Part shown: piece after piece, positions 1-64,000 of the stretch
Layout: every line of letters starts with the position of its first letter
How positions within the stretch are numbered: position 1 is the first letter of the stretch
NCBI GenBank assembly: GCA_903822495.1
Contig: CAIJPD010000043.1
Coordinates: 46-64,045 of the forward strand
Origin: an uncultured Chloroflexota bacterium
GTDB lineage: Bacteria > Chloroflexota > Limnocylindria > Limnocylindrales > CSP1-4
Direction of reading: 5' to 3'
DNA length: 64,000 bases
Program-made: the position numbers and the translations under genes
Notes under the pieces: model-generated
Databases searched by the model: none
Told to the model about the DNA's origin: nothing
What the model saw: the letters and a program-made list of their open reading frames with translations, nothing else

Positions 1-3
1 TGC

Positions 4-87
4 GCCGGACTGACCAACGGCGCGTGATTGACCGCCGCGCGCGATCGTCCGCGGTGCCGGACTGACCTACGGCGCGTGATTGACCGC
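4..87. repeat. Two 32-bp direct repeats GCCGGACTGACC(A/T)ACGGCGCGTGATTGACCGC separated by 20 bp
   Basis: Copies at 4-35 and 56-87 differ at one position. The array may continue beyond the left window edge. Confidence 0.85.
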
Positions 88-159
88 GGCCCCGCCCGGG
101 GCGTGAGCGAGGCCGCGGGGCGCGGCGACTGGGGCGACCAGCTGGCTGGCGTCCCCGAA

Positions 160-387
160 CTACGCGCGGATCTTCCGCCGGGCCATCTCGCCCTCGATCT
201 GCCGCTCGGCCTCGACATACCGGTCGATCTCGACCCGGACCTGGTTGGCCTCCGGCGTGTAGAGGTGCACCTGCTGCTGCAGGATGTAACTCAATCGCCG
301 GCTGGTCATCCGGACATGGTCGAGGTTCTTCATGAGGACCAGCGGATCCATGGCCGCCAGGTCCCCCGGGTCGTACATCTGCTGCAT
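160..387 (-). CDS. Small hypothetical protein (75 aa)
   Basis: ATG-start ORF with protein-like composition and GC3-biased codons, unlike the overlapping shadow ORFs. Confidence 0.75.
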   Translation of the reverse strand: MQQMYDPGDLAAMDPLVLMKNLDHVRMTSRRLSYILQQQVHLYTPEANQVRVEIDRYVEAERQIEGEMARRKIRA

Positions 388-507
388 GGGCGCATTCTAG
401 ATCGACCGCCCGGCCCGCGACGGCCGGTTCGACGGATGCCGCCTCGATGGCCCGGGATACCGGCCAAGCGGCGAGGTGGACAGGTGGTCACCGCGCCGGC
501 GACCGGC

Positions 508-545
508 GGCGGGAGGCGGGAGGCGGGAGCCGGGAGGCGGGAGGC
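508..545 (+). repeat. Heptamer tandem repeat (GGCGGGA)x5, G-quadruplex-like
   Basis: GGCGGGA GGCGGGA GGCGGGA GCCGGGA GGCGGGA GGC read directly; intergenic. Confidence 0.8.
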
Positions 546-549
546 AGCC

Positions 550-867
550 CTACGCTCCTGCGGCTGCCGGACGCGCTGAGGGTCGAGCCCGGACGCGCGC
601 CGGCTCAGGCTGGCGTTCAGCGCCTCTCTCGGCGACGACGCGGACGGTGAGGGCGGCCAGGGCCGGCATCTCGAACAGGGTCAGGCCGATACCCACGGTC
701 GCCAGCTCCGTCGAGGTCCAGCCCTTGTACAGCCCGCGCGCAGCAACGGCGCACATCTCGTCGTACAGCTCCGGCCAGCCGATGCGACGGCGCTGATAGC
801 AGAACCGGACGAACTCCATGGCCTCCGTCGCGGGGTCGAAGTCGTGGGCGCCGCGGACGGGGTTCAT
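550..867 (-). CDS. Hypothetical protein (~105 aa)
   Basis: ATG at 867 is preceded by an AGGAGG RBS. Protein-like core: MEFVRFCYQRRRIGWPELYDEMCAVAARG. Confidence 0.7.
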   Translation of the reverse strand: MNPVRGAHDFDPATEAMEFVRFCYQRRRIGWPELYDEMCAVAARGLYKGWTSTELATVGIGLTLFEMPALAALTVRVVAERGAERQPEPARVRARPSARPAAAGA

Positions 868-1038
868 GGACTGACTGCCTCCTGATCGTGGGCGTGACAA
901 ACCAGTCCGGTGGGGCTTGGCAGGGTGGGCCGAGCGCCGGGCGCGGGGGTGCTTGGGCTGTCGGTGCGTCCACTCCGCTCCTGGGTCGGCGACCAACAAA
1001 GGCTATGGTAGGTGGGTGGCGGGAGCCGGGGTAGGGGT

Positions 1039-1071
1039 TTCTCCACCATCTCGTCCACCAACTTATCCACA
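1039..1071 (+). promoter_or_regulatory. Perfect DnaA box TTATCCACA with two degenerate copies at 12-bp period
   Basis: TTCTCCACC 1039-1047, TCGTCCACC 1051-1059, TTATCCACA 1063-1071. Confidence 0.4.
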
Positions 1072-1132
1072 CCCCTCGCGGGCCGTGCGACAAGGCCGGG
1101 CTGCGTCCACGGGGACCCCGTATCGGTCCCCG

Positions 1133-1172
1133 GAAAGCAGAACGCCCCCGCAGGTCCACGACCCCGGAGGCG
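1133..1172 (-). terminator. Intrinsic terminator after tRNA-Glu
   Basis: Minus-strand hairpin CGCCTCCG-GGGTC...GACCT-GCGGGGGCG followed by TTCTGCTTTC. Confidence 0.6.
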
Positions 1173-1189
1173 CCTGGCGAGAGTGGCAT

Positions 1190-1266
1190 TGGTACCGCAT
1201 ACCGGATTCGAACCGGTGGTCTCCGCCTTGAGAGGGCGGTGTCCTGGGCCTCTAGACGAATGCGGC
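1190..1266 (-). tRNA. tRNA-Glu (anticodon CTC)
   Basis: Reverse complement is GCCGCATTCGTCTAGAGGCCCAGGACACCGCCCTCTCAAGGCGGAGACCACCGGTTCGAATCCGGTATGCGGTACCA. It has an acceptor stem, anticodon arm CCGCC-CTCTCAA-GGCGG, a TTCGAA T-loop and a CCA end. Confidence 0.97.
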
Positions 1267-1309
1267 GAGATCCTTGATTCCGCCCTGACCGTGGGGGGAT
1301 CGGCCCCGG

Positions 1310-1339
1310 ATGATACCAGCGTCGGGCCCGCCCCGGCAA
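1310..1339 (-). promoter_or_regulatory. Putative sigma70 promoter of tRNA-Glu
   Basis: TTGCCG-18 bp-TATCAT with an extended -10 TG on the minus strand. Confidence 0.5.
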
Positions 1340-1383
1340 ACCGCCGGAGCACTGCGCCGGTCAGCGGCTACGCCGCGCCCGGG

Positions 1384-2277
1384 CTAGAGCCGGTGGGTCT
1401 CCAGGAAGGCCCGGATGACCTCCGCCACCTGCTGGTAGCCCGATTCGGCCATCACCAGCCCGTAGTGCGAGTGGGCGGCGAATGGCTCGTACTGAGCATC
1501 GAGCAAGGCGGCAAGCTGGGCCGACGTGGACTCCGGGACGTACTGGTCGAGGCCGGCGCCGATCACCAGCTTGGGCACCGATTCCAGCACCCGACGATCG
1601 AGGGAAATGCCCTGAAGCACCTGGCGCCGAGCCACGCCCGATTCGAACGGCTTCTGGCCCAGCAGGTGCTGGATCCGAAGAACATCCGCGAGGCTCAGGT
1701 CACGATGGTCGCGCTGCAACTTCTCCGGAAGCGTCTCCCAGCCGATCATCGCCTTGCCGAACAACTCGGGAATCTCGCGGAGCTCATGGATGCGTGCAGG
1801 CACGCGCAGGTCGCGCGGCGGCTCGGCGGAGAGAAGGATCAGACCCGCGGTTGGCATCCGCTCCGCGGCCTTGAGTGCGAGCAGGCCGCCCATCCCGTGA
1901 CCGACGACCACAACCGTCGGCCCGACCCGGGCCATGACCGCGGCGACATCCTCGAGGTAGGAGTCGAAGGAGAGCTCGCCCCCGGACGCCGATTGACTCC
2001 AGTAGTGGTTACGCAGGTTGAGCGCGTGACCCTCCCAGCCCCGGCCGGCGAAGTAGCCCAGGTAGCGCTCCCAGAGCCACGATCCCCCGAGCTCCCCGTG
2101 GACGAACAGCAGCGGCTTGCGGCGCGAACGGCGCTCCGGCAACCACGACTCCACGTAGATGCCACGCTCGGCGATCTCGATCTCGTCCTTGCGCACCGGG
2201 CGACCATCGCCCACCGTCGAGCGGGCCCGGTTGAGCATCTGCTCGGGGGTCGTATCCGTCACACCATCACCACTCAA
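1384..2277 (-). CDS. Alpha/beta hydrolase fold protein lacking the catalytic Ser
   Basis: PLLFVHG motif, nucleophile elbow VVGHGMGG (Gly at the Ser position), GAGLDQ and AHSHYG. Confidence 0.85.
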   Translation of the reverse strand: MSGDGVTDTTPEQMLNRARSTVGDGRPVRKDEIEIAERGIYVESWLPERRSRRKPLLFVHGELGGSWLWERYLGYFAGRGWEGHALNLRNHYWSQSASGGELSFDSYLEDVAAVMARVGPTVVVVGHGMGGLLALKAAERMPTAGLILLSAEPPRDLRVPARIHELREIPELFGKAMIGWETLPEKLQRDHRDLSLADVLRIQHLLGQKPFESGVARRQVLQGISLDRRVLESVPKLVIGAGLDQYVPESTSAQLAALLDAQYEPFAAHSHYGLVMAESGYQQVAEVIRAFLETHRL

Positions 2278-3598
2278 GGGGGTTGACCACGAGGCCGGTG
2301 AGGGCCTTGGGGTAGAAGTACGTCGACTTCTGGGGCATCACGTCGCCATCCTGCGCCACGGCGGCGATGTCCGGGACCGGCGTGGGCTCCAGCAGGAAGG
2401 CCATGTCGGCGCCGTCGACGCGAGCATCGACCCAGCCGACCGCCTCGTCGGCGGACTTGGTGTACGAGACCCGCTCGCCGCCGGCCAGCGCCGCGGCGTC
2501 GATGCGGAAGAGCTTGTCCAGCGCGGCGGCCAGGAGGGAGACGTCAAGCCGCCGGAGCGCAGCCCCGCCGACGGGGAGGATCGCCTCGAACGCCTCGCGG
2601 CGCGCGGTCAACAGTGCGCCGCCGGTCCGGGTCCACAGCCCGAAACGGCCCGCGCCACCTGCGGCCAGACCGGCCGCCCCAAAGACCCGGCGGAGCTCTT
2701 CGGCCGGGATCCCCGTCTGCACATCGAACAGCGAGCCAAGCTCCGCTACGACCCGGGCCACACCCTCATCACCGACGCCGCGAACCACCCGGTGCGTTGG
2801 CAGGACGGTGAGCGAGCCGCTGGTGGTCTCCAGGAGCAGCATCAGGAGGAAGTCGAACGCGGGGTCCTCCTCGCCCGAGCGCGGCGTCCGGCGCTCATCG
2901 CGATAGCGGATCGCCGTCTCGTAGCGATGGTGGCCGTCGGCGATGGTGACAGTGGTTCCGCCGAGGATGCGGACCAGCTCCGCGACTGACCCCGCCGGGG
3001 TGCCGTCGTCCACCAGCTGCCAGAGGCGATGGCGGACCCCGTCGTCGTCCACGACGTCCGAGACCGGGGCACCCTGGGTCGCCTCGGCCACGATCTGGGC
3101 CGCGCGGCCGGCGGGATCCGAGTAGAGGCCCACGACCGGGCTGATGTTCACGCCGGTGGCCCGCAGCAGCTTGTAGCGGTCCTCCTTGGGACCGGACAGC
3201 GTGCGCTCGTGCGGGAGGACCGCTGAGCCGGGCCCAAACGGCTCCAGGCGCAGCCGGGCGAAGAACCCGCGGGACGTCCGCTCGACCGTGGTTCCCGGGA
3301 CCGTGTAGGTCTGCTCATACACATACAGCGCGGGGCGGGGGTCCCTGTGCAGGACGCCCGTGGTGCGCCACTCCCCGAGGAGGCGTGCGGCGCGGCGGTA
3401 GCGATCATCGGGCTGGTCGCCCTGCTCGTCGATGGGCAGTTCCACCCGGATGACGTTGCGGGGATCGCGCTCAACGAGGCGTCGGCGCTGCTCGGCAGAG
3501 ACGACGTCGTAGGGCGGCGCGATGACCCGCGACAGGTCGGAAACGACGTCCGGCGCGTAGCGGAGCGCGCGGAACGGGCGAATCTGCGGCACGGACAC
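2267..3598 (-). CDS. DUF1015 family protein
   Basis: Motifs IRPFRALRY, APPYDV, LPHERT, IADGHHRYETA and MPQKSTYFYPK. Confidence 0.92.
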   Translation of the reverse strand: MSVPQIRPFRALRYAPDVVSDLSRVIAPPYDVVSAEQRRRLVERDPRNVIRVELPIDEQGDQPDDRYRRAARLLGEWRTTGVLHRDPRPALYVYEQTYTVPGTTVERTSRGFFARLRLEPFGPGSAVLPHERTLSGPKEDRYKLLRATGVNISPVVGLYSDPAGRAAQIVAEATQGAPVSDVVDDDGVRHRLWQLVDDGTPAGSVAELVRILGGTTVTIADGHHRYETAIRYRDERRTPRSGEEDPAFDFLLMLLLETTSGSLTVLPTHRVVRGVGDEGVARVVAELGSLFDVQTGIPAEELRRVFGAAGLAAGGAGRFGLWTRTGGALLTARREAFEAILPVGGAALRRLDVSLLAAALDKLFRIDAAALAGGERVSYTKSADEAVGWVDARVDGADMAFLLEPTPVPDIAAVAQDGDVMPQKSTYFYPKALTGLVVNPLEW

Positions 3599-3763
3599 TC
3601 CCGGCTGGGTCGTTGCGCACGCACGCGCGGACGGGCAATTCAGGACCCCGCCATCCTACGACAGCCGTGGGCCCCACGCCTCCTCGGCGGCGATCACGGC
3701 CGAGATCCGCGCCGACCCCACCGGCCGGCCGGTGGGGTCGCGACCATGGCGATCCCGATCGCG

Positions 3764-4873
<1,110 letters not shown>

Positions 4874-5058
4874 CGCGGGCACTCCCTCTCGGCCGTCCGG
4901 CTCGGCGCGGGTCCCTGTATCTGCCGGCCACGAGGGCTGGCTGGACGGACCCCATACGCGAGACCGGCTCGACGGGCGCATCGTAGCAAGTCAAGGGCGG
5001 CTGCCGGGGAGATCGACCCGATCGCCGACCGGTCACGCCCGGCGCCTCCGCACGGGTC

Positions 5059-5087
5059 TTGACACAGCACAGCCCGGCCCGTACCTT
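5059..5087 (+). promoter_or_regulatory. sigma70 promoter of the lacI-sugar ABC operon
   Basis: TTGACA (5059-5064), 17-bp spacer, TACCTT (5082-5087). Confidence 0.75.
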
Positions 5088-5089
5088 GT

Positions 5090-5116
5090 GCAAACCGGTT
5101 TGCTAAACCGGTTTGT
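5090..5116. promoter_or_regulatory. Tandem LacI-family operators
   Basis: Perfect palindrome GCAAACCGGTTTGC (5090-5103) followed by CTAAACCGGTTTGT (5103-5116). They overlap the predicted TSS and lie next to a LacI gene. Confidence 0.8.
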
Positions 5117-5180
5117 GCGGTGTATGGATTTGCCGGCGCGTTGCCCGGCGTGAACATGGACTGCTGCTGGAAGGGCGAGG

Positions 5181-6269
5181 TTGTCGTTGGCGGAGCGGAC
5201 GGGTCGAACGCGAATCTCGGACGTGGCGCTCGGTGCGGGAGTCTCCAAGACCACCGTGTCGTTCGCGTTCAACAGCCCGGAACGCGTCGCCCCGGAGACC
5301 GTTGAGCGGATCCGGGAGGTGGCCCGCCAGATGGGCTACGAGCCGCATCCTGTCGCCCGCATGCTCGCGCAGCGGCGGACCTACACCATCGGCCTGCTGA
5401 CGCCCCAGCCGCTCGCCTCCATGTTCGCCAATCCCTTCTTCGGCAGCTTCAGCGAGGGCGTGGCCAGGGTCGCAGAAGCCGAGGGCTTTGGCCTCCACTT
5501 CATCTCCCCGGTCCAGGGTTCACTGGCGCGCGCCGTCAACCGGGCGACGGTGGACGGGGTCGTCGCGATCGGCCTGTCCGGCGACCATCCCGAGATCGAG
5601 CAGATCCGCCAGGCCGGGCTGCCCATGGTCCTCGTGGACTCCTCGGCCTTCGACGGCCAGGGTGTCATCGACATCGACGACGAGCACGCGGCGGGCCAGG
5701 CGGCAGCCCACCTCCTGGGCCTTGGCCATCGCGACTTCCTCGCCATTGCGGTGGAGCCACCCTACCAACAGACTCGCCTGGACCCCGAAGGGGTCATGGG
5801 CCGCCGCCTCCGCGGCTACCGGGCCACCCTCGCGCTGGCGGGCGTTGAGCTGCCCGACTCGGCCGTCCTGACCAGCCCGGCCTCCATCCACGGCGGCGTT
5901 TCCACGTTTCTCGCCGCCTGGTCGGCCGGGCACCGCCCCACGGGCGTGCTCGCCATGAGCGACGGCATCGCGATCGGAGTCATCCAGGCGGCGCGCCGCC
6001 TCGGCCTCCACGTCCCGGAGGACCTCAGCGTCGTGGGCTTCGATGACATCGAACTCGCGGCCCTCGTCGATCCCCCCCTCACCACCATCCACCAGCCCAT
6101 CCGGGAGAAGGGCGAGCAGGCCGCCCGCCTGCTCCTCGCCGGCCTCTCGGGACGTGGTGGCACCCAGCTCCAGTCCCTGCGGCTGGAGACCCACCTCATC
6201 GTTCGCGCGTCGAGCGCACCTGCGCCCCGCGCGCGAAAGGAGGTGGCTCCGATCCAGTCACCCCGGTGA
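5181..6269 (+). CDS. LacI family transcriptional regulator
   Basis: HTH ISDVALGAGVSKTTVSFAFN, plus VPEDLSVVGFDD and PPLTTIHQP. Confidence 0.95.
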   Translation: MSLAERTGRTRISDVALGAGVSKTTVSFAFNSPERVAPETVERIREVARQMGYEPHPVARMLAQRRTYTIGLLTPQPLASMFANPFFGSFSEGVARVAEAEGFGLHFISPVQGSLARAVNRATVDGVVAIGLSGDHPEIEQIRQAGLPMVLVDSSAFDGQGVIDIDDEHAAGQAAAHLLGLGHRDFLAIAVEPPYQQTRLDPEGVMGRRLRGYRATLALAGVELPDSAVLTSPASIHGGVSTFLAAWSAGHRPTGVLAMSDGIAIGVIQAARRLGLHVPEDLSVVGFDDIELAALVDPPLTTIHQPIREKGEQAARLLLAGLSGRGGTQLQSLRLETHLIVRASSAPAPRARKEVAPIQSPR

Positions 6270-6351
6270 CCATGCCGGTCAGCGGTGTCGTCCAGGCACT
6301 CGCCGGCGCGCGTCGCCCGAAGATCAGCGGAAGAAGGAGGAGCTCCAGACA

Positions 6352-7563
6352 ATGCATAGTGGAAGCAAGTTCATCACTCTGGCCACCGCCGCCGCCATCG
6401 CTCTCGCAGCGTGTACAAGCAGCGCCACCCCCGCGCCGACGTCGGCTCCGGCGGCCGCCGCGCTCAAGGGCGCGCTGACCGTCTGGCACTCGTACGGCTC
6501 CGGTGCCGGCACCGAGGCCGCGGCCCTCAAGACCGTGACCGACAAGATCAGCAAGGCCAATGGGGACCTCAAGCTGACGATCCAGGACGTCAAGTTCGAC
6601 GACCTGTTCAAGAAGTTCGAGCTCGAGGCCGCCTCCGGCGGCGGGCCCGACCTCTTCATCGCGCCCAACGACAGCCTCGGCAAGGAAGCCCGCGCCGGCC
6701 TGTTCAAGGACATCACTGCACAGCTGACGGGCAAGCTCCCGAACGCCTCGCAGGTCTCCATCGACGGCAGCAAGGTCGATGGCAAGTTCTACATGGTGCC
6801 CGAGTCCCTCAAGGCCGTGGCCATGTACTACGACAAGAGCAAGGTCACGACCGCGCCCGCCACGACCGACGATCTCCTCAAGGCCGTCAAGGCCGGGACC
6901 GTCAAGGCCGGCTTCGACGCCCACAGCTCGTACCACAGCTTCGGCTGGTGGGCGGCCTTCGGCGGCCAGCTGATGGACGCCAGCGGCAAGTGCACCGCCG
7001 ACACCACCGGTGTCGCGGACGCCTACAAGTACTTCCAGGACCTCCAGGCAGCCGGCGCCAAGTGGTACGACAAGTACGACGACCTCGCCGCTGACTTCAA
7101 GTCCGGCAAGATCAACCTGATCGTCGACGGCCCATGGGCCTCCGGCGGCTACAAGGAAGCCCTCAAGGACAACCTCGCGGTCGCGCCGATGCCGGCCGGC
7201 CCCAAGGGCCCCAGCAAGCCCCTCACGGGCGTCGACGGCTGGTACATCAACAGCAACAGCAAGAACGCTGACGTCGCGATCGCCTTTGCCCTCGAGATGG
7301 TCAAGGCCGAGAACGAGCAGGTCTTCGTCGACACCGCCGGCCACATCCCGGCCGACACCACCATCAAGATCAGCGACCCCATCACCCTGAAGTTCGGCGA
7401 AGCGGTGAAGAATGGCTTCCCGCGCCCGCAGATCGCGGCGCTCGACAACTTCTGGGGCAACTTCGACAACGCCCTCGCGCTCGTGATCCAGAAGAACACG
7501 GATGCGAAGACGGCCGCGACCGACGCGTGCACCGCGATGAACAAGGCCAACAACATCAAGTAG
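6352..7563 (+). CDS. Sugar ABC substrate-binding lipoprotein (MalE/cyclodextrin/arabinogalactan-oligomer-like)
   Basis: AAGGAGG RBS, lipobox LAAC, GPDLFIAPND and DGPWA. Confidence 0.9.
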   Translation: MHSGSKFITLATAAAIALAACTSSATPAPTSAPAAAALKGALTVWHSYGSGAGTEAAALKTVTDKISKANGDLKLTIQDVKFDDLFKKFELEAASGGGPDLFIAPNDSLGKEARAGLFKDITAQLTGKLPNASQVSIDGSKVDGKFYMVPESLKAVAMYYDKSKVTTAPATTDDLLKAVKAGTVKAGFDAHSSYHSFGWWAAFGGQLMDASGKCTADTTGVADAYKYFQDLQAAGAKWYDKYDDLAADFKSGKINLIVDGPWASGGYKEALKDNLAVAPMPAGPKGPSKPLTGVDGWYINSNSKNADVAIAFALEMVKAENEQVFVDTAGHIPADTTIKISDPITLKFGEAVKNGFPRPQIAALDNFWGNFDNALALVIQKNTDAKTAATDACTAMNKANNIK

Positions 7564-7568
7564 CGACC

Positions 7569-7605
7569 ACGAAGGAGGCGCCGGCACCGCCGGCGCCTCC
7601 TTCGT
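7569..7605 (+). terminator. 17-bp perfect hairpin after the SBP gene (partial terminator or mRNA stabiliser)
   Basis: ACGAAGGAGGCGCCGGC-ACC-GCCGGCGCCTCCTTCGT followed by TTAT. Confidence 0.75.
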
Positions 7606-7712
7606 TTATCCGTCTTGTGGCCGGGCCCGCCCGGCCGGATACTCATGATCGGCCGACAGCGGGCCCAGCCGGCGGCCCACGACGCCAGCCACCAATGACC
7701 ACGAGGGTTGGG

Positions 7713-8720
7713 ATGAGCGCACCCGTGATCACAGCCGCCGCCCCGGGGCGGCGCCGGCGCCGGTTCTCCCCGGATGCCAGGACGGCCCTCCTCTATCTGG
7801 CGCCGGCGTTCGCCGTGATGGGGATCATCACCTTCTACCCGCTGCTCTTCCAGACCTGGATGTCCTTCACGGACTTCGGGCTCAAGAACCTCTCGGGCAA
7901 GATCGCGCCGAACGGCGTGGGCATCGACAACTACGTGCGGATCGCCGAGAGCGAGCTGAACATCCCCAACTTCGAGTTCCTTCGGCTGCTCTTCTTCAAC
8001 CTGTTCTGGGCGTTCTCGAACGTCGTGATCCACGTCATCCTCGGCGTCGGGATCGCGCTGATCCTGAACACCAAGGGGCTCAAGTTCCGCGGCATCTACC
8101 GCGCCCTGTTCATCCTCCCGGTCATCATCCCGCCGATCATCGTGGCGACGGTCTGGCGCAACCTCTTTGACCAGGACAACGGCGCATTCAACATGGTCCT
8201 CGCGGGGATCGGCGTCCTGTTCAAGATCCCGCCGGACGCGTTCAAGATCGACTGGCTCGGCCAGCCCGACGACCCGTTCTCGTTCATCCCGCTGCCGCTC
8301 GCCTACTTCGCCCTGCTGGCGGCCAACACCTGGCTCGGCTGGCCGATGAACTCGGTGGTCGCCACGGGAGCCCTCCAGAGCATCCCGCCCGACCTGTACG
8401 AGGCCGCCGAGATCGACGGCGCCAACCGGTGGCAGAAGTTCCGGACGGTGACGCTCCCGTTCCTCCGGCCCGCGATGGTGCCGTACGCGATCTACGGCTT
8501 CGTGATCACGTTCAACCTCTTCTACCTGTCGTTCTTCATGTCGGGGGGTGGCCCGTTCGGACGGACCGAGCTGTTCGTGACACAGGCCTACAAGCTGGTC
8601 AACGACTTCCAGCTGTACGGGGTCGCGGCCGCCTTCTCGGTCTACATGTTCTTCATCCTGATGGTGCTAACCCTCATCACCAACCGGCTGGCCAGGGCCA
8701 CCGCGAGCTATGCGGACTGA
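7713..8720 (+). CDS. Sugar ABC permease (MalF-like)
   Basis: TM helices and EAA motif LYEAAEIDGA. Start may be 7695 or 7713. Confidence 0.92.
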   Translation: MSAPVITAAAPGRRRRRFSPDARTALLYLAPAFAVMGIITFYPLLFQTWMSFTDFGLKNLSGKIAPNGVGIDNYVRIAESELNIPNFEFLRLLFFNLFWAFSNVVIHVILGVGIALILNTKGLKFRGIYRALFILPVIIPPIIVATVWRNLFDQDNGAFNMVLAGIGVLFKIPPDAFKIDWLGQPDDPFSFIPLPLAYFALLAANTWLGWPMNSVVATGALQSIPPDLYEAAEIDGANRWQKFRTVTLPFLRPAMVPYAIYGFVITFNLFYLSFFMSGGGPFGRTELFVTQAYKLVNDFQLYGVAAAFSVYMFFILMVLTLITNRLARATASYAD

Positions 8721-8783
8721 GGCACTGACGATGCACAACGCGACACGGCACCTGGAGCACGGCACGACACGGGAGGTGCGGTC

Positions 8784-9722
8784 ATGACCGCGCTCAGCCA
8801 GGTTCGGGATCAGCTTCGCAAGCCAAAGGAGATCAAGGAGGCGGAGCCCCGGCTGCCCCTCCGCACCCAGATCGCCCTCCAGCTGGCCTGCGTGTTCATC
8901 ACGCTGACCGTGCTCTTCCCGATCCTGTGGATCTTCGCGCTGGCGCTCGATCCGCGGAACATCTCGCGGCCGGACGGGCTGATCCCGCCGGGTGCGTCGC
9001 TGGCCGCGTTCGCCCGCGTTCTTGCGCGGCCGACGTCCGACGAGATCGGGTTTCTCGAGCTCGCGCGGAACAGCTTCGTGCTCGCGTCGAGCGTGGCGCT
9101 CTTCTCGGTGCTCATCGGCGTGCTGGCGGCCTACGCGTTCTCACGCCTCCGCTTCCGCGGCCGCGAGGCGCTGATGATCGCCGTGCTGGGCGTGCTGATG
9201 CTGCCGGCGGTGGCCACGATCGCGCCGCTCTTCATCATGCTCAACAGCGTCCGCGTCGAGCTGCCCATCCTGGGCCAGTTCAACCTCCGCCAATCGCTGG
9301 TGGGCGTGGCCTTCGCGGTCATCTCCGGGGCGCTGCCGTTCGCGATCTGGAACCTCAAGGGCTACCTCGACACGATCCCCAAGGAGCTGGAGGAGGCCGC
9401 CGCGGTCGACGGCGCCACGCGGAACCAGTCCTTCTTCCAGGTGGTCCTGCCCCTGGCGATGCCGGCGCTGGCAGTCACCGCGTTCCTGGGCTTCGTCTCC
9501 GGCTGGACCGAGTTCTACTTCGTCTCGATCTTCCTCAACGATCCGTCGCAGGGCTTCACGCTCTCGCTGGCGCTCAACAAGATGGTCGGCGCGTTCGGCC
9601 AGACACCCTGGTCGGACTTCGCGGCCTTCTCGATCCTGTTCGCGGCGCCGGTCTCCGTGGTGTTCTTCTTCTTCCAGAAATACATCGTCGGCGGCCTGGC
9701 CATCGGCGGCGTCAAGGGCTAG
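8784..9722 (+). CDS. Sugar ABC permease (MalG-like)
   Basis: KGYLDTIPKELEEAAAVDGA and C-terminal GGVKG. Confidence 0.93.
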   Translation: MTALSQVRDQLRKPKEIKEAEPRLPLRTQIALQLACVFITLTVLFPILWIFALALDPRNISRPDGLIPPGASLAAFARVLARPTSDEIGFLELARNSFVLASSVALFSVLIGVLAAYAFSRLRFRGREALMIAVLGVLMLPAVATIAPLFIMLNSVRVELPILGQFNLRQSLVGVAFAVISGALPFAIWNLKGYLDTIPKELEEAAAVDGATRNQSFFQVVLPLAMPALAVTAFLGFVSGWTEFYFVSIFLNDPSQGFTLSLALNKMVGAFGQTPWSDFAAFSILFAAPVSVVFFFFQKYIVGGLAIGGVKG

Positions 9723-9746
9723 GCCTGGACCCCGGAGGGCGGCGAG

Positions 9747-10124
9747 ATGCCGTTCCCATTCCTGCCCCTGGGCGCGGCGCTCGCGCTGACCGTGCTGGGT
9801 GGCGCCTTCGCCCTGTTCAGCGTCCTCCTGCACCTCGCGGACCGCGCCGCCCTGGCGGCCCGCGACTCGGTGGCGCCCGGCCTGATCGCCGGGTGGCGCC
9901 GATGGGGCCCGGATTCGTCGCCAGCCCGGGCGACCTCCCCGCAGCCCGGAGAGCCGCCCGCGCTGGTGGCCTTCCAGCCGTCTCGAGCCACACACCGGGA
10001 GGCCGGTCCCGGCGAGGTCGGGAGTCCCGATGAGCAGGAGAACACGGCCGGGGCCATCATGGAGGAGCTGCCCAACCCGGCGGCCGCGGACGTCCCGGTG
10101 CATCGCCTGCATCCCCGCCGTTGA
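9747..10124 (+). CDS. Hypothetical membrane-anchored protein
   Basis: N-terminal hydrophobic helix; co-oriented after the permease. Confidence 0.55.
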   Translation: MPFPFLPLGAALALTVLGGAFALFSVLLHLADRAALAARDSVAPGLIAGWRRWGPDSSPARATSPQPGEPPALVAFQPSRATHREAGPGEVGSPDEQENTAGAIMEELPNPAAADVPVHRLHPRR

Positions 10125-10177
10125 ACCCGGCCGGTCGCCCAGGGCGGGTCGCTCGGCGGGGTGGTAGCCTCGACCAC

Positions 10178-10657
10178 ATGATCAGCCCTTCCCCTGGCCG
10201 CCCCCTGGCCGCCGTGCGCCTCGCGCTCCTGCTCGTCGTGACCCTGGTGGCCGCCGGCTGTGCGCGCGTCCTTGAGACCGCACCGGCCCCCACGCCCGGT
10301 GACTTCCCGGGGATCGCCAGCGTCCTGGGACAGCACGGCATCAGGGTGGAGAGCATCGCGTCCGGGGATGCCGGCTGCCCCGACGTCGAGCTGGCCCGAA
10401 CGGCCATCCGGTTCACCCTGGCCGGCGCCGACCAGCCCACCCCCGTGACCGCCCGGATCTACATCTTCGGGACGCAGGCCGCCTACGACAAGCGCCGCCA
10501 GTCGGTCGACGTGTGTGCCCGCTCATACATCACCGATTCGGCCCAGCTGCAGGTGGTCGACGCCGCGCCGTTCGTCCTCGTCGGCCAGGGGCCCTGGGCG
10601 ACGACGTTCGCGGCAACCGTGAAGCGTTCCCTTCGGGAGGCGGCCGCCCAGCCCTGA
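10178..10657 (+). CDS. Hypothetical lipoprotein
   Basis: Signal peptide with lipobox AAGC and a protein-like core. Confidence 0.7.
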   Translation: MISPSPGRPLAAVRLALLLVVTLVAAGCARVLETAPAPTPGDFPGIASVLGQHGIRVESIASGDAGCPDVELARTAIRFTLAGADQPTPVTARIYIFGTQAAYDKRRQSVDVCARSYITDSAQLQVVDAAPFVLVGQGPWATTFAATVKRSLREAAAQP

Positions 10658-11089
10658 CCCGGCACGGCAACCCGGCTGCCCGGGGCTTACCCGGTAGTAC
10701 CGGCCGCTCCCCCGCTCCGCAACGCTCCCGTGGCGGCCGCAGCCAACCCGACCGATCCGGCTCTCTCCGCAACCGCGCCGCCTGCACCGGACAGGACCCG
10801 GACCGGACCCCGTGCGGCTCGGCCGAACCGAGTCCGACCACACCTCGCTCCAGCCGAGCCGACCGCAACCGTGAGAGCCACCCCCAAGGCCATCCGTGGA
10901 CCCCCAGCGGGCCCCAACGGCCGAGGACCGCACCATGCGACCCGGCCCGGATCGGCCTTGCTGACCGACCGGTCCGGTCCCGTCCAACCGATGGTCAGGG
11001 GGGTCCGGGCCGGACCGTTCCACCGGATGGCGATGCCGACGACGATCGGGCGGTCGTCGCCAGGGATGCAGGCTGCCACGCTCCTCGGC

Positions 11090-11998
11090 ATGGACTCCTC
11101 CGCTTCCAACCCGGCTCACCCGCGCCGGCGCCGGCCGTTCGGCCTGGTCGCCGCCGCGCTCGTTGTGGTGCTCGTGACCCTGGAGGTCATCGCAACGTCG
11201 GCGGTCTCGGCCGCGCTCGCGATCACCCCGGCCAGGATTCCCGGCGCCGTCCCCGTGACCGGCCTCGGCACGAGGCCCGCGCCGGTCATGGCTGCCGCGC
11301 CGGCGGCGGTCATGGCCCCCACCGCGGCGGTCGTGGCTCCCACCCCCGAGGCGGCCCAGGAGACCACGTCGACACCTGACCAGACCGGCATCCCGCGTGC
11401 CGCCTCACCCTGGCTGCGCCTCGCGGCCGAGGAGCCCAGCTTCCTCCAGGCGACGCGCAGCGCCGCCCAGGCCCTCGAACAGCTCCAGTCCGTGGAGCCC
11501 GCCCCCGTGGCGGACGAGGCGCCGTCCGACCCTCCGCCGGCCGATGCCGGAGACGAGACGACGGCGGCGGCCGGTGGGCTGGCCGGAGCCGGCCGCGCGG
11601 CCGCCGTCGTCCCGAACCGCCTCCGGATCCCTTCCCTCGCGATCAGCCAGACCATCCGGCAGTTCCCGTGCGACCGATCACAGCCCCCCGACAACTTCGT
11701 CTACCAGTGGGGCTGCGCCGGACGCAACAACCTGTACCTCCTGGGCCACGCCTACTCGGTCTTCGCGCCGCTCCACGACGCGTACGCCGCCGGGCAGCTC
11801 CAGGTTGGGATGCTCGCCACCTTCACGGGCGCGGACGGCGCCGTCCAGACCTACCGCGTGACGACGTGGCGCCTGGTCCGTCCCGACCAGACGGCCTGGG
11901 CGGTTGCCAGCCAGCCGGTCCCCAGCATGACGCTCCAGACCTGCTACGGCTCCAACAGCGAGCTCCGCCTGCTCGTCCGCCTGGTGCTGGCCGGCTGA
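11090..11998 (+). CDS. Sortase-domain protein with Pro/Ala-rich linker
   Basis: N-terminal TM helix; RLRIPSLAI, LYLLGHA (His), MTLQTC (TLxTC) and RLLVR (Arg). Start uncertain. Confidence 0.8.
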   Translation: MDSSASNPAHPRRRRPFGLVAAALVVVLVTLEVIATSAVSAALAITPARIPGAVPVTGLGTRPAPVMAAAPAAVMAPTAAVVAPTPEAAQETTSTPDQTGIPRAASPWLRLAAEEPSFLQATRSAAQALEQLQSVEPAPVADEAPSDPPPADAGDETTAAAGGLAGAGRAAAVVPNRLRIPSLAISQTIRQFPCDRSQPPDNFVYQWGCAGRNNLYLLGHAYSVFAPLHDAYAAGQLQVGMLATFTGADGAVQTYRVTTWRLVRPDQTAWAVASQPVPSMTLQTCYGSNSELRLLVRLVLAG

Positions 11999-12063
11999 CG
12001 CAGGCGCCTCCGGCCGGTGCCGGCATCCTGCACGAATCGGGGACGTGCACTAGTGTGTCCCGC

Positions 12064-12774
12064 ATGTCCGAGCTCCCCACCTCGGCCGGTCCCGTCGAGG
12101 ATGCGCCGCTGGCCAATACCGATGGCCAGGCCGGCTCCTCAGCGTCCTGGCTCCGGCAGGCCATCCTGATCCGCCTCCGCCAGGGAGGACCCGCGTCTCC
12201 TGATGAGCTGGCCACGGCCCTCGGGGCCAGCCGCACGGGCGTCCTCCAGCAGCTGCGGACCCTCGAGAGCGCGGACCTGGTTCGTCACGTGACGGAACGC
12301 CACGGCGTGGGCCGGCCTCGCCACCGCTACGACGTGACGCCGGCCGCCCAGAAGACCTTCCCCTCCAACTACTCGGGGCTGGCCAACGGGCTGCTCCTGG
12401 CCATCCATTCGGTCGGCGGCGACCAGCTCATGGACCGCGTGCTGGCCGACCACCGCCGGCGCGTCAGCGACCGCGTCAAGGGCCTCCTCGCCGAGCGGCT
12501 GCCGGCCAACGCCACCATCGTGGACAAGGTCCGCGAGCTGGCGGTGATCCAGGACGAGCAGGGCTACCTGTCCGAGGTCCAGCTTGGGGCGGACGGCGTC
12601 ATCCGCCTGCACGAGCGCAACTGCGCGGTCTACAGCGTCGCGAACGGCGCACCCGCGGTCTGTGCGGCGGAGCTCGCGCTCTTCCGGGAGATCCTGGGCG
12701 GCGACGTGGTGCGGGAGAGTCACATCGCGGCCGGCGACCGCTGCTGCACCTACCGGGTGAGCACGCCCGACTGA
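12064..12774 (+). CDS. Winged-HTH metalloregulator, SufR-like
   Basis: HTH with GVGRPRHRY; C-terminal ERNC, VCAAEL and DRCCTY cysteines. Confidence 0.82.
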   Translation: MSELPTSAGPVEDAPLANTDGQAGSSASWLRQAILIRLRQGGPASPDELATALGASRTGVLQQLRTLESADLVRHVTERHGVGRPRHRYDVTPAAQKTFPSNYSGLANGLLLAIHSVGGDQLMDRVLADHRRRVSDRVKGLLAERLPANATIVDKVRELAVIQDEQGYLSEVQLGADGVIRLHERNCAVYSVANGAPAVCAAELALFREILGGDVVRESHIAAGDRCCTYRVSTPD

Positions 12775-12798
12775 CGCCTCCGCGCGAGCGGCGGCCGG

Positions 12799-13851
12799 TC
12801 AGGCTTCCTCGCGCTCCACGCTGATGCGCGTGGCGGGCTGGACGCGGAAGGACGGCACGTCCCCGGCATTCCGGACGAACGACGCGGCCATCGCGGTCGC
12901 GGCGGCCTGCTCCTGTTCGTCCACGGACAGGATGCCCAGCCGCCCCAGCGTGGCCATCTCGTCGCGGATGTAGGTTCGCAGCATCTCGGGGCCGTCGGTG
13001 CTGATCGTGAAGCGGACCTCGTTGCGCCGGAAGGTGTCGAAGATCCAGCGAAACTCGTCCCAGCCGGACACCACCTTGGTGTGGAGGTTGGAGCTGGGGC
13101 AGATCTCCAGGACGATCCCCCGCTCTCGCAGCATGGCCATCGCGCGCGGGTCGTAGGCCGCCTTGACGCCGTGGCCGATCCGGTCGGGCTCCAGCAGCTC
13201 GATGACGCGCGCGACCTCCTCGATCGGGCCCGATTCGCCGGTGTGCACGGTGATTCCCAGGCCGTGCTGGCGCGCACGCTGGAAGAGTCGCCGGTAGTCG
13301 GCGACGCGGAACATCGCGGACTCGGGCCCGGCCACGTCAATCCCCACCACGCCGCGATCGCGCCAGGCGATCGCCTTCTCCACGATGATCTCGTTGAGCT
13401 GGAACGGGAACGAGCGATCGAGGCAGAAGATCAGCCCGGGCCTGACCGGGTACTCCAGCATCGCCCGGTCCATGCCCCGCACGGCCGCCGCGATGATGTG
13501 GTCCAGGTCCTGCTCGCCGTTCCGGTTGCGCTTCATGGGGTTGAAGCGGAGCTCCACGGTGGTGACGTTGTTCTTGCGGTAGGCGCCGCCGACCACCTCG
13601 TAGACGCTGCGCTCCACCGCCAGCGGCGAGCTCTGGATCAGCTCCGTCCAATGGAAGAGCTGCAGGTAGCCGTCGAAGCTCTGCGAGCGCTTCGAGACGG
13701 TGATCATCTCCCGAAATGCCCAGTAGTCCTTGGTGGGGAGCTTGATCCCCTGGGCGTGGGCGATGCCCCACATGATCGCCGGGGCCACCGCGCTGCCCAG
13801 GTGGCAGTGGAGCTCGGCGAGGGGGATGGAGCGGGAGAGCAGGCGGCCCAT
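12799..13851 (-). CDS. Adenosine deaminase family protein
   Basis: ELHCHLG, HTGE, RIGHG, CPSSN and STDG motifs. Confidence 0.88.
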   Translation of the reverse strand: MGRLLSRSIPLAELHCHLGSAVAPAIMWGIAHAQGIKLPTKDYWAFREMITVSKRSQSFDGYLQLFHWTELIQSSPLAVERSVYEVVGGAYRKNNVTTVELRFNPMKRNRNGEQDLDHIIAAAVRGMDRAMLEYPVRPGLIFCLDRSFPFQLNEIIVEKAIAWRDRGVVGIDVAGPESAMFRVADYRRLFQRARQHGLGITVHTGESGPIEEVARVIELLEPDRIGHGVKAAYDPRAMAMLRERGIVLEICPSSNLHTKVVSGWDEFRWIFDTFRRNEVRFTISTDGPEMLRTYIRDEMATLGRLGILSVDEQEQAAATAMAASFVRNAGDVPSFRVQPATRISVEREEA

Positions 13852-14039
13852 GGCCCGAGCATACCCGAACGCGGAGCGAGCCAGCCGGGCTCGACCAGGC
13901 CGCGATTCCGGCTCGGACGGCCCGAGTTCCTGGTCCGGCGGACGTGCAGATTGGATGCGTCTGGCGACCCCGGCGCCGTCGTAGACTGGGGACCAACGCG
14001 GCGTCCCCGCAGGTGCGTGACGCTATGGAGGAGTTCCGG

Positions 14040-14939
14040 ATGAATTCAGCACGCTCACGGCTCGTGGCCCTGTCGGCCGCGGCCCTCTTCGTCTTCGGTG
14101 CCTGCTCGGCGTCGGCGACGCCGGCACCCTCATCGGGCCCGAAGGCCAGCCAGGTCGCCACCGTCCCGGACGACCAGCTGCTGTTCAAGGGCAAGCTCGT
14201 CGTGTGCTCGGACATGCCGTACCCGCCCCAGGAGTTCTTTGACGCGCAGGGCAACCCCGTCGGCGCCGACATCGACATGGCGAAGGCGATCGCCGCCCGA
14301 CTGGGCCTGACGGCCGACATCCAGAACTCCGTGTTCGACACGATCATCGCGGCCGTGACCGGCGGCAAGTGCGACGTGATCATGTCCGCCATGACGATCA
14401 CGCCCGACCGCCAGAAGCAGCTCGACATGATCCCGTACTTCATGGCCGGCCAGGCGTTCCTCGTGACCAAGGGCAACCCCAAGGCCTTCAAGACCCTCGA
14501 CGACCTGTGTGGCAAGAACATCGGCGCCGAGAGCGGCACCACCGAGGCCGCCTACGTCAAGGGCACCGACGCGTACGCCGGCAAGGGCCTGATCAAGGCC
14601 TGCACCGACAAGGGCAAGGCCGCGCCGACGCTCAAGGAGTACTCCAAGGACTCCGAGACGGTCGGGGCGCTGCAGGCCAGCCAGATCGACATCTACTTCG
14701 GCGACGTCCCGGTGGTGGCCAACTACGCCACCGAGAAGGCCGCCCAGTTCGAGTTCGCGCCGATCCCCGCCCTCGAGGGCCAGGTCCAGGGCATCGCGCT
14801 GCCCAAGGACAAGACCGGCCTGCGCGACGCGATCGTCAAGGCGCTGGTCGCCTCGATCAACGACGGCAGCTACCTCGCGATCCTGAAGCAGTACAAGATC
14901 GACGCCGGCGCCATCAAGGCGACGGACGTCAAGCCCTAG
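14040..14939 (+). CDS. Polar amino-acid ABC substrate-binding lipoprotein
   Basis: GGAGG RBS, lipobox FGAC, YPPQEF, GADID and MTITPDRQKQLD. Confidence 0.9.
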   Translation: MNSARSRLVALSAAALFVFGACSASATPAPSSGPKASQVATVPDDQLLFKGKLVVCSDMPYPPQEFFDAQGNPVGADIDMAKAIAARLGLTADIQNSVFDTIIAAVTGGKCDVIMSAMTITPDRQKQLDMIPYFMAGQAFLVTKGNPKAFKTLDDLCGKNIGAESGTTEAAYVKGTDAYAGKGLIKACTDKGKAAPTLKEYSKDSETVGALQASQIDIYFGDVPVVANYATEKAAQFEFAPIPALEGQVQGIALPKDKTGLRDAIVKALVASINDGSYLAILKQYKIDAGAIKATDVKP

Positions 14940-14976
14940 GCACCCCGGTCCCGTCCAGGGCCCGCAAGGCGACGCC

Positions 14977-15867
14977 GTGGCACGGCCCATGGCCGTGGGA
15001 GGATGGCGCGTCCTCGCCACCCTCCCACTCGCGGCGCTCATGCTCGCCGGCTGCTCGGGCAGCGGCTCGTACATCTACGACTGGAGCATCTTCGTCGACG
15101 CGGTGGTCCGGCCCGACGGCCTGATCCTGACCGGCGTCTGGCTGACGCTCATCATCTCGGTGGTCGCGCAGATGATCGGCGTGCTGTTGGGCGTCTTCAG
15201 CGCGCTGGGGCGCACCGCGCGACTCTTGCCGCTCCGGGTGCTGGCCGGGCTGTACGTCTGGCTCTTCCGCGGGACGCCCCTCCTGGTCCAGCTGACCTTC
15301 TTCTTCTTCGGCCTGTCCGTCGCGAAGATCTACACGTGGCCGCCGATCGAGCTCTTCGGGCTCTCGATCTCGGGCGAGATCCAGGCCGGCGTCTTCGCGC
15401 TGGGCGTCAACGAGGGCGCCTACATGTCGGAGATCGTGCGGGCCGGAATCCTGGCGGTCGATCGCGGCCAGCTGGAGGCGGCGCGCTCGCTGGGCATGAC
15501 CTACCGGCTGGCCATGCTCCGGGTCGTGCTGCCGCAGGCGGCGCGGGTGATCATCCCGCCGCTCGGCAACGAGTTCAACAACATGCTCAAGACCACGTCG
15601 CTCCTGGTGGTCCTGGGCAACGTCCCCGAGCTGTACGTCACGTTCTCGCGCAAGAACGGGAGCGGGCCCACCAGCTTCCACCCCTTTGAGCTCTTCCTGG
15701 CGGCGGCCGTCTGGTACCTGCTCCTGACCACGATCTGGAGCCTGGCGCAGGCCAGGATCGAGCGGCGGCTGAGCCAGGGCGACCGGCGCGACGAGGACCG
15801 GGGACTGCTGGACCGGCTCCTGGGGACAGGCGGCAAGCCCGACGCCCGGACGCGGGGGGTTCGCTGA
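14977..15867 (+). CDS. Polar amino-acid ABC permease
   Basis: [20 protein letters not shown] and [11 protein letters not shown]. Start uncertain. Confidence 0.92.
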
Positions 15868-16694
15868 TGAGCGACCAGCCCGGTCTGCTGGAGATCATCG
15901 GCACCGCCGGCGCCCGTCCCGCGCCCGGCTCCAGCGACGTCGTCGTGGAGGCCACGGACGTCCACAAGTGGTTCGGCCGCAACGAGGTCCTCAAGGGCGT
16001 ATCGCTGACCGTGCGGCGGGGCGAGGTGGTGGTGATCTGTGGCCCGTCCGGGTCGGGCAAGACCACGTTCATCCGGTGCATCAACCACCTGGAGAAGATC
16101 CAGGCGGGCCGGATCCTCGTCAACGGGCACACGATCGGCTACCGCGAGCGCGACGGCAAGCTGATCGAGGACCGCGATGCCAGCATCGCCCGCCAACGGC
16201 GTGAGATCGGGATGGTCTTCCAGCGCTTCAACCTCTTCCCGCACCAGACCGCGCTCGGCAACATCATCGAGGCGCCGGTCCACGTCCTGGGCATCCCGGA
16301 GGAGGAGGCGAAGACCATGGGCCGCGCGCTCCTTGCCCGCGTCGGCCTCGGGACCAAGGAGGCCGCCTATCCCGCCCAGCTGTCGGGCGGTCAGCAGCAG
16401 CGCGTGGCGATTGCCCGCGCGCTGGCCATGAAGCCGTCGCTGATGCTGTTCGACGAGCCCACCTCCGCGCTGGACCCCGAGATGATCGGCGAGGTCCTGG
16501 CGGTGATGAAGGAGCTGGCGGCCGAGGGGATGACGATGATCCTGGTCAGCCACGAGATGGGCTTCGCCCGCGAGGTGGCGACGAGGGTCGTGATGATGGA
16601 CGAGGGCCAGATCGTGGAGGTGGCACCTCCCGGGGAGTTCTTCTCGCACCCCACGAGCGAGCGAACGCGGGCCTTCCTCTCGAAGATCCTCTAG
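15867..16694 (+). CDS. Polar amino-acid ABC ATP-binding protein (GlnQ family)
   Basis: [23 protein letters not shown] and [11 protein letters not shown]. Confidence 0.94.
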
Positions 16695-16741
16695 CGTCGG
16701 CCCGGCCGGGCAGCCAGCCGCGTTCGAATGACCGAGGGGCG

Positions 16742-17797
16742 TCAGCCGGCCAGCGTCCCCGGGACCACGCGGCCCTGCGCGTCGAGCGTCGCCTGCCGGC
16801 GCAGCGCCTTCAGCTCCGCGCCCGGCACCTGGCCTCGCGCGTGGTACGAGGAGCGGACCAGCGGCCCCGACTCCACGTGCCTGAATCCCATTGCCAGCGC
16901 CTCCGCCTTCATCTCCGCGAACTCGTCGGGGTGGTAGTAGCGCTCCACCGGGAGGTGGGCCGGCGTCGGCCGCAGGTACTGGCCGATGGTCAGGATGTCG
17001 CAGTCGACCTCGCGGAGGGCCAGGAACGCCTCGCTCATCTCGGGACGCGTCTCGCCCAGGCCCACCATGAGCGAGCTCTTGGTATGGGCCACGCGACCCA
17101 GCTCGGCGGCGTAGACCTTGGCGCGGGAGAGGACGCCCAGCGTCCGGTCCCAGCGGGCGCGCTTGCGGACCGGCTTCTGCAACCGGCGTACCGTCTCCAG
17201 GTTGTGATTGAGGATGTCCGGCCCGGCGCTCATCACCTCGCGGAGTGGCGCCTCCTCGCCGTTGAAGTCCGGGATCAGGACCTCGATTCCCATCCCGGGG
17301 CACGCCTCGCGGGACAGGCGGATGGTCTCGGCGAACGCGTGGGCGCCCCCGTCCGGAAGGTCATCGCGGGCGACGGACGTGACCACCACGTGCTCGAGGC
17401 CAAGGTTGCGGAGTGCCTCGGCCACGCGCCGCGGCTCGTCGTCGTCGAACCAGGTGGGCCGGCCGGTCTTGATGGCGCAGAAGCCACAGGCGCGGGTGCA
17501 GGTGTCGCCCAGGATCATGATGGTGGCCGTGCGCTCGTCCCAGCACTCCCCGATGTTGGGGCAGCGTGCCTCCTCGCACACGGTGTTGAGGTTGAGGCCG
17601 GCCAACAGGCCCTTCATGTCGCGGTAGCTGTCGCCACCGGGCAGCTTCGCCTTGATCCAGTCCGGATGACGGCGGACCACCGCGTCGCCGCCCGGCATTC
17701 CGGCCCCGCCCATCGCGATGCTCAGCGGCTGGTACGGCTCATGGCCGTGCCCGCCGGCGTGCCCGCCCGGCTGGAGGATGGGAAGGTCGCGTGCCAT
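16742..17797 (-). CDS. lipA: Lipoyl synthase
   Basis: CEEARCPNIGEC (auxiliary cluster), CTRACGFC (radical SAM) and VRSSY. Confidence 0.96.
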   Translation of the reverse strand: MARDLPILQPGGHAGGHGHEPYQPLSIAMGGAGMPGGDAVVRRHPDWIKAKLPGGDSYRDMKGLLAGLNLNTVCEEARCPNIGECWDERTATIMILGDTCTRACGFCAIKTGRPTWFDDDEPRRVAEALRNLGLEHVVVTSVARDDLPDGGAHAFAETIRLSREACPGMGIEVLIPDFNGEEAPLREVMSAGPDILNHNLETVRRLQKPVRKRARWDRTLGVLSRAKVYAAELGRVAHTKSSLMVGLGETRPEMSEAFLALREVDCDILTIGQYLRPTPAHLPVERYYHPDEFAEMKAEALAMGFRHVESGPLVRSSYHARGQVPGAELKALRRQATLDAQGRVVPGTLAG

Positions 17798-17863
17798 CGG
17801 TGGTTCGTTGCCCCCTGGTTGGATCGCTGACGCTGGCGGCCGGTGCCTGCCTGCCGGCGACGC

Positions 17864-19216
17864 CTAGTAGATGGGGGTGTCCGGACCCACGGCCTCGAGC
17901 CAGGCCTTGACGTCACCCATGAACCGCCCGACCTGGGCGCCATCCGTGGCGCGATGGTCGAAGACCACCGGCACGTTCATCATGGAGCGGATCGCGATCA
18001 CGTCACCCCGCGAGGTCTCCAGGACCACCGGCCGCTTCACGATCGCCTCGAGATTGACGATGGCAATCTCCGGCGTGTTGATGATGCTGCTGCTGAAGAC
18101 GGAGCCAAACGACCCGGTGTTGTTGACCGTGATGGTCCCGCCCTGCAGGTCGGCCAGGCGAAGCTTGTTGGAGCGGGCGCGCTCGGCGAGGTCCACCACC
18201 GCGCGGTTCAGGCCGCTGATCGAGAGCTGGTCCGCATCCTGGATCACCGGGACGATCAGTCCGTCGTCGACCGCGATGGCGATACCGACATTGACGCGCC
18301 GCTTCACCAGGAGCCCGCCCTCCGTCCAATGCGCGTTGATCCGGGGATGGCGGCGGAGTGCCTCCACCACGGCCTTGATGACGAACGGCACATAGCTGAG
18401 GTTCGCGCCTTCGCGGGCGCGGAACGCCGACTTGTTGGCTTCGCGAAGCGCCACCAGGCCAGTGACGTCCACCTCGACCATGGTCCCGGCGTGCGGGACG
18501 GTGCCCTTGCTCCGGGCCATGGCCGTGGCCACGCCCTTGCGCATCTGCGACCAGGCGATCAGCTGCTCGTTCTCGCCGGCGGCGAATGTCACCGGGGCGC
18601 CGGGCTGGGAGGCCGGGCGGGACGAAGACGGCGCGGGAGCGGGGGCGGCCGCCATTGGTGCGGCGGGGGCCGGGGCGGCGGGCAGCGAACCGGTGGCGCG
18701 GGCGGCCAGGTAGGCCTCGACGTCGTCGCGGGTGAGGCGGCCGCCTCCGCCGGTAGCAGTGATCTGCTCGGGCGACAGGCCGTTCTCGCGCAGGAGGCGA
18801 CGCACGGCGGGGCTCATGCGGGCGTCGGGATCGCCGGCGGCGGCCGCCGCGGCCGCGGCGGTGCTCGCCATGGCCGCGGGGGCTGGGGCTGCGGGGGCCG
18901 GGACGAGCGCGGCTGCGATCGGCGTGATCGGCACGAATGGCGCTGGTGCCGCCGGGATTGGGGCAGGAGCCGTGGCGCCGGCGGCCTCCTCGATCTCCGC
19001 GATCTCCGCGTTGTTCGGGACCGTCTCGCCTTCCTGGACCAGGATGGCGGTGAGCGTGCCCTCGAACGGCGACGGGACCTCGGCGTTGACCTTGTCGGTG
19101 ATGACCTCCAGCAGCGCCTCGTACTTGGCTACGTGATCACCGGGCTTCTTGAGCCACTTCCCGATTGTCCCCTCGGCCACGCTCTCGCCGAGCTGGGGCA
19201 TCGTCACCTTGGCCAC
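17864..19216 (-). CDS. 2-oxoacid dehydrogenase E2 (dihydrolipoamide acyltransferase, BkdB-like)
   Basis: GTG start with AGGAGG RBS; lipoyl domain VITDKVNAE, E3-binding SPAVRRL...GGRLTRDDV and catalytic DHRATDG. Confidence 0.93.
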   Translation of the reverse strand: MAKVTMPQLGESVAEGTIGKWLKKPGDHVAKYEALLEVITDKVNAEVPSPFEGTLTAILVQEGETVPNNAEIAEIEEAAGATAPAPIPAAPAPFVPITPIAAALVPAPAAPAPAAMASTAAAAAAAAGDPDARMSPAVRRLLRENGLSPEQITATGGGGRLTRDDVEAYLAARATGSLPAAPAPAAPMAAAPAPAPSSSRPASQPGAPVTFAAGENEQLIAWSQMRKGVATAMARSKGTVPHAGTMVEVDVTGLVALREANKSAFRAREGANLSYVPFVIKAVVEALRRHPRINAHWTEGGLLVKRRVNVGIAIAVDDGLIVPVIQDADQLSISGLNRAVVDLAERARSNKLRLADLQGGTITVNNTGSFGSVFSSSIINTPEIAIVNLEAIVKRPVVLETSRGDVIAIRSMMNVPVVFDHRATDGAQVGRFMGDVKAWLEAVGPDTPIY

Positions 19217-19356
19217 GAAGAGACCTCCTGGGCGGATCGAACCTGCTGCTGGCGGCCGGGCCGGGCCCGGCGCCTCGTTGCGCGTAGTGTCGCCCATCCC
19301 CCGCCACTCCGCCAGCGCGACTCATCGAGGCGGGCCGCCCACCAGCATGACGCTCG

Positions 19357-19737
19357 TCAGCGCCCGCGCTTTGCCAGCTGCGGCGCGACGATCTCGCGAT
19401 GTCGGGCCAGGACCGTGGCGGCCAGCGCGTCCAGCTCCGCGAGGAGGCGCTCGTCGACGGTGCTGAAGTTGAAGCACGACTTGCCCTGCATCCGCTTTGC
19501 GAGCTCGGGTGAGATCGAGGCCAGCAACTCCGGTCGCGCGTAGACGGTCATGAGGTAGAAACTGACGTAGCGCTTGCCCAGGCGGGTGCCCGCGACGAAG
19601 CCCCAGGGCTTGCCCACCGCCTCCGGCAGCTCAAGGACCGTGCCACTGTCGCCCTCCCGACTGGCGAACGACCCGCCGTGCCTGCGGAGGATCGCCCGCA
19701 GTCGCTCGTGGACATCCGGCAGGTCGGCTCCCGGCAT
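19357..19737 (-). CDS. Hypothetical protein, DUF1801/YdhG-like
   Basis: GKRYVSFYLM...KRMQGKSCFNF pattern. Confidence 0.7.
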   Translation of the reverse strand: MPGADLPDVHERLRAILRRHGGSFASREGDSGTVLELPEAVGKPWGFVAGTRLGKRYVSFYLMTVYARPELLASISPELAKRMQGKSCFNFSTVDERLLAELDALAATVLARHREIVAPQLAKRGR

Positions 19738-19800
19738 GGGACGCGCTCCTCTCTGCTGCAGGCCCCGGTGAAGAACCCCGGCCGATGATCGCCGTCGCGG

Positions 19801-19834
19801 AGAACACGAAGCCGGGCGCCAATGGCGCCCGGCT
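19801..19834 (-). terminator. Intrinsic terminator closing the NRPS/PKS operon
   Basis: Inverted repeat AGCCGGGCGCCA-A-TGGCGCCCGGCT (19810-19834), followed on the minus strand by TCGTGTTCT. Confidence 0.65.
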
Positions 19835-19885
19835 CCTGGTATCGCGCTACGCAGGTGCTGTCATCAGCACCGATGGGAACGTCGG

Positions 19886-20434
19886 TCAGAAGGGACCGTA
19901 GATGTAGTTCTCGGCGGCGTCGGGGTCCTCGCTGAACCAGAACGCCGCGCTGACCGCGATGACCTCCTCGCGACTGAGGAAGCCGTCGCCGTCCGTGTCG
20001 AACTTGGCGAAGTTGCCGGCCACGTCAACGTTCTTGTAGCCGTATGCCGCGATTCCGGCGTCGTACTCCCGGAGGGAGACCTTGCCGTCGTTGTCCGTGT
20101 CGAGGACGTCGACCAGGGCGCTGATGTACTTCTCGAGGGGGAACGCGCCGCCGCCGGCGCCCGCGGCGTCGTCGAGCGACGTCTGCCAGGCCGTCCATTC
20201 AGACGCGCTCACCCGTCCGTCGCGGCTGGTGTCGGCATGCTCGCGGATCTGGTTCCAGAGGGCGGTGGTCTCCGAGTCGAGCTTGGCCTTGCCGGCGGCG
20301 TCGATGGCCCCGGCCGCTGCCAGGCTGTCGGAGAAGCGGAGGTAGTCGGCGTGATCGATGAATCCATCTCCGTCGACGTCGTAGGCATCGAACAGGTGAG
20401 CGACCTTGCGGGCTCGAAACTCCGAGAGTGCCAT
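19886..20434 (-). CDS. EF-hand calcium-binding protein (calerythrin/SCP-like)
   Basis: Four loops: DVDGDGFIDHAD, DTSRDGRVSASE, DTDNDGKVSLRE and DTDGDGFLSREE. C-terminal YIYGPF; GGGAG RBS. Confidence 0.9.
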   Translation of the reverse strand: MALSEFRARKVAHLFDAYDVDGDGFIDHADYLRFSDSLAAAGAIDAAGKAKLDSETTALWNQIREHADTSRDGRVSASEWTAWQTSLDDAAGAGGGAFPLEKYISALVDVLDTDNDGKVSLREYDAGIAAYGYKNVDVAGNFAKFDTDGDGFLSREEVIAVSAAFWFSEDPDAAENYIYGPF

Positions 20435-20510
20435 GAGGTCTCCCTGCGGTGCGGCGATACTGACGAGTCGCCAATGGCCGCAGTGTATCCGGAACGCCCG
20501 GTGACCCTGA

Positions 20511-21308
20511 TCAACCGGCCGCAAGCGTCATGTCAACGCCGTCCACCGACGACGGCTTGCCGGGTCCCTCCCAGCGAACCACGCGCCAGCCCGAGACCAC
20601 CGCGCCACGCACGGCGACCGCCGCGTGGTAGCCGCGGTCCGGCCGGAACGCCACGCACCACCAGCGGCCCTGTCCCTCGGGCGCACGCATGGCCAGCAAC
20701 TCGGCGGCGCCGGACGGATCGAGTCGGACGTCGAAGGCGTCGAGGGGCAGCTGGAGGCCCACCCCGATCGCCTTGACGACCGCCTCCTTGCGCGTCCACG
20801 CCGCCAGGAAACCGTCCAGGCGGTCCCCAGCGCACAGGCTCGCGAGCTGGTCCTGCTCGGCTGCGGAGAGCACCCGCCTCGCCAAGGCATCCAGGTCCGG
20901 GATCGGCCGGCGGAGCTCGATGTCCACGCCCACGTCGCCCGCGGCTGCGACGCCCACCAGCGCGAGCTCGCCACCGTGGGCGAGGTTGAAGGACGGAGGC
21001 ACGGGCGACAGGCCTTCCGCCAGGAACGGCTTGCCCTGGGGACCCGACTCGAATGCCAGCGCCTCGAGCGGGATGCCGGTGTAGCGCGAAAGGATGTCGC
21101 GGAGGGCGGCGTGGGCCACGATGTGGCGCCTCCGGTCTGCCTCGAAGGCGAACCGATTCGCGGCCGCCAGCTCGGTCGCATCGAGCAGGCCGGCCAGGCC
21201 GGCCACCTGGTCATCGGGCAGGTCGAGCGCGACCAGCCAGGCGTGCAGCTGGGTGTGGACCGGCGAAGCGCTGGACGAAGGGGTGGCGGGTGCCCGGTCT
21301 GGCGTCAC
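20511..21308 (-). CDS. Sfp-type 4'-phosphopantetheinyl transferase
   Basis: GPQGKP, FNLAH, VGVDIE and WTRKEAVVKAIG. Confidence 0.94.
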   Translation of the reverse strand: MTPDRAPATPSSSASPVHTQLHAWLVALDLPDDQVAGLAGLLDATELAAANRFAFEADRRRHIVAHAALRDILSRYTGIPLEALAFESGPQGKPFLAEGLSPVPPSFNLAHGGELALVGVAAAGDVGVDIELRRPIPDLDALARRVLSAAEQDQLASLCAGDRLDGFLAAWTRKEAVVKAIGVGLQLPLDAFDVRLDPSGAAELLAMRAPEGQGRWWCVAFRPDRGYHAAVAVRGAVVSGWRVVRWEGPGKPSSVDGVDMTLAAG

Positions 21309-22078
21309 GGCCCGCCGGCAGTCAGCCAGGGCGCGAGGTCACGCGCGATGGACGAGATCAGGAACGGCCGTGCTGACCGGACGAACAGGTGGTCGCCGGG
21401 GACCATCCGGCAGACAAACCGGCCGGTCGAGTGCGATCGCCAGGCCTCCAGTTCGGCGGGCAGCACCGTGGGGTCGTCGGTCCCGCCGAACGTTGAGATC
21501 GGGCACGCGAGCGGAGCCCCGGCCGCAAACGTGTACGTCTCCAGGATAGTCAGGTCGGCCCGCAGAGCCGGCAGGAGGAGGGCCCGGAGCTCGGCGTCGG
21601 CGGCGATCTCCGGGGGAATGGACCCGTAGCGGCGCTGGACGGCCGCAAGCAGCGCGAGGTCGGGCAGCCGATGCAGCTCGTCGCCGGCCGCGCGATGGTC
21701 GGGCGCGGGTGCGGCACCCGCGAACAGGTGGATCGGCATCGGGCCGCCCACCTCGCGCAGGGCCCGGACGAGCTCGAACGCGACGAGTGCCCCCATGCTG
21801 TGGCCATACACGGCAAATGGGCGGTCCAGGTAGGGGAGCAGCCGCGGCAGCAGGTTCGCCACGAGGTCGGCCATGCTCGTCACCGGTGCCTCGCGGAGGC
21901 GTCCCTCGCGGCCCGGCAGCGCCACGAGCCCCGCCTCGAGGCCCGCCGGGAGGTCGGTCAGCCAGGAGCGGTAGGCCGATGGGCCGCCGCCGGCGTGCGG
22001 GATCAGCACCAGTCGGCAACGGGGGTGCGGGTCGAGCCGCGGGCGAAGGACCCACGGACCCGGCAGCGAGTCGCTCAC
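21305..22078 (-). CDS. Standalone (type II-like) thioesterase
   Basis: PHAGG, LPGRE, GHSMG and PGDHLF. Confidence 0.94.
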   Translation of the reverse strand: MSDSLPGPWVLRPRLDPHPRCRLVLIPHAGGGPSAYRSWLTDLPAGLEAGLVALPGREGRLREAPVTSMADLVANLLPRLLPYLDRPFAVYGHSMGALVAFELVRALREVGGPMPIHLFAGAAPAPDHRAAGDELHRLPDLALLAAVQRRYGSIPPEIAADAELRALLLPALRADLTILETYTFAAGAPLACPISTFGGTDDPTVLPAELEAWRSHSTGRFVCRMVPGDHLFVRSARPFLISSIARDLAPWLTAGGP

Positions 22079-25000
22079 TCGGACGATGGTTCGGTGGCGC
22101 CGGCGGCACGGCTCTCCCCCACCGCGCGGGTCTCATGCGCGGAGAGCAGCCCCGCGACCGTCCGCCGCGCGAACACCACGTTGGCCAGGCCGTTGATCGT
22201 CGGATCCTCGAACATCGCCGCCAGCGAGACGTCCGTCTCCAGCACCTTGCGCAGGCGCGACACGACCTGGGTCGCCAGCAGCGAGTGGCCGCCGAGGTCG
22301 TAGAAGTTGTCGTAGACGCCGATGGGTTCGATCCCCAGCATCTCCTGCCAGACGGCGGCGATCGCCTCCTCCGTGGGATTGCGTGGCGCCACGTAGGAGC
22401 GGGCCAGGGCGGGCCGCGCCTTGGCCTCGGGCGGGGCCTCCTCCCGTGGCCCTCGGACGGTCGCCAGCTGGACCCAGGTCCGGTAGCGCGCCTGGAGGTC
22501 CGTCGCGGAGATGGCCACCTGCGGGGCGTGGACGCCGAACAATCGCCCGAAGCAGGCCAGGCCCTCCTCGCGCGTGATCGCCGTGGGCATGATCCGCTCG
22601 ACGAGGTTGTCGCGGATCAGGGTCATGATCCGTTCGTCGAGGGTCCACTCGAGGCGCCACGAGTCCCAGCTCTGGACCTGCCAGTCCCGGCCCGCCCGGC
22701 GGCCGCTCCACTGGGCAAACGTGGCCATGAACGCGCTGGCCGCCCCGAACGACACGTACCCGACGCCCCCGAGGACCGACCCCAGAGAGCCCAGCGCGAG
22801 CCGCAGGTCCAGGTCCCGGTCCGCGGTGACGCTGTCGATCGCCAGCAGCCCGTGGGCCACAGCCACCAGGTTGCGCTCGCATTCCGCGGCGCCGCTGTCC
22901 GTGATGGTGTTGATGCGGCCCGCCGAGGACCCCGCGGCCGCATGAATGACGCCCCGGAGCGGGCCGTGCCTCCGTTCCGCCGCCTGGATCGCGGAGGCGA
23001 TCGAGGCGGGCTGGTCCAGGCCGCATCCGACCACCTCCAGGGCCACGCCATGGTCCATGAGGACCTGGGCAGCCCGGACCCTGAGGCTCACGATGTGTTG
23101 AGGATCGTTCTCGGCGAGCCAGCGATCCCAGCGATCCCGGGGCGGCATGCTCGCGTCCTCGATGAAGAGGAGGGGCGTTCGCCAGGTGTCGGCGATGTGT
23201 TCCGCGAGGGCGAGGCCGATCCCGACCAGCCCACCCGACACGAGCAGGAGGCCACCCTCCCGGATTGGCGCCGGGGGCGCGGCCTCGACCCGGATCGGCT
23301 CGTACGTCTGGACCCACCGGTGCGGGCCACGGAACGCGACGACCATGTCGTGGTCGACCACCGCGAGCTCCGCTACGAGGGATCCCACGAGCACCTCGGG
23401 CCGGGGCATGGCCGCCGGGTCCAGGTCGATCAGGCGGCAGGAGACGTTGTGATACTCCTGCTGGATCACCTTCGCCTGGCCGACCAGCGTCCCGGGCTCG
23501 GGCCGCAACGGCTCCGCGCCCGTGATGTCGTGGAGCCCCGCCGTGAGCGACGTGATGGTGATGGGCATGGTGATGTTGTGGCGACCCAGCGCACGCACGA
23601 GGTGGAGGACGGGATAGAACGAGCGCGCCTGAAAGGCGCGGAACGAGGCGATGTCCGGGGCCTGGTCCGGCGCCACCTCCACCCCGAGCGTCCAGCCCGC
23701 GATGACATGATCCGGCACCAGTCCCGAAGCCAGCAGGTCGCCGACCAGCGCGTTGTAGCCGGCCGGCGCCGCCGGATCCAGCGTCCAGGACCGGTCACCA
23801 TCCCTGTGGAACGCGGCCCCCACGGCGACGCGAACCACGGCGTCCCCCGCCTCCGCGAGTCGCGTGGCCACGGCATCGACGACTGGATCGTCGGCCAGCA
23901 CCAGCCAGGTCCGCGGCGGAACCGCCGTCCCCGGGGTGGCTGGGACCGGCGGGAGGATTCGCCGCCAGGACGGCACCGAGAACCAGTCCGCGATGTCCGG
24001 CCGCTTGCGCCCGGCGATGGCGCCGGGCAGGTCACCGGCGCCGAGGACCCCGTCGCGGTCGCGCGCGCCCGGGTCGGCGGTATCACCCGGTGACACCCAG
24101 TGGCGCTCGCGCTGGAACGGGTACGTCGGCAGCGGTACTCGCCGGCCCCCAGCCCGGCCGTCCGCGGCGACGACGCTGATGGCCGCGCCGGCCGTCCACA
24201 GCCGCGCCGCGGCCTCGCGGAGCTGCTCCAGCTCACCCGGCCCGCGATCGGTGGCCCCCATCGCCGCGACGGCCAGGGATTCGCGGCGGTGCTGGCGGAC
24301 GAACGTCCCGAGGGCGCGCCCGGGGCCTACCTCCAGAAAGACGGCGTCGGGCTCGGCTCGAAGCACGGTCTCGATCCCCGGGCCGAAATGCACCGGCGCC
24401 CGGAGCTGGCGGCCCCAGTACGCCGGATCGATCGCCGCTTCGTCCTGCAGCCAATCGCCGGTCAGGTTGGAGATGACACGCACGGCTGGCAGGTGGCGGG
24501 GCACGGCCGCCACGGCGGCGCTGAACGGGGCAACCGCACCGTCCATGAGCGCCGAGTGGAACGCGTGCGACGTGCGCAGGGGTCGATTGCCCACGCCATC
24601 GGCGTCGAGCCTGGCCCGCAGCGCGTCGATCGCCATCGCAGGGCCTGACACCACGCACAGGTCCGGGGCATTGAGCGCGGCGACGGTCAGCGAGGGCGCC
24701 AGGTCCGACTCCAGCTGGGCGGCCGGGAGGGCGACGGAGAGCATCGAGCCGGGAGGCTGCGACTGCATGAGCCGCCCGCGCTCCACCACCAGCCGCAACG
24801 CGTCGTCCGCGCTGAACACGCCGGCGACGCACGCCGCGACCAGCTCCCCCACGCTGTGGCCCAGCAGCACATCCGGGCGGAGGCCCCAGGCCTCCAGCTG
24901 GCGGGTGAGCGCCAGCTCGATGGCGAAGAGCACGGGCTGCGTCAGCCTGGTCTGGGCCAGCGCCTCGCCGGCAGCCACGGCATCCTCGCCGGTAGCGAAG

Positions 25001-26825
25001 AGCAGTCGGGGCACGTCGACGCCGACCAGGCGGCGAAGCTGGTCGAGCCGGAGATCCAGCTCCTCGCGGAAGACCGGCAGGCTGGCGTGAAGCTCCCGGC
25101 CCATGCCCACCGCCTGGGCACCCTGGCCTGGGAACAGGAACACCACTGGCCGGCGGCCATGCGTGGCGCCCTCGAAGGGCATCGACGGCCCCTCACCCCG
25201 AAGGATCGCGGCCGCCTCCGCCGTGGTGGCCGCACGGAGCGCGAGTCGTTCGCCCAAGCCGGCTCGACCGGCCCACAGCGTGTGCGCCACGTCGTCGATC
25301 GACAGGTCGGGGCGTTCGGCGAGGTGGGCGCCCAGCCGCTCGCGGGCGGACGTGAGCGCGTCCTGGGTCCGGGCCGACAGCACCAGCGTGCGCCGGGGCG
25401 CCTGGGCCTGGGCCTGGGCCGAGGACACGGCGGGGCCTGCGGTCCGAGGTGCCTCCTCGATCACCACGTGCGCGTTGGTGCCGCCGATGCCCAGCGATGA
25501 GACGCCCGCGCGGCGCGGTGTGGCGCCGGCCGGCCACGGCTCGAGTCGCGTGACGACGCGGAACGGGCTGGTCGCGAAGTCGATCCGCGGGTTGAGCGTG
25601 CTGACGTTGATCGTGGGCGGGATCTCGCGATGCTGGAGCGCGAGAATGGCCTTGATGAGTCCGGCGGCGCCCGCGGCGGTGTTGAGGTGTCCGATGTTGG
25701 GCTTGAGAGAGCCCAACGCGCAGAAGCCGACATCCGGGGTGCCCGTGCGGAAGGCGCGCGTGAGCGCCTCCACTTCGATGGGGTCGCCGAGGGGGGTGCC
25801 CGTGCCGTGGGCTTCGACGAAGCCGATGTCCCGCGGCGATACACCCGCTGCGGCCAGCGCCTGGGCCACGACGGCGGCCTGGCCGTCGACGCTGGGCGCG
25901 GTGAAGCCGACCTTGAGCGACCCGTCGTTGTTCACGGCCGTGCCCTTGATCACCGCCCGGACGGTATCGCCGTCCCTGATGGCATCATCGAGCCGCTTGA
26001 GGACGACCAGCCCGCAGCCACTACCGAACACCGTCCCCCGGGCGTCGGCGTCGAATGCACGGCAGTGGCCGTCGGGCGAGAGGATCGAACCCTCTTCGTA
26101 CCGATACCCGGCCAGGTGCGGGACGATCACCGACGACCCTCCGGCCAGTGCCATGTCGCAATCGCCGGCGAGCAGGGCCTGGCGCGCGAGGTGGACTGCG
26201 ACCAGCGACGTGGAGCACGCGGTCTGGACGTTGATGCTGGGGCCGGTGAGGTTCAGCTTGTAGGAGACCTGCGTCGCGGCGTAGTCCTTGTCGCCGTTCA
26301 GCAGCAGGGCGAGCTCGCCCGCGGACCGCACGACCCCGCGGTTGGTGAACAGGTTGTGGATCGCATAGCCGTTGAGGCCCACGCCCGCATAGATCCCGAT
26401 CGCGCCCGGGTAGCGGCCCGGGTCGGTGCCGGCGTCCTCCAGTGCCTGCCAGCCGCACTCGAGCAGCAGGCGGCGCTGCGGATCCATCAGGCGGGCGTCG
26501 GCCGGGCTGATGTCGAAGAAGGCGGCGTCGAAGCGGTCGAAGTCGTCCAGGACCGGGGCTGCACGAACGTAGGCGGGATCGGCGAGATCGTCCGGGTCCA
26601 CGCCGGCATCGAGCAGCTCCTGCTCGGACAGGCTCCGAATTGACTCCACGCCGGCCCGGAGGTTCGCCCAGAACGCGTCGACATCGGGCGCACCCGGGAA
26701 CCGCCCGGCCATGCCGATCACGGCGATGTCGAGTTCGTCGGAAGCCTCGACCCGCGCCCGATCGCCTGCGCCGTTGTCCATCGCCTGGTGCTCCTGCTCT
26801 TCGCGCTGGTGGCCCTCGCCCGACA

Positions 26826-26829
<4 letters not shown>
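22075..26829 (-). CDS. Type I PKS: KS-AT(malonyl)-KR(probably inactive)-ACP
   Basis: KS DKDY...VQTACSTS, HGTGT, NIGH; AT GHSVG and HAFH; KR GGLVGIG with GYVSFGAAS (catalytic Tyr absent); ACP LGGHSL. Confidence 0.92.
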
Positions 26830-32766
<5,937 letters not shown>

Positions 32767-32774
<8 letters not shown>

Positions 32775-35700
32775 CGTTCTCCGTCGGGTGCTCGAAGGCG
32801 GCAAGCACACCCTCGAGCGCCGCGAGCTCGCGGGCAAGGGCCGAGCGCTCCTCGTCCATGGTCAGTCGCGCAGGGTCCTCGGCGCTGGCGACGCTCGGCG
32901 CCTCCCCCGGGGGTTCGCCCGGCCTCGAGACCCGTCCGTCGGACTCGGAAGCCGAGGCCGGCGGGGCCGCCGTCCCGTCACCGGCCAGGTGGACGGCGAG
33001 CGCCCGGGCATTGGGATGGTCGAAGGCAAGCGTGGCCGGCAGCGTCCGTCCAAGGTCCGACTCAAGCCGGCGGCGAAGCTCCACGGCCATCAGGGAGTCC
33101 ATGCCCAGGTCATGGAAGCCGGTCCTTGGATCGGGCAGGTCGCCGGGTGCGAAGCCCAGCACCTCGGCGGCCCGCACCAACAGGTGCGCCTCCAGGATGG
33201 CGGTCCGCTCGGCCTGGCCCGCGCCCGCGAGCCGCTCATCCAGGGCCCGGACGAGCGGATCGGCAGCGTCACGCGGGGGGGCGGCCACGAGCGGCGGAAC
33301 GGCGCCTGTCTCAGCGGCTCCAATCCCGGCGAGGATCGGCCGCGCGCGGCGCGACGCCGCGGCCGCACGGAGCGCACCGAGGTCGGCGGCGGCGGCGGTG
33401 ACGACCGCCTCACCCTGGGCGATCACGCGACCCAGGACATCGAGCGCTGCCGACGGCGAGATCGACAGGACACCCACTCGGCCAAGGGCTCGCTCGGCGT
33501 CCGCCGTGAACATGCCGTCGGTGGCCCATGGGCCCCAGGCGATGACGGTGGCGGGCAGGCCCATGGCGTGGCGTCGGCAGGCAAGGGCCTCGAGGACGGC
33601 GTTGGCCGCCGCATAGTGAGCCTGGCCCAGCGAACCCCAGGTGGCGGCGATCGACGAGAACCCGACGAAACAGTCGAGATCGTGGCCCAGCGTCAGCTCG
33701 TGCAGCCGCCACGCCCCGAGTGCCTTCCCGTGGAGCGCGGCCGCCACCTCCGATGGCTGGAGCTGCTCGATCGTCCGGTTCGACATCGTGCCGGCGAGGT
33801 GCACCACGCCGGCCAACGCCGGCCGCTCCGCGGCGATCCGCGCGAGGGCCGCGCGAAGCGACACCTCGTCGCCGACATCGGCGCGAAGCTCGAGGACCGT
33901 GACCCCGGTATCGGCGAGGTCCTCCAGCGACCGGCGGTCCTCTGGTGACGACGCGCCACGGCGACCGAGCAGGGCCAGGGAGCGGGCGCCCCGCCCGGCC
34001 AGCCAGCGCACCACGTCCCGCCCCAGGCCCCCGAACGCGCCGGTGACCAGGTACGTCCCGTCCTGGCGCAGGGGGCGCGCGATCGCGTCAGGCCGCTCCA
34101 CCGGCACCAGCACCGGCCCCAGGCGACGGCCGTCGCGCAGCGCGCGCTGGTCCTCCTCGAGGACGTGGGACACCTCCTCGAGCACCCGGGCCGCTTCGCC
34201 GGCGCGCTCCCCGGCCGGGTCCAGGTCGATGTGGCCACCCCAGGACCCGGGCTGCTCGAGCGCGGCCACCCGGGCCACCCCCGATACCGCTCCCGCCAGG
34301 ACGGCGCTGGGCGGCGTCCGTCCGGTTGCGGGGAGGGCTCCCCGGGAGAGCAGCCAGACACGGGGCCCGCCCGACGCCCGGGCGCTCGCCGCGGCCCTGA
34401 GCGCGGCGATCGGCACGCCAGCGGCCAGGCGCAGGCCCTCGGCGGGGTCGGCGACGGCATCCGCGTCCAGTGGCGAGGCCACCAGGATGCCGGCGACGGC
34501 CGATCTGGCGAGTTCGGCCGCAAGCCAGTCCGCAAGCGGGCCGGGTCCGGTGATCCCACCCACGGCGCCCGGCGCCGACATCGCCGACGTCGGCGCCTCG
34601 ACGGTCGTGCCCCCACCGGCACGAACCAGGGCGGCGACCTCGTGGGCGAACCCCGCTCGATCCGGGATCACGAGCCAGCGGCCGCGATGAGCGTCCGGGC
34701 GGGCGGTGGGCGAACTGGCCGCGATCGACGGATCGGCCGCGATCTCATGCCAGGCCGTCCGGAACAGCCGGACGTCCGCCGACCCGGCGCCGCGCGGCGC
34801 AGTTGGCTGGCCCGAGGGCAGTTGCGGACCCGACAGGGGCCGGGTGCGGTCCGCCGTGGACGTCCCGCCGGCGGGCGCCGCCCAGTGCCGCTGGCGCTGG
34901 AAGGGATACGTCGGGAGTGAGACGGGCGTGGGGCGGCGCCCGTCGTTGACGCCGCGCCAGTCGATCGGGGCCCCAAGGGCGAACAGCCCGCCCAGCGCCG
35001 CCAGCATCTCGGACCGGCCGTCCCGATCCGCCCGGAGGCTGTGCAGCCAGGCCATCCCTGAGCCGGGGAGGGCGGACCGGGCCAGCGCGAGGAGCACGGG
35101 CTGCGGGCCGATCTCGAGCACCGCGTCCAGGCGCAGGTCGCGCAGCGCCTCCAGGCCGCGCGCGAATTGCACGGGCTCGCGGACCTGGCGGACCCAGGCG
35201 TCCGGGTTGGCGATCTCGGAGCCGGCCAGCTCGCCGCTGACGTTCCAGATCATGGGGATCCGGGGGCGCGACAGCCGGACCGCGGCGACGGCCGCGGTCC
35301 ACGGGCCCAGCATCGGCTCCACGAGGGGCGAGTGGAACGCGCGGTTGACTCGGAGCTCCGTCGCCTGGAGGCCAGCCGAGCGCACCCGGTCGAGGACGAC
35401 CGCCAGGTGGTCCGATGCGCCCGCCAGCACCGTCTGGTGCGGACCGTTGACCGCGGCGATGGAGACCGACGGCCCGGCCGCCACCAGCAGCGGCGCGAGC
35501 TCGTCCACGCTGGCACGCACCGACCACATGGCACCCGGCGCGAGGTCCTGCATCAGGCGCGCCCGGGTCGCGACGAGGCGCAGCGCGTCGTCGGGCGCCA
35601 TCACCCCGGCCGCGACCGCGGCGGGGTACTCACCCAGGCTGTGGCCCAGGACAGCATCCGCCCTGATCCCCCAGCTGCCCCAGAGGTCCAGCAGCGCGAG

Positions 35701-37614
35701 CTCCACGGCCACAGTCGCGGGCTGTGCCCAGGCCGTCTCGACGAGCAGGTCCGGCTGGCCCGGGGCCGGATCGAGGATGGATCGCAGCGGGTGGCCGAGG
35801 ATGGGGTCGAGGACCAGCGCGCAACGATCGATCGCGGCCCGGTAGGCCGGCCAGGCCGCATCGAGGTCGCGACCCATCCGGGCCCACGCGGATCCCTGCC
35901 CCGTGAACAGGAAGCCGATCCGTGGTCGTGCCCCGGGTGCCACGTGGCCGCGGGACATCCCTGCCGGCCGGCCGCCGCCCAGGGCCGCGTCCAGTCGAGT
36001 CGCCGCCTCCATGCCACCAGCGGCAAGCACCGCGAGCCGGTGCTCGAACGCGGCGCGGCCATTCTGGGCTGTCGCGCACGCGGCTGGCCACGGGAGCGGC
36101 GGCTGGGCCCGGAGGCGGCGCGCCGTCGCCGTCGCCAGCGCATCCAGTGCCGCCGGTGTCCGGGCCGACAGCACGAGGAGTCCGGGGGCGCCATCGTCGG
36201 CCGGGAGCGGTCCGGAGTCGGGCCCGGGGTCGGGCGCCTGCTCCAGGATGACGTGGGCGTTCGTCCCGCTGAAGCCGAAGCCGCTCACGCCGGCGCGCCG
36301 CGGCCCCTCGCTGGCCGGCCACGAACGCTGGGCGGTCGGGACCGCGAGCGCCAGCTCGCTCCACGGGACGTGCGGGTTTGGGTCGTTGAGGTGCAGGTGA
36401 GCCGGGACCTCGCCGTGGTGGAGTGCCAGCACGGTCTTGATGAGCGCCGCCATGCCGGCCGCGGCCTCCAGGTGTCCCACGTTCGTCTTCACCGACCCCA
36501 CCAGGAGCGGCTCGCCGGCCGCGCGGCCCTGCCCATAGACCGCGTCCAGGGCACCCAGCTCGATCGGGTCGCCAAGCTGCGTGCCGGTCCCGTGGGCCTC
36601 CACGAACTGCACCTCGTGGGGCCGGACGCGGGCCCCGGCCAGGGCCTGGCGCATCACGGCCTGCTGCGCGGGTCCGCTCGGCACGGTCAGCCCGCCGCTG
36701 GCGCCATCCTGGTTCACGGCCGAACCACGGATCAGGGCCCAGACGCGGTCGCCCGCCGCAAGCGCGTCGTCGAATCGCTTCAGCACCAGGATTCCGCAGC
36801 CCTCGCCCCGCCCGTACCCGTCGGCCAACCGGTCGAACGTCTTGCAGCGCCCATCGGGCGCCAGGAAGCCCGCTCGCGAGAAGCTGATGCTGACTTCGGG
36901 CGAGAGGATCAGGTTCACGCCCCCGGCCAGCGCGGCGTCGCACTCGCCCCGGCGCAGAGCGCCGACCGCGAGATGGGTGGCGACCAGCGATGACGAGCAC
37001 GCCGTATCCACGGCCAGCGCGGGGCCGGTGAGCCCGAGCGTGTAGGCCAGCCGTCCGGCCGCGACGTTGAGCGCGCTCCCGGAGCCGGCATAGGCGTCGA
37101 TGGCGGCCGGGTCGGCCATCAGCAGCTTCGCGTATTCGAACCCGCTGATGCCGATGAACACGCCCGTGCGGCTGCCGAACAGCGAGGCGGGCGAGATGCC
37201 CGCATGCTCCAGTGCCTCCCAACCCACTTCCAGGAGGAGGCGCTGCTGCGGGTCCAGGCTGGGGGCCTCGCGCGGCGAGATGCCGAAGAACGCCGGGTCA
37301 TAGGCGTCGACCCGCTCGAGGAAGGCCCCGCGGCGCGTCACGATCCGGCCGGCGGCCGCAGGATCGGGATCGTACAGGGCGCCGGCGTCCCAGCGATCCC
37401 GCGGCACCTCGCTGGTGGCGTCGACCCCATCCCGCAGGAGGCGCCAGAAGGCGTCGGGGTCGTCAGCACCGCCGGGCAGCCGGCAGCCGATGCCGACGAC
37501 GGCGATCGGCATGAAATGCTCCCGCTCGTGAACGTCGAGCTCGGCCCGGAGGGCGCGGAGCTCCTGGTACGCGCCGGCGAGCAGCTCCTGCATGGAGGGG
37601 AGTGTCCCGGTCAC
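32767..37614 (-). CDS. Type I PKS: KS-AT-KR(A-type)-ACP
   Basis: KS DTACSSS; AT GHSLG and RAFH; KR GAFGGLG with ATWGSLGQAHYAAAN and no LDD; ACP LGMDSL. Confidence 0.93.
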
Positions 37615-40600
37615 GAGCCGCGCCTCGCGCGGAGCTCGGCGAGCTCCGCCGCAAGGAGCGCCGCGAGCCGGTCATCTGCCAGCCCCTCCACCTCCGCTGC
37701 GGCAGCCTCCGATGCCGTCGCGCCGGCCGCGGCGGCCGTCGCGGCGCTGTCCGCCTGCCGTGCCCGGTCGGCGGACTCCACGCGGTCCGGGGAGCCCGAG
37801 AGGATGGCGTGGAGCGCGTCCGCCAGGGCCTCGACGGTGGGGTGATCAAAGACCAGCGTCGAGCGGAGGGGAACGCCCAGGTGGCGCTCCAGGCGACTCT
37901 TCACCTCGAGCGCCGTGAGCGACTCCAGGCCAAGGTCAAACAAGCGGCGGCGTGGGTCGATCGGCGACCCAGGGGCCAGTCCCAGGACCGCGGCGACCTG
38001 GCTTGCCGCGAGCTCCGCCAGCATCCCGCGGCGGGCTGCTGGCGGCGACCCATCCAGGGCCTGTCGGAACGCAGGACGCTCCCCCGGGGCGTCCGGGACG
38101 CCGACGATGTCCTCGAAGAACGGCGGACGCCGGCCTGCTCCGAACTGGCGCATGAACGCGGGCCACCTCACGGCGGCCACGGCCAGCTGGGGATCGCCGC
38201 CGCCCAACAGGTCATCGAAGCGGGCTAACGCCTCCGCCGGTTCCAGGCGGTCGATCCCCCAGGCCGCATGCGCCTCGCCGCCGGAACCGCGGGCGGCCAG
38301 GCCGATGTCGGCCCAGGGGCCCCAGGCGATGCTGATCGCGGGCTGCCCAGCGGCTCGGCGTTGCGCAGCAACGGCATCGAGGCAGGCGTTGGCGGCGGCA
38401 TAGGCGCCCTGGCCGGGCGCACCCAGCAGCCCGGAGATCGACGAGAACAGCACCAGCGCGTCGAGGTCCCAGGCGCTCGCCGCCAGCAGCAGGTTCTCGA
38501 GGCCGCTCACCTTGGGCGCCATCACCCGCTCGATCCGGGCGGCGTTGTCGTGGATCAGCATGGCCTCGTCCAGCACCCCCGCGGCATGGACGACGACACG
38601 CACCGGAGGCAGCTCGCGCGTCACCTTGGCGAGGGCGGAATGCAGGCCGGCGCGGTCGGCCACGTCCGCGAGTGCGACCTCCACCCGACAGCCGTCCGCG
38701 CGCAGGCGCTCGATCGCCTCCAGCGCGGCCGGCCGGGGCGCCGACCGGCCCACGAGCACGACCGCACCAAGCCCGGCAGCGCTGAGCCGGCTGGCCACGG
38801 CCAGGCCGATCTCACCGAGGCCGCCGGTGACCACCGCGGTGGAGCCCTGCGTCACCCGAGCCGGCCTGACCGCGGCGGGCGATCCCGCACGATGGAGCCG
38901 GGGAACCCGGGCCCGCTCGCCGCGAAGCGCCACCTGGGGTTCCGCGGCGGCATCGTCCAGCAGGGCGAGGAGGCGTCGGGCGTCCACGTCCGGGTCCACG
39001 CCTGACGAGACCGCGTCGAGGTCCGCGAGCACCACGCCCAGCTCGGGGTGCTCGAGGGACACGGTGCGCCCAAAGCCCCACAGCGTGGCCTGGGAGGGGG
39101 CCGCGATCGTGTCCTCGGGCGCCGCCGCCTGGGCGCCTCTCGTCACCAGCACCAGGTGAGGAGCGGACCGCGTCGGCGAACCGGGTGCGGCAACCAGCGC
39201 CTGGACGACATGGAGCGCGCCGGCGCACATGGCGGCCGCCGCGCCTGCCTCGGCGGTGTCGAGCCCCCAGCAGTGGATCACCCGGAGCTGCCGGCCCTCG
39301 CCTGCCGTCGCCCCGGCAACGAGGGCCCCGACGGCCGGCTGGTCGAGGGGATCGACGACGCGCGAACCGGCCGGCGACCCAGCGCCGGCGAACACGACGT
39401 CGACGCGCTCACCCCGCTCGCGCAGCCGGCGAGCCAGCGCCTGCCCGACGCCCTGGCCGTCCGCCAGCACGAGCCAGTCCTGGTTCGCACGCGACGAGAG
39501 CGGCGATGCGACGGCCGGGGTCGCGTCCTGCCAGGCCACCCGGTAGGACAGCCGGTCCGTGCCTGCCTCGGCCCTGGCGAGGGCGTCCAGGCTCACCCGG
39601 CGGGCTTCGAATCCTTCGATCTCCAGGAGGATCCGGCCCTGCGCGTCGCGCAGCGTGATGTCGCCCACGAGGCGGTCCGCCTGGCGCTCCCGGAGTCGGG
39701 CGTGGCACACGAGCGGGAGCTGGCCCGGCGTTCCGAGAAACGTGAGCCGGGCGATGCGGAACGGGACGAAGTGGCCGTCCGCGGCGTTGGGGTCGGCTTC
39801 GAAGCGATGGCCGCCGGCCAGCACCTGGAAGCACGAGTCGATCAGGCCGGGGTGGATGAGGAGGTCGTTGTCCAACGCCGCCGAGGGCGCCGGCCGCTTG
39901 AGCTCGCCGAGGGCCTCACGATCGCCCCGCCACAGCGCGTCGATCCACCGGAACGATGGGCCGGCCTGGTAGGCCACCCGGCCCAGCGTGGCGTAGAACG
40001 CGTCCCCGTCCATCCGCTCGGGGCATCGGGCACGCACGATCTCGAGCGGCTCGGGAGCGGGCGCCTCGGACGGCCGGGGGTCGGCAGGCGACGCCCCAAG
40101 TCGGGCTTCGAGATGGGTCGCCCACGGATCGTCCACGGCCGCATTCGCCCGTCGGCTGGCGACCCGGACCAGGCGCTCCCCGGCGCCGTCGATGACCAGT
40201 TGTGCGGTCCGCGGCGTGGGATCCGTGAAGACCAGCGCCCGCGGACAGGCGACATCCTCGAGGATGACCGGCGACGTGGCCGTGACGTTCCGGTCGGCCA
40301 GGGCCTGGATCCCCCAGGCCAGGTGCGTTGCCGCGGCGACCACCACCGTCCCCTCCAGCCGGTGATCGGCCAGGTGGGCGGGTGAATCTGGGGCCAGCAC
40401 GGCCTGGAAGCGGACGTCCACCGCGAAGGGCAGGTCCATGCGCCGCCCGGGCCAGGCGGCAGGGGCTGCCGCCGCGAGGCGAGCATTCGGCGGGCCTGGC
40501 GGCGCCTCGATCCAGTGGCGCTCGCGCTGGAACGGATAGGTGGGCAGCGCGAGCCGAGGGCGTCGACGGCCATCGATCGCGGTCCAGTCGATCTCCACCC

Positions 40601-43202
40601 CGCGGGCCCAGGCCCGGCCCACCGCCTCGGCGAGGACCCGCCCGTCCCGCCGGTTCCGCCGGAGGGACGGCAGCCATGCCGCCGGCCCGTCGTCGGACAG
40701 GCGCCCCAGTCCCAGGAGCACCGGATGCGGCCCAATCTCCACATACACCGCGGAGCCCAACTCCCGCAGGGTCCTCATGCCGTCGGCGAAGCGCACCGTC
40801 CGTCGGACATGGCGGACCCAGTAGTCCGGCGTCGCGAGATCCTCGTCCGCGATCTGGCCGGTCACGTTGGACACGATCGGGATCCGCGGGCGGGCGTACT
40901 GGACGCCCGCGGCAACGTCGGCGAAGGCCGCCAACATGGGCTCCACCAGCGGCGAGTGGGCGGCGATGGGGACGCGCAGCACGGTCGTGCGAACGCCCTC
41001 CGCGGCGAGGACGGCGGCGACGGCCTCCACGGCCGCCACCTCGCCCGAGATCACGAGGCTGTCCGGGCCGTTGACGGCGGCGATGGCCACGCGATCGTCG
41101 AGGTCGCCGATCGCCCGCGTCACCCGGCCCACGGCGGCCCGCACCGCGATCATCCGACCGGCAACGGGCAGGCCGTCCATGAGCCTTCCCCGCGCGGCCA
41201 CCATCCTGGCGGCCGCCTCCAGGTCGAAGACGCCGGCCAGCCAGGCGGCCGCGTACTCGCCGACGCTGTGGCCCAGGACCGCGACGGGCGAGACGCCCCA
41301 GCTCCGCCAGAGCGCCGCCAGGGCGGCCTCGACCGCGAAGAGCGCCGGCTGCGCCCAGGTCATGGTTCCCACCGGCGAGTTCGGGCCCTCGCCCCCGAAC
41401 AGGACGTCGAGGAGGCTGCGCCCGTCGACCGGGGGCACGGCGGCGGAGCATCGGTCGATGACCTCGCGCGCCACTGGCCACGACTCGTAGACGCCCCGCC
41501 CCATCCCCGCGTGCTCGGCGCCCTGGCCGGTGAACAGGAACGCGACCGGCGGCCGGACACCGCGCGGCGCGACGGCCGGCAGCTCCGCGTCCTCGGCCCC
41601 GGACGCGACCGCGTCGAGCGCGGCTGCCGCCTCGGCGCTTCGGGACGCCGCGATGCTCACTCGGTGCGGCTGCACGGTGCGGCCCACGTGCAGGGTGGCG
41701 GCCACGTCCGCCAGGGGAGCATCCCCGTGAATGGCCAGCCAGCGTGCGTGCCGGCGGGCAAGGGCGCCGAGCCCCGCTTCCGTGGCGGCGGACAGCGTGA
41801 GCACGTGGTCCTCGCCCGGCCGGGCCGACGGCAGCTCGAACTGCGGAGCCGGGGCCTCCTCGAGGATCACGTGCGCGTTGGTCCCTCCGATGCCGAAGGC
41901 GCTGACGCCCGCGCGCCGGGGCGCCCCGAGGTCCGGCCATGGCGCAAGCGTCGCGGCCACCGTGAAGCCACCCGCGGCCAGGTCCAGCTCCGGGTTCGGC
42001 GTGGCGAAGTGCAGGCTGGGCGGGATTTGGCCGTGGTGGAGCGCGAGTGCCGTCTTGATCAGGCCGGCGATGCCGGCCGCCGTGTCCAGGTGGCCGATGT
42101 TCGTCTTGACGGCACCGATGCGGCGCTCCCGCGCCGGTCCATAGGCCTGGACGAGGGCCGCCACCTCGATCGGGTCGCCCAGCGGTGTCGCCGTACCGTG
42201 GGCCTCGATGTAGCCGACGGTGTCCGGCTCGATGCCGGCGACGGCCAGCGCCTCCCGGATCACGGCCGCCTGGCCGACCACGCTCGGCGCGGTGAAGTCG
42301 ACCTTGGCGTTGCCGTCGTTGTTGATGGCGGACCCACGGATCACCGCGTAGATCGTGTCGCCGTCCGCGACGGCCTCGTCCAGTCTCCGGAGGAGGACGG
42401 CACCGGCGCCACTGCCGAACACGGTCCCGCTGGCGGCCGCGTCGAACGTCCGGGTGTGGCCGTCGGCCGACATGAACATTCCGTCCTCGTGCAGGTAGCC
42501 GGCCCGGTTCGGGAGCCGGATCGTGACCCCGCCCGCGAGGGCCGTGTCGCACGAGCCATCCAGGAGGCCCTGACATGCGAGATGGACCGCGACCAGCGAC
42601 GTGGAGCACGCGGCCTGGACGTTGACCGCCGGCCCACGCAAGTCGAGTCGATACGCGGTCCGGGTCGCCAGGAAGTCCTTGTCGTTGGTGATGAACAGCC
42701 GCCAGGCTCCAACGTCGGATCGCAGGGCGAGGTTGGGGTGGAGGTGATCAAGCAGGTACAGGTTCAGGCCGGACCCGGCGTAGACACCGACGGGACCGGC
42801 CGCCGATCCGGGCACACGGCCGGCGTGCTCGAAGGCCTCCCAGGCGACCTCCAGGAACAGGCGCTGTTGCGGGTCCAGCAGCTGCGCCTCGCGGGGGGTG
42901 ATGCCGAAGAAGCCCGCGTCGAACCTCGTCACGTCGTCCAGCGACCCCGACGCACGCACATAGCGAGGGTTCGCCAGCTCGTGCGGGGCGACACCGGCCG
43001 CGATCAGCGTCGCCTCGTCGAGGGTCACGACGGATTCGACGCCATCCGCGAGGTTCCGCCAGAACGAGTCCAGGTCCGGCGCCCCGGGAAATCGACAGGC
43101 CATGCCGACGATCGCGATCGCGCCCGGGTCGCCCCGCTCGACCCACGCGGCATCAATCGCACCGGTTCGGCCGTCCTCCGGACGAGGCATCGCGTCGTTC
43201 AC
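37611..43202 (-). CDS. Type I PKS: KS(post-NRPS type)-AT-DH-KR(B-type)-ACP
   Basis: KS NDKDF...VQAACSTS; AT GHSVG and IAAH; DH HRLEGTVVVA and HPGLIDSCFQ; KR GGLGEIG, VLDE, YAAAN; ACP LGLESL. Confidence 0.93.
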   Translation of the reverse strand: MNDAMPRPEDGRTGAIDAAWVERGDPGAIAIVGMACRFPGAPDLDSFWRNLADGVESVVTLDEATLIAAGVAPHELANPRYVRASGSLDDVTRFDAGFFGITPREAQLLDPQQRLFLEVAWEAFEHAGRVPGSAAGPVGVYAGSGLNLYLLDHLHPNLALRSDVGAWRLFITNDKDFLATRTAYRLDLRGPAVNVQAACSTSLVAVHLACQGLLDGSCDTALAGGVTIRLPNRAGYLHEDGMFMSADGHTRTFDAAASGTVFGSGAGAVLLRRLDEAVADGDTIYAVIRGSAINNDGNAKVDFTAPSVVGQAAVIREALAVAGIEPDTVGYIEAHGTATPLGDPIEVAALVQAYGPARERRIGAVKTNIGHLDTAAGIAGLIKTALALHHGQIPPSLHFATPNPELDLAAGGFTVAATLAPWPDLGAPRRAGVSAFGIGGTNAHVILEEAPAPQFELPSARPGEDHVLTLSAATEAGLGALARRHARWLAIHGDAPLADVAATLHVGRTVQPHRVSIAASRSAEAAAALDAVASGAEDAELPAVAPRGVRPPVAFLFTGQGAEHAGMGRGVYESWPVAREVIDRCSAAVPPVDGRSLLDVLFGGEGPNSPVGTMTWAQPALFAVEAALAALWRSWGVSPVAVLGHSVGEYAAAWLAGVFDLEAAARMVAARGRLMDGLPVAGRMIAVRAAVGRVTRAIGDLDDRVAIAAVNGPDSLVISGEVAAVEAVAAVLAAEGVRTTVLRVPIAAHSPLVEPMLAAFADVAAGVQYARPRIPIVSNVTGQIADEDLATPDYWVRHVRRTVRFADGMRTLRELGSAVYVEIGPHPVLLGLGRLSDDGPAAWLPSLRRNRRDGRVLAEAVGRAWARGVEIDWTAIDGRRRPRLALPTYPFQRERHWIEAPPGPPNARLAAAAPAAWPGRRMDLPFAVDVRFQAVLAPDSPAHLADHRLEGTVVVAAATHLAWGIQALADRNVTATSPVILEDVACPRALVFTDPTPRTAQLVIDGAGERLVRVASRRANAAVDDPWATHLEARLGASPADPRPSEAPAPEPLEIVRARCPERMDGDAFYATLGRVAYQAGPSFRWIDALWRGDREALGELKRPAPSAALDNDLLIHPGLIDSCFQVLAGGHRFEADPNAADGHFVPFRIARLTFLGTPGQLPLVCHARLRERQADRLVGDITLRDAQGRILLEIEGFEARRVSLDALARAEAGTDRLSYRVAWQDATPAVASPLSSRANQDWLVLADGQGVGQALARRLRERGERVDVVFAGAGSPAGSRVVDPLDQPAVGALVAGATAGEGRQLRVIHCWGLDTAEAGAAAAMCAGALHVVQALVAAPGSPTRSAPHLVLVTRGAQAAAPEDTIAAPSQATLWGFGRTVSLEHPELGVVLADLDAVSSGVDPDVDARRLLALLDDAAAEPQVALRGERARVPRLHRAGSPAAVRPARVTQGSTAVVTGGLGEIGLAVASRLSAAGLGAVVLVGRSAPRPAALEAIERLRADGCRVEVALADVADRAGLHSALAKVTRELPPVRVVVHAAGVLDEAMLIHDNAARIERVMAPKVSGLENLLLAASAWDLDALVLFSSISGLLGAPGQGAYAAANACLDAVAAQRRAAGQPAISIAWGPWADIGLAARGSGGEAHAAWGIDRLEPAEALARFDDLLGGGDPQLAVAAVRWPAFMRQFGAGRRPPFFEDIVGVPDAPGERPAFRQALDGSPPAARRGMLAELAASQVAAVLGLAPGSPIDPRRRLFDLGLESLTALEVKSRLERHLGVPLRSTLVFDHPTVEALADALHAILSGSPDRVESADRARQADSAATAAAAGATASEAAAAEVEGLADDRLAALLAAELAELRARRGS

Positions 43203-46200
43203 GACGGCGAGCCTCCCTGGCGTCCCTTGCGCCGTGCCTCGAGTCGGGCCCCCGCGCTGGCCCGGCCCGCCGTCCGCAGGACCGCCCGGTCCGGCGCCGC
43301 CGCGGCGTGCCCCGCCGGGTCCCCGTCGCCGGCGTCCAGGTAGGCGGCGAGCGACTCGATGGTGGGATGCTCGAACAGGGCGGCGATGGGAATGCGCCGG
43401 CCCAGCCGCGTCTCGATCACGCCGCGGACCTGGACCAGCAGGAGCGAATGCCCCCCGAGCTCAAAGACGTTGTCCTTGAGCCCGACGCGTTCTACCCCGA
43501 GGATCTCGGCCCAGGTTGCGGCGAGGAAGGACGCCGTCGCAGACGCCGTGGCGGGGGCCGTGGACGCCGGGCCGGGCGCCCGGCCCGCCGGGCCGGTGGC
43601 ATTCGGCGGTACGGTGGGCGAGACCACGCGAGGATCGGGCAGCGATTGCCGATCCACCTTGCCGTGGGCCGTCAAGGGCAGGGCGTCGAGGAACGTCCAC
43701 GATGCCGGCACCATCGCCTCGGGCAGACGGCTCGCGACCACTCGTCGCAGCTCGGCCGCGGCCAGCGCCGTGCCCGCGCGAGCCACCACGTACGCCGCCA
43801 GCCGAGTGTCCCCCGGCCTGGCGGTGAACGCGGTCACGACGACCTCCGCCACGTCGGGATGGGCACGGACCGCAGCCTCCACCTCCGCGGGCTCGATGCG
43901 CACGCCGCGGACCTTGACCTGGTGGTCGGCCCGGCCATGGTGCTCCAGCGTCCCGTCCGCGCGCCAGCGGGCCAGGTCGCCTGTACGGTAGATGCGAGCG
44001 CCCGGCGCCATCGAGAACGGGTCGGGTCCGAACGCCACGGCGTCGAGGTCCGGACGGCCAAGGTAGCCGCGCGCGACCCCGGCCCCCCCGATCCAGAGCT
44101 CGCCCGTCACGCCGACCGGCACCGGGCGGCCGTCGTCATCCACCACATACACCCGGGTGTTGTCGATGGGGCGGCCGATGGAGATGGGTTCGTCGCGTTC
44201 CACTCGACCCATGGTGGACCAGATCGTCGTCTCGGTCGGTCCGTAGACGTTCCACAGGGTTCCCACCCGCTCGAGGAGCCGATCCGCCAGCTCTCGGTCC
44301 AGCGCCTCGCCGCCGCTCAGCGCGACCAGGCCAGGGTCGCCCCGCCAGCCGCTCTCGACCAGGAGCCTCCACGTGGCGGGGGTGGCCTGCACGATGGTCG
44401 CCCGAGAGCGTCGCAGAAGCGTGGCGAGGCGTTCCGCGTCGGCGGCGTCGGCCCGGCCCACGAGGACCACCCGCGCGCCGGACACCCAGGGCACCAGCAA
44501 CTCCAGGACCGCGATGTCGAAGGTGACTGGCGTCACCGCCGCGAGGCGGTCACCGGGACCCACGCCGAGGCGACGAGCCATCGCGGCGACCAGGTTCACC
44601 ACCGCCCGCTGGGTCACCTGCACGCCCTTGGGCTGCCCGGTCGATCCGGAGGTGTAGATCGCGTAGGCCAGCTGGTCGGCGGTGACCAATGGAGCCCGGA
44701 CGGGACCCGGCGCCGGACGGAGGGCCAGATCCGGTGCCCCGGACGGGACCCCGTGGCACAGGTCCCCCAGGTCGTCCAGCTCGTCCACCAGGATCACGCG
44801 GACGCCGTCCGGGGCGGCGATCCCCGCCGACGACCAGGTCGCGCGGTCCGATACGACCACGGTCGCTCCCGTGTCGGCCAGCAGCCAGCGAATCCGATCC
44901 GCGGGCCACCCCGGATCGAGGGGAAGCCAGGCCGCGCCGGCGCGAACGATCCCGAGGAGGGCGACCGCCAGGTCCGACGTGCGGCCCAGGAACAGTCCTG
45001 CCAGCGTGTCCGGACCGACCCCCTCGGCGACGAGCGCCCGGGCCACGGCGGCGGCGCGCGTCCACAGCTCGTCGTACGTCGCCTCCGTGCCGTCGACGTC
45101 GAGCGCGACCCGTTCCCCGTGTCGCTCGAAGGCTTCGCCGAGGATAGCGCGCAGCGTCGTCGGGTCAGGCAGCCGGACGTCCGTCGCGTTGACCCCGACG
45201 ACCAGCCGCGCCTGCTCCGCGTCATCGAGGAGGCGCAGGGCTCCCACCGGCGCGCCTGGCCGATCGACGATGTCCTCGAGGAGCACGGACCAGTGGCGGG
45301 CCAGCCGCGCCACTCGTTCAGCGCCAAACAGCGCGGTGTCGTACTTGATCCAGCCGACGATCGACCGTTGACCCTCCACCAGCTCGAGCGCAAGGTCGAA
45401 CTGACCCTCCTGCTGGGGCAGCGCGACGGGCTCAAGCAGCAGGTCCGCCCAGCGCGCGCCGGTGGACACTGGGCTCGGCGCCAGCAGCTCGGCGAGCGGA
45501 CTCCCGGGGCCATCCGCCAGGGGCTGGTGGAGTGAGAACAGGACGTCGAACAGCGGCGAACGGCTCACATCCCTTGGCAGGCGCAGTCGCTCGACCAGGT
45601 GCGCGAAGGGCAGGTCCTGGTGGGCGAGCGCTCCGTGGACCCGGTCGCGGACCCGCGCGAGATGCTCGACGAATGTCTGGTCTCCGCTGACGTCCGCGAG
45701 CACCGCGACCGGGTTGACCAGGTACCCCACCAGGCCGGCAGCGGCAGGCCGGGTTCGGCCCGACGTCAGGGCGCCAACGGCGAAGGCGTCCTGCCCCGCG
45801 TACCGGGCGAGCAGGACCTGGAAGGCGGCGAGGAGAAGCGTGTGCAGCGACACGCCCTGGTGGCGCGCGAGCCGCCGGAGCCGCTCGGTGATTGCGGCCG
45901 GCAGCTCAATCCGCTGCGAGGCCCCCGTGAACGCGCGAACTGGCGGCCGAGGCGCATCCGCCGGCAGGTCGAGCACCGGGGGCGGGACGGCGAGCGCCCG
46001 GGACCAGTAGTCCCAGTCACGTTCGGCGGCCGGTGCCCCCAGGCGATCCGCCTCCCCGCGAGCCCAGCCGAGGAAGGAGGGACCGGGGGCCGGCAGGGTC
46101 CGCCCGGCGTACAGGCGCTCCAGCTCCTCCATCATCAGCACCAGCGAGGCATAGTCGCCGGCGAGGTGGTGCATCACCAGGAGCAGGACCGCCCGGTCGG

Positions 46201-48643
46201 GTCCAACCTCCACGAGCCAGGCGCGCGCGATGGGGCCCCGCTCCAGGTCGAAGGGCCGACGGACCTCGGCAGCCAGCCGGGCAGCCAGCTCGGCCTCTCC
46301 CCAGGCCGCGCCGTCGACGACCGCGAAGGCGCCAGGGTCGACCGGACCCGGCACCTGCTGGGGGCGGCCCTGCTCGTCGAGGTACCGCATCCGGAGTGCG
46401 TCGTGGCGGGCGAGGAGCGCCAGGAACGCCGCCCGCAACCCATCCGGCGACGGTGCGGGCAGCATCCGGACCGCCCCGGCGAGATGGTAGGCGTCGGTCT
46501 CGGGGGCCAGGCTCTGGAGGAACCAGAGCGCGGCCTGTCCGTGTGTGAGCGGGCCGGCCGCGTCGTCCAGGGCGGTCGCTGACGCCACGTCGCCGGCCGC
46601 CGGGCGCGCCACAACCTCCGGCCCGGTTCCGGCGCCGGCCAGGGCGGCGGCGAACGCCTGGATCGATGGCGCCTCCCAGAACAGGGCCGCCGGCACCCGC
46701 CGTCCCAATGCCCCCTCGAGCTCGAATGCGACCCGCGTCAGGGCGAGAGAGTCGAGTCCGTAGGCGAAGAAGGGCCGGTCATCCTGCACCTCGTCCGTGT
46801 CCAGTCCGGCGGCGACCGCGATTCGATTCCGCAGCCACCGGGCGACCTCCGGTGCGCCCGCGGCCGCGCCCAGGGCGGGCGATTCGCTGGTGGCCACGGG
46901 CACCGGCGCCCGCCAGTCCGCGATGACCGCCAGGCCGCCCTCGGCCAGGGCAGTGCGCGTCGTGCTGCGGCGCAGCTTGCCGCTCGACGTCCTCGGCAAC
47001 GTCCCGGGGCGCAGCAGCACGAGGCGCTCCAGCGACACCTCGTGGTCCGCGGCGACGGCCGCCCGCACGGCCTCCGCGATGGCGTCGACCGGCGTGGAGC
47101 CGACGACGTGGCGATCCACCTCCGCGACAAGCACCAGCCGCTCGCCGGACGGCTCGCCGGCCGCGCCCCCCACCGCGAACGCGGTGCTCGAGCCTGGCCG
47201 AATCGCCGGGTGCGAACCCTCGGCAGATGCCTCGATGTCCTGCGGGTACAGGTTCCGTCCCCTGATGATGATCAGGTCCTTGAGGCGTCCCGTGATGTAC
47301 AACTCACCGTCGTGCAGGAACCCCAGGTCCCCGGTGCGCAGGAACGTCCGCGTGGGGTGTCCTGCCAGCGTGGCGCCGAACGTGGCCCGCGTCTCGTCCG
47401 GCTGCCCCCAGTACCCCTGTGCGACGCTGGGCCCGGCGACCCAGACCTCGCCAACGGCCCCCGGAGCGCGGCCCACGCCGCTGTCGGGGTCGACGACCTC
47501 CACGAACGTGCCGGGGACGGGCCGCCCGCAGCTCACCAGGGGCACCGTCGATTCGGACGACGGCGCCGCGACGCCACGACCCTCGCGGAGAGCCTCCCGA
47601 TCCACGTCGAGCACCCGCGCACCCGAGCCGCGCACGCTGCCCGTGACGATGAGCGTCGTCTCGGCCATTCCGTAGCACACGTCGAAGGCGTCCGGGCGGA
47701 AGCCGTGCGGCCCGAATGTCCGCGCGAATCGCTCCAACGTCTCCGCGCGGACCGGCTCGGCGCCGTTGTAGGCGACCGTCCAGCAGCTGAGGTCCAACGC
47801 CGCGCGTTGCTCCGGGGTCACCTGGCGCAGGCACAGCTCGTAGGCGAAATTGGGTGCCCCGCTGGTTTGGGCCCGGTAGCGCGAGATGGCGCTCAGCCAT
47901 CGAAACGGCTCCTGGAGGAAGGCGACCGGCGCCATGAACACGCTCAGCGACCCCTGGTAGAGGGGTTGGATCGTGTCTCCGATGAGGCCCGTGTCGTGGT
48001 AGCGCGGCAGCCAGCTGACGACCGTGGAGTCGGCCGAATGGCCGAAGGTTGCCGCGATCTGGCGCTGGTTGGCGAGGACATTGGCGTGGCTGACCATGAC
48101 GCCGCGCGGAGTGCCGGTGGACCCCGACGTGAATTGGAGGAAGGCGAGGTCGTGAGCGGCGATCGCGGGGGGTCGCCACTCCCCCGCCTCGGCCGAGCCC
48201 ATCACGGTCGTGTCGATCAGGCCGACGCCCCCGAGGGAGGTTGACGATGCGCTACCGCCGAGCTTTGCGAGGATCGAGGCGGTGGCGAGGGCGAAACGCG
48301 GGGTGGCCGCGGCCACAATCGCGGCAAACCGGGGGTCCGGCTTGTTCAGCTTGGGCGGGTAGACCGGGACCGCCACCACGCCGGCATACAGGCAGCCAAA
48401 GAACGCCGCGATGAAGTCCAGGCCGGCGGGATACAGGAGGAGCGCCCGCTCGCCCGGCAGGCTCTCCCGCTGGAGCCGCGCCGCGATCGCCCGCGCCTGG
48501 CGGTCCAGCTCTCCGTAGCTGATGGAGGCGGCCTCCTCCACGCCATCCGCCAGGAAGATATAGGCGGTCCGGTCCGGATCTCGTGCAGCCCGCCAGCGCA
48601 GGAGCTCGGTGAGGTTCGGGGCGTCCGGTGACATGGTCTGCAT
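43199..48643 (-). CDS. Lipo-initiating NRPS: FAAL-ACP-C-A(Gly)-PCP
   Basis: FAAL FLQFTSGSTG, CYGMAE, RTSSGK; ACP YGLDSL; C domain HHLAGD; A domain YTSGSTG, YGPTETTIW, YRTGD; PCP LGGHSL. Confidence 0.94.
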   Translation of the reverse strand: MQTMSPDAPNLTELLRWRAARDPDRTAYIFLADGVEEAASISYGELDRQARAIAARLQRESLPGERALLLYPAGLDFIAAFFGCLYAGVVAVPVYPPKLNKPDPRFAAIVAAATPRFALATASILAKLGGSASSTSLGGVGLIDTTVMGSAEAGEWRPPAIAAHDLAFLQFTSGSTGTPRGVMVSHANVLANQRQIAATFGHSADSTVVSWLPRYHDTGLIGDTIQPLYQGSLSVFMAPVAFLQEPFRWLSAISRYRAQTSGAPNFAYELCLRQVTPEQRAALDLSCWTVAYNGAEPVRAETLERFARTFGPHGFRPDAFDVCYGMAETTLIVTGSVRGSGARVLDVDREALREGRGVAAPSSESTVPLVSCGRPVPGTFVEVVDPDSGVGRAPGAVGEVWVAGPSVAQGYWGQPDETRATFGATLAGHPTRTFLRTGDLGFLHDGELYITGRLKDLIIIRGRNLYPQDIEASAEGSHPAIRPGSSTAFAVGGAAGEPSGERLVLVAEVDRHVVGSTPVDAIAEAVRAAVAADHEVSLERLVLLRPGTLPRTSSGKLRRSTTRTALAEGGLAVIADWRAPVPVATSESPALGAAAGAPEVARWLRNRIAVAAGLDTDEVQDDRPFFAYGLDSLALTRVAFELEGALGRRVPAALFWEAPSIQAFAAALAGAGTGPEVVARPAAGDVASATALDDAAGPLTHGQAALWFLQSLAPETDAYHLAGAVRMLPAPSPDGLRAAFLALLARHDALRMRYLDEQGRPQQVPGPVDPGAFAVVDGAAWGEAELAARLAAEVRRPFDLERGPIARAWLVEVGPDRAVLLLVMHHLAGDYASLVLMMEELERLYAGRTLPAPGPSFLGWARGEADRLGAPAAERDWDYWSRALAVPPPVLDLPADAPRPPVRAFTGASQRIELPAAITERLRRLARHQGVSLHTLLLAAFQVLLARYAGQDAFAVGALTSGRTRPAAAGLVGYLVNPVAVLADVSGDQTFVEHLARVRDRVHGALAHQDLPFAHLVERLRLPRDVSRSPLFDVLFSLHQPLADGPGSPLAELLAPSPVSTGARWADLLLEPVALPQQEGQFDLALELVEGQRSIVGWIKYDTALFGAERVARLARHWSVLLEDIVDRPGAPVGALRLLDDAEQARLVVGVNATDVRLPDPTTLRAILGEAFERHGERVALDVDGTEATYDELWTRAAAVARALVAEGVGPDTLAGLFLGRTSDLAVALLGIVRAGAAWLPLDPGWPADRIRWLLADTGATVVVSDRATWSSAGIAAPDGVRVILVDELDDLGDLCHGVPSGAPDLALRPAPGPVRAPLVTADQLAYAIYTSGSTGQPKGVQVTQRAVVNLVAAMARRLGVGPGDRLAAVTPVTFDIAVLELLVPWVSGARVVLVGRADAADAERLATLLRRSRATIVQATPATWRLLVESGWRGDPGLVALSGGEALDRELADRLLERVGTLWNVYGPTETTIWSTMGRVERDEPISIGRPIDNTRVYVVDDDGRPVPVGVTGELWIGGAGVARGYLGRPDLDAVAFGPDPFSMAPGARIYRTGDLARWRADGTLEHHGRADHQVKVRGVRIEPAEVEAAVRAHPDVAEVVVTAFTARPGDTRLAAYVVARAGTALAAAELRRVVASRLPEAMVPASWTFLDALPLTAHGKVDRQSLPDPRVVSPTVPPNATGPAGRAPGPASTAPATASATASFLAATWAEILGVERVGLKDNVFELGGHSLLLVQVRGVIETRLGRRIPIAALFEHPTIESLAAYLDAGDGDPAGHAAAAPDRAVLRTAGRASAGARLEARRKGRQGGSPS

Positions 48644-48792
48644 GCGGGCCTGTAGCGGGACAACGTCGAGGCCGGGTCATGATAGGCGCCGGGCATGGGA
48701 CCGCTGGTCGAGCGACGTCCGACACGGAATCCACGCCCACGTAGCCGACGCGGAGCCTGCCGGCAGGGCGCACCCAAGGCGGCACGGCCCGC

Positions 48793-49776
48793 CTAGTACG
48801 CAGCCAGCTTGCGGATCCCTGCCGCGATCTTGTCCGGGTTGACCATGAACCAGTCCTCCAGGACGTGGCTGTATGGCACCCCGGGTACGTCTGGGCCGGC
48901 GATGCGCGTCACCGGCGCGTCGAGGTAGTCGAACACCTCCTCGGCCACCAGCGCCGCGATCTCCGCGCCGTAGCCGCCGAACCGGTTGTCCTCGTAGGCG
49001 ATCAGGCACTTGCCGGTCTTGCGGACCGAGTTCAGGACCGTCTCGGTGTCGAGCGGGCGGAGCGTCCGCAGGTCGATCACCTCGACGCTGATCCCCTCCT
49101 CGGCCACGCGGGCGGCGGCCTCAAGCGCGTGATGGGCCATCAGCCCATAGGCGATGACCGTCACCTGCGTCCCGGCCCGCGTAATGGCCGCGGAGCCCAG
49201 CGGCGTCACGTAGTCGGTGTCCGGCACCTCGCCCCGGACGGAGCGGTAGAGCTTCTTGTGTTCCAGGAAGAGCACCGGATCAGGGTCGCGGATCGCCGAG
49301 CGGAGCAGCCCGCGGGCATCCAGCGGCGTCGACGGCACCACCACCTTGATCCCCGGGATGTGCGTGAAGAACGCCTCAACGGACTGGCTGTGGTACAGCG
49401 CGCCGTGCACCCCGCCGCCGTACGGGGTGCGGATCACCATGGGCAGCCCCACGGCGTTGTTGGTCCGGTAGCGCATCCGGGCGGCCTGCGACTGGATCTG
49501 GTTGAACGCCGGGAAGATGAAGTCGGCGAACTGGATCTCCGCGACGGGCCGTAGCCCGTTGATTGCGGCGCCGATGCTGACGCCCACGATCATCGATTCG
49601 GTCAGCGGCGTGTCGATGACGCGCGCCTCGCCGAACTCGGCCTGCAGGCCGTCCGTCGCCAGGAAGACGCCGCCCTTGAGCCCCACGTCCTCGCCCAGCA
49701 CGATGATCGACGGGTCGCGCCGCATCTCCTGGGCCAGCGTCGTGCGGATCGCCTCGATGAAGGTGCGGACGGCCAT
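48793..49776 (-). CDS. 2-oxoacid dehydrogenase E1 beta (BkdAB-like)
   Basis: GEDVG...GGVF, DTPLTE, EIQFADF and GALYHSQ. Confidence 0.95.
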   Translation of the reverse strand: MAVRTFIEAIRTTLAQEMRRDPSIIVLGEDVGLKGGVFLATDGLQAEFGEARVIDTPLTESMIVGVSIGAAINGLRPVAEIQFADFIFPAFNQIQSQAARMRYRTNNAVGLPMVIRTPYGGGVHGALYHSQSVEAFFTHIPGIKVVVPSTPLDARGLLRSAIRDPDPVLFLEHKKLYRSVRGEVPDTDYVTPLGSAAITRAGTQVTVIAYGLMAHHALEAAARVAEEGISVEVIDLRTLRPLDTETVLNSVRKTGKCLIAYEDNRFGGYGAEIAALVAEEVFDYLDAPVTRIAGPDVPGVPYSHVLEDWFMVNPDKIAAGIRKLAAY

Positions 49777-50876
49777 CAGTCGCGCCCCGTCCCATCGCCC
49801 CAGGCGGGTGGGCGCTCGCCGGGCCAGTCCTCGGCGAAGACCCAGCTCGAGGCCGACTCCAGGGTGGGGTCGGCCGCGGCCTCGGCGAAGCGCGTCGCGT
49901 CCTCGACCGCCTCCCCGATCTCGGCGGCCATGGCGGCCTCGGCCTCCGCCGTGAGCACCCCGGCCGCGCGAAGCTGCCCGCGGAAGGCCGGCAGCGGGTC
50001 CAGGGCGCGATGCGCGGCGATCTCCTCCTCGCTCCGGTAGCGGGTCTGCTGGTCGTCCGACGAATGGGCCGTGAGGCGCTCCACCTTGGCCTCGATCAGG
50101 GTGGGCCCCTCCCCGGCCCGGGCGCGCCGCACGGCCTCCCTGGCGGCCACGTAGCAGCCCACGACATCCGTCCCGCGGACGATCACGCCCGGGATCCCGA
50201 ACGCGGCCGCACGCGCCGCGACGTCGTCGACCGGCAGCTCACGCGCGGACGGCACGCTGATCGCGTAGCCGTTGTTCTCGACGACGTAGACGAACGGCAG
50301 CCGGTGGATGGCGGCGAAGTTCAGCGCCTCGTGGACATCCCCCTGGTTGGAGGACCCCTCGCCCGTCGAGGTGACCACCACCTCCCCCGTCCCCCGAAGC
50401 TTCGCCGCCAGGGCGATCCCAACGGCGTGGAGCACCTGCGACGCGACCGGCGAGCTGACCGACAGGATCTTCCGCCCGATGTGGCCGTAGTGGTTGGGCA
50501 TCTGGCGACCGCCCGACGACGGGTCATCGGCGCGCGCGTAGGACCCCAGAAGGATCTCGCGCGGGGTCAGCCCCATCCGGAGGACGGCCGTGATGGACCG
50601 GTAGTACGGGGCCAGCCAGTCCTCGCCCGGGCGGAGCGCCCAGGTGATGCCGGCCTGGGCGCCCTCGTGGCCCTGGCCGCTGATGACAAACGCCACGCGC
50701 CCGGAGCGGTTGAGGATCCACATGCGCTCGTCGAGGGCGCGTCCCAGGGCCATCACGCGGTAGAGGCCCAGCAGGTCGTCCCGCGTCAGCCCGGCGGATG
50801 CCGCGACACCCAGCCAGCGCGCCCCCGGTTCGCCCGGCGCCGCCAGGTCGCCCGGCTGGTTTGCGGAGACGTCCAT
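49776..50876 (-). CDS. 2-oxoacid dehydrogenase E1 alpha (BkdAA-like)
   Basis: SGQGHEGAQ, PYYR, SGGRQMPNH, TPP motif GEGSSNQG...ENNGYAIS and AHSSDD. Start trimmed from the over-extended ORF. Confidence 0.93.
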   Translation of the reverse strand: MDVSANQPGDLAAPGEPGARWLGVAASAGLTRDDLLGLYRVMALGRALDERMWILNRSGRVAFVISGQGHEGAQAGITWALRPGEDWLAPYYRSITAVLRMGLTPREILLGSYARADDPSSGGRQMPNHYGHIGRKILSVSSPVASQVLHAVGIALAAKLRGTGEVVVTSTGEGSSNQGDVHEALNFAAIHRLPFVYVVENNGYAISVPSARELPVDDVAARAAAFGIPGVIVRGTDVVGCYVAAREAVRRARAGEGPTLIEAKVERLTAHSSDDQQTRYRSEEEIAAHRALDPLPAFRGQLRAAGVLTAEAEAAMAAEIGEAVEDATRFAEAAADPTLESASSWVFAEDWPGERPPAWGDGTGRD

Positions 50877-50902
50877 TCGCGGTTCGGCGCCTCCGTGGGC
50901 CG

Positions 50903-52342
50903 TCAGAAGTTGATCGACCGGCCGTCGACCGCCATCGCCGCCTCGCCGAGGATCTCGGACAGGGTGGGATGGGCGTGGGTGGTGTTGCCGATCTCCCAGG
51001 CCGTGGCGTCCAGCGTGAACGCCAGGGACGCCTCGGCGATCAGGTCCGTCGCGTGCGGGCCGATGATGTGGACCCCCAGCGTGTCGCCCGTCTCCGGGTT
51101 GCTGATGATCTTGGCGAAGCCCTCGTACTCGCCGCCGATGATCGCCTTGCCGATCGCCTGGAAGGGCACCTTGCCCACCTTGTACGGCAGGGACTGGGCG
51201 CGGCACTGCTCCTCGGTTCGGCCGATGGACGCAATCTCGGGGTGGCAGTACGTGGCGCGCGGCTGGGCGTTGTAGTCGAAGCCGTGGACGTCCGGGTCGC
51301 CAACGATCGTATGGACGGCGGTCAGGCCCTCGTGCGCCGCGACGTGCGCCAGCCAGAGCCCGCCCACGATGTCGCCGATCGCGTAGACGTGCGGCTCCCT
51401 GGTGCGCATGTGTGCGTCCACCTTGATCACGCCGCGCTCCGTCTCGATCCGCGTGGTCTCGAGGCCGATGTTCTCGATGTTCGCCGCCCGGCCGATCGCG
51501 ACCAGGAGGAGGTCGAACGACAGCTCCTTGGCCTCCCCGCCTTCGGGACCGACCGTGATCCGAACGGAGTCCTCGTCCGAACGAACCCCCGCGACATCGA
51601 AGCGGGCATTGGTCATGACGGTGATGCCGCGCTTGGTGAAGCTGCGCACGAGCGCGGCGCTGACATCGTCGTCCTCGAGTGGCACGATGGCGGGCAGGTA
51701 TTCGATGAGCGTCACCTTGACGCCCATGTCGTGGAAGAACGAGGCGAACTCCACGCCGACCGCGCCGGCACCCACGATGGCGATGGAGGCCGGCAGCGTC
51801 TCCAGGCGGAGGATGTCGTCGGAGGTGACGATCCGGCGGCCATCCGGGACCAGCCCCGGCAGGCTCCTGGTCCGCGAGCCCGTGGCCAGGATGACGTCCG
51901 TGGCTTCCAGGATCCGCTCGCCGCCGGCACCCGGCGTCCCGTCCTCGCCCGCGAGCGTGACGACCACCTTGCCCGGCCCGTCGAGGCGGCCGCGGCCCTG
52001 GACCCACGTCACCTTGTTCTTGGTGACCAGCGACTTGAGGCCGGTCCACATCCGCTTCACGACCTGGTCGCGCCGGGCCGCGATCTTGGCGAAGTCCGCG
52101 ACGGGTTCACCCACCGTGATGCCCAGGTCGGCCGCGTGGCGGATCCGGTCGGCCAGCGCCGCGGATTCCAGCAGCGCCTTGGTGGGGATGCAGCCCCGAT
52201 GGAGGCATGTCCCGCCGATCTTGTCCTCGTCGACAAGGGCCACGCGGAGACCCAGCTGGGCGGCCCGGAAGGCCGCGCTGTAGCCGCCCGTGCCCGCACC
52301 GAGCACGACGAGATCGAAGTCGTTGGACGAACCGGCGGCCAT
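50903..52342 (-). CDS. lpdA: Dihydrolipoyl dehydrogenase (E3)
   Basis: GAGTGG, GGTCLHRGCIP, GAGAVG and HAHPTLSE. Confidence 0.95.
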   Translation of the reverse strand: MAAGSSNDFDLVVLGAGTGGYSAAFRAAQLGLRVALVDEDKIGGTCLHRGCIPTKALLESAALADRIRHAADLGITVGEPVADFAKIAARRDQVVKRMWTGLKSLVTKNKVTWVQGRGRLDGPGKVVVTLAGEDGTPGAGGERILEATDVILATGSRTRSLPGLVPDGRRIVTSDDILRLETLPASIAIVGAGAVGVEFASFFHDMGVKVTLIEYLPAIVPLEDDDVSAALVRSFTKRGITVMTNARFDVAGVRSDEDSVRITVGPEGGEAKELSFDLLLVAIGRAANIENIGLETTRIETERGVIKVDAHMRTREPHVYAIGDIVGGLWLAHVAAHEGLTAVHTIVGDPDVHGFDYNAQPRATYCHPEIASIGRTEEQCRAQSLPYKVGKVPFQAIGKAIIGGEYEGFAKIISNPETGDTLGVHIIGPHATDLIAEASLAFTLDATAWEIGNTTHAHPTLSEILGEAAMAVDGRSINF

Positions 52343-52580
52343 CTGTCAGGAGAACCCCACGCTGCGGCACACCCGCGGGGCGGGTGGAAGAAGTGGAACC
52401 ATGCTACGCGCCGACTCGCGAGGGGCGCAACAGCCCGTCCGGCCCCTTGCCGCGGCCGACTGTACGGCGCCGCGAGCAGCACCGTCGGGCGCTGAGCGCC
52501 CGTCGTGGTGGTCCGGCCCGGTGCTAGACTCCGCGACCGGTGGCGCCCGGACCGGCCGGGTCGCTGGCTTGAAGGTGACC

Positions 52581-53228
52581 GTGAACACGCTGCAGATCGC
52601 GCTCCTGGCGGCCGCCGCCTACCTGTGTGGGTCCATCCCCATGGGGGTGCTGGTGGCCAGGCTGACCGGTGGGACGGATCCTCGGACCGTCGGCTCGGGG
52701 CGCACGGGCGGCACCAACGCCCTCCGCGCGCTGGGCCGCAAGTGGGCGTTGGTCGTGGTGACGGGCGACATCCTCAAGGGCACCTTCCCGGTGCTGCTGG
52801 CTCGCCTGGCGAGCGGCGGTGACGCCGGCGTCGAGGTGCTGTGCGCCGGGGCGGCCGTGATCGGATCGTCGAACTCGATCTTCGTGGGCTTCCGCGGCGG
52901 ACGCGGCGTGGGCGCCGGCGTCGGCACCCTGCTGATCATCCAGCCGCTGGTGATCCCGCTCGTGGCACCGGTCTTCGTCGGGGTGATCCTGGTGACGCGC
53001 TACGTGTCACTTGGGTCCCTGCTGGGCTCGGCGGCGATCCTGCCGGGCATGCTCCTGGTCTGGGCGGTGGCGCCCGGTGCCGTGCCGACGGCCTACCTCG
53101 CGTGGGCCGTGATCGGCCCGGCGCTGGTCTGGCTGGCCCACCGCGACAACGTCCTCCGCCTGCTCCGCCACGAGGAGCGCAAGTTCGACCTGGGCATGCT
53201 GGGCAAGCGCCGGAACGGCGCGGGATAG
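52581..53228 (+). CDS. plsY: Glycerol-3-phosphate acyltransferase PlsY
   Basis: YLCGSIP, GSGRTGGTN, DILKG, FRGGRGV and HRDNVLRL. Confidence 0.9.
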   Translation: MNTLQIALLAAAAYLCGSIPMGVLVARLTGGTDPRTVGSGRTGGTNALRALGRKWALVVVTGDILKGTFPVLLARLASGGDAGVEVLCAGAAVIGSSNSIFVGFRGGRGVGAGVGTLLIIQPLVIPLVAPVFVGVILVTRYVSLGSLLGSAAILPGMLLVWAVAPGAVPTAYLAWAVIGPALVWLAHRDNVLRLLRHEERKFDLGMLGKRRNGAG

Positions 53229-53329
53229 GGTTCGGCGGGCGCCGCGTGGTGAGTCCACGCACGGTCACCGCATCCGGGCCGGCGCACCCGCAGGTGACGG
53301 CCCACGACGACAGTGGGGACGGCGAGCGC

Positions 53330-54937
53330 ATGAACAACGCGGACCTCATGGTCAAGATGCTGGCGGAGGCCGGCGTCACACGCGGCTTCGGCATCCCCAG
53401 CGGCAACGTGCTGCCGTTCATCGAGGCCATGCGCGCGGGCGGCATCGACTTCGTGTTGACGGCGCATGAGGGCTCGGCCGCCTTCGCCGCCGATGTGACC
53501 GGCCGCATGACGGGTGTCCCGGGGCTGTGCATCGCCACCCTCGGCCCAGGCGCTACCAACCTGACCACCGGCGTGGGGAGCGCCTGGCTCGACCGATCGC
53601 CGCTCATCGCCATCACCTGCAACGTGCCCACCAGCCAACTCGGGCGGCGAGTGCAGATGGCGATCGACCACCACGCGCTCTTCGCGCCAATCACCAAGGC
53701 GAGCCTCGCCGCCCGCTTCGACAACGTGGCCGAGGTGACGGCGGCGGCAATCCGGATCGCGATGACGGAGCCCCGCGGACCGGTGCACATCGACCTTCCG
53801 GAAGACGTATCCGTGGCCCCGGCGTCGGATCGCAGCACCCCGACGACCGCCCCGGCTGCCCCGAGGCTCGCCGACGACGCGGAGATCACGCGCGCCGCCG
53901 CGATCATCGCCGGCGCCCGTCGGCCGGTCGCGGTGCTGGGCAACTCGGCCACGCGGATGGCGCATCCCGAGCGCCTCCGCGCCTTTGTCGAGCAGCATGG
54001 CCTGCCCGTCGCTACCACCACCATGGCCAAAGGCCTGATCGACGACGACCACCCCCTGGCCATCGGCTGCATCGAGCGGGCGCGACGCCAGGAACAGCGG
54101 CGGTTCATCCAGCAATGCGACCTGGTCATCGGACTGGGCTACGACACGGTAGAGGTGGAGTACGAGGCCTGGATCGGCGACCGTCCACTCCTCGCCATCG
54201 ACATCGAAGCGCCGGACCTCGCGCCATCGGTGACCCTCGCGGGCACCGTGATCGGCGATCTCGACGACTCCCTGGACCGGCTGAGCCGGCGCCCGGCGCC
54301 CGGCAACGACTGGCAGGAGGGGGAAATCGTCCGGCACAAGGCCGCCTTCCAGGCGGCGCTCCGGCCGGTTGGTCGAGGCCTGACGCCGCACGCGGTGATC
54401 GACGCGTGCCGTGCGGCGTTGCCGCGGGGCGGGATCGGGTCGTTCGACGTCGGCGCCCATACGCACCAGATCGCCAGCCAGTGGGCCGCGCACGAGCCGC
54501 GCACCTTCCTGGCCACGAACGGCTGGTCGTCGATGGGCTTCGGGCTGCCCGGGGCGATCGCCGCGAAGCTGGCGGCACCCGACCGGCCGGTCCTCTGCCT
54601 CATCGGCGACGGCTGTTTCCAGATGACCTGCGGCGAGCTTGCCACCGCGCGGCGGGCCGGCATCACGCTCCCGGTCGTGGTGATCGACGACCGCTGGCTC
54701 AGCCTCATCCGCGTCAAGCAGGCGCGCCGCGGGCTCGCGCCGTACGGCTCCTGGCTGGGCCCGGCAGTGGAGGGCCGGCGCACGCCACCGAGCCACTACT
54801 TCGGCGTCCCGGCGGTCGGCGTCCGAACAGCCAGGGGCCTGCGCGATGCCCTGGCCGCCGCGTTCCTGGCCGACGGCCCGACCGTCATCGAGGCGGCCGT
54901 CGACCCTGCTCAGTACATGGACACGGTGTTCGACTGA
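53330..54937 (+). CDS. Thiamine-pyrophosphate-dependent enzyme (acetolactate synthase large-subunit family)
   Basis: AHEGSAAF, TLGPGATN, GPVHIDLPED, SMGFGLPGA and GDGCF. Confidence 0.88.
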   Translation: MNNADLMVKMLAEAGVTRGFGIPSGNVLPFIEAMRAGGIDFVLTAHEGSAAFAADVTGRMTGVPGLCIATLGPGATNLTTGVGSAWLDRSPLIAITCNVPTSQLGRRVQMAIDHHALFAPITKASLAARFDNVAEVTAAAIRIAMTEPRGPVHIDLPEDVSVAPASDRSTPTTAPAAPRLADDAEITRAAAIIAGARRPVAVLGNSATRMAHPERLRAFVEQHGLPVATTTMAKGLIDDDHPLAIGCIERARRQEQRRFIQQCDLVIGLGYDTVEVEYEAWIGDRPLLAIDIEAPDLAPSVTLAGTVIGDLDDSLDRLSRRPAPGNDWQEGEIVRHKAAFQAALRPVGRGLTPHAVIDACRAALPRGGIGSFDVGAHTHQIASQWAAHEPRTFLATNGWSSMGFGLPGAIAAKLAAPDRPVLCLIGDGCFQMTCGELATARRAGITLPVVVIDDRWLSLIRVKQARRGLAPYGSWLGPAVEGRRTPPSHYFGVPAVGVRTARGLRDALAAAFLADGPTVIEAAVDPAQYMDTVFD

Positions 54938-55055
54938 CGCCCCGCGGTCGGCCGCGAGACCGCCCGGGAATCGATCGACCCGAGTCGGCTGACGACCCGG
55001 GTCGGGGATCTACGCTGGTTCGGCGGGCCCCCGGTGGGCCCGCACCGAGAGGAGA

Positions 55056-55454
55056 TCAGCCGCCGCGCATGCTCCGGAAGCAGTCGCTGCAGTAAACGGG
55101 CTTGCCGCTGGTGGGACGGAACGGCACCTGGGCGTCGCGGCCGCAGTTGCTGCACGTCGCCGTGAACATCTCGCGGGGGCCGCGATCACGGCTGCCGTAG
55201 CCGCCGCCGCTGCTCTCGCCGTAGCCACCGGCGCTGTAGCCGCCGCCCGCACCGTAGCTGCCGTAGCTGCTACCGCCGCCGCCGCCACCGCCGCCGCCGC
55301 CCGTCGCGCCGCGCGAAGCCTTGCGGCTGGCTCGGCAGGTTGGGCAGCGACGCGGCTCCGTGAAGCCACGCTGCGCGTAGAAATCCTGCTCCGACGCGGT
55401 GAACACAAACTGCTGTCCGCAGTCGGCACAGGCCAGGGTCTTGTCGCTGTACAC
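55056..55454 (-). CDS. Zinc-ribbon / CxxC-x17-CxxC domain protein with Gly-rich linker
   Basis: CADC...EQDFY...PRRCPTC and CSNC-x17-CSDC; GTG start with GAGGAG RBS. Confidence 0.92.
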   Translation of the reverse strand: MYSDKTLACADCGQQFVFTASEQDFYAQRGFTEPRRCPTCRASRKASRGATGGGGGGGGGGSSYGSYGAGGGYSAGGYGESSGGGYGSRDRGPREMFTATCSNCGRDAQVPFRPTSGKPVYCSDCFRSMRGG

Positions 55455-55460
55455 GGTACG

Positions 55461-55591
55461 AAAAAACTCCTCTCGGCAACCACGCGAGTCCCCGTGTTTC
55501 TCGCGTCAGCCGTGAGAGGAGTCGGAGTCGACGTGAAGCCTGATCTGAAGCCTCGGGAACGCTTCCCTAGGCGTTACGAGGCGGGAGTCTA
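55461..55591 (-). promoter_or_regulatory. Structured 5' leader with RBS-sequestering hairpin; -10 TAGACT
   Basis: ACTCCTCTC (55466-55474) and GAGAGGAGT (55514-55522) form an inverted repeat around an inner ACGCGAG/CTCGCGT stem. A second stem spans 55550-55582; -10 at 55586-55591. Confidence 0.55.
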
Positions 55592-55716
55592 CGCGGCAAT
55601 TTCAGAATTGCATAGCCCCATTCGCCGAGATTCTCGAACGATTTCGGGGCCAGGATTCCGCCGATCCGATCACGTTGTCGGTGAAATCCCGCGCACGCGA
55701 CCGGATGGGCCGAGGG

Positions 55717-55977
55717 TCACCCCTCCGGGGGCCGGCGGCCGGCGATCCGCCACAGGATCCAGGCGGTCACGATCAGCAGCAGGATGATCGCGAGGGGCGT
55801 GTGGAAGACCACGCGCTGCACGTCGTCGGGGAGCGCGCTGGTCGCCATGGCGGCCCCCAGGACGGCCACGACCACCAGGGCCGCGATGACCAGGACCTCG
55901 CGCAGCGCCCGGCGCCATGGGACCAGCGGGGCGAGGTCGTCGGCCGGCTCATGCGTCGGTCCGTCGACCGCCGTCAT
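55717..55977 (-). CDS. Small hypothetical membrane protein (2 TM)
   Basis: Two hydrophobic helices; 4-bp overlap with the nnrE stop. Confidence 0.75.
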   Translation of the reverse strand: MTAVDGPTHEPADDLAPLVPWRRALREVLVIAALVVVAVLGAAMATSALPDDVQRVVFHTPLAIILLLIVTAWILWRIAGRRPPEG

Positions 55978-56792
55978 GCCCGATCGGCCTCCGGCGGGAT
56001 CCCGATCGGCGCGACCAGCACCTTGCCCGCCAGCCGACCGCCAATCCGCGTCAGCAGCCCGCTCTTGGGGCGATGGAACGTGACGGTGAGGTCCGCCTGG
56101 ACGACCGGGTCGGACGGCTCACCGGAGGTCAGATCGACAGCCGTGGGCGTGTCCACGGCGACCACCGGCACCCCGTCGGCGCGGGCGCGCAAGACGATCT
56201 CGACCGCCCCGCGGATGGGGTCGCGGAGGGAACCGCGAGTCCCGGTGCCGAGCAGGGCATCGACCACGACCGCGGCCTTCTCGATCCCCTGGGCGATGAT
56301 CGACAGGTCGCGCGCGTTGGACGCATGCATCCTGGTCACGTGCTCGTGGCCGTCGAGCCGGTCCCAGTTCCGGGCAGATTCCGTGGTGCGCGGGCGCGCC
56401 TCGCTGGCGACGAAGACGACGATGACGCGGGCGCCCTGCCCGGCGAGGTAGCGCGCGGCGACGAAGCCATCGCCCCCGTTGTTGCCGGGGCCGCACAGGA
56501 TGAGGATGGGGCCACTCCCCCACCGGCCCAGGTCGACGGCGAGCGAACGGACGGCCGCGGCGACCGCGGTCCCGGCGTGCTCCATGAGCCGTTGGGCAGG
56601 GACCCCGAAGGCCTGCGCGCGACGGTCGGCGCCGGCCATGGCCTCGGCCGAGATCGGGGTGCGCGCCTCTGCCCCGGACCAGCGGCGACGAAGCCCGCGC
56701 AGGTCGAGCGTGAAGATCACTGGGTCGTCTGCCGGGAGCGGGCCGTCGGGGGCGACAACCTGCGGGGCGGGCGACGGCGGTTGGGGTTCCAT
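55974..56792 (-). CDS. nnrE: NAD(P)H-hydrate epimerase (YjeF_N)
   Basis: LMEHAG, CGPGNNGGDG, DALLGTG and AVDTPT. Confidence 0.9.
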   Translation of the reverse strand: MEPQPPSPAPQVVAPDGPLPADDPVIFTLDLRGLRRRWSGAEARTPISAEAMAGADRRAQAFGVPAQRLMEHAGTAVAAAVRSLAVDLGRWGSGPILILCGPGNNGGDGFVAARYLAGQGARVIVVFVASEARPRTTESARNWDRLDGHEHVTRMHASNARDLSIIAQGIEKAAVVVDALLGTGTRGSLRDPIRGAVEIVLRARADGVPVVAVDTPTAVDLTSGEPSDPVVQADLTVTFHRPKSGLLTRIGGRLAGKVLVAPIGIPPEADRA

Positions 56793-56848
56793 GGGAGCGC
56801 AAGGGTAGCCGAGGCGAGCACGGCCCGTGGCGACCACCCCTGCGCGAC

Positions 56849-57904
56849 TCAGGCGAGCGGGAGCCGTCCTCGCCCGGGGTCGGCCGGGTCACGCTGGGCC
56901 AGTCCCTCGCGCTCCAGGGCCGCCAATGCGCCGGCCACCGCCACGGCGGGATGCCCGCCGATGGCCTCCCGCAGGTCCACCCAGTCGCCATCCGCGGCGT
57001 CGCGCAGGCGATCGAGGATCCGGCCGCGCAGCCAGCGGGCGGTGGTTTCGAAGGGGGCGGCCGCCTCGCGCGTCCGGGCGGGCCGCGGCGTCTTGGGCAT
57101 CGCCGCACCCGTCTCGCCGCGCCCACCTGCCGCCCGAGCCACTCCGGTGCGGCACCATGGGAGGGCCGGGCAGGCGGCGCAGCGTGGGTTGCGCGGCTTG
57201 CAGAAGACCGCCCCAATATCCATCAGCGCGTGCGTCCAGTGACCGGGCCGGCTCAGCGGCACCGATGCGTCGGCCATCGCCTGGATCTCGCGGGGCGAGG
57301 TCGCCCTGGTGGCCGTGGCCCCGGCGCCAGGGGCGTCTGCCGCATCCACCGCCGCGTCTGCTGCCCCCTCCCCTGCCAGGGACCGCAGCAGGACCCTTCG
57401 AACATTGGTGTCCACCGCGCCCACTGGCTGCCCAAAGGCCAGCGCGGCCACCGCCCGGGCGGTGTACGGCCCGATCCCCGGCAGGCGTTCCAGCTCCGCG
57501 ACGTCCCGCGGGAGGTCGCCGCCGTGGGCCTCCGTGACCACGGTCGCGGTGGCCCGGAGCGCGAGGGCGCGGCGGTTGTAGCCCAGCCCGCGCCACGCCC
57601 GCAGGACGTCGGCCGGGGAGGCGGCCGCGAGCGCCGCGAACGTCGGAAAGGCGATAAGGAACCGGCCCCACGCGTCGGCCGCCCGGGCGGCCTGAGTCTG
57701 CTGCGCCATCGCCTCCGAGACCAGAATCGCGTAGGGATCCGTGGTGCCGCGAAACGCCAGGTATCGGCCCTGGGCGTCGTACCAGGTCAGGATGGCGTCG
57801 CGCATGGCGTCGGGCACACGCCGGATCGCGGGCCCATCGGGCGCGCTCGCCTCGGCGGACCCTGCGGCCGGCCCCGCCGTGGCGGATCGCGTGCCGGTCC
57901 CCAC
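56849..57904 (-). CDS. mutY: A/G-specific adenine glycosylase (short form)
   Basis: LVSEAMAQQT, WRGLGYNRRA, HhH LPGIGPYTA, VDTNV and Fe-S motif CKPRNPRCAACPALPWC. Start 57904 or 57805. Confidence 0.9.
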   Translation of the reverse strand: MGTGTRSATAGPAAGSAEASAPDGPAIRRVPDAMRDAILTWYDAQGRYLAFRGTTDPYAILVSEAMAQQTQAARAADAWGRFLIAFPTFAALAAASPADVLRAWRGLGYNRRALALRATATVVTEAHGGDLPRDVAELERLPGIGPYTARAVAALAFGQPVGAVDTNVRRVLLRSLAGEGAADAAVDAADAPGAGATATRATSPREIQAMADASVPLSRPGHWTHALMDIGAVFCKPRNPRCAACPALPWCRTGVARAAGGRGETGAAMPKTPRPARTREAAAPFETTARWLRGRILDRLRDAADGDWVDLREAIGGHPAVAVAGALAALEREGLAQRDPADPGRGRLPLA

Positions 57905-57905
57905 C

Positions 57906-58667
57906 TCAGCGAGCGAGCATGAGCGCGACGACGAGGAGCACCAGCCCGGCGATCGCGGCCACCAGGTCCCGTGGCTGCCAGCGGAGGTCGCGGTACCAGG
58001 TCCGCTCCCCCAGCCCGAACGCGCGGGCATCCATCGCCAGCGCCAGCGCGTCCCCCTGCCGGATGGCCCGGACCAGCAGCCCCAGGAGCAGCCGCGGATG
58101 CCACGTCCAGCGCATGCCGCGGATCCGCCGCGAGGCGCGGAGCGCGCCCAGGTCGTCGGCCAGCCGCGGGATGGACTGGTAGGCGGCCAGCGCGCCATAC
58201 CCGAACCGGGGGGAGACGCCGGCCTGCCGGACGAGCGAATCGACCAGCCGCGTGGAATCGGTGGTCTGGCTGAAGGTCACCGCCGTCGTCCCGATCGCCA
58301 CGATCCGGGCGAACAGCCCTACGGCCGTGAGCAGGGCGGGGGTCGTGATCCGGAGGGGACCCAGGGCGACCGCGACGACGGCCGCGGGGTCGGCGTTGTG
58401 GGTCGAGAAGACCGCGCTGAACACGGCGATCCCGCCGGCGGCGATGGCGAGGGGCGCGGCGCCGCGGGCGAACCTCGAGACCGGCACGGCGCCCAGGGTC
58501 ACAGCAGCCACGACGCCGACCAGGGCGAGGACCATGGGCGGCCGAGCGTCGGTGGTGAGGGCCAGGCCGGCCAGCCAGGCGAAGGCAATGCCCAGCTTGA
58601 TGACGGGGCTCACGCGGCCCAGCCGGCTGTCGAGCTGCGAGTCCGGGACCACGAGCTGGACGATCAC
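57906..58667 (-). CDS. ECF transporter T component (YkoC-like)
   Basis: TM helices plus RIRG and AMDARAF Arg motifs. Confidence 0.88.
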   Translation of the reverse strand: MIVQLVVPDSQLDSRLGRVSPVIKLGIAFAWLAGLALTTDARPPMVLALVGVVAAVTLGAVPVSRFARGAAPLAIAAGGIAVFSAVFSTHNADPAAVVAVALGPLRITTPALLTAVGLFARIVAIGTTAVTFSQTTDSTRLVDSLVRQAGVSPRFGYGALAAYQSIPRLADDLGALRASRRIRGMRWTWHPRLLLGLLVRAIRQGDALALAMDARAFGLGERTWYRDLRWQPRDLVAAIAGLVLLVVALMLAR

Positions 58668-60331
58668 GAGCCGTCCCGTCCGCCGGCGCGAGCGCCGGCC
58701 ACGGCCGGGCCTTCGATCGCTGCCTGGCGTTGGTGCGCCGTGGCGTCACGCCCCGACGCGACGGCGACGGGCTCATCGGCAACGATCCAGCCCTCGGCCA
58801 TCTCGATCCGACGGTCCGCGAAGTCGGCGACCAGCCGCTCGTCGTGCGTGACCGCGATCACCGCCGCCCCATCGTCGATCCGCTCGCGCAGGATCTGCAG
58901 CAGCGCCTCGTAGCCGCGTCGATCCTGCCCGTACGTGGGCTCATCCAGGACCAGCAGGGATGGCCGTCGGACGAGGGTGGCGGCCAGGGAGAGCCGGCGC
59001 GCCTCTCCGCCGGAGAGGCGGTAGGGGCTGCGTTGCCCAAACGCCGCCGGTGGCAGCCCCAGTCGCTCCAGCATCGTCTCCGCGTCGCCGACTCGCGCCG
59101 CAGGCAGCCCCGCGCGAACCTCGTCGATCACGCGTTCGGCGATGAAGCCAAGGTCGGGGTCCTGGAAGATGTAGCCGGCGTCGCGCGCGAGCGCTCGCGC
59201 CGGCAGGCGGGCCGGATCCTGTCCCGCGAGGCGGACCCGGCCGTACCACGGCCGGAGCAGGCCCACCAGGAGCCGTCCCAGCGTGGACTTGCCGCTCCCG
59301 TTCGGGCCCACCAGCACCACCCGCTCGCCCGCGCGAACCGCGAGGGTCGCCTCCCGCACGATGGGCTCGTGCGGGGCGTAGCCGAAGATGACCTGGTCAG
59401 CGAGGACGAGTGGGACGCCCGAACCGGAAGCGATGGCCGCGCTGCCGACGCCAGCGGGCCAGCCACGCCCCCCGGCGGTGGGCGCTGCCGGCACCCGCGA
59501 CAGGGCCGTCTCGACCGATCGCGGCAGCCAGATTCCCTCGGCGCGCAGCCGCTCGCCCGAACGGGCGACCACGTCGTCCGGCGTCCCGTAGTCGATCGGC
59601 GACCCGTCCCGTCCCAGCGCCAGCACGCGGTCCGCCAGCGGCCAGGCCGCCTCCACGCGGTGCTCGATGAGGACGATCGTCGCCAACCGGCGCTCCCGGA
59701 TCTCGTGGAGCAGCCCGAACACGGCCTGCGTCCCGGCCGGGTCCAGGTTGGCGGTGGGCTCGTCCAGCACCAGCACACCGGGTCGTGCGGCCAGGACCCC
59801 CGCCAGCGCGAGGCGCTGCTGCTGCCCGCCGGAGAGCATGTTGGGCCGACGACGCCCCAGGCCCGCCAGGCCGACCTGGGCCAGGACATCGGGGACGCGC
59901 GCCCGCATCGCCTCGACCGGCCAGGCGCGGTTCTCCAGGCCGAAGGCCACGTCGTCCTCGACACGGTCCATGATCAGCTGGCTGCCGGGGTCCTGGAAGA
60001 CGATGCCCACCACCCCGGCCAGGGCGGCGCGCTCGGTCGTCGGCAGGTCCAGGTCGCCGACCCGGAGCGTGCCGGACCACTCCCCCGGGAAGTCGCCCGG
60101 CACCAGTCCCGCGATGGCGCGGCCGAGCGTGCTCTTGCCGGACCCGGATGCACCGACGATCAGCAGGGCCTCGCCCGGGCCCACCTCAAACGAGACGTCG
60201 CGGAGCGTGGGTCGCGATGCCCCGCCGTACGTGAACGCGAGGTCGCGCGCCCGGATCGCCGCGGGCGCGCCTTCGACCGCCAGGTCAGCCCGCCCTGGCG
60301 CCCCGCGGGACGGGCCCGCCGGGGAAGCCAT
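58664..60331 (-). CDS. ECF transporter dual ATPase (YkoD-like)
   Basis: Two Walker A motifs ([16 protein letters not shown]), LSGGQQQ/LSGGEAR and DEPT. The true start may be slightly downstream. Confidence 0.9.
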
Positions 60332-60911
60332 CGAGGACGCCCGCCTGGCCCAGGGAGCGGGCGAGGAGCATGGAGCCGCCGGCCACGAAGATCACCGCCG
60401 AGACGGCCATGGCGATGCCGCGCAGGACCTGGATATCGGTCGAGACGTCGGAGTAGTACAGGAGCCAGTCATGGCCCCAGGCCGCGACGGCGCTCAGCAC
60501 GGCCGCGCCGGCGATGGTCGGGAAGGACCAGTTGCGGTAGCGGGTCGCCTCAAAGACCACCTCGGCGCCAAGGCCCTGGAGCGCGCCGGACAGGAGGGCA
60601 TCGACACCCCACTGGCTGCCGAGGTAGGCCGAGACGCCGGCAGCAACCAGCTCGGCGAAGAGCGCCGCACCGGGCTTGCGCACGATGACGGGGGCGAGGA
60701 CCGCCGGGATGAGCCAGACGCCATACAGGACGTCCCTGGCCCAGGGGGCGGCGGCGAAGATGGGCTCGGCCGCGCCGTAGACCACGCTCCAGGCCCAGAA
60801 CACGACACCGAAGGCGACGCCGATGATCGCGGTGATCACGATGTCGCGGGTCCGCCAGCCCGGGGACGCACCGCCGGCCGATGGGCCGGACGCAAAGCTG
60901 GATCCACTCAT
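60285..60911 (-). CDS. ECF S component for thiamine/HMP (YkoE-like)
   Basis: WRTRDIV and [10 protein letters not shown]; lies downstream of a TPP riboswitch. Confidence 0.9.
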
Positions 60912-60977
60912 CCCAGGAAATCCTCCGAACATCCCGACCGCTGCGCCTCCATGACAACGGGGACGACCAAGTCGACT

Positions 60978-61070
60978 GGCCTGCTTCCTACGCCGGTGTT
61001 AGCCGGATCAGGTTCCGCGGGTCTGTGGGACGGTTCCACACTCTCAGCGCACGAGCGCTCCCCGGAGGCG
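60978..61070 (-). promoter_or_regulatory. TPP riboswitch
   Basis: Minus strand GGGGAGCGC...GCGCTGAGA...GACCCGCGGAACCTGATCCGGCTAACACCGGCGTAGGAAG matches the TPP consensus. Confidence 0.95.
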
Positions 61071-61188
61071 ATATTCGGTTGTCGCGGGATCTTAGCACCG
61101 GCCGCCGGCGGCCCGAGGGCGGTTGGGCGACTCGTGCCTGCCCCGGGCTGGTGGCGTGCGATTCCGATTGCGCCAGTACCATCGGAGC

Positions 61189-62058
61189 ATGCCCGGATGG
61201 ATCGAAGTCGGTGAGCGCGTCTTCGTGCGGCGCTATGCCTTCCTCGACCAGGCCGTCGGACTGATCGTGGGCGAGCGGGAGGCGCTGCTCGTCGACACCC
61301 GGTCCACCATGGTCCAGGCCCAGGAGCTCCTGCGCGACATCGCCCAGGTGACCCGTCTGCCCGTATCGCACGTCGTCAACACCCACGGCCACGCCGACCA
61401 CGCGTTTGGCAACGCCGCCTTCCGACCCGCCGCCATCTGGGCGCACGCCCGCTGCCCCGCCTTCCTGCGGCGGACCGCCCCGGACCAGTGGGAGTGGCTG
61501 CGCGAGACCCACCCGACCCTTGCCGACGAGCTGGCCTGGGAGCACGGCACCGGCGAGCCCGGCTGGACGCCGAGCCTGCCGGACCACCTGGTTGCCGAGA
61601 GCGCGCTGATCGACCTGGGCGGCCGGGCGGTGGAGCTCCGGTACCTTGGCCGCGGCCACACCGATCACGATCTGGTCGTCATCGCCCCCGATGCCGGGGT
61701 CGTCTTCGTGGGTGACCTGCTCGAGAACGGGGCGCCGCCGCAGTTCGACGACGGGTTCCCGCTGGACTGGCCGGGAACGCTCCTGGCGCTGCTCGCGATC
61801 GTGGAGCGTGCGCCGCTGGCCGGCGGCGAGTGGACCGTGGTCCCTGGCCACGGCGATCCGGCGGGCGTGGGCTTCGTGCGCGACCAGGCGGCGCTGCTCG
61901 ACCTGATCGCCAGCCTGGGCCGGGCCATCAACACGGGGCAGATGCTGATGGAGGACGCCATCGAGCTGCTCCCGTTCGCAGACGAGCATCCGGACCTCGC
62001 CCAGGGCGCGTTCGAGCGAACGCTCGAGCAGCTGCGTGGAGAGCTGACGCTCGACTGA
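61189..62058 (+). CDS. MBL-fold metallo-hydrolase
   Basis: [17 protein letters not shown] and VPGHG. Confidence 0.9.
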
Positions 62059-62124
62059 GCGGGCGGGCGGCGACGCTCCGCACGATGCGACGGCTCCGAC
62101 CCGGACCCGGGTCAGGACGCCCCG

Positions 62125-63138
62125 CTACTCCCCGTCCCGCACCCGGACCACCCAGCGCCCACGCGCGCCGCCGGCCAGGATCGAGGCAATCGCGGGCTCC
62201 AGCGTGTCGAGCGTCACCTCCGTCACCCGCTCCCCCAGCGATCGCGGCCGGAGGTCCGCCGGGTCGGCCATCCGTGCCCAGAGGACGCGCCGCTCCGCGA
62301 TCTCCATGTAGGCCGAGTCGATCCCCAGCAGCGCCACGCCCCGCAGGATGAACGGGAAGACGGTGGTTGCCAGCGCCGCCCCGCCGGCGTTGCCGGAGAG
62401 CGCCAGCGCTCCGCCCCGTCGCAGCGACCGCAGCCCGTATGCCAGCGTCGCGGCGCCCACCGAGTCCACCACGGCGGCCCAGCGCTCCTTCTCCAGCGGC
62501 GGCCCATCCGCGCGGGCATCGTCCCGGCCCAGGAACCCCGCCGCCCCCAGGCCCCGGAGCCAGTCGTGCTCATCCGCCTTGCCGGTGAGGGCCCAGACCT
62601 CGTAGCCACGCCCTGCCAGCATCGAGACCGCGTGGCTCCCCACCCCGCCCGTCGCCCCGGTGACCAGCACCGGACCGTGCTCGGGCCGCAGCCCGCGATC
62701 CTCCAGCCGCTTGACCGAGAGTGCCGCCGTGAACCCGGCGGTCCCCAGCACCATCGCCTCGCGCAGGGTCATCCCCGCCGGCAGCGGCACCACCCAGGCC
62801 GCGGGCACGCGCGCGAAGTCCGCGTATCCCCCGTGCCGCGCGACGCCCAGGTCGTAGCCGTGGGCGACGACCTCCTGGCCGACGCGGAACGCCGGGTCGG
62901 CCGACGAGATCACCTCGCCGGCCAGGTCGATCCCGGGCACCAGCGGCGACGTCCGCGCAACCTTGCCGTCGAAGCGGGTGGCCAGCGCGTCCTTGTAGTT
63001 GACGTCGGACCAGTGGACGCGGATCTCCACCTCGCCGGACGGGAGGTCGGCCGGCGCCAACGTTCGAACGCCGGCGTCCACCCGGTCGCCCAGGCGTTCG
63101 GCGACATAGGCCCTGAAGGTCGTCGGGATGGCGCTCAT
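62125..63138 (-). CDS. acuI: Acrylyl-CoA reductase AcuI/YhdH-family oxidoreductase
   Basis: VNYKDALA, PGIDLAG, GTAGFTA, GATGGVG and PFILRGV. Confidence 0.85.
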   Translation of the reverse strand: MSAIPTTFRAYVAERLGDRVDAGVRTLAPADLPSGEVEIRVHWSDVNYKDALATRFDGKVARTSPLVPGIDLAGEVISSADPAFRVGQEVVAHGYDLGVARHGGYADFARVPAAWVVPLPAGMTLREAMVLGTAGFTAALSVKRLEDRGLRPEHGPVLVTGATGGVGSHAVSMLAGRGYEVWALTGKADEHDWLRGLGAAGFLGRDDARADGPPLEKERWAAVVDSVGAATLAYGLRSLRRGGALALSGNAGGAALATTVFPFILRGVALLGIDSAYMEIAERRVLWARMADPADLRPRSLGERVTEVTLDTLEPAIASILAGGARGRWVVRVRDGE

Positions 63139-63207
63139 GGGCCGATCCTACGCCCAATCGGAACCCGGTTGACGTGGAGCCACCGCGTCCCGCACCATAT
63201 CCGCGCT

Positions 63208-63279
63208 GTGAACCACACGTCACTCTCCTGGTCCATGTGTATGCGCTGGCGGCCCCGCCGTACGGAGGATGGGGCCTGA
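63208..63279 (+). CDS. Putative Met/Cys-sensing leader peptide (M/V)NHTSLSWSMCMRWRPRRTEDGA
   Basis: GTG at 63208 lies just after a TTGACG/CACCAT promoter-like element. Codons ATG-TGT-ATG; TGA at 63277-63279; upstream of a terminator and metY. Confidence 0.5.
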   Translation: MNHTSLSWSMCMRWRPRRTEDGA

Positions 63280-63325
63280 GATCCCGCGCACCACGTCGGA
63301 GCAGCGGGACGACAGGCTAGGTCCC

Positions 63326-63366
63326 GGGGCCGCGGATCCACGAAGGATGCCGCGGCTTTCTTGTTT
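63326..63366 (+). terminator. Attenuator-type intrinsic terminator in the metY leader
   Basis: GCCGCGG-ATCC-ACGAA-GGAT-G-CCGCGGC followed by TTTCTTGTTT. Confidence 0.75.
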
Positions 63367-63454
63367 CCTCCGGCAGATGCGACGGGTGACCGCCAGCGAC
63401 CACAAGCCCTCCCAGGGCCCGGGACCGCACATTGCACGCAGCTTGACCGCCTGA

Positions 63455-64000
<546 letters not shown>

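Follow-up and report, generated by a model that had tools for sequence, protein, structure and literature searches.

A FAAL-primed NRPS-PKS cluster in a variable spacer of a 2-oxoacid dehydrogenase locus in Candidatus Limnocylindrales

Introduction

The location of a complete secondary-metabolite assembly line between two genes of a 2-oxoacid dehydrogenase complex raises the question of whether the two systems work together or just share a place in the chromosome. The case analysed here is a window of 64,000 nucleotides, the whole stretch of DNA under study, from a Ca. Limnocylindrales (Chloroflexota) metagenome-assembled genome (MAG). On the minus strand, the genes for E3, E1-alpha and E1-beta (48793-52342) are followed by a FAAL-NRPS/PKS cluster and then by a small ORF, E2 and lipA (16742-19737), with eight cluster genes and a 126-aa ORF lying between E1-beta and E2. 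The original prediction regarded this arrangement as a branched-chain-type operon split by the cluster, either by neutral insertion or by a co-option of primer supply. All the genes that it named were recovered on the minus strand, their coordinates agreeing with the predicted ones exactly or to within a few codons, and the cluster does lie between E1-beta and E2; for the inserted segment, comparison with the same-genus genome G001 gives 19752-48786 (29.0 kb) in place of the proposed ~29.5 kb.

The assembly line and its host locus

The components expected of a FAAL-primed hybrid NRPS-PKS, namely FAAL, carriers, C, A, KS/AT modules, a release enzyme and a PPTase, are all encoded in the cluster (Table 1). 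The FAAL part aligned with the structures 7r7e (589 bits) and 3kxw (454 bits) and with FadD32 chains (296-322 bits), and its N-terminal position ahead of a carrier domain is that seen in assembly lines of FadD32/Pks13-type loading (7r7e, 3kxw, 5ey9), from which the chain in the window differs by an additional C-FkbH-ACP unit and an EF-hand protein. The FkbH assignment corresponds to residues 1260-1900 of the hybrid module (TIGR01686, 270 bits against a cut-off of 146.65; PDB 3slr, 81 bits). When the four KS domains of the cluster are aligned, the catalytic Cys/His/His columns are present, and the AT domain of the PKS module at 22075..26829 carries at residue 755 the motif HAFH, which we take to be malonyl-specific. 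No other PKS/NRPS or Sfp-type PPTase was found in the genome, where the cluster PPTase was the sole tblastn match to its own sequence.

Table 1. Coordinates of the features in the dehydrogenase locus and the inserted cluster
Feature	Position	Strand	Evidence and remarks
E3, dihydrolipoyl dehydrogenase (lpd)	50903..52342	-	TIGR01350 521 bits (cut-off 408.8); Pfam Pyr_redox_2 and Pyr_redox_dim
E1-alpha, heterotetrameric 2-oxoacid dehydrogenase	49776..50876	-	PF00676 264 bits; probable start ATG 50876
E1-beta	48793..49776	-	Transket_pyr and Transketolase_C
Spacer, E1-beta stop to FAAL start, 149 nt	48644..48792	-	Part of insert; no G001 alignment past stop codon
Inserted segment, 29.0 kb versus G001	19752..48786	n/a	blastn of L021 against the window; junction alignments
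FAAL-ACP-C-A-PCP, loading and NRPS module	43199..48643	-	Pfam AMP-binding (x2), PP-binding (x2), Condensation, AMP-binding_C
PKS module KS-AT-DH-KR-ACP	37611..43202	-	Pfam
PKS module KS-AT-KR-ACP	32767..37614	-	Pfam
Hybrid module KS-ACP-C-FkbH-ACP	26826..32837	-	Pfam KS, PP-binding (x2), Condensation
PKS module KS-AT-KR-ACP	22075..26829	-	Pfam
Stand-alone thioesterase	21305..22078	-	PF00975 127 bits
Sfp/HetI-type 4'-phosphopantetheinyl transferase	20511..21308	-	PF01648 and PF22624
EF-hand calcium-binding protein, last gene of insert	19886..20524	-	EF-hand_1, _5, _6, _7
Terminator-like 13-bp GC-rich hairpin, then GUGUUCUCC	19808..19836	-	3' end of insert
Conserved accessory ORF, 126 aa	19357..19737	-	DUF1801 match E 0.026, 15 bits (cut-off 27)
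E2, dihydrolipoyl acyltransferase	17864..19216	-	Pfam lipoyl, E3_binding, 2-oxoacid_dh; ORF open to 19297
lipA, lipoyl synthase	16742..17797	-	TIGR00510 349.5 bits (cut-off 310)

Among solved structures, E1-alpha scored best against Thermus 1UM9_A (253 bits), ahead of human BCKDH (170 bits) and Geobacillus PDH (162 bits), and so groups with BCKDH-type proteins in a ranking by score only. The two motifs quoted earlier as BkdAA-like, SSGGRQMPNHYG and TGEGSSNQGD, were both located in its translation. Its score against TIGR03181 (292 bits) is under the cut-off of 411, and it lies under the cut-offs of both NCBIfam PDH E1-alpha models; it is nevertheless the only E1-alpha of the genome preferring TIGR03181, the four scanned paralogues preferring TIGR03182. 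E1-beta gave near-equal scores with 1UM9_B (346 bits) and with Geobacillus PDH E1-beta (344 bits). Judged by sequence likeness, the Thermus thermophilus 2-oxo acid dehydrogenase E1 (PDB 1UM9/1UMB), which is described as branched-chain specific, is the best solved relative of both subunits, although E1-beta does equally well on the Geobacillus enzyme. The best structure for E2, whose probable start is GTG 19216 after AGGAGG, is the PDH E2 9y7v_D (339.5 bits), whereas chains named branched-chain E2 gave 213 (3mae), 98 (2ihw) and 95-96 bits (6zzn, 3l60). The branched-chain label therefore suits E1-alpha and the gene order and fails for E2.

Comparison with known systems leads to the same mixed picture. 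The bkd operon of Bacillus subtilis, ptb-bcd-buk-lpdV-bkdAA-bkdAB-bkdB, shares with the window the order E3, E1-alpha, E1-beta, E2 on one strand and a heterotetrameric-type E1; in contrast, E1-beta and E2 are non-contiguous in the window and in most Limnocylindrales, ptb, buk and bcd were not found in the window, E2 is nearest to PDH-type E2 and is followed by lipA. In the actinobacterial AceE/DlaT/Lpd PDH, dlaT lies near lipB-lipA. The window resembles that system in that its E2 best matches a PDH E2 of 553 aa (9y7v_D) and has lipA as the next gene, and differs in that the protein has a single lipoyl domain and its gene lies downstream of an E1-alpha/beta pair. Two AceE-type E1 genes were detected elsewhere in the genome with no E2 on their contigs, and the E2 of the window may be shared with AceE.

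The accessory ORF next to E2 is present, its DUF1801 label being weak. Its homologues occupy the interval between E1-beta and E2 in 6 of 16 loci of the family and in 17 of 67 related loci.

Integrity of the assembly

An assembly or binning artefact, by which the cluster of another organism would have been wrongly joined to the locus, might be suspected in a MAG of 68 contigs. We consider it highly improbable. Logan contigs from four runs and two studies (X1, X2 and X3 from one study, X5 from a second) bridge position 48787 independently with 0-1 differences, and contig depth is similar in cluster and flank (4.2-8.2 in the cluster against 6.6-7.2 in junction and flank for X1; 5.5-8.4 against 7.2-8.2 for X2). 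The E1-beta/FAAL junction is real. The evidence for the junction at 19751 is collinearity with G001. Both flanks of the cluster are collinear with one single stretch of G001, which argues against a chimera: a wrongly joined contig would not lead back into the locus that it had left.

The insertion site in relatives

G001 belongs to the same genus, its E1-beta orthologue being 95% identical, and is collinear with the window on both sides of a segment that measures 342 bp there and 29,035 bp in the window (blastn). Homology stops at the stop codon of E1-beta and restarts 14 nt upstream of the ATG of the small ORF, as defined by the junction alignments. The cluster is absent from G001, no cluster remnants were found in its gap, and the distance between E1-beta and E2 is 1.57 kb there against 29.6 kb in the window.

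The order E3-E1a-E1b-[gap]-E2-lipA was conserved in all 16 family loci, with a gap of up to 200 bp in four, 201-1000 bp in three, 1-3 kb in six and more than 3 kb in three; the longest reached 9449 bp and 12 of the 16 span 0.4-9.4 kb. A further set of 67 loci, selected for E1-beta identity of at least 73% and overlapping the family set in part, had E2 downstream in 55, the gaps of which were distributed in the same four size classes as 9, 13, 20 and 13 loci, with a maximum of 8.4 kb. The genes in the gap vary from genome to genome, often lie on the opposite strand and include AlkZ-like glycosylases, HTH regulators, pairs of HEAT/cNMP-binding and cyclase-STAND-TPR proteins, an ABC transporter and, in one relative (L167), an rve transposase. 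No PKS match occurred at the E1-beta/E2 site in any of the 16 family loci or of 80 further loci, and cluster presence at this site is confined to one lake-water Chloroflexota species.

These data contradict the reading of a split operon. Since E1-beta and E2 are apart, by up to 9.4 kb and often with opposite-strand genes between them, in relatives that lack the cluster, the cluster widened an existing spacer rather than breaking up a contiguous operon; the spacer was already a site of accessory genes across the order before the insertion took place. Flexible genomic islets between conserved core genes are a general concept, with which the locus shares conserved flanks, differences in length and content among genomes and an insert missing from the nearest relative. 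It departs from that concept in lacking an integrase or a nearby tRNA. The gap of one relative, L167, holds the rve transposase.

Origin of the cluster

Only one of 150 other family genomes had a FAAL match at E <=1e-40, with 45% identity and at a different locus. The best cluster matches in the genome and metagenome collections searched were ~50% identical or lower, and no donor was found in these collections. The GC content of the cluster (74.0%) exceeds that of all 172 segments of 29 kb in the genome (maximum 73.8%). In tetranucleotide distance, 6 of the 172 segments surpass it, and its GC3 of 0.87-0.91 compares with 0.93-0.95 for E1b, E3 and lipA. This deviation in composition is modest and could owe something to the biased amino-acid usage of PKS proteins. 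Neither integrase nor transposase was present among the 39 window ORFs scanned with Pfam, there was no tRNA close to the insert (the only one in the window is at 1190-1266), and no flanking repeats were found, the insert ends sharing one 10-mer against 0.37 expected by chance. Of the features of a classical genomic island, the insert thus exhibits absence from close relatives and atypical composition, and lacks integrase, tRNA and direct repeats.

The absence of mobility signatures would also suit an ancestral cluster lost from G001 and from all other relatives, as would a variable site in which deletions do occur. However, such a history would require many independent clean losses, and the lack of PKS matches at the related loci, the single distant FAAL homologue in the family, the gap of G001 devoid of remnants and the highest GC in the genome all speak against it; we deem it very unlikely. 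Taken together, absence from G001, from the site in 16 and 80 loci and of any integrase, transposase, tRNA or repeat bear out the earlier suggestion of a neutral insertion without mobility genes. The 29-kb segment is probably a self-contained cluster gained horizontally by one Limnocylindrales lineage, into a permissive and recurrently variable spacer. The likely route of entry would be recombination between the conserved core genes on either side, or else an illegitimate event.

Transcription and possible coupling

As had been proposed from inspection, the 48644-48792 gap lacks a clear terminator: the scan found no terminator-like site, and the spacer folds no better than shuffled sequences (z +0.77; 158 of 200 shuffles as good). 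No promoter was identified in these 149 nt, the one sigma-70-like match of the scan lying inside E1-beta. With no terminator between E1-beta and the FAAL gene, read-through from the lpd-E1 promoter could take place. The hairpin at the other end of the insert was seen in the sequence and is not listed by a simple terminator scanner; the fold of 19738-19885 surrounding it gave a z of -2.71, with none of 200 shuffles as good. The 149-nt region ahead of the cluster would be the main source of its mRNA, which would end at the hairpin of the insert, and E2-lipA would depend on a promoter of their own, as they must in relatives with opposite-strand genes in the gap.

Alternatively, the dehydrogenase might have been co-opted, with read-through from the lpd-E1 promoter coupling the product to dehydrogenase expression and the FAAL receiving iso/anteiso acids, or E1/E2 priming a carrier directly. 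The single-strand arrangement of all the genes, the spacer devoid of terminator-like sites or excess structure and an E1-alpha that is nearest to the Thermus branched-chain-type E1 and alone in the genome in preferring TIGR03181 are consistent with this possibility. FAALs, though, use free fatty acids and not the short acyl-CoAs made by BCKDH, so that any link to the dehydrogenase would have to run via the whole fatty-acid pool. The E2 is PDH-like and not BkdB-like, the association is seen in one species only, and E1/E2 genes were found near none of 78 loci of FAAL-NRPS relatives (flanks of 10 kb at most to either side). Moreover, the dehydrogenase genes are core genes, kept at the locus in every examined relative without the cluster.

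Priming of carrier proteins by PDH/BKD-like enzymes has been proposed within the clusters of other pathways; the pepteridine cluster embeds PDH/BKD-like genes, and N-acyl amides, pristinamycin IIa and naphthyridinomycin are cited likewise (PMC5384830). The window shares with clusters of the pepteridine type the proximity of 2-oxoacid dehydrogenase-type genes to carrier-protein assembly lines, yet there the dehydrogenase genes are members of the cluster, whereas those of the window are core genes, whose counterparts stand without any cluster at 16 of 16 family loci and at 80 of 80 further ones. On balance, co-option appears unlikely. The more specific proposal, that the insertion placed the only assembly line of the genome under the lpd-E1 promoter, so that this planktonic bacterium would form its fatty-acyl peptide-polyketide only upon induction of the branched-chain-type dehydrogenase and E1/E2 would feed branched acyl precursors into the fatty-acid pool used by the FAAL or prime a carrier directly, deserves slightly less credence still.

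Conclusions

Metabolic coupling of dehydrogenase and cluster is not supported. As the spacer was already variable among relatives, the placement of the cluster looks like an ordinary island insertion instead of a designed coupling, and would be permissive and not functional. The practical value of the finding is modest, but the cluster might be worth expressing in a heterologous host, because it is the only PKS/NRPS of its genome and has no close relative. More broadly, the E1-beta/E2 boundary of Limnocylindrales is a place where accessory genes have repeatedly landed within a widely conserved dehydrogenase locus, and adjacency there is consequently a poor guide to function. With the empty site kept in a genome of the same genus, the locus offers a clean, datable case of an uncultured freshwater Chloroflexota of small genome gaining a complete secondary-metabolite assembly line.

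Gene organization of the locus

The sequence under study is contig C43 of a metagenome-assembled genome of 3.61 Mb (68 contigs, 89.7% complete, ~72% GC), and it occurs in lake-water metagenome runs. Gene calls and profile searches confirmed the layout of the original prediction, in which E3, E1-alpha, E1-beta, the cluster, E2 and lipA follow one another on the minus strand, and the E1-alpha motifs that it cited were found in E1-alpha. The FAAL domain was assigned by comparison with solved FAALs (7r7e, 589 bits; 3kxw, 454; FadD32 chains, 296–322), and the FkbH unit by TIGR01686 (270 bits versus a cut-off of 146.65) over residues ~1260–1900 of its product. These same ~640 residues, lying between the C domain and the final carrier domain, also match PDB 3slr and gave no match in Pfam. 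The KS-ACP-C-FkbH-ACP module is unusual, and a condensation domain would join a glycerate-derived unit in it. The inserted cluster is closed by the gene of an EF-hand calcium-binding protein, which overlaps the PPTase gene by 14 nt. Elsewhere in the window, a TPP riboswitch precedes ECF/cobalt-type transporter genes, and a malK-III RNA motif falls inside the first 111 nt of a predicted MalK-like ABC ATPase ORF, whose real start may therefore lie further downstream.

Features of the dehydrogenase locus, the cluster and other parts of the window
Feature	Position	Strand	Remarks
TPP riboswitch	60967-61074	minus	68 bits
ECF/cobalt-type transporter genes	60285-60932 and downstream
E3/lpd	50903-52342	minus	TIGR01350, 521 bits
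E1-alpha	49776 to ~50876	minus
E1-beta	48793-49776	minus
Spacer between E1-beta and cluster		minus	149 nt
Inserted segment	19752-48786		junctions at 48787 (first) and 19751 (second)
Eight cluster genes	19886-48643	minus
FAAL-ACP-C-A-PCP	43199-48643
KS-AT-DH-KR-ACP	37611-43202
KS-AT-KR-ACP	32767-37614
KS-ACP-C-FkbH-ACP	26826-32837	minus
KS-AT-KR-ACP	22075-26829
Thioesterase	21305-22078
Sfp/HetI-type PPTase	20511-21308
EF-hand protein	19886-20524	minus
GC-rich hairpin	19808-19836		13 bp
126-aa ORF	19357-19737	minus
E2	17864-19216	minus	open to 19297
lipA	16742-17797	minus
malK-III RNA motif	4871-4971	minus	52 bits
MalK-like ABC ATPase ORF	3764-4981
tRNA	1190-1266		sole tRNA of the window

Type of dehydrogenase

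The label branched-chain-like, given to the operon in the original prediction, is a fair one for E1, since E1-alpha scored highest with the Thermus 2-oxo acid dehydrogenase E1 (1UM9, 253 bits; human BCKDH, 170; Geobacillus PDH, 162), the substrate class being a score ranking against solved structures only. E1-beta did not discriminate (346 bits with Thermus 1UM9 versus 344 with Geobacillus PDH). The window E1-alpha favours TIGR03181, whereas TIGR03182 (PDH 'y') is preferred by each of the four other E1-alpha-type sequences scanned in its own genome, including a fused alpha-beta protein. The gene order, with E3 first, is that of Bacillus bkd. The label is not established for the whole complex, as E2 scores like a PDH component, its closest match being a 553-aa PDH E2 (9y7v_D, 339.5 bits; branched-chain E2 chains, 95–213 bits). 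Two AceE-type E1 genes occur in the same genome with no E2 on their contigs, and only three E2 loci, one of them with stop codons, were detected there; hence, the window E2 may serve several E1s. No E1o was found in this genome. The third E2 gene (C31:114921-115837), divergent from an E1-alpha/beta pair, has its lipoyl part in another frame together with one TGA and one TAG; it is either a pseudogene or the result of a frameshift or of faulty assembly. The same contig encodes an 819-aa fused E1 alpha-beta (C31:64876-67335; L118 2877-5336), on the same strand as, and downstream of, E2 and E3 genes.

Comparison with a genome of the same genus

G001, a genome of the same genus that lacks the cluster, carries E1-beta and E2 each 95% identical to those of the window. 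Its dehydrogenase locus, L021, is collinear on both flanks (L021 9202-16001 with window 48787-55585, and L021 8541-8860 with window 19433-19751), between which the window has 29,035 bp versus 342 bp in G001. In the alignments, homology stops at the E1-beta stop codon and restarts 14 nt before the ATG of the 126-aa ORF, at the ribosome-binding site. Relative to G001, the cluster is thus an insertion with exact break points. No remnants of cluster genes were detected in the G001 gap, and no FAAL hit in this 90% complete genome reached E 1e-40.

The distance from the small ORF to E2 also differs, being ~875 bp in G001 (L021 7666-8541) versus 116 bp in the window; the G001 interval, which is absent from the whole genome of the window, contains two ORFs of 150 and 108 aa on the minus strand, both with coding-like GC3. 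Two more window segments (6326-10069 and 13912-16265) are missing from G001, one being a sugar-type ABC transporter (SBP_bac_1 and two permeases) and the other most of an amino-acid ABC transporter (SBP_bac_3, permease and ATPase), which makes three insertions relative to G001 within ~50 kb.

Misassembly at the junctions, an alternative raised with the original prediction, is unlikely. The first junction is bridged by Logan contigs from four lake metagenome runs: three of a first study, which may include the source sample (X1, 47372-49185; X2, 47582-49523; X3, 48047-48883), and one of a second study (X5, 48747-49014, with 0 differences). In X1 and X2, contigs of the cluster and of its flank had similar depths, and the second junction is supported by collinearity with G001; a chimera that rejoined the same locus collinearly with that genome would be very unlikely. 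In X5, contigs across E1-alpha/E3 (window 49568-53107) showed 12–24 differences per 290–540 bases, and cluster and junction pieces 0–1, so that the strain with the cluster seems to be accompanied by a close relative in the second study.

Transcription signals at the junctions

According to the original prediction, no clear terminator is visible between E1-beta and the FAAL gene, which agrees with our results: the 149-nt spacer 3' of E1-beta contains no terminator-like site for a simple scanner and folds no better than its shuffles (z +0.77). Read-through co-option of the cluster would have transcription continue across this gap. On the other side, the 148 nt 3' of the EF-hand gene surpass every one of 200 shuffles in folding (z −2.71) and include a 13-bp GC-rich hairpin followed by GUGUUCUCC, a predicted terminator-like element that was detected by folding and fails the T-run rule of the simple scanner. 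No sigma-70-type promoter was recognized at either window junction, a result of little weight in a Chloroflexota genome of 72% GC, and an Rfam scan at gathering threshold gave no match near either of them. At the G001 junctions simple scanners found neither promoters nor terminators, and the spacer from E1-beta to the small ORF showed no excess structure (z 0.70).

The E1-beta/E2 gap in relatives

The order E3-E1-alpha-E1-beta-gap-E2-lipA is kept in 16 of 16 family loci. A wider scan yielded 80 loci, 67 of them with E1-beta at 73% identity or more; E2 was located downstream in 55 of these 67, and the remaining 12 have flanks under 9 kb that leave it out of view. Both sets overlap partly (e.g. 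L173 with G014:C24).

Distance between E1-beta and E2 in loci of related genomes
Gap	Family loci	Further loci
200 bp or less	4/16	9/55
201-1000 bp	3/16	13/55
1-3 kb	6/16	20/55
over 3 kb	3/16 (maximum 9449)	13/55 (maximum 8354; flank limit 10 kb)

Among the 13 distant loci (E1-beta 60–73% identical), E2 lies within 181 bp in seven (L183, L188, L190, L192, L193, L194 and L197), and the ancestral arrangement was therefore probably contiguous; in the other six, four with full and two with short flanks, E2 was not found with the query used. A homologue of the 126-aa ORF follows E1-beta and precedes E2 in 6/16 and 17/67 loci. PKS matches were absent from all 16 family loci and all 80 loci of the wider scan. 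The operon was already split before the insertion, and the cluster thus extended a pre-existing 1.57-kb spacer, this site being variable order-wide. In this lineage, the cluster did not interrupt an operon that is otherwise contiguous, as relatives without it also mostly keep E1-beta and E2 >200 bp apart. The more exciting interpretation, read-through co-option, was built on the premise of such an interruption; we regard it as improbable.

Pfam searches revealed diverse cargo in the gap of relatives, including AlkZ-like glycosylases (G010, L131, L163, L167), HTH_31 regulators, a response regulator with a lactonase-like protein (G015), an SH3 protein (G006), a sigma factor with a PD40 protein (L122), an amino-acid ABC transporter (L141) and an rve transposase (L167). 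The commonest, recurring in many Limnocylindrales, is an opposite-strand pair formed by a HEAT/cNMP-binding protein and an adenylate-cyclase/STAND NTPase/TPR protein (L122, L126, L128, L147, L150, L152, L153, L154, L175, L034, G012 (L031) and G021). Most cargo is encoded in the opposite direction to the dehydrogenase genes, where read-through from E1-beta into E2-lipA would cause an antisense conflict; therefore, E2 and lipA would have their own promoter in such genomes. In G012, the E1-beta orthologue (L031 15605-16587) matches as two pieces (residues 1–213 and 229–327), as if the gene were frameshifted or wrongly assembled there.

Origin of the cluster

Of 150 other genomes of the family, sampled from 49 genera, only one has a FAAL hit that reaches E 1e-40, 45% identical and ~530 kb away from the dehydrogenase locus of that genome; loss of the cluster from all relatives is an unlikely explanation for its distribution. 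Searching 185,579 species genomes and JGI metagenome contigs with the FAAL-NRPS protein returned no donor, only relatives from many phyla with best-segment identities of 29–48% and best single-domain identities of 51% (FAAL) and 57% (KS). Neither an FkbH unit nor E1/E2 genes accompany these relatives in any of 78 genome loci, with flanks examined up to 10 kb per side. By tblastn, the own genome contains neither a second PKS/NRPS nor a second Sfp-type PPTase.

The GC content of the cluster (74.0%) is higher than in any of 172 stretches of 29 kb across the genome (at most 73.8%), only 6 of the 172 surpass it in tetranucleotide distance from the genome mean, and GC3 is 0.87–0.91 in cluster genes versus 0.93–0.95 in E1-beta, E3 and lipA. 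The absence of mobility genes pointed out in the original prediction holds, as the window encodes no integrase or transposase; there is likewise no tRNA near the insertion, and flanking repeats do not go beyond chance. In passages of PMC10608941, an excess of NRPS/PKS clusters is reported for Ktedonobacteria only, and no over- or under-represented feature is named for Limnocylindria.

Overall, we consider it quite probable that this is a species-specific, horizontally acquired and self-contained cluster, housed within a permissive site for accessory genes. Accessory biosynthetic islands flanked by conserved core genes are known, and this is a further case.

Follow-up and report, generated by a model that had tools for sequence, protein, structure and literature searches.

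Auerbach et al. are said to have described, in 2018, a loading scheme for vioprolide that runs from FAAL-ACP to C-FkbH-PCP. In the available portions of two other papers, a vioprolide condensation (C) domain is described as forming an ester on FkbH-loaded glycerate (PMC8949500, PMC12397197). An ester-forming C-FkbH-carrier module is likewise ascribed to FoxBII/FoxBIII of foxicin in the accessible text (PMC5318452). In malleicyprol biosynthesis, the C-domain esterification of a β-ketoacyl-ACP by BurF, followed by Knoevenagel closure of a butenolide, has been reconstituted in vitro, as the available part of that report describes (PMC12304814). The clostyrylpyrone (csp) PKS of Clostridium roseum, as far as the accessible text sets it out, has two PKS modules, a C-FkbH-ACP and a last extension, with no release domain, and yields a fused 5/6 dilactone by a cyclization proposed to be spontaneous (10.1101/2020.08.10.245514). 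A different logic operates in the "glycerate-utilisation" pathway to the tetronates RK-682 and tetromadurin, which uses a FabH-like tetronate-forming enzyme together with a standalone FkbH and ACP (PMC7489565).

Here we compare these systems with a biosynthetic locus in a 64,000-nucleotide stretch of DNA (the window). The earlier note on this locus, made from the sequence alone, had read it as a FAAL-NRPS-PKS-FkbH assembly line.

Results

Eight Coupled Genes Encode a Hybrid Assembly Line

ORF analysis of positions 19886-48643 gives eight tightly coupled genes on the minus strand. These, together with the hairpin that follows them, are:

43199-48643, minus strand: gene 1, 1814 aa
37611-43202, minus strand: gene 2, 1863 aa, KS-AT-DH-KR-ACP (Pfam, alignments, motifs)
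32767-37614, minus strand: gene 3, 1615 aa, KS-AT-KR-ACP (Pfam, motifs)
26826-32774, minus strand: gene 4, 1982 aa from ATG
22075-26829, minus strand: gene 5, 1584 aa, KS-AT-KR(inactive)-ACP (Pfam, NCBIfam KR prefix, motifs)
21305-22078, minus strand: discrete α/β-hydrolase, type II thioesterase (TE)-like, 257 aa (PF00975, 127 bits; GHSMG)
20511-21308, minus strand: Sfp-type 4′-phosphopantetheinyl transferase (PPTase), 265 aa (PF01648, PF22624)
19886-20524, minus strand: four-EF-hand calcium-binding protein, 212 aa from TTG (Pfam; four DxDxDG-type loops)
19790-19860, minus strand: terminator-like hairpin, 13-bp perfect stem, AUU loop, U-containing tail

Judged from its sequence, the operon looks functional and combines seven biosynthetic genes of a hybrid NRPS/type I PKS with one EF-hand gene. 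The longest ORF of gene 4 begins at a TTG at 32837, and the EF-hand gene has an alternative ATG start 30 codons in. Five GTGA start/stop overlaps (at 43199, 37611, 26826, 22075 and 21305) and an 8-bp overlap at 32767-32774, of sequence ATGACTAG, are all present as the earlier note had listed them. No frameshift or internal stop occurs across the 29 kb, and each of the eight frames has a GC3 of 0.87-0.91, similar to that of host genes.

Pfam and NCBIfam agree on the domain order FAAL-ACP-C-A-PCP / KS-AT-DH-KR-ACP / KS-AT-KR-ACP / KS-ACP-C-FkbH-ACP / KS-AT-KR(inactive)-ACP. Every domain called in the earlier note is backed by these models, and its account of genes, couplings and domains holds as a whole. 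Gene 5 is followed by the discrete thioesterase, then the PPTase, then the EF-hand protein (Pfam). The core motifs of the KS, AT, carrier, C and A domains are those of a modular hybrid NRPS/type I PKS (Pfam, NCBIfam, motif alignments), with Cys/His/His in 4/4 KS domains, GHSxG in 3/3 AT domains, HHxxxD in both C domains and the carrier Ser in all seven carriers. Catalytic motifs are intact throughout except in the last KR, where the Tyr and Asn kept in KR2 and KR3 are lost (alignment). The cis-AT pattern of one AT per PKS module is broken at module 4, from which the AT is missing.

Gene 1 contains the following domains:

46928-48613, minus strand: FAAL, aa ~11-572 (NCBIfam fatty-acyl-AMP-ligase models)
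aa ~631, minus strand: ACP, Ser in YGLDS (Pfam, motif)
45203-46552, minus strand: C, aa 698-1147 (Pfam; HHLAGD)
43658-45133, minus strand: A, aa 1171-1662 (Pfam, TIGR01733)
43337-43525, minus strand: PCP, aa 1707-1769 (Pfam)

Residues ~11-570 score 435-485 bits against the fatty-acyl-AMP-ligase models (NCBIfam). The best single-stretch solved structures for the A domain are 5u89 and 8www, the two-domain LgrA coming first overall. Its 10-residue code lies one position away from a published code of Gly-activating domains, consistent with the glycine activation proposed earlier; this assignment, like the typing of the KR and AT domains, is our assumption from general motif rules.

In gene 2, the KS has its Cys/His/His, the DH carries HxxxGxxxxA, YQAGPSF and DSCFQ, and the ACP reads GLES; its KR shows LDE and keeps both the Tyr and the Asn. 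The AT combines GHSVG with an unusual IAAH motif, which leaves its extender unit uncertain. The AT of gene 3 has GHSLG and RAFH, and its KR, which is without an LDD motif, keeps Tyr and Asn, with a Trp preceding the catalytic Tyr. Gene 5 has an AT with GHSVG and HAFH, the latter presumably indicating a malonyl-type domain, and a GGHS carrier, after which it ends with no fused TE (Pfam). Its KR, starred in the earlier note, is indeed degenerate: it has Phe in place of the catalytic Tyr, Ser in place of Asn and an insertion (alignment), and scores 65.5 bits in Pfam versus 187-193 bits for the other two. The EF-hand gene, with four canonical loops, lies at the operon end as described and falls within the inserted block (see below). 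The terminator that the earlier note placed 3′ of it corresponds to a terminator-like, G+C-rich hairpin (71-nt fold −38.5 kcal/mol, z −3.0), unlisted by a simple terminator scan because its tail has fewer than five T in eight.

Gene 4 Combines an AT-Less Module with C-FkbH-Carrier

The domains of gene 4 are:

31548-32663, minus strand: KS (Pfam; Cys/His/His intact)
30465-30734, minus strand: carrier 1 (Pfam; GGDS)
29034-30341, minus strand: C, aa 812-1247 (Pfam; HHIMAD)
27471-28997, minus strand: NEX plus FkbH, FkbH at aa 1452-1768 (TIGR01686; DADNT, SCR Cys)
26970-27158, minus strand: carrier 2, aa 1873-1935 (Pfam; GGHS)

Module 4 is a KS-ACP without an AT, as had been proposed: there is no Acyl_transf_1 match (Pfam), and a KS-AT linker remnant and the post-AT motif are still there between the KS and carrier 1. 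Pfam finds no KR, DH or ER in this module. Neither the island nor the assembly, which is 89.7% complete, yielded a trans-AT gene. The sole other AT in the assembly lies in a fab-like locus on contig C42.

The FkbH domain was identified by NCBIfam TIGR01686, Pfam being without an FkbH model, and scores 267.3 bits where the cut-off is 146.65. Residues D1457, D1459, T1461, D1558, C1720 and R1721 occupy the six positions that are invariant in 80/80 FkbH alignments; among them are the Asp residues of DxDxT and the Cys of SCR, the latter of which we take to be the glyceryl-carrying residue. With an intact HHxxxD C domain directly 5′ and a carrier directly 3′ of it, the FkbH forms part of a C-FkbH-carrier module. 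Among the 120 matches listed for this block, 30 other C-FkbH-carrier proteins align with it over its full length, and C-FkbH modules are common, with at least 593 loci in species-representative genomes. One locus, in a Ca. Angelobacter MAG of the Acidobacteriota (L082), carries a FAAL, an acyl-CoA dehydrogenase-like protein, an AT-less KS-ACP, C-FkbH-ACP and KS-AT-ACP-C. The metagenome proteins P0017 and P0019 read KS-AT-ACP-C-FkbH-ACP-C.

In a KS tree of 16 rows, with no outgroup and SH-aLRT support only, KS2 (after the PCP) and KS5 (after the FkbH carrier) share a clade with the post-FkbH KS of L033, L082 and L084 (SH-aLRT 100), the other clade holding KS3 and KS4. As with KS4 and KS5, the upstream and downstream KS domains of L082 and P0017/P0019 are found in these two clades. 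The grouping of KS5 with KS domains directly after FkbH carriers argues that gene 5 takes the glyceryl-bound chain.

The Operon Interrupts a Host Operon

The host operon E3-E1α-E1β-orfX-E2-LipA is uninterrupted in a genome of the same genus (G001) and split by the island here. The elements concerned are:

50903-52342, minus strand: E3 lipoamide dehydrogenase, host flank (Pfam)
49776 to ~50870, minus strand: E1α of 2-oxoacid dehydrogenase, host flank (Pfam)
48793-49776, minus strand: E1β of 2-oxoacid dehydrogenase, host flank (Pfam)
19752-48786: inserted block, 29,035 bp relative to G001 (blastn, tblastn synteny)
19357-19737, minus strand: orfX, host flank (Pfam, synteny)
17864-19297, minus strand: E2 acyltransferase, host flank (Pfam, synteny)
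16742-17797, minus strand: lipoyl synthase, host flank (Pfam, synteny)

In G001, 341 bp separate E1β from orfX where the island sits (blastn), and E3, E1α and E1β are contiguous with 90-98% identity (tblastn synteny). By gene content and synteny, the flank at 48793-52342 is host operon outside the cluster, and that at 16742-19737 is the downstream half of the split operon. The bounds given earlier, 19886-48643, are correct for the gene span; comparison with the sister genome makes the inserted block wider. The insertion site is clean and bounded by a same-genus genome without the island, making this a tidy example of horizontal acquisition, and one in which a whole 29-kb cluster has entered a housekeeping operon.

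The island has a GC content of 0.740 versus a genome mean of 0.7168 in 29-kb segments, none of 447 of which is as high. No other thiotemplate cluster is present in the 3.6-Mb assembly, and among 40 relatives searched the cluster was found in this genome only: the FkbH part of the query was matched in 0/40, and two weak matches covered the C or carrier part only. The exact gene 4 protein is on seven contigs in a public collection, which argues against an assembly artefact. The host genome, which does seem to come from a poorly studied lineage, as the earlier note had suggested, is probably a Limnocylindria-like one of the Chloroflexota (Ca. Limnocylindria). Type I PKS genes are rare in this class, whose members are uncultured and have small genomes, a type I KS being present in 3/60 other genomes of the family that were searched.

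Discussion

A Predicted Route to a Lactone

Each step of the route that we propose is inferred from the domains. The FAAL would adenylate a fatty acid and load it onto the ACP, whereupon the first C domain would N-acylate the PCP-held glycine. Module 2 would add a C2 unit with reduction and dehydration, giving an enoyl unit, and module 3 a further C2 unit on which a hydroxyl is left. The AT-less KS-ACP of gene 4 would then add C2 and leave a β-keto group, using malonyl supplied in trans from a neighboring AT or FabD; given the missing AT and the lack of a trans-AT gene, this extension is an assumption, and the module may merely pass the chain on. FkbH would dephosphorylate 1,3-bisphosphoglycerate to place a glyceryl unit on the second carrier of gene 4, and the second C domain would esterify the β-ketoacyl chain to a glycerate hydroxyl. 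The gene 5 KS would accept the acyl-glyceryl thioester and add one malonyl unit, whose ketone would stay because the KR is dead. The doubly β-keto intermediate would probably close to a five-membered lactone in a Knoevenagel or Michael type reaction, with off-loading by pyrone or tetronate ring closure or via the discrete TE.

We give a probability of about 0.6 to this reading, in which an N-acyl-glycine triketide with a β-keto group at module 4 would be esterified to glyceryl-ACP, extended once without reduction and cyclized to a lactone. In the expected product, the head group would be a butenolide or a fused dilactone bearing an N-acyl-aminoalkenyl side chain, the type of ring (butenolide, tetronate or pyrone) depending on which glycerate hydroxyl is acylated. 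The collinear order read earlier (acyl-Gly, enoyl, hydroxy, third ketide, glycerate, extension) is reasonable, but a plain linear lipid is an unlikely product. With no KR in module 4 and a dead one in module 5, both ketides flanking the glycerate should stay unreduced, and chemistry of this kind leads to lactone rings in the clostyrylpyrones and malleicyprol. The product thus probably cyclizes to a butenolide or pyrone-type lactone.

The same line might instead deliver a linear acyl-glycine-polyketide-glycerate-acetate acid, hydrolyzed off by the discrete thioesterase with no ring formed. That 257-aa GHSMG enzyme is translationally coupled to gene 5 and has no counterpart in the clostyrylpyrone system, making such release possible, and Pfam scans of all eight genes found no dedicated cyclase. 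We nevertheless consider this outcome unlikely, since a chain with two β-keto groups flanking an ester is prone to cyclize, as documented for malleicyprol and proposed for the clostyrylpyrones, and standalone PF00975 proteins of ~257 aa are usually editing type II TEs. Also unlikely is a tetronate-type route, in which the C domain would form a β-ketoacyl-O-glyceryl ester and Dieckmann closure onto the glyceryl thioester at gene 4 would give a 3-acyl-tetronate and leave gene 5 unused, iterative or devoted to a separate small product, or in which the glycerate 3-OH would be acylated and the free 4-OH would close a tetronic acid after the extension. A β-ketoacyl-ACP and a glyceryl-ACP are the exact substrates of tetronate formation, and module 4 is without a KR. 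However, none of the eight island genes encodes a FabH-like tetronate synthase and the FkbH is fused (Pfam), no extra condensing enzyme is found near the island, and gene 5 is translationally coupled, intact except for its KR, and provided with a KS of the post-FkbH group.

The lost AT of module 4, the inactivated KR5, and the confinement of a recent island to one small genome among the 40 relatives searched could also be taken as signs of a decaying, non-functional cluster. We regard this as very improbable: the reading frames are uninterrupted over 29 kb with host-like GC3 (0.87-0.91), the start/stop couplings are preserved and all other catalytic motifs are intact. Moreover, an AT-less KS-ACP also stands ahead of C-FkbH in L082, and unreduced flanking ketides are a requirement of the precedent chemistry.

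Comparison with Known Systems

The locus is an orphan cluster, sound and built from known parts. It does not open a long-standing question, and hybrid clusters that have a domain order of their own and no known product are found very often. Its expression would provide a first view of what assembly lines make in Ca. Limnocylindria, and a second, independent case of an internal C-FkbH-ACP inserting glycerate in mid-polyketide chain, from which one could better generalize the way C-FkbH-ACP modules assemble lactone head groups.

The earlier note did not recognize the architecture as that of a characterized cluster. For the overall order this stands: as far as sequence matches reveal, nothing closely related to the cluster is known, and gene 4 is at most 42% identical to its top match. 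The key logic, by contrast, has precedents in vioprolide, foxicin, BurF and clostyrylpyrone; Csp, VioA, FoxBII and BurF are likened to this cluster by description, not by sequence. L082 shares the core of AT-less KS-ACP, C-FkbH-ACP and KS-AT-ACP, but it ends in a C domain and adjoins a LuxR-type regulator. Both it and P0017/P0019 are only 34-42% identical over the C-FkbH block and have no Gly module and no DH or KR modules. More speculatively, AT-less KS-ACP / C-FkbH-ACP / hybrid-type KS-AT-ACP may be a portable "glycerate-lactone warhead" cassette distributed across Chloroflexota, Acidobacteriota (L082) and Clostridia (csp), and grafted here onto a lipo-glycine line. If so, the line would make an N-acyl-aminoalkenyl butenolide or fused furo-pyranone not seen before, possibly a signaling or membrane-active molecule acquired by horizontal transfer, and Ca. 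Limnocylindria would have its first assigned assembly-line metabolite.

Vioprolide shares a FAAL-primed line and an ester-forming C domain that acylates FkbH-loaded glycerate on its carrier; in the available descriptions, its line opens with the ester between the fatty acid itself and glycerate, ahead of the NRPS modules (PMC8949500, PMC12397197), whereas here the acyl donor would be a glycine-polyketide chain and the module stands inside the line, followed by a PKS module. Foxicin is comparable in its cis-AT PKS, which terminates in ACP-C-FkbH and is followed by the carrier, but in the accessible account that carrier is on a PCP-TE protein, with no KS after it and no FAAL-Gly start (PMC5318452). 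As described in the available text, BurF has an LCL-like C domain (HHxxxD) that links a PKS ACP-bound β-ketoacyl chain through an ester to the hydroxy-acyl group of the following carrier; C and T are separated by a NEX region derived from FkbH, and the butenolide closes thereafter (PMC12304814). In that account only the NEX remnant is present (C-NEX-T), BurJ and BurH load the acceptor, trigonic acid, and the aldehyde that serves as electrophile comes from a terminal reductase (PMC12304814). Here FkbH is complete, glycerate is the expected acceptor and the electrophile would be a ketone from a further PKS module; Pfam finds no terminal Red/NAD-binding domain in the eight genes, which have a KS-AT-KR0-ACP module instead.

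The csp system, as far as its report is available, likewise has an internal C-FkbH-ACP proposed to insert D-glycerate via an ester bond, and a single last extension on a separate protein with no integrated release domain (10.1101/2020.08.10.245514). The present cluster has the same type of end, with unreduced ketides predicted on either side of the glycerate module and no fused release domain. The csp line, in the same account, has five modules, starts from an aromatic acid on an A-ACP, is trans-AT throughout and has no NRPS amino-acid module (10.1101/2020.08.10.245514). The aromatic starter and trans-AT organization are not found here; this cluster instead begins with a FAAL and a Gly NRPS module, has a cis-AT in three of its four PKS modules, and carries a discrete TE and PPTase.

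An Insertion within a Host Dehydrogenase Operon

We have compared the hybrid assembly line and its surroundings with related genomes. In the same-genus genome G001, the six genes that flank it in the window are contiguous, and are 68%–98% identical to their counterparts. The block at 19752–48786 (29,035 bp) stands where G001 has 341 bp, as seen by DNA comparison. In six more genomes of the family (L091, L094, L096, L097, L098 and L099) E2 follows E1β within 1.5 kb, with the small conserved gene orfX between them in one. Since no such block separates E1β from E2 in G001 or in these six genomes, the 29 kb block is an insertion into a host operon, and the insertion includes the EF-hand gene.

Genes of the island and its flanks, with domains assigned by Pfam
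Upstream flank: E3, E1α and E1β of 2-oxoacid dehydrogenase
43199–48643, minus strand: gene 1, AMP-binding, PP-binding, Condensation, AMP-binding, PP-binding
37611–43202, minus strand: gene 2, KS-AT-DH-KR-ACP
32767–37614, minus strand: gene 3, KS-AT-KR-ACP
26826–32774, minus strand: gene 4, KS, PP-binding, Condensation, PP-binding
22075–26829, minus strand: gene 5, KS-AT-KR-ACP
21305–22078, minus strand: gene 6, thioesterase (TE)
20511–21308, minus strand: gene 7, Sfp-type PPTase
19886–20524, minus strand: gene 8, EF-hand protein
Downstream flank: small conserved ORF (orfX), E2, lipoyl synthase

The G+C content of the island is 0.740. For 447 other stretches of 29 kb from the assembly it averages 0.7168 ± 0.0085, and none reaches the value of the island. 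PKS genes tend toward high G+C, so this adds little on its own. Neither border was found to have direct repeats or a tRNA, and a search of the island for an integrase or transposase found none; the sole tRNA of the window, tRNA-Glu (CTC), lies far off at 1190–1266 (minus strand). An assembly chimera was rejected, as a single contig carries both flanks in synteny with G001 and the exact gene 4 protein is recorded on seven contigs.

The rest of the assembly (68 contigs, 3.61 Mb, 89.7% complete) was found to contain no further KS of type I and no further C, A or FkbH domain; its only AT outside the island belongs to a fab-like locus. Of 60 other genomes of the family that were searched, three contain a type I KS. 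The best named relatives of the lipoyl synthase are 76%–77% identical and are annotated as Ca. Limnocylindrales or Chloroflexota. The size and G+C content of the assembly also agree with published values for Ca. Limnocylindria (PMC10608941), and the host is probably a member of this class. We conclude that the hybrid cluster is genuine, an orphan that was recently acquired.

Some further features of the locus were noted. The orfX gene between E1β and E2 (19357–19737, minus strand) encodes 126 aa that match no Pfam family, with 68% identity in G001 and a weaker 45%–60% in three more genomes of the family (L093, L094 and L101). A listed ORF of 757 aa (49776–52049, minus strand) is drawn too long; relatives conserve just the final ~364 aa, corresponding to E1α, and the upstream half overlaps the true E3 gene (50903–52342), which is in another frame and has a GC3 of 0.94. 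Two more blocks of the window are absent from G001, one at 6327–10068 (an ABC-transporter solute-binding protein and permeases) and one at 13913–16264 (an ABC-transporter SBP_bac_3 protein, a permease and part of an ATPase). Together with the island they suggest that cargo is often gained or lost around here. In the sister family f2 (genus g25) of the same order the genomes are just 1.0–1.4 Mb, and nine of the ten searched have no match to E1β at E ≤ 1e-40, the tenth (G031) having one of 48% identity.

Domain Organization and Catalytic Residues

The eight genes all lie head to tail on the minus strand. Reading the junctions revealed GTG start/TGA stop overlaps (GTGA) at 43199, 37611, 26826, 22075 and 21305, and an 8 bp overlap, ATGACTAG, between genes 3 and 4 at 32767–32774. 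It follows from the latter that gene 4 (1982 aa) begins with the ATG at 32774 and not with a TTG further upstream. Two domains outside the reach of Pfam were supplied by NCBIfam. Of the two AMP-binding domains in gene 1, the first scores 435–485 bits against fatty-acyl-AMP ligase (FAAL) models, and the region of gene 4 between the C domain and the final carrier scores 267.3 bits against TIGR01686 (FkbH), for which the cut-off is 146.65.

Are the domains intact? In motif alignments all four KS domains retain the cysteine and both histidines, and all three ATs have the active-site motif GHSVG or GHSLG. Specificity of ATs is customarily marked by HAFH or YASH; here the downstream motifs are RAFH in gene 3, HAFH in gene 5 and an unusual IAAH in gene 2 (37611–43202, minus strand), which may mean that module 2 takes an uncommon extender unit. 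The DH of gene 2 carries HxxxGxxxxA, YQAGPSF and DSCFQ. The KR of gene 2 (KR2) has an LDE motif with tyrosine and asparagine intact, and that of gene 3 (KR3) lacks LDD but has a tryptophan that we take to be the hallmark of an A-type KR. In the KR of gene 5 (KR5) the catalytic tyrosine is replaced by phenylalanine and the asparagine by serine, there is an insertion, and the Pfam score is 65.5 bits compared with 187–193 bits for KR2 and KR3.

Both C domains contain HHxxxD, as HHLAGD in gene 1 and HHIMAD in gene 4. Among solved structures, LCL-type C domains are the best matches to the gene 4 domain, with SgcC5 a weaker one. The specificity code of the gene 1 A domain, at ten positions that we chose by an assumed positional rule, is DILQLGVIWK. 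Glycine is the likely substrate, given that a survey paper lists DILQLGMIWK for Gly-activating A domains. Among solved A domains the two-domain LgrA chains rank first, with 5u89 also among the matches.

Gene 4 has no acyltransferase but keeps a post-AT motif and the KS-AT linker families, indicating that its AT has been lost cleanly. Its FkbH domain retains the DxDxT motif and the SCR cysteine. As no statement on the catalytic cysteine of FkbH was found in open papers, we used conservation over 80 alignments to the FkbH domains of 79 other loci; all 80 agree at six positions, each of which is conserved in gene 4. The cysteine missing from its 'GVCGE' stretch was rejected as a defect, because this position is valine in 16 of the 80. 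A sequence search of solved structures gave no FkbH structure, the only match being the uncharacterized HAD-like protein 3slr. These data confirm the hybrid cluster described in an earlier note, in its domains, in the GTGA and 8 bp overlaps that couple its genes, and in the KR of gene 5 that the note had flagged.

A Proposed Route and Its Alternatives

Reading the modules in order, a fatty acyl-AMP would be loaded onto the first ACP and converted to an N-acyl-Gly, which would be extended to an enoyl diketide and a hydroxy triketide. A β-keto tetraketide would then form on carrier 1 of gene 4 with malonyl provided in trans, be joined as an ester to glyceryl on carrier 2 and undergo a single unreduced extension on gene 5, followed by lactone-forming cyclization and release. 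This is the reading that we favor, with moderate confidence. We infer each of these steps from the domains, as we do the extender units, the hydroxyl that would be acylated, the type of ring and the role that the TE would play. The main weakness of the route is the AT-less module of gene 4, because no trans-AT was found in the 89.7%-complete assembly.

Three rival readings have been weighed. The TE encoded by gene 6 could release a linear product, which we regard as unlikely, and a tetronate route is less probable again. Least probable is decay of the cluster, with the altered KR5 and the missing AT of gene 4 to be set beside the conserved residues of the KS, AT and FkbH domains. The hand-over from the FkbH carrier to the KS of gene 5 (KS5) can be viewed in a tree of KS domains (16 rows, quick search, no outgroup), which falls into two clades with SH-aLRT of 100 each. 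One contains the KS domains of genes 3 and 4 and those upstream of C-FkbH in L042 and in L082, a locus of a Ca. Angelobacter MAG. The other contains the KS of gene 2 (after the PCP), KS5 (after the FkbH carrier) and the post-FkbH KS domains of loci L033, L082 and L084, and also takes in first KS domains after FAAL loading. The placement of KS5 fits a collinear hand-over.

Relatives of the C-FkbH-Carrier Block

The C-FkbH-carrier block of gene 4 was searched against 5.8 billion proteins (covering 1090–3469 aa, with 8000 candidates scored). The best of 6050 matches, besides the window's own protein, are 37%–42% identical, and no orthologous cluster was found in this search. The FkbH part was found in none of 40 relatives' genomes, in two of which (G012 and G015) the C or carrier part alone was matched, and weakly. 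An alignment-based scan of species-representative genomes gave at least 593 C-FkbH loci, all at ≤45% identity. Among 120 listed proteins, 30 align to the block over more than 900 residues, and in these it sits N-terminal, in the middle or near the C terminus of NRPS or PKS proteins. The tri-domain block is common as such, with the gene 4 version having no close homolog by these comparisons.

KS or other PKS domains directly precede C-FkbH in five of the 79 loci kept (L017, L021, L042, L047 and L082), KS-AT directly follows FkbH in three (L033, L082 and L084), and both apply only to L082; many of the loci end at contig edges.

Related architectures
L082 (Acidobacteriota MAG): FAAL / acyl-CoA dehydrogenase-like / AT-less KS-ACP / C-FkbH-ACP / KS-AT-ACP-C
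P0017 and P0019 (metagenome proteins): KS-AT-ACP-C-FkbH-ACP-C

In L082 (17283–19589) a LuxR-type regulator, which has an autoinducer-binding domain, comes after the core together with an IS66 transposase; this hints at a signaling role or at mobility of the KS-ACP / C-FkbH-ACP / KS-AT-ACP cassette.

Comparison with Characterized Systems

The earlier note had regarded the architecture as unrecognized and the lineage as poorly studied, and both points stand, the exact architecture being unmatched in the collections searched; the interpretation that the note gave is supported in part. The module types are already known, however, and the most unusual step has characterized precedents. In the vioprolide system FkbH takes the place of an A domain, and an ester-forming C domain joins a fatty acid to glycerate, according to review text (PMC8949500, PMC12397197). 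The foxicin protein FoxBII has ACP-C-FkbH at its end, and the protein that comes after it carries PCP-TE (PMC5318452). BurF of malleicyprol has the order ACP-C-NEX-T-Red, NEX being what remains of an FkbH domain. In vitro its C domain is reported to link a β-ketoacyl-ACP chain, as an ester, to a hydroxy acid carried by T, and reduction after esterification sets off a Knoevenagel closure giving a butenolide (PMC12304814).

The clostyrylpyrone PKS is the closest of these. It has an A-ACP starter, two PKS modules and an atypical C-FkbH-ACP module, for which insertion of D-glycerate via an ester bond is proposed, after which CspE performs one last extension, with no release domain (bioRxiv 10.1101/2020.08.10.245514). 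The island resembles it in the absence of reduction in the gene 4 module before glycerate, in the dead KR of the gene 5 module after glycerate and in the lack of a fused TE. In these respects genes 4 and 5 reproduce the traits that count for clostyrylpyrone chemistry.
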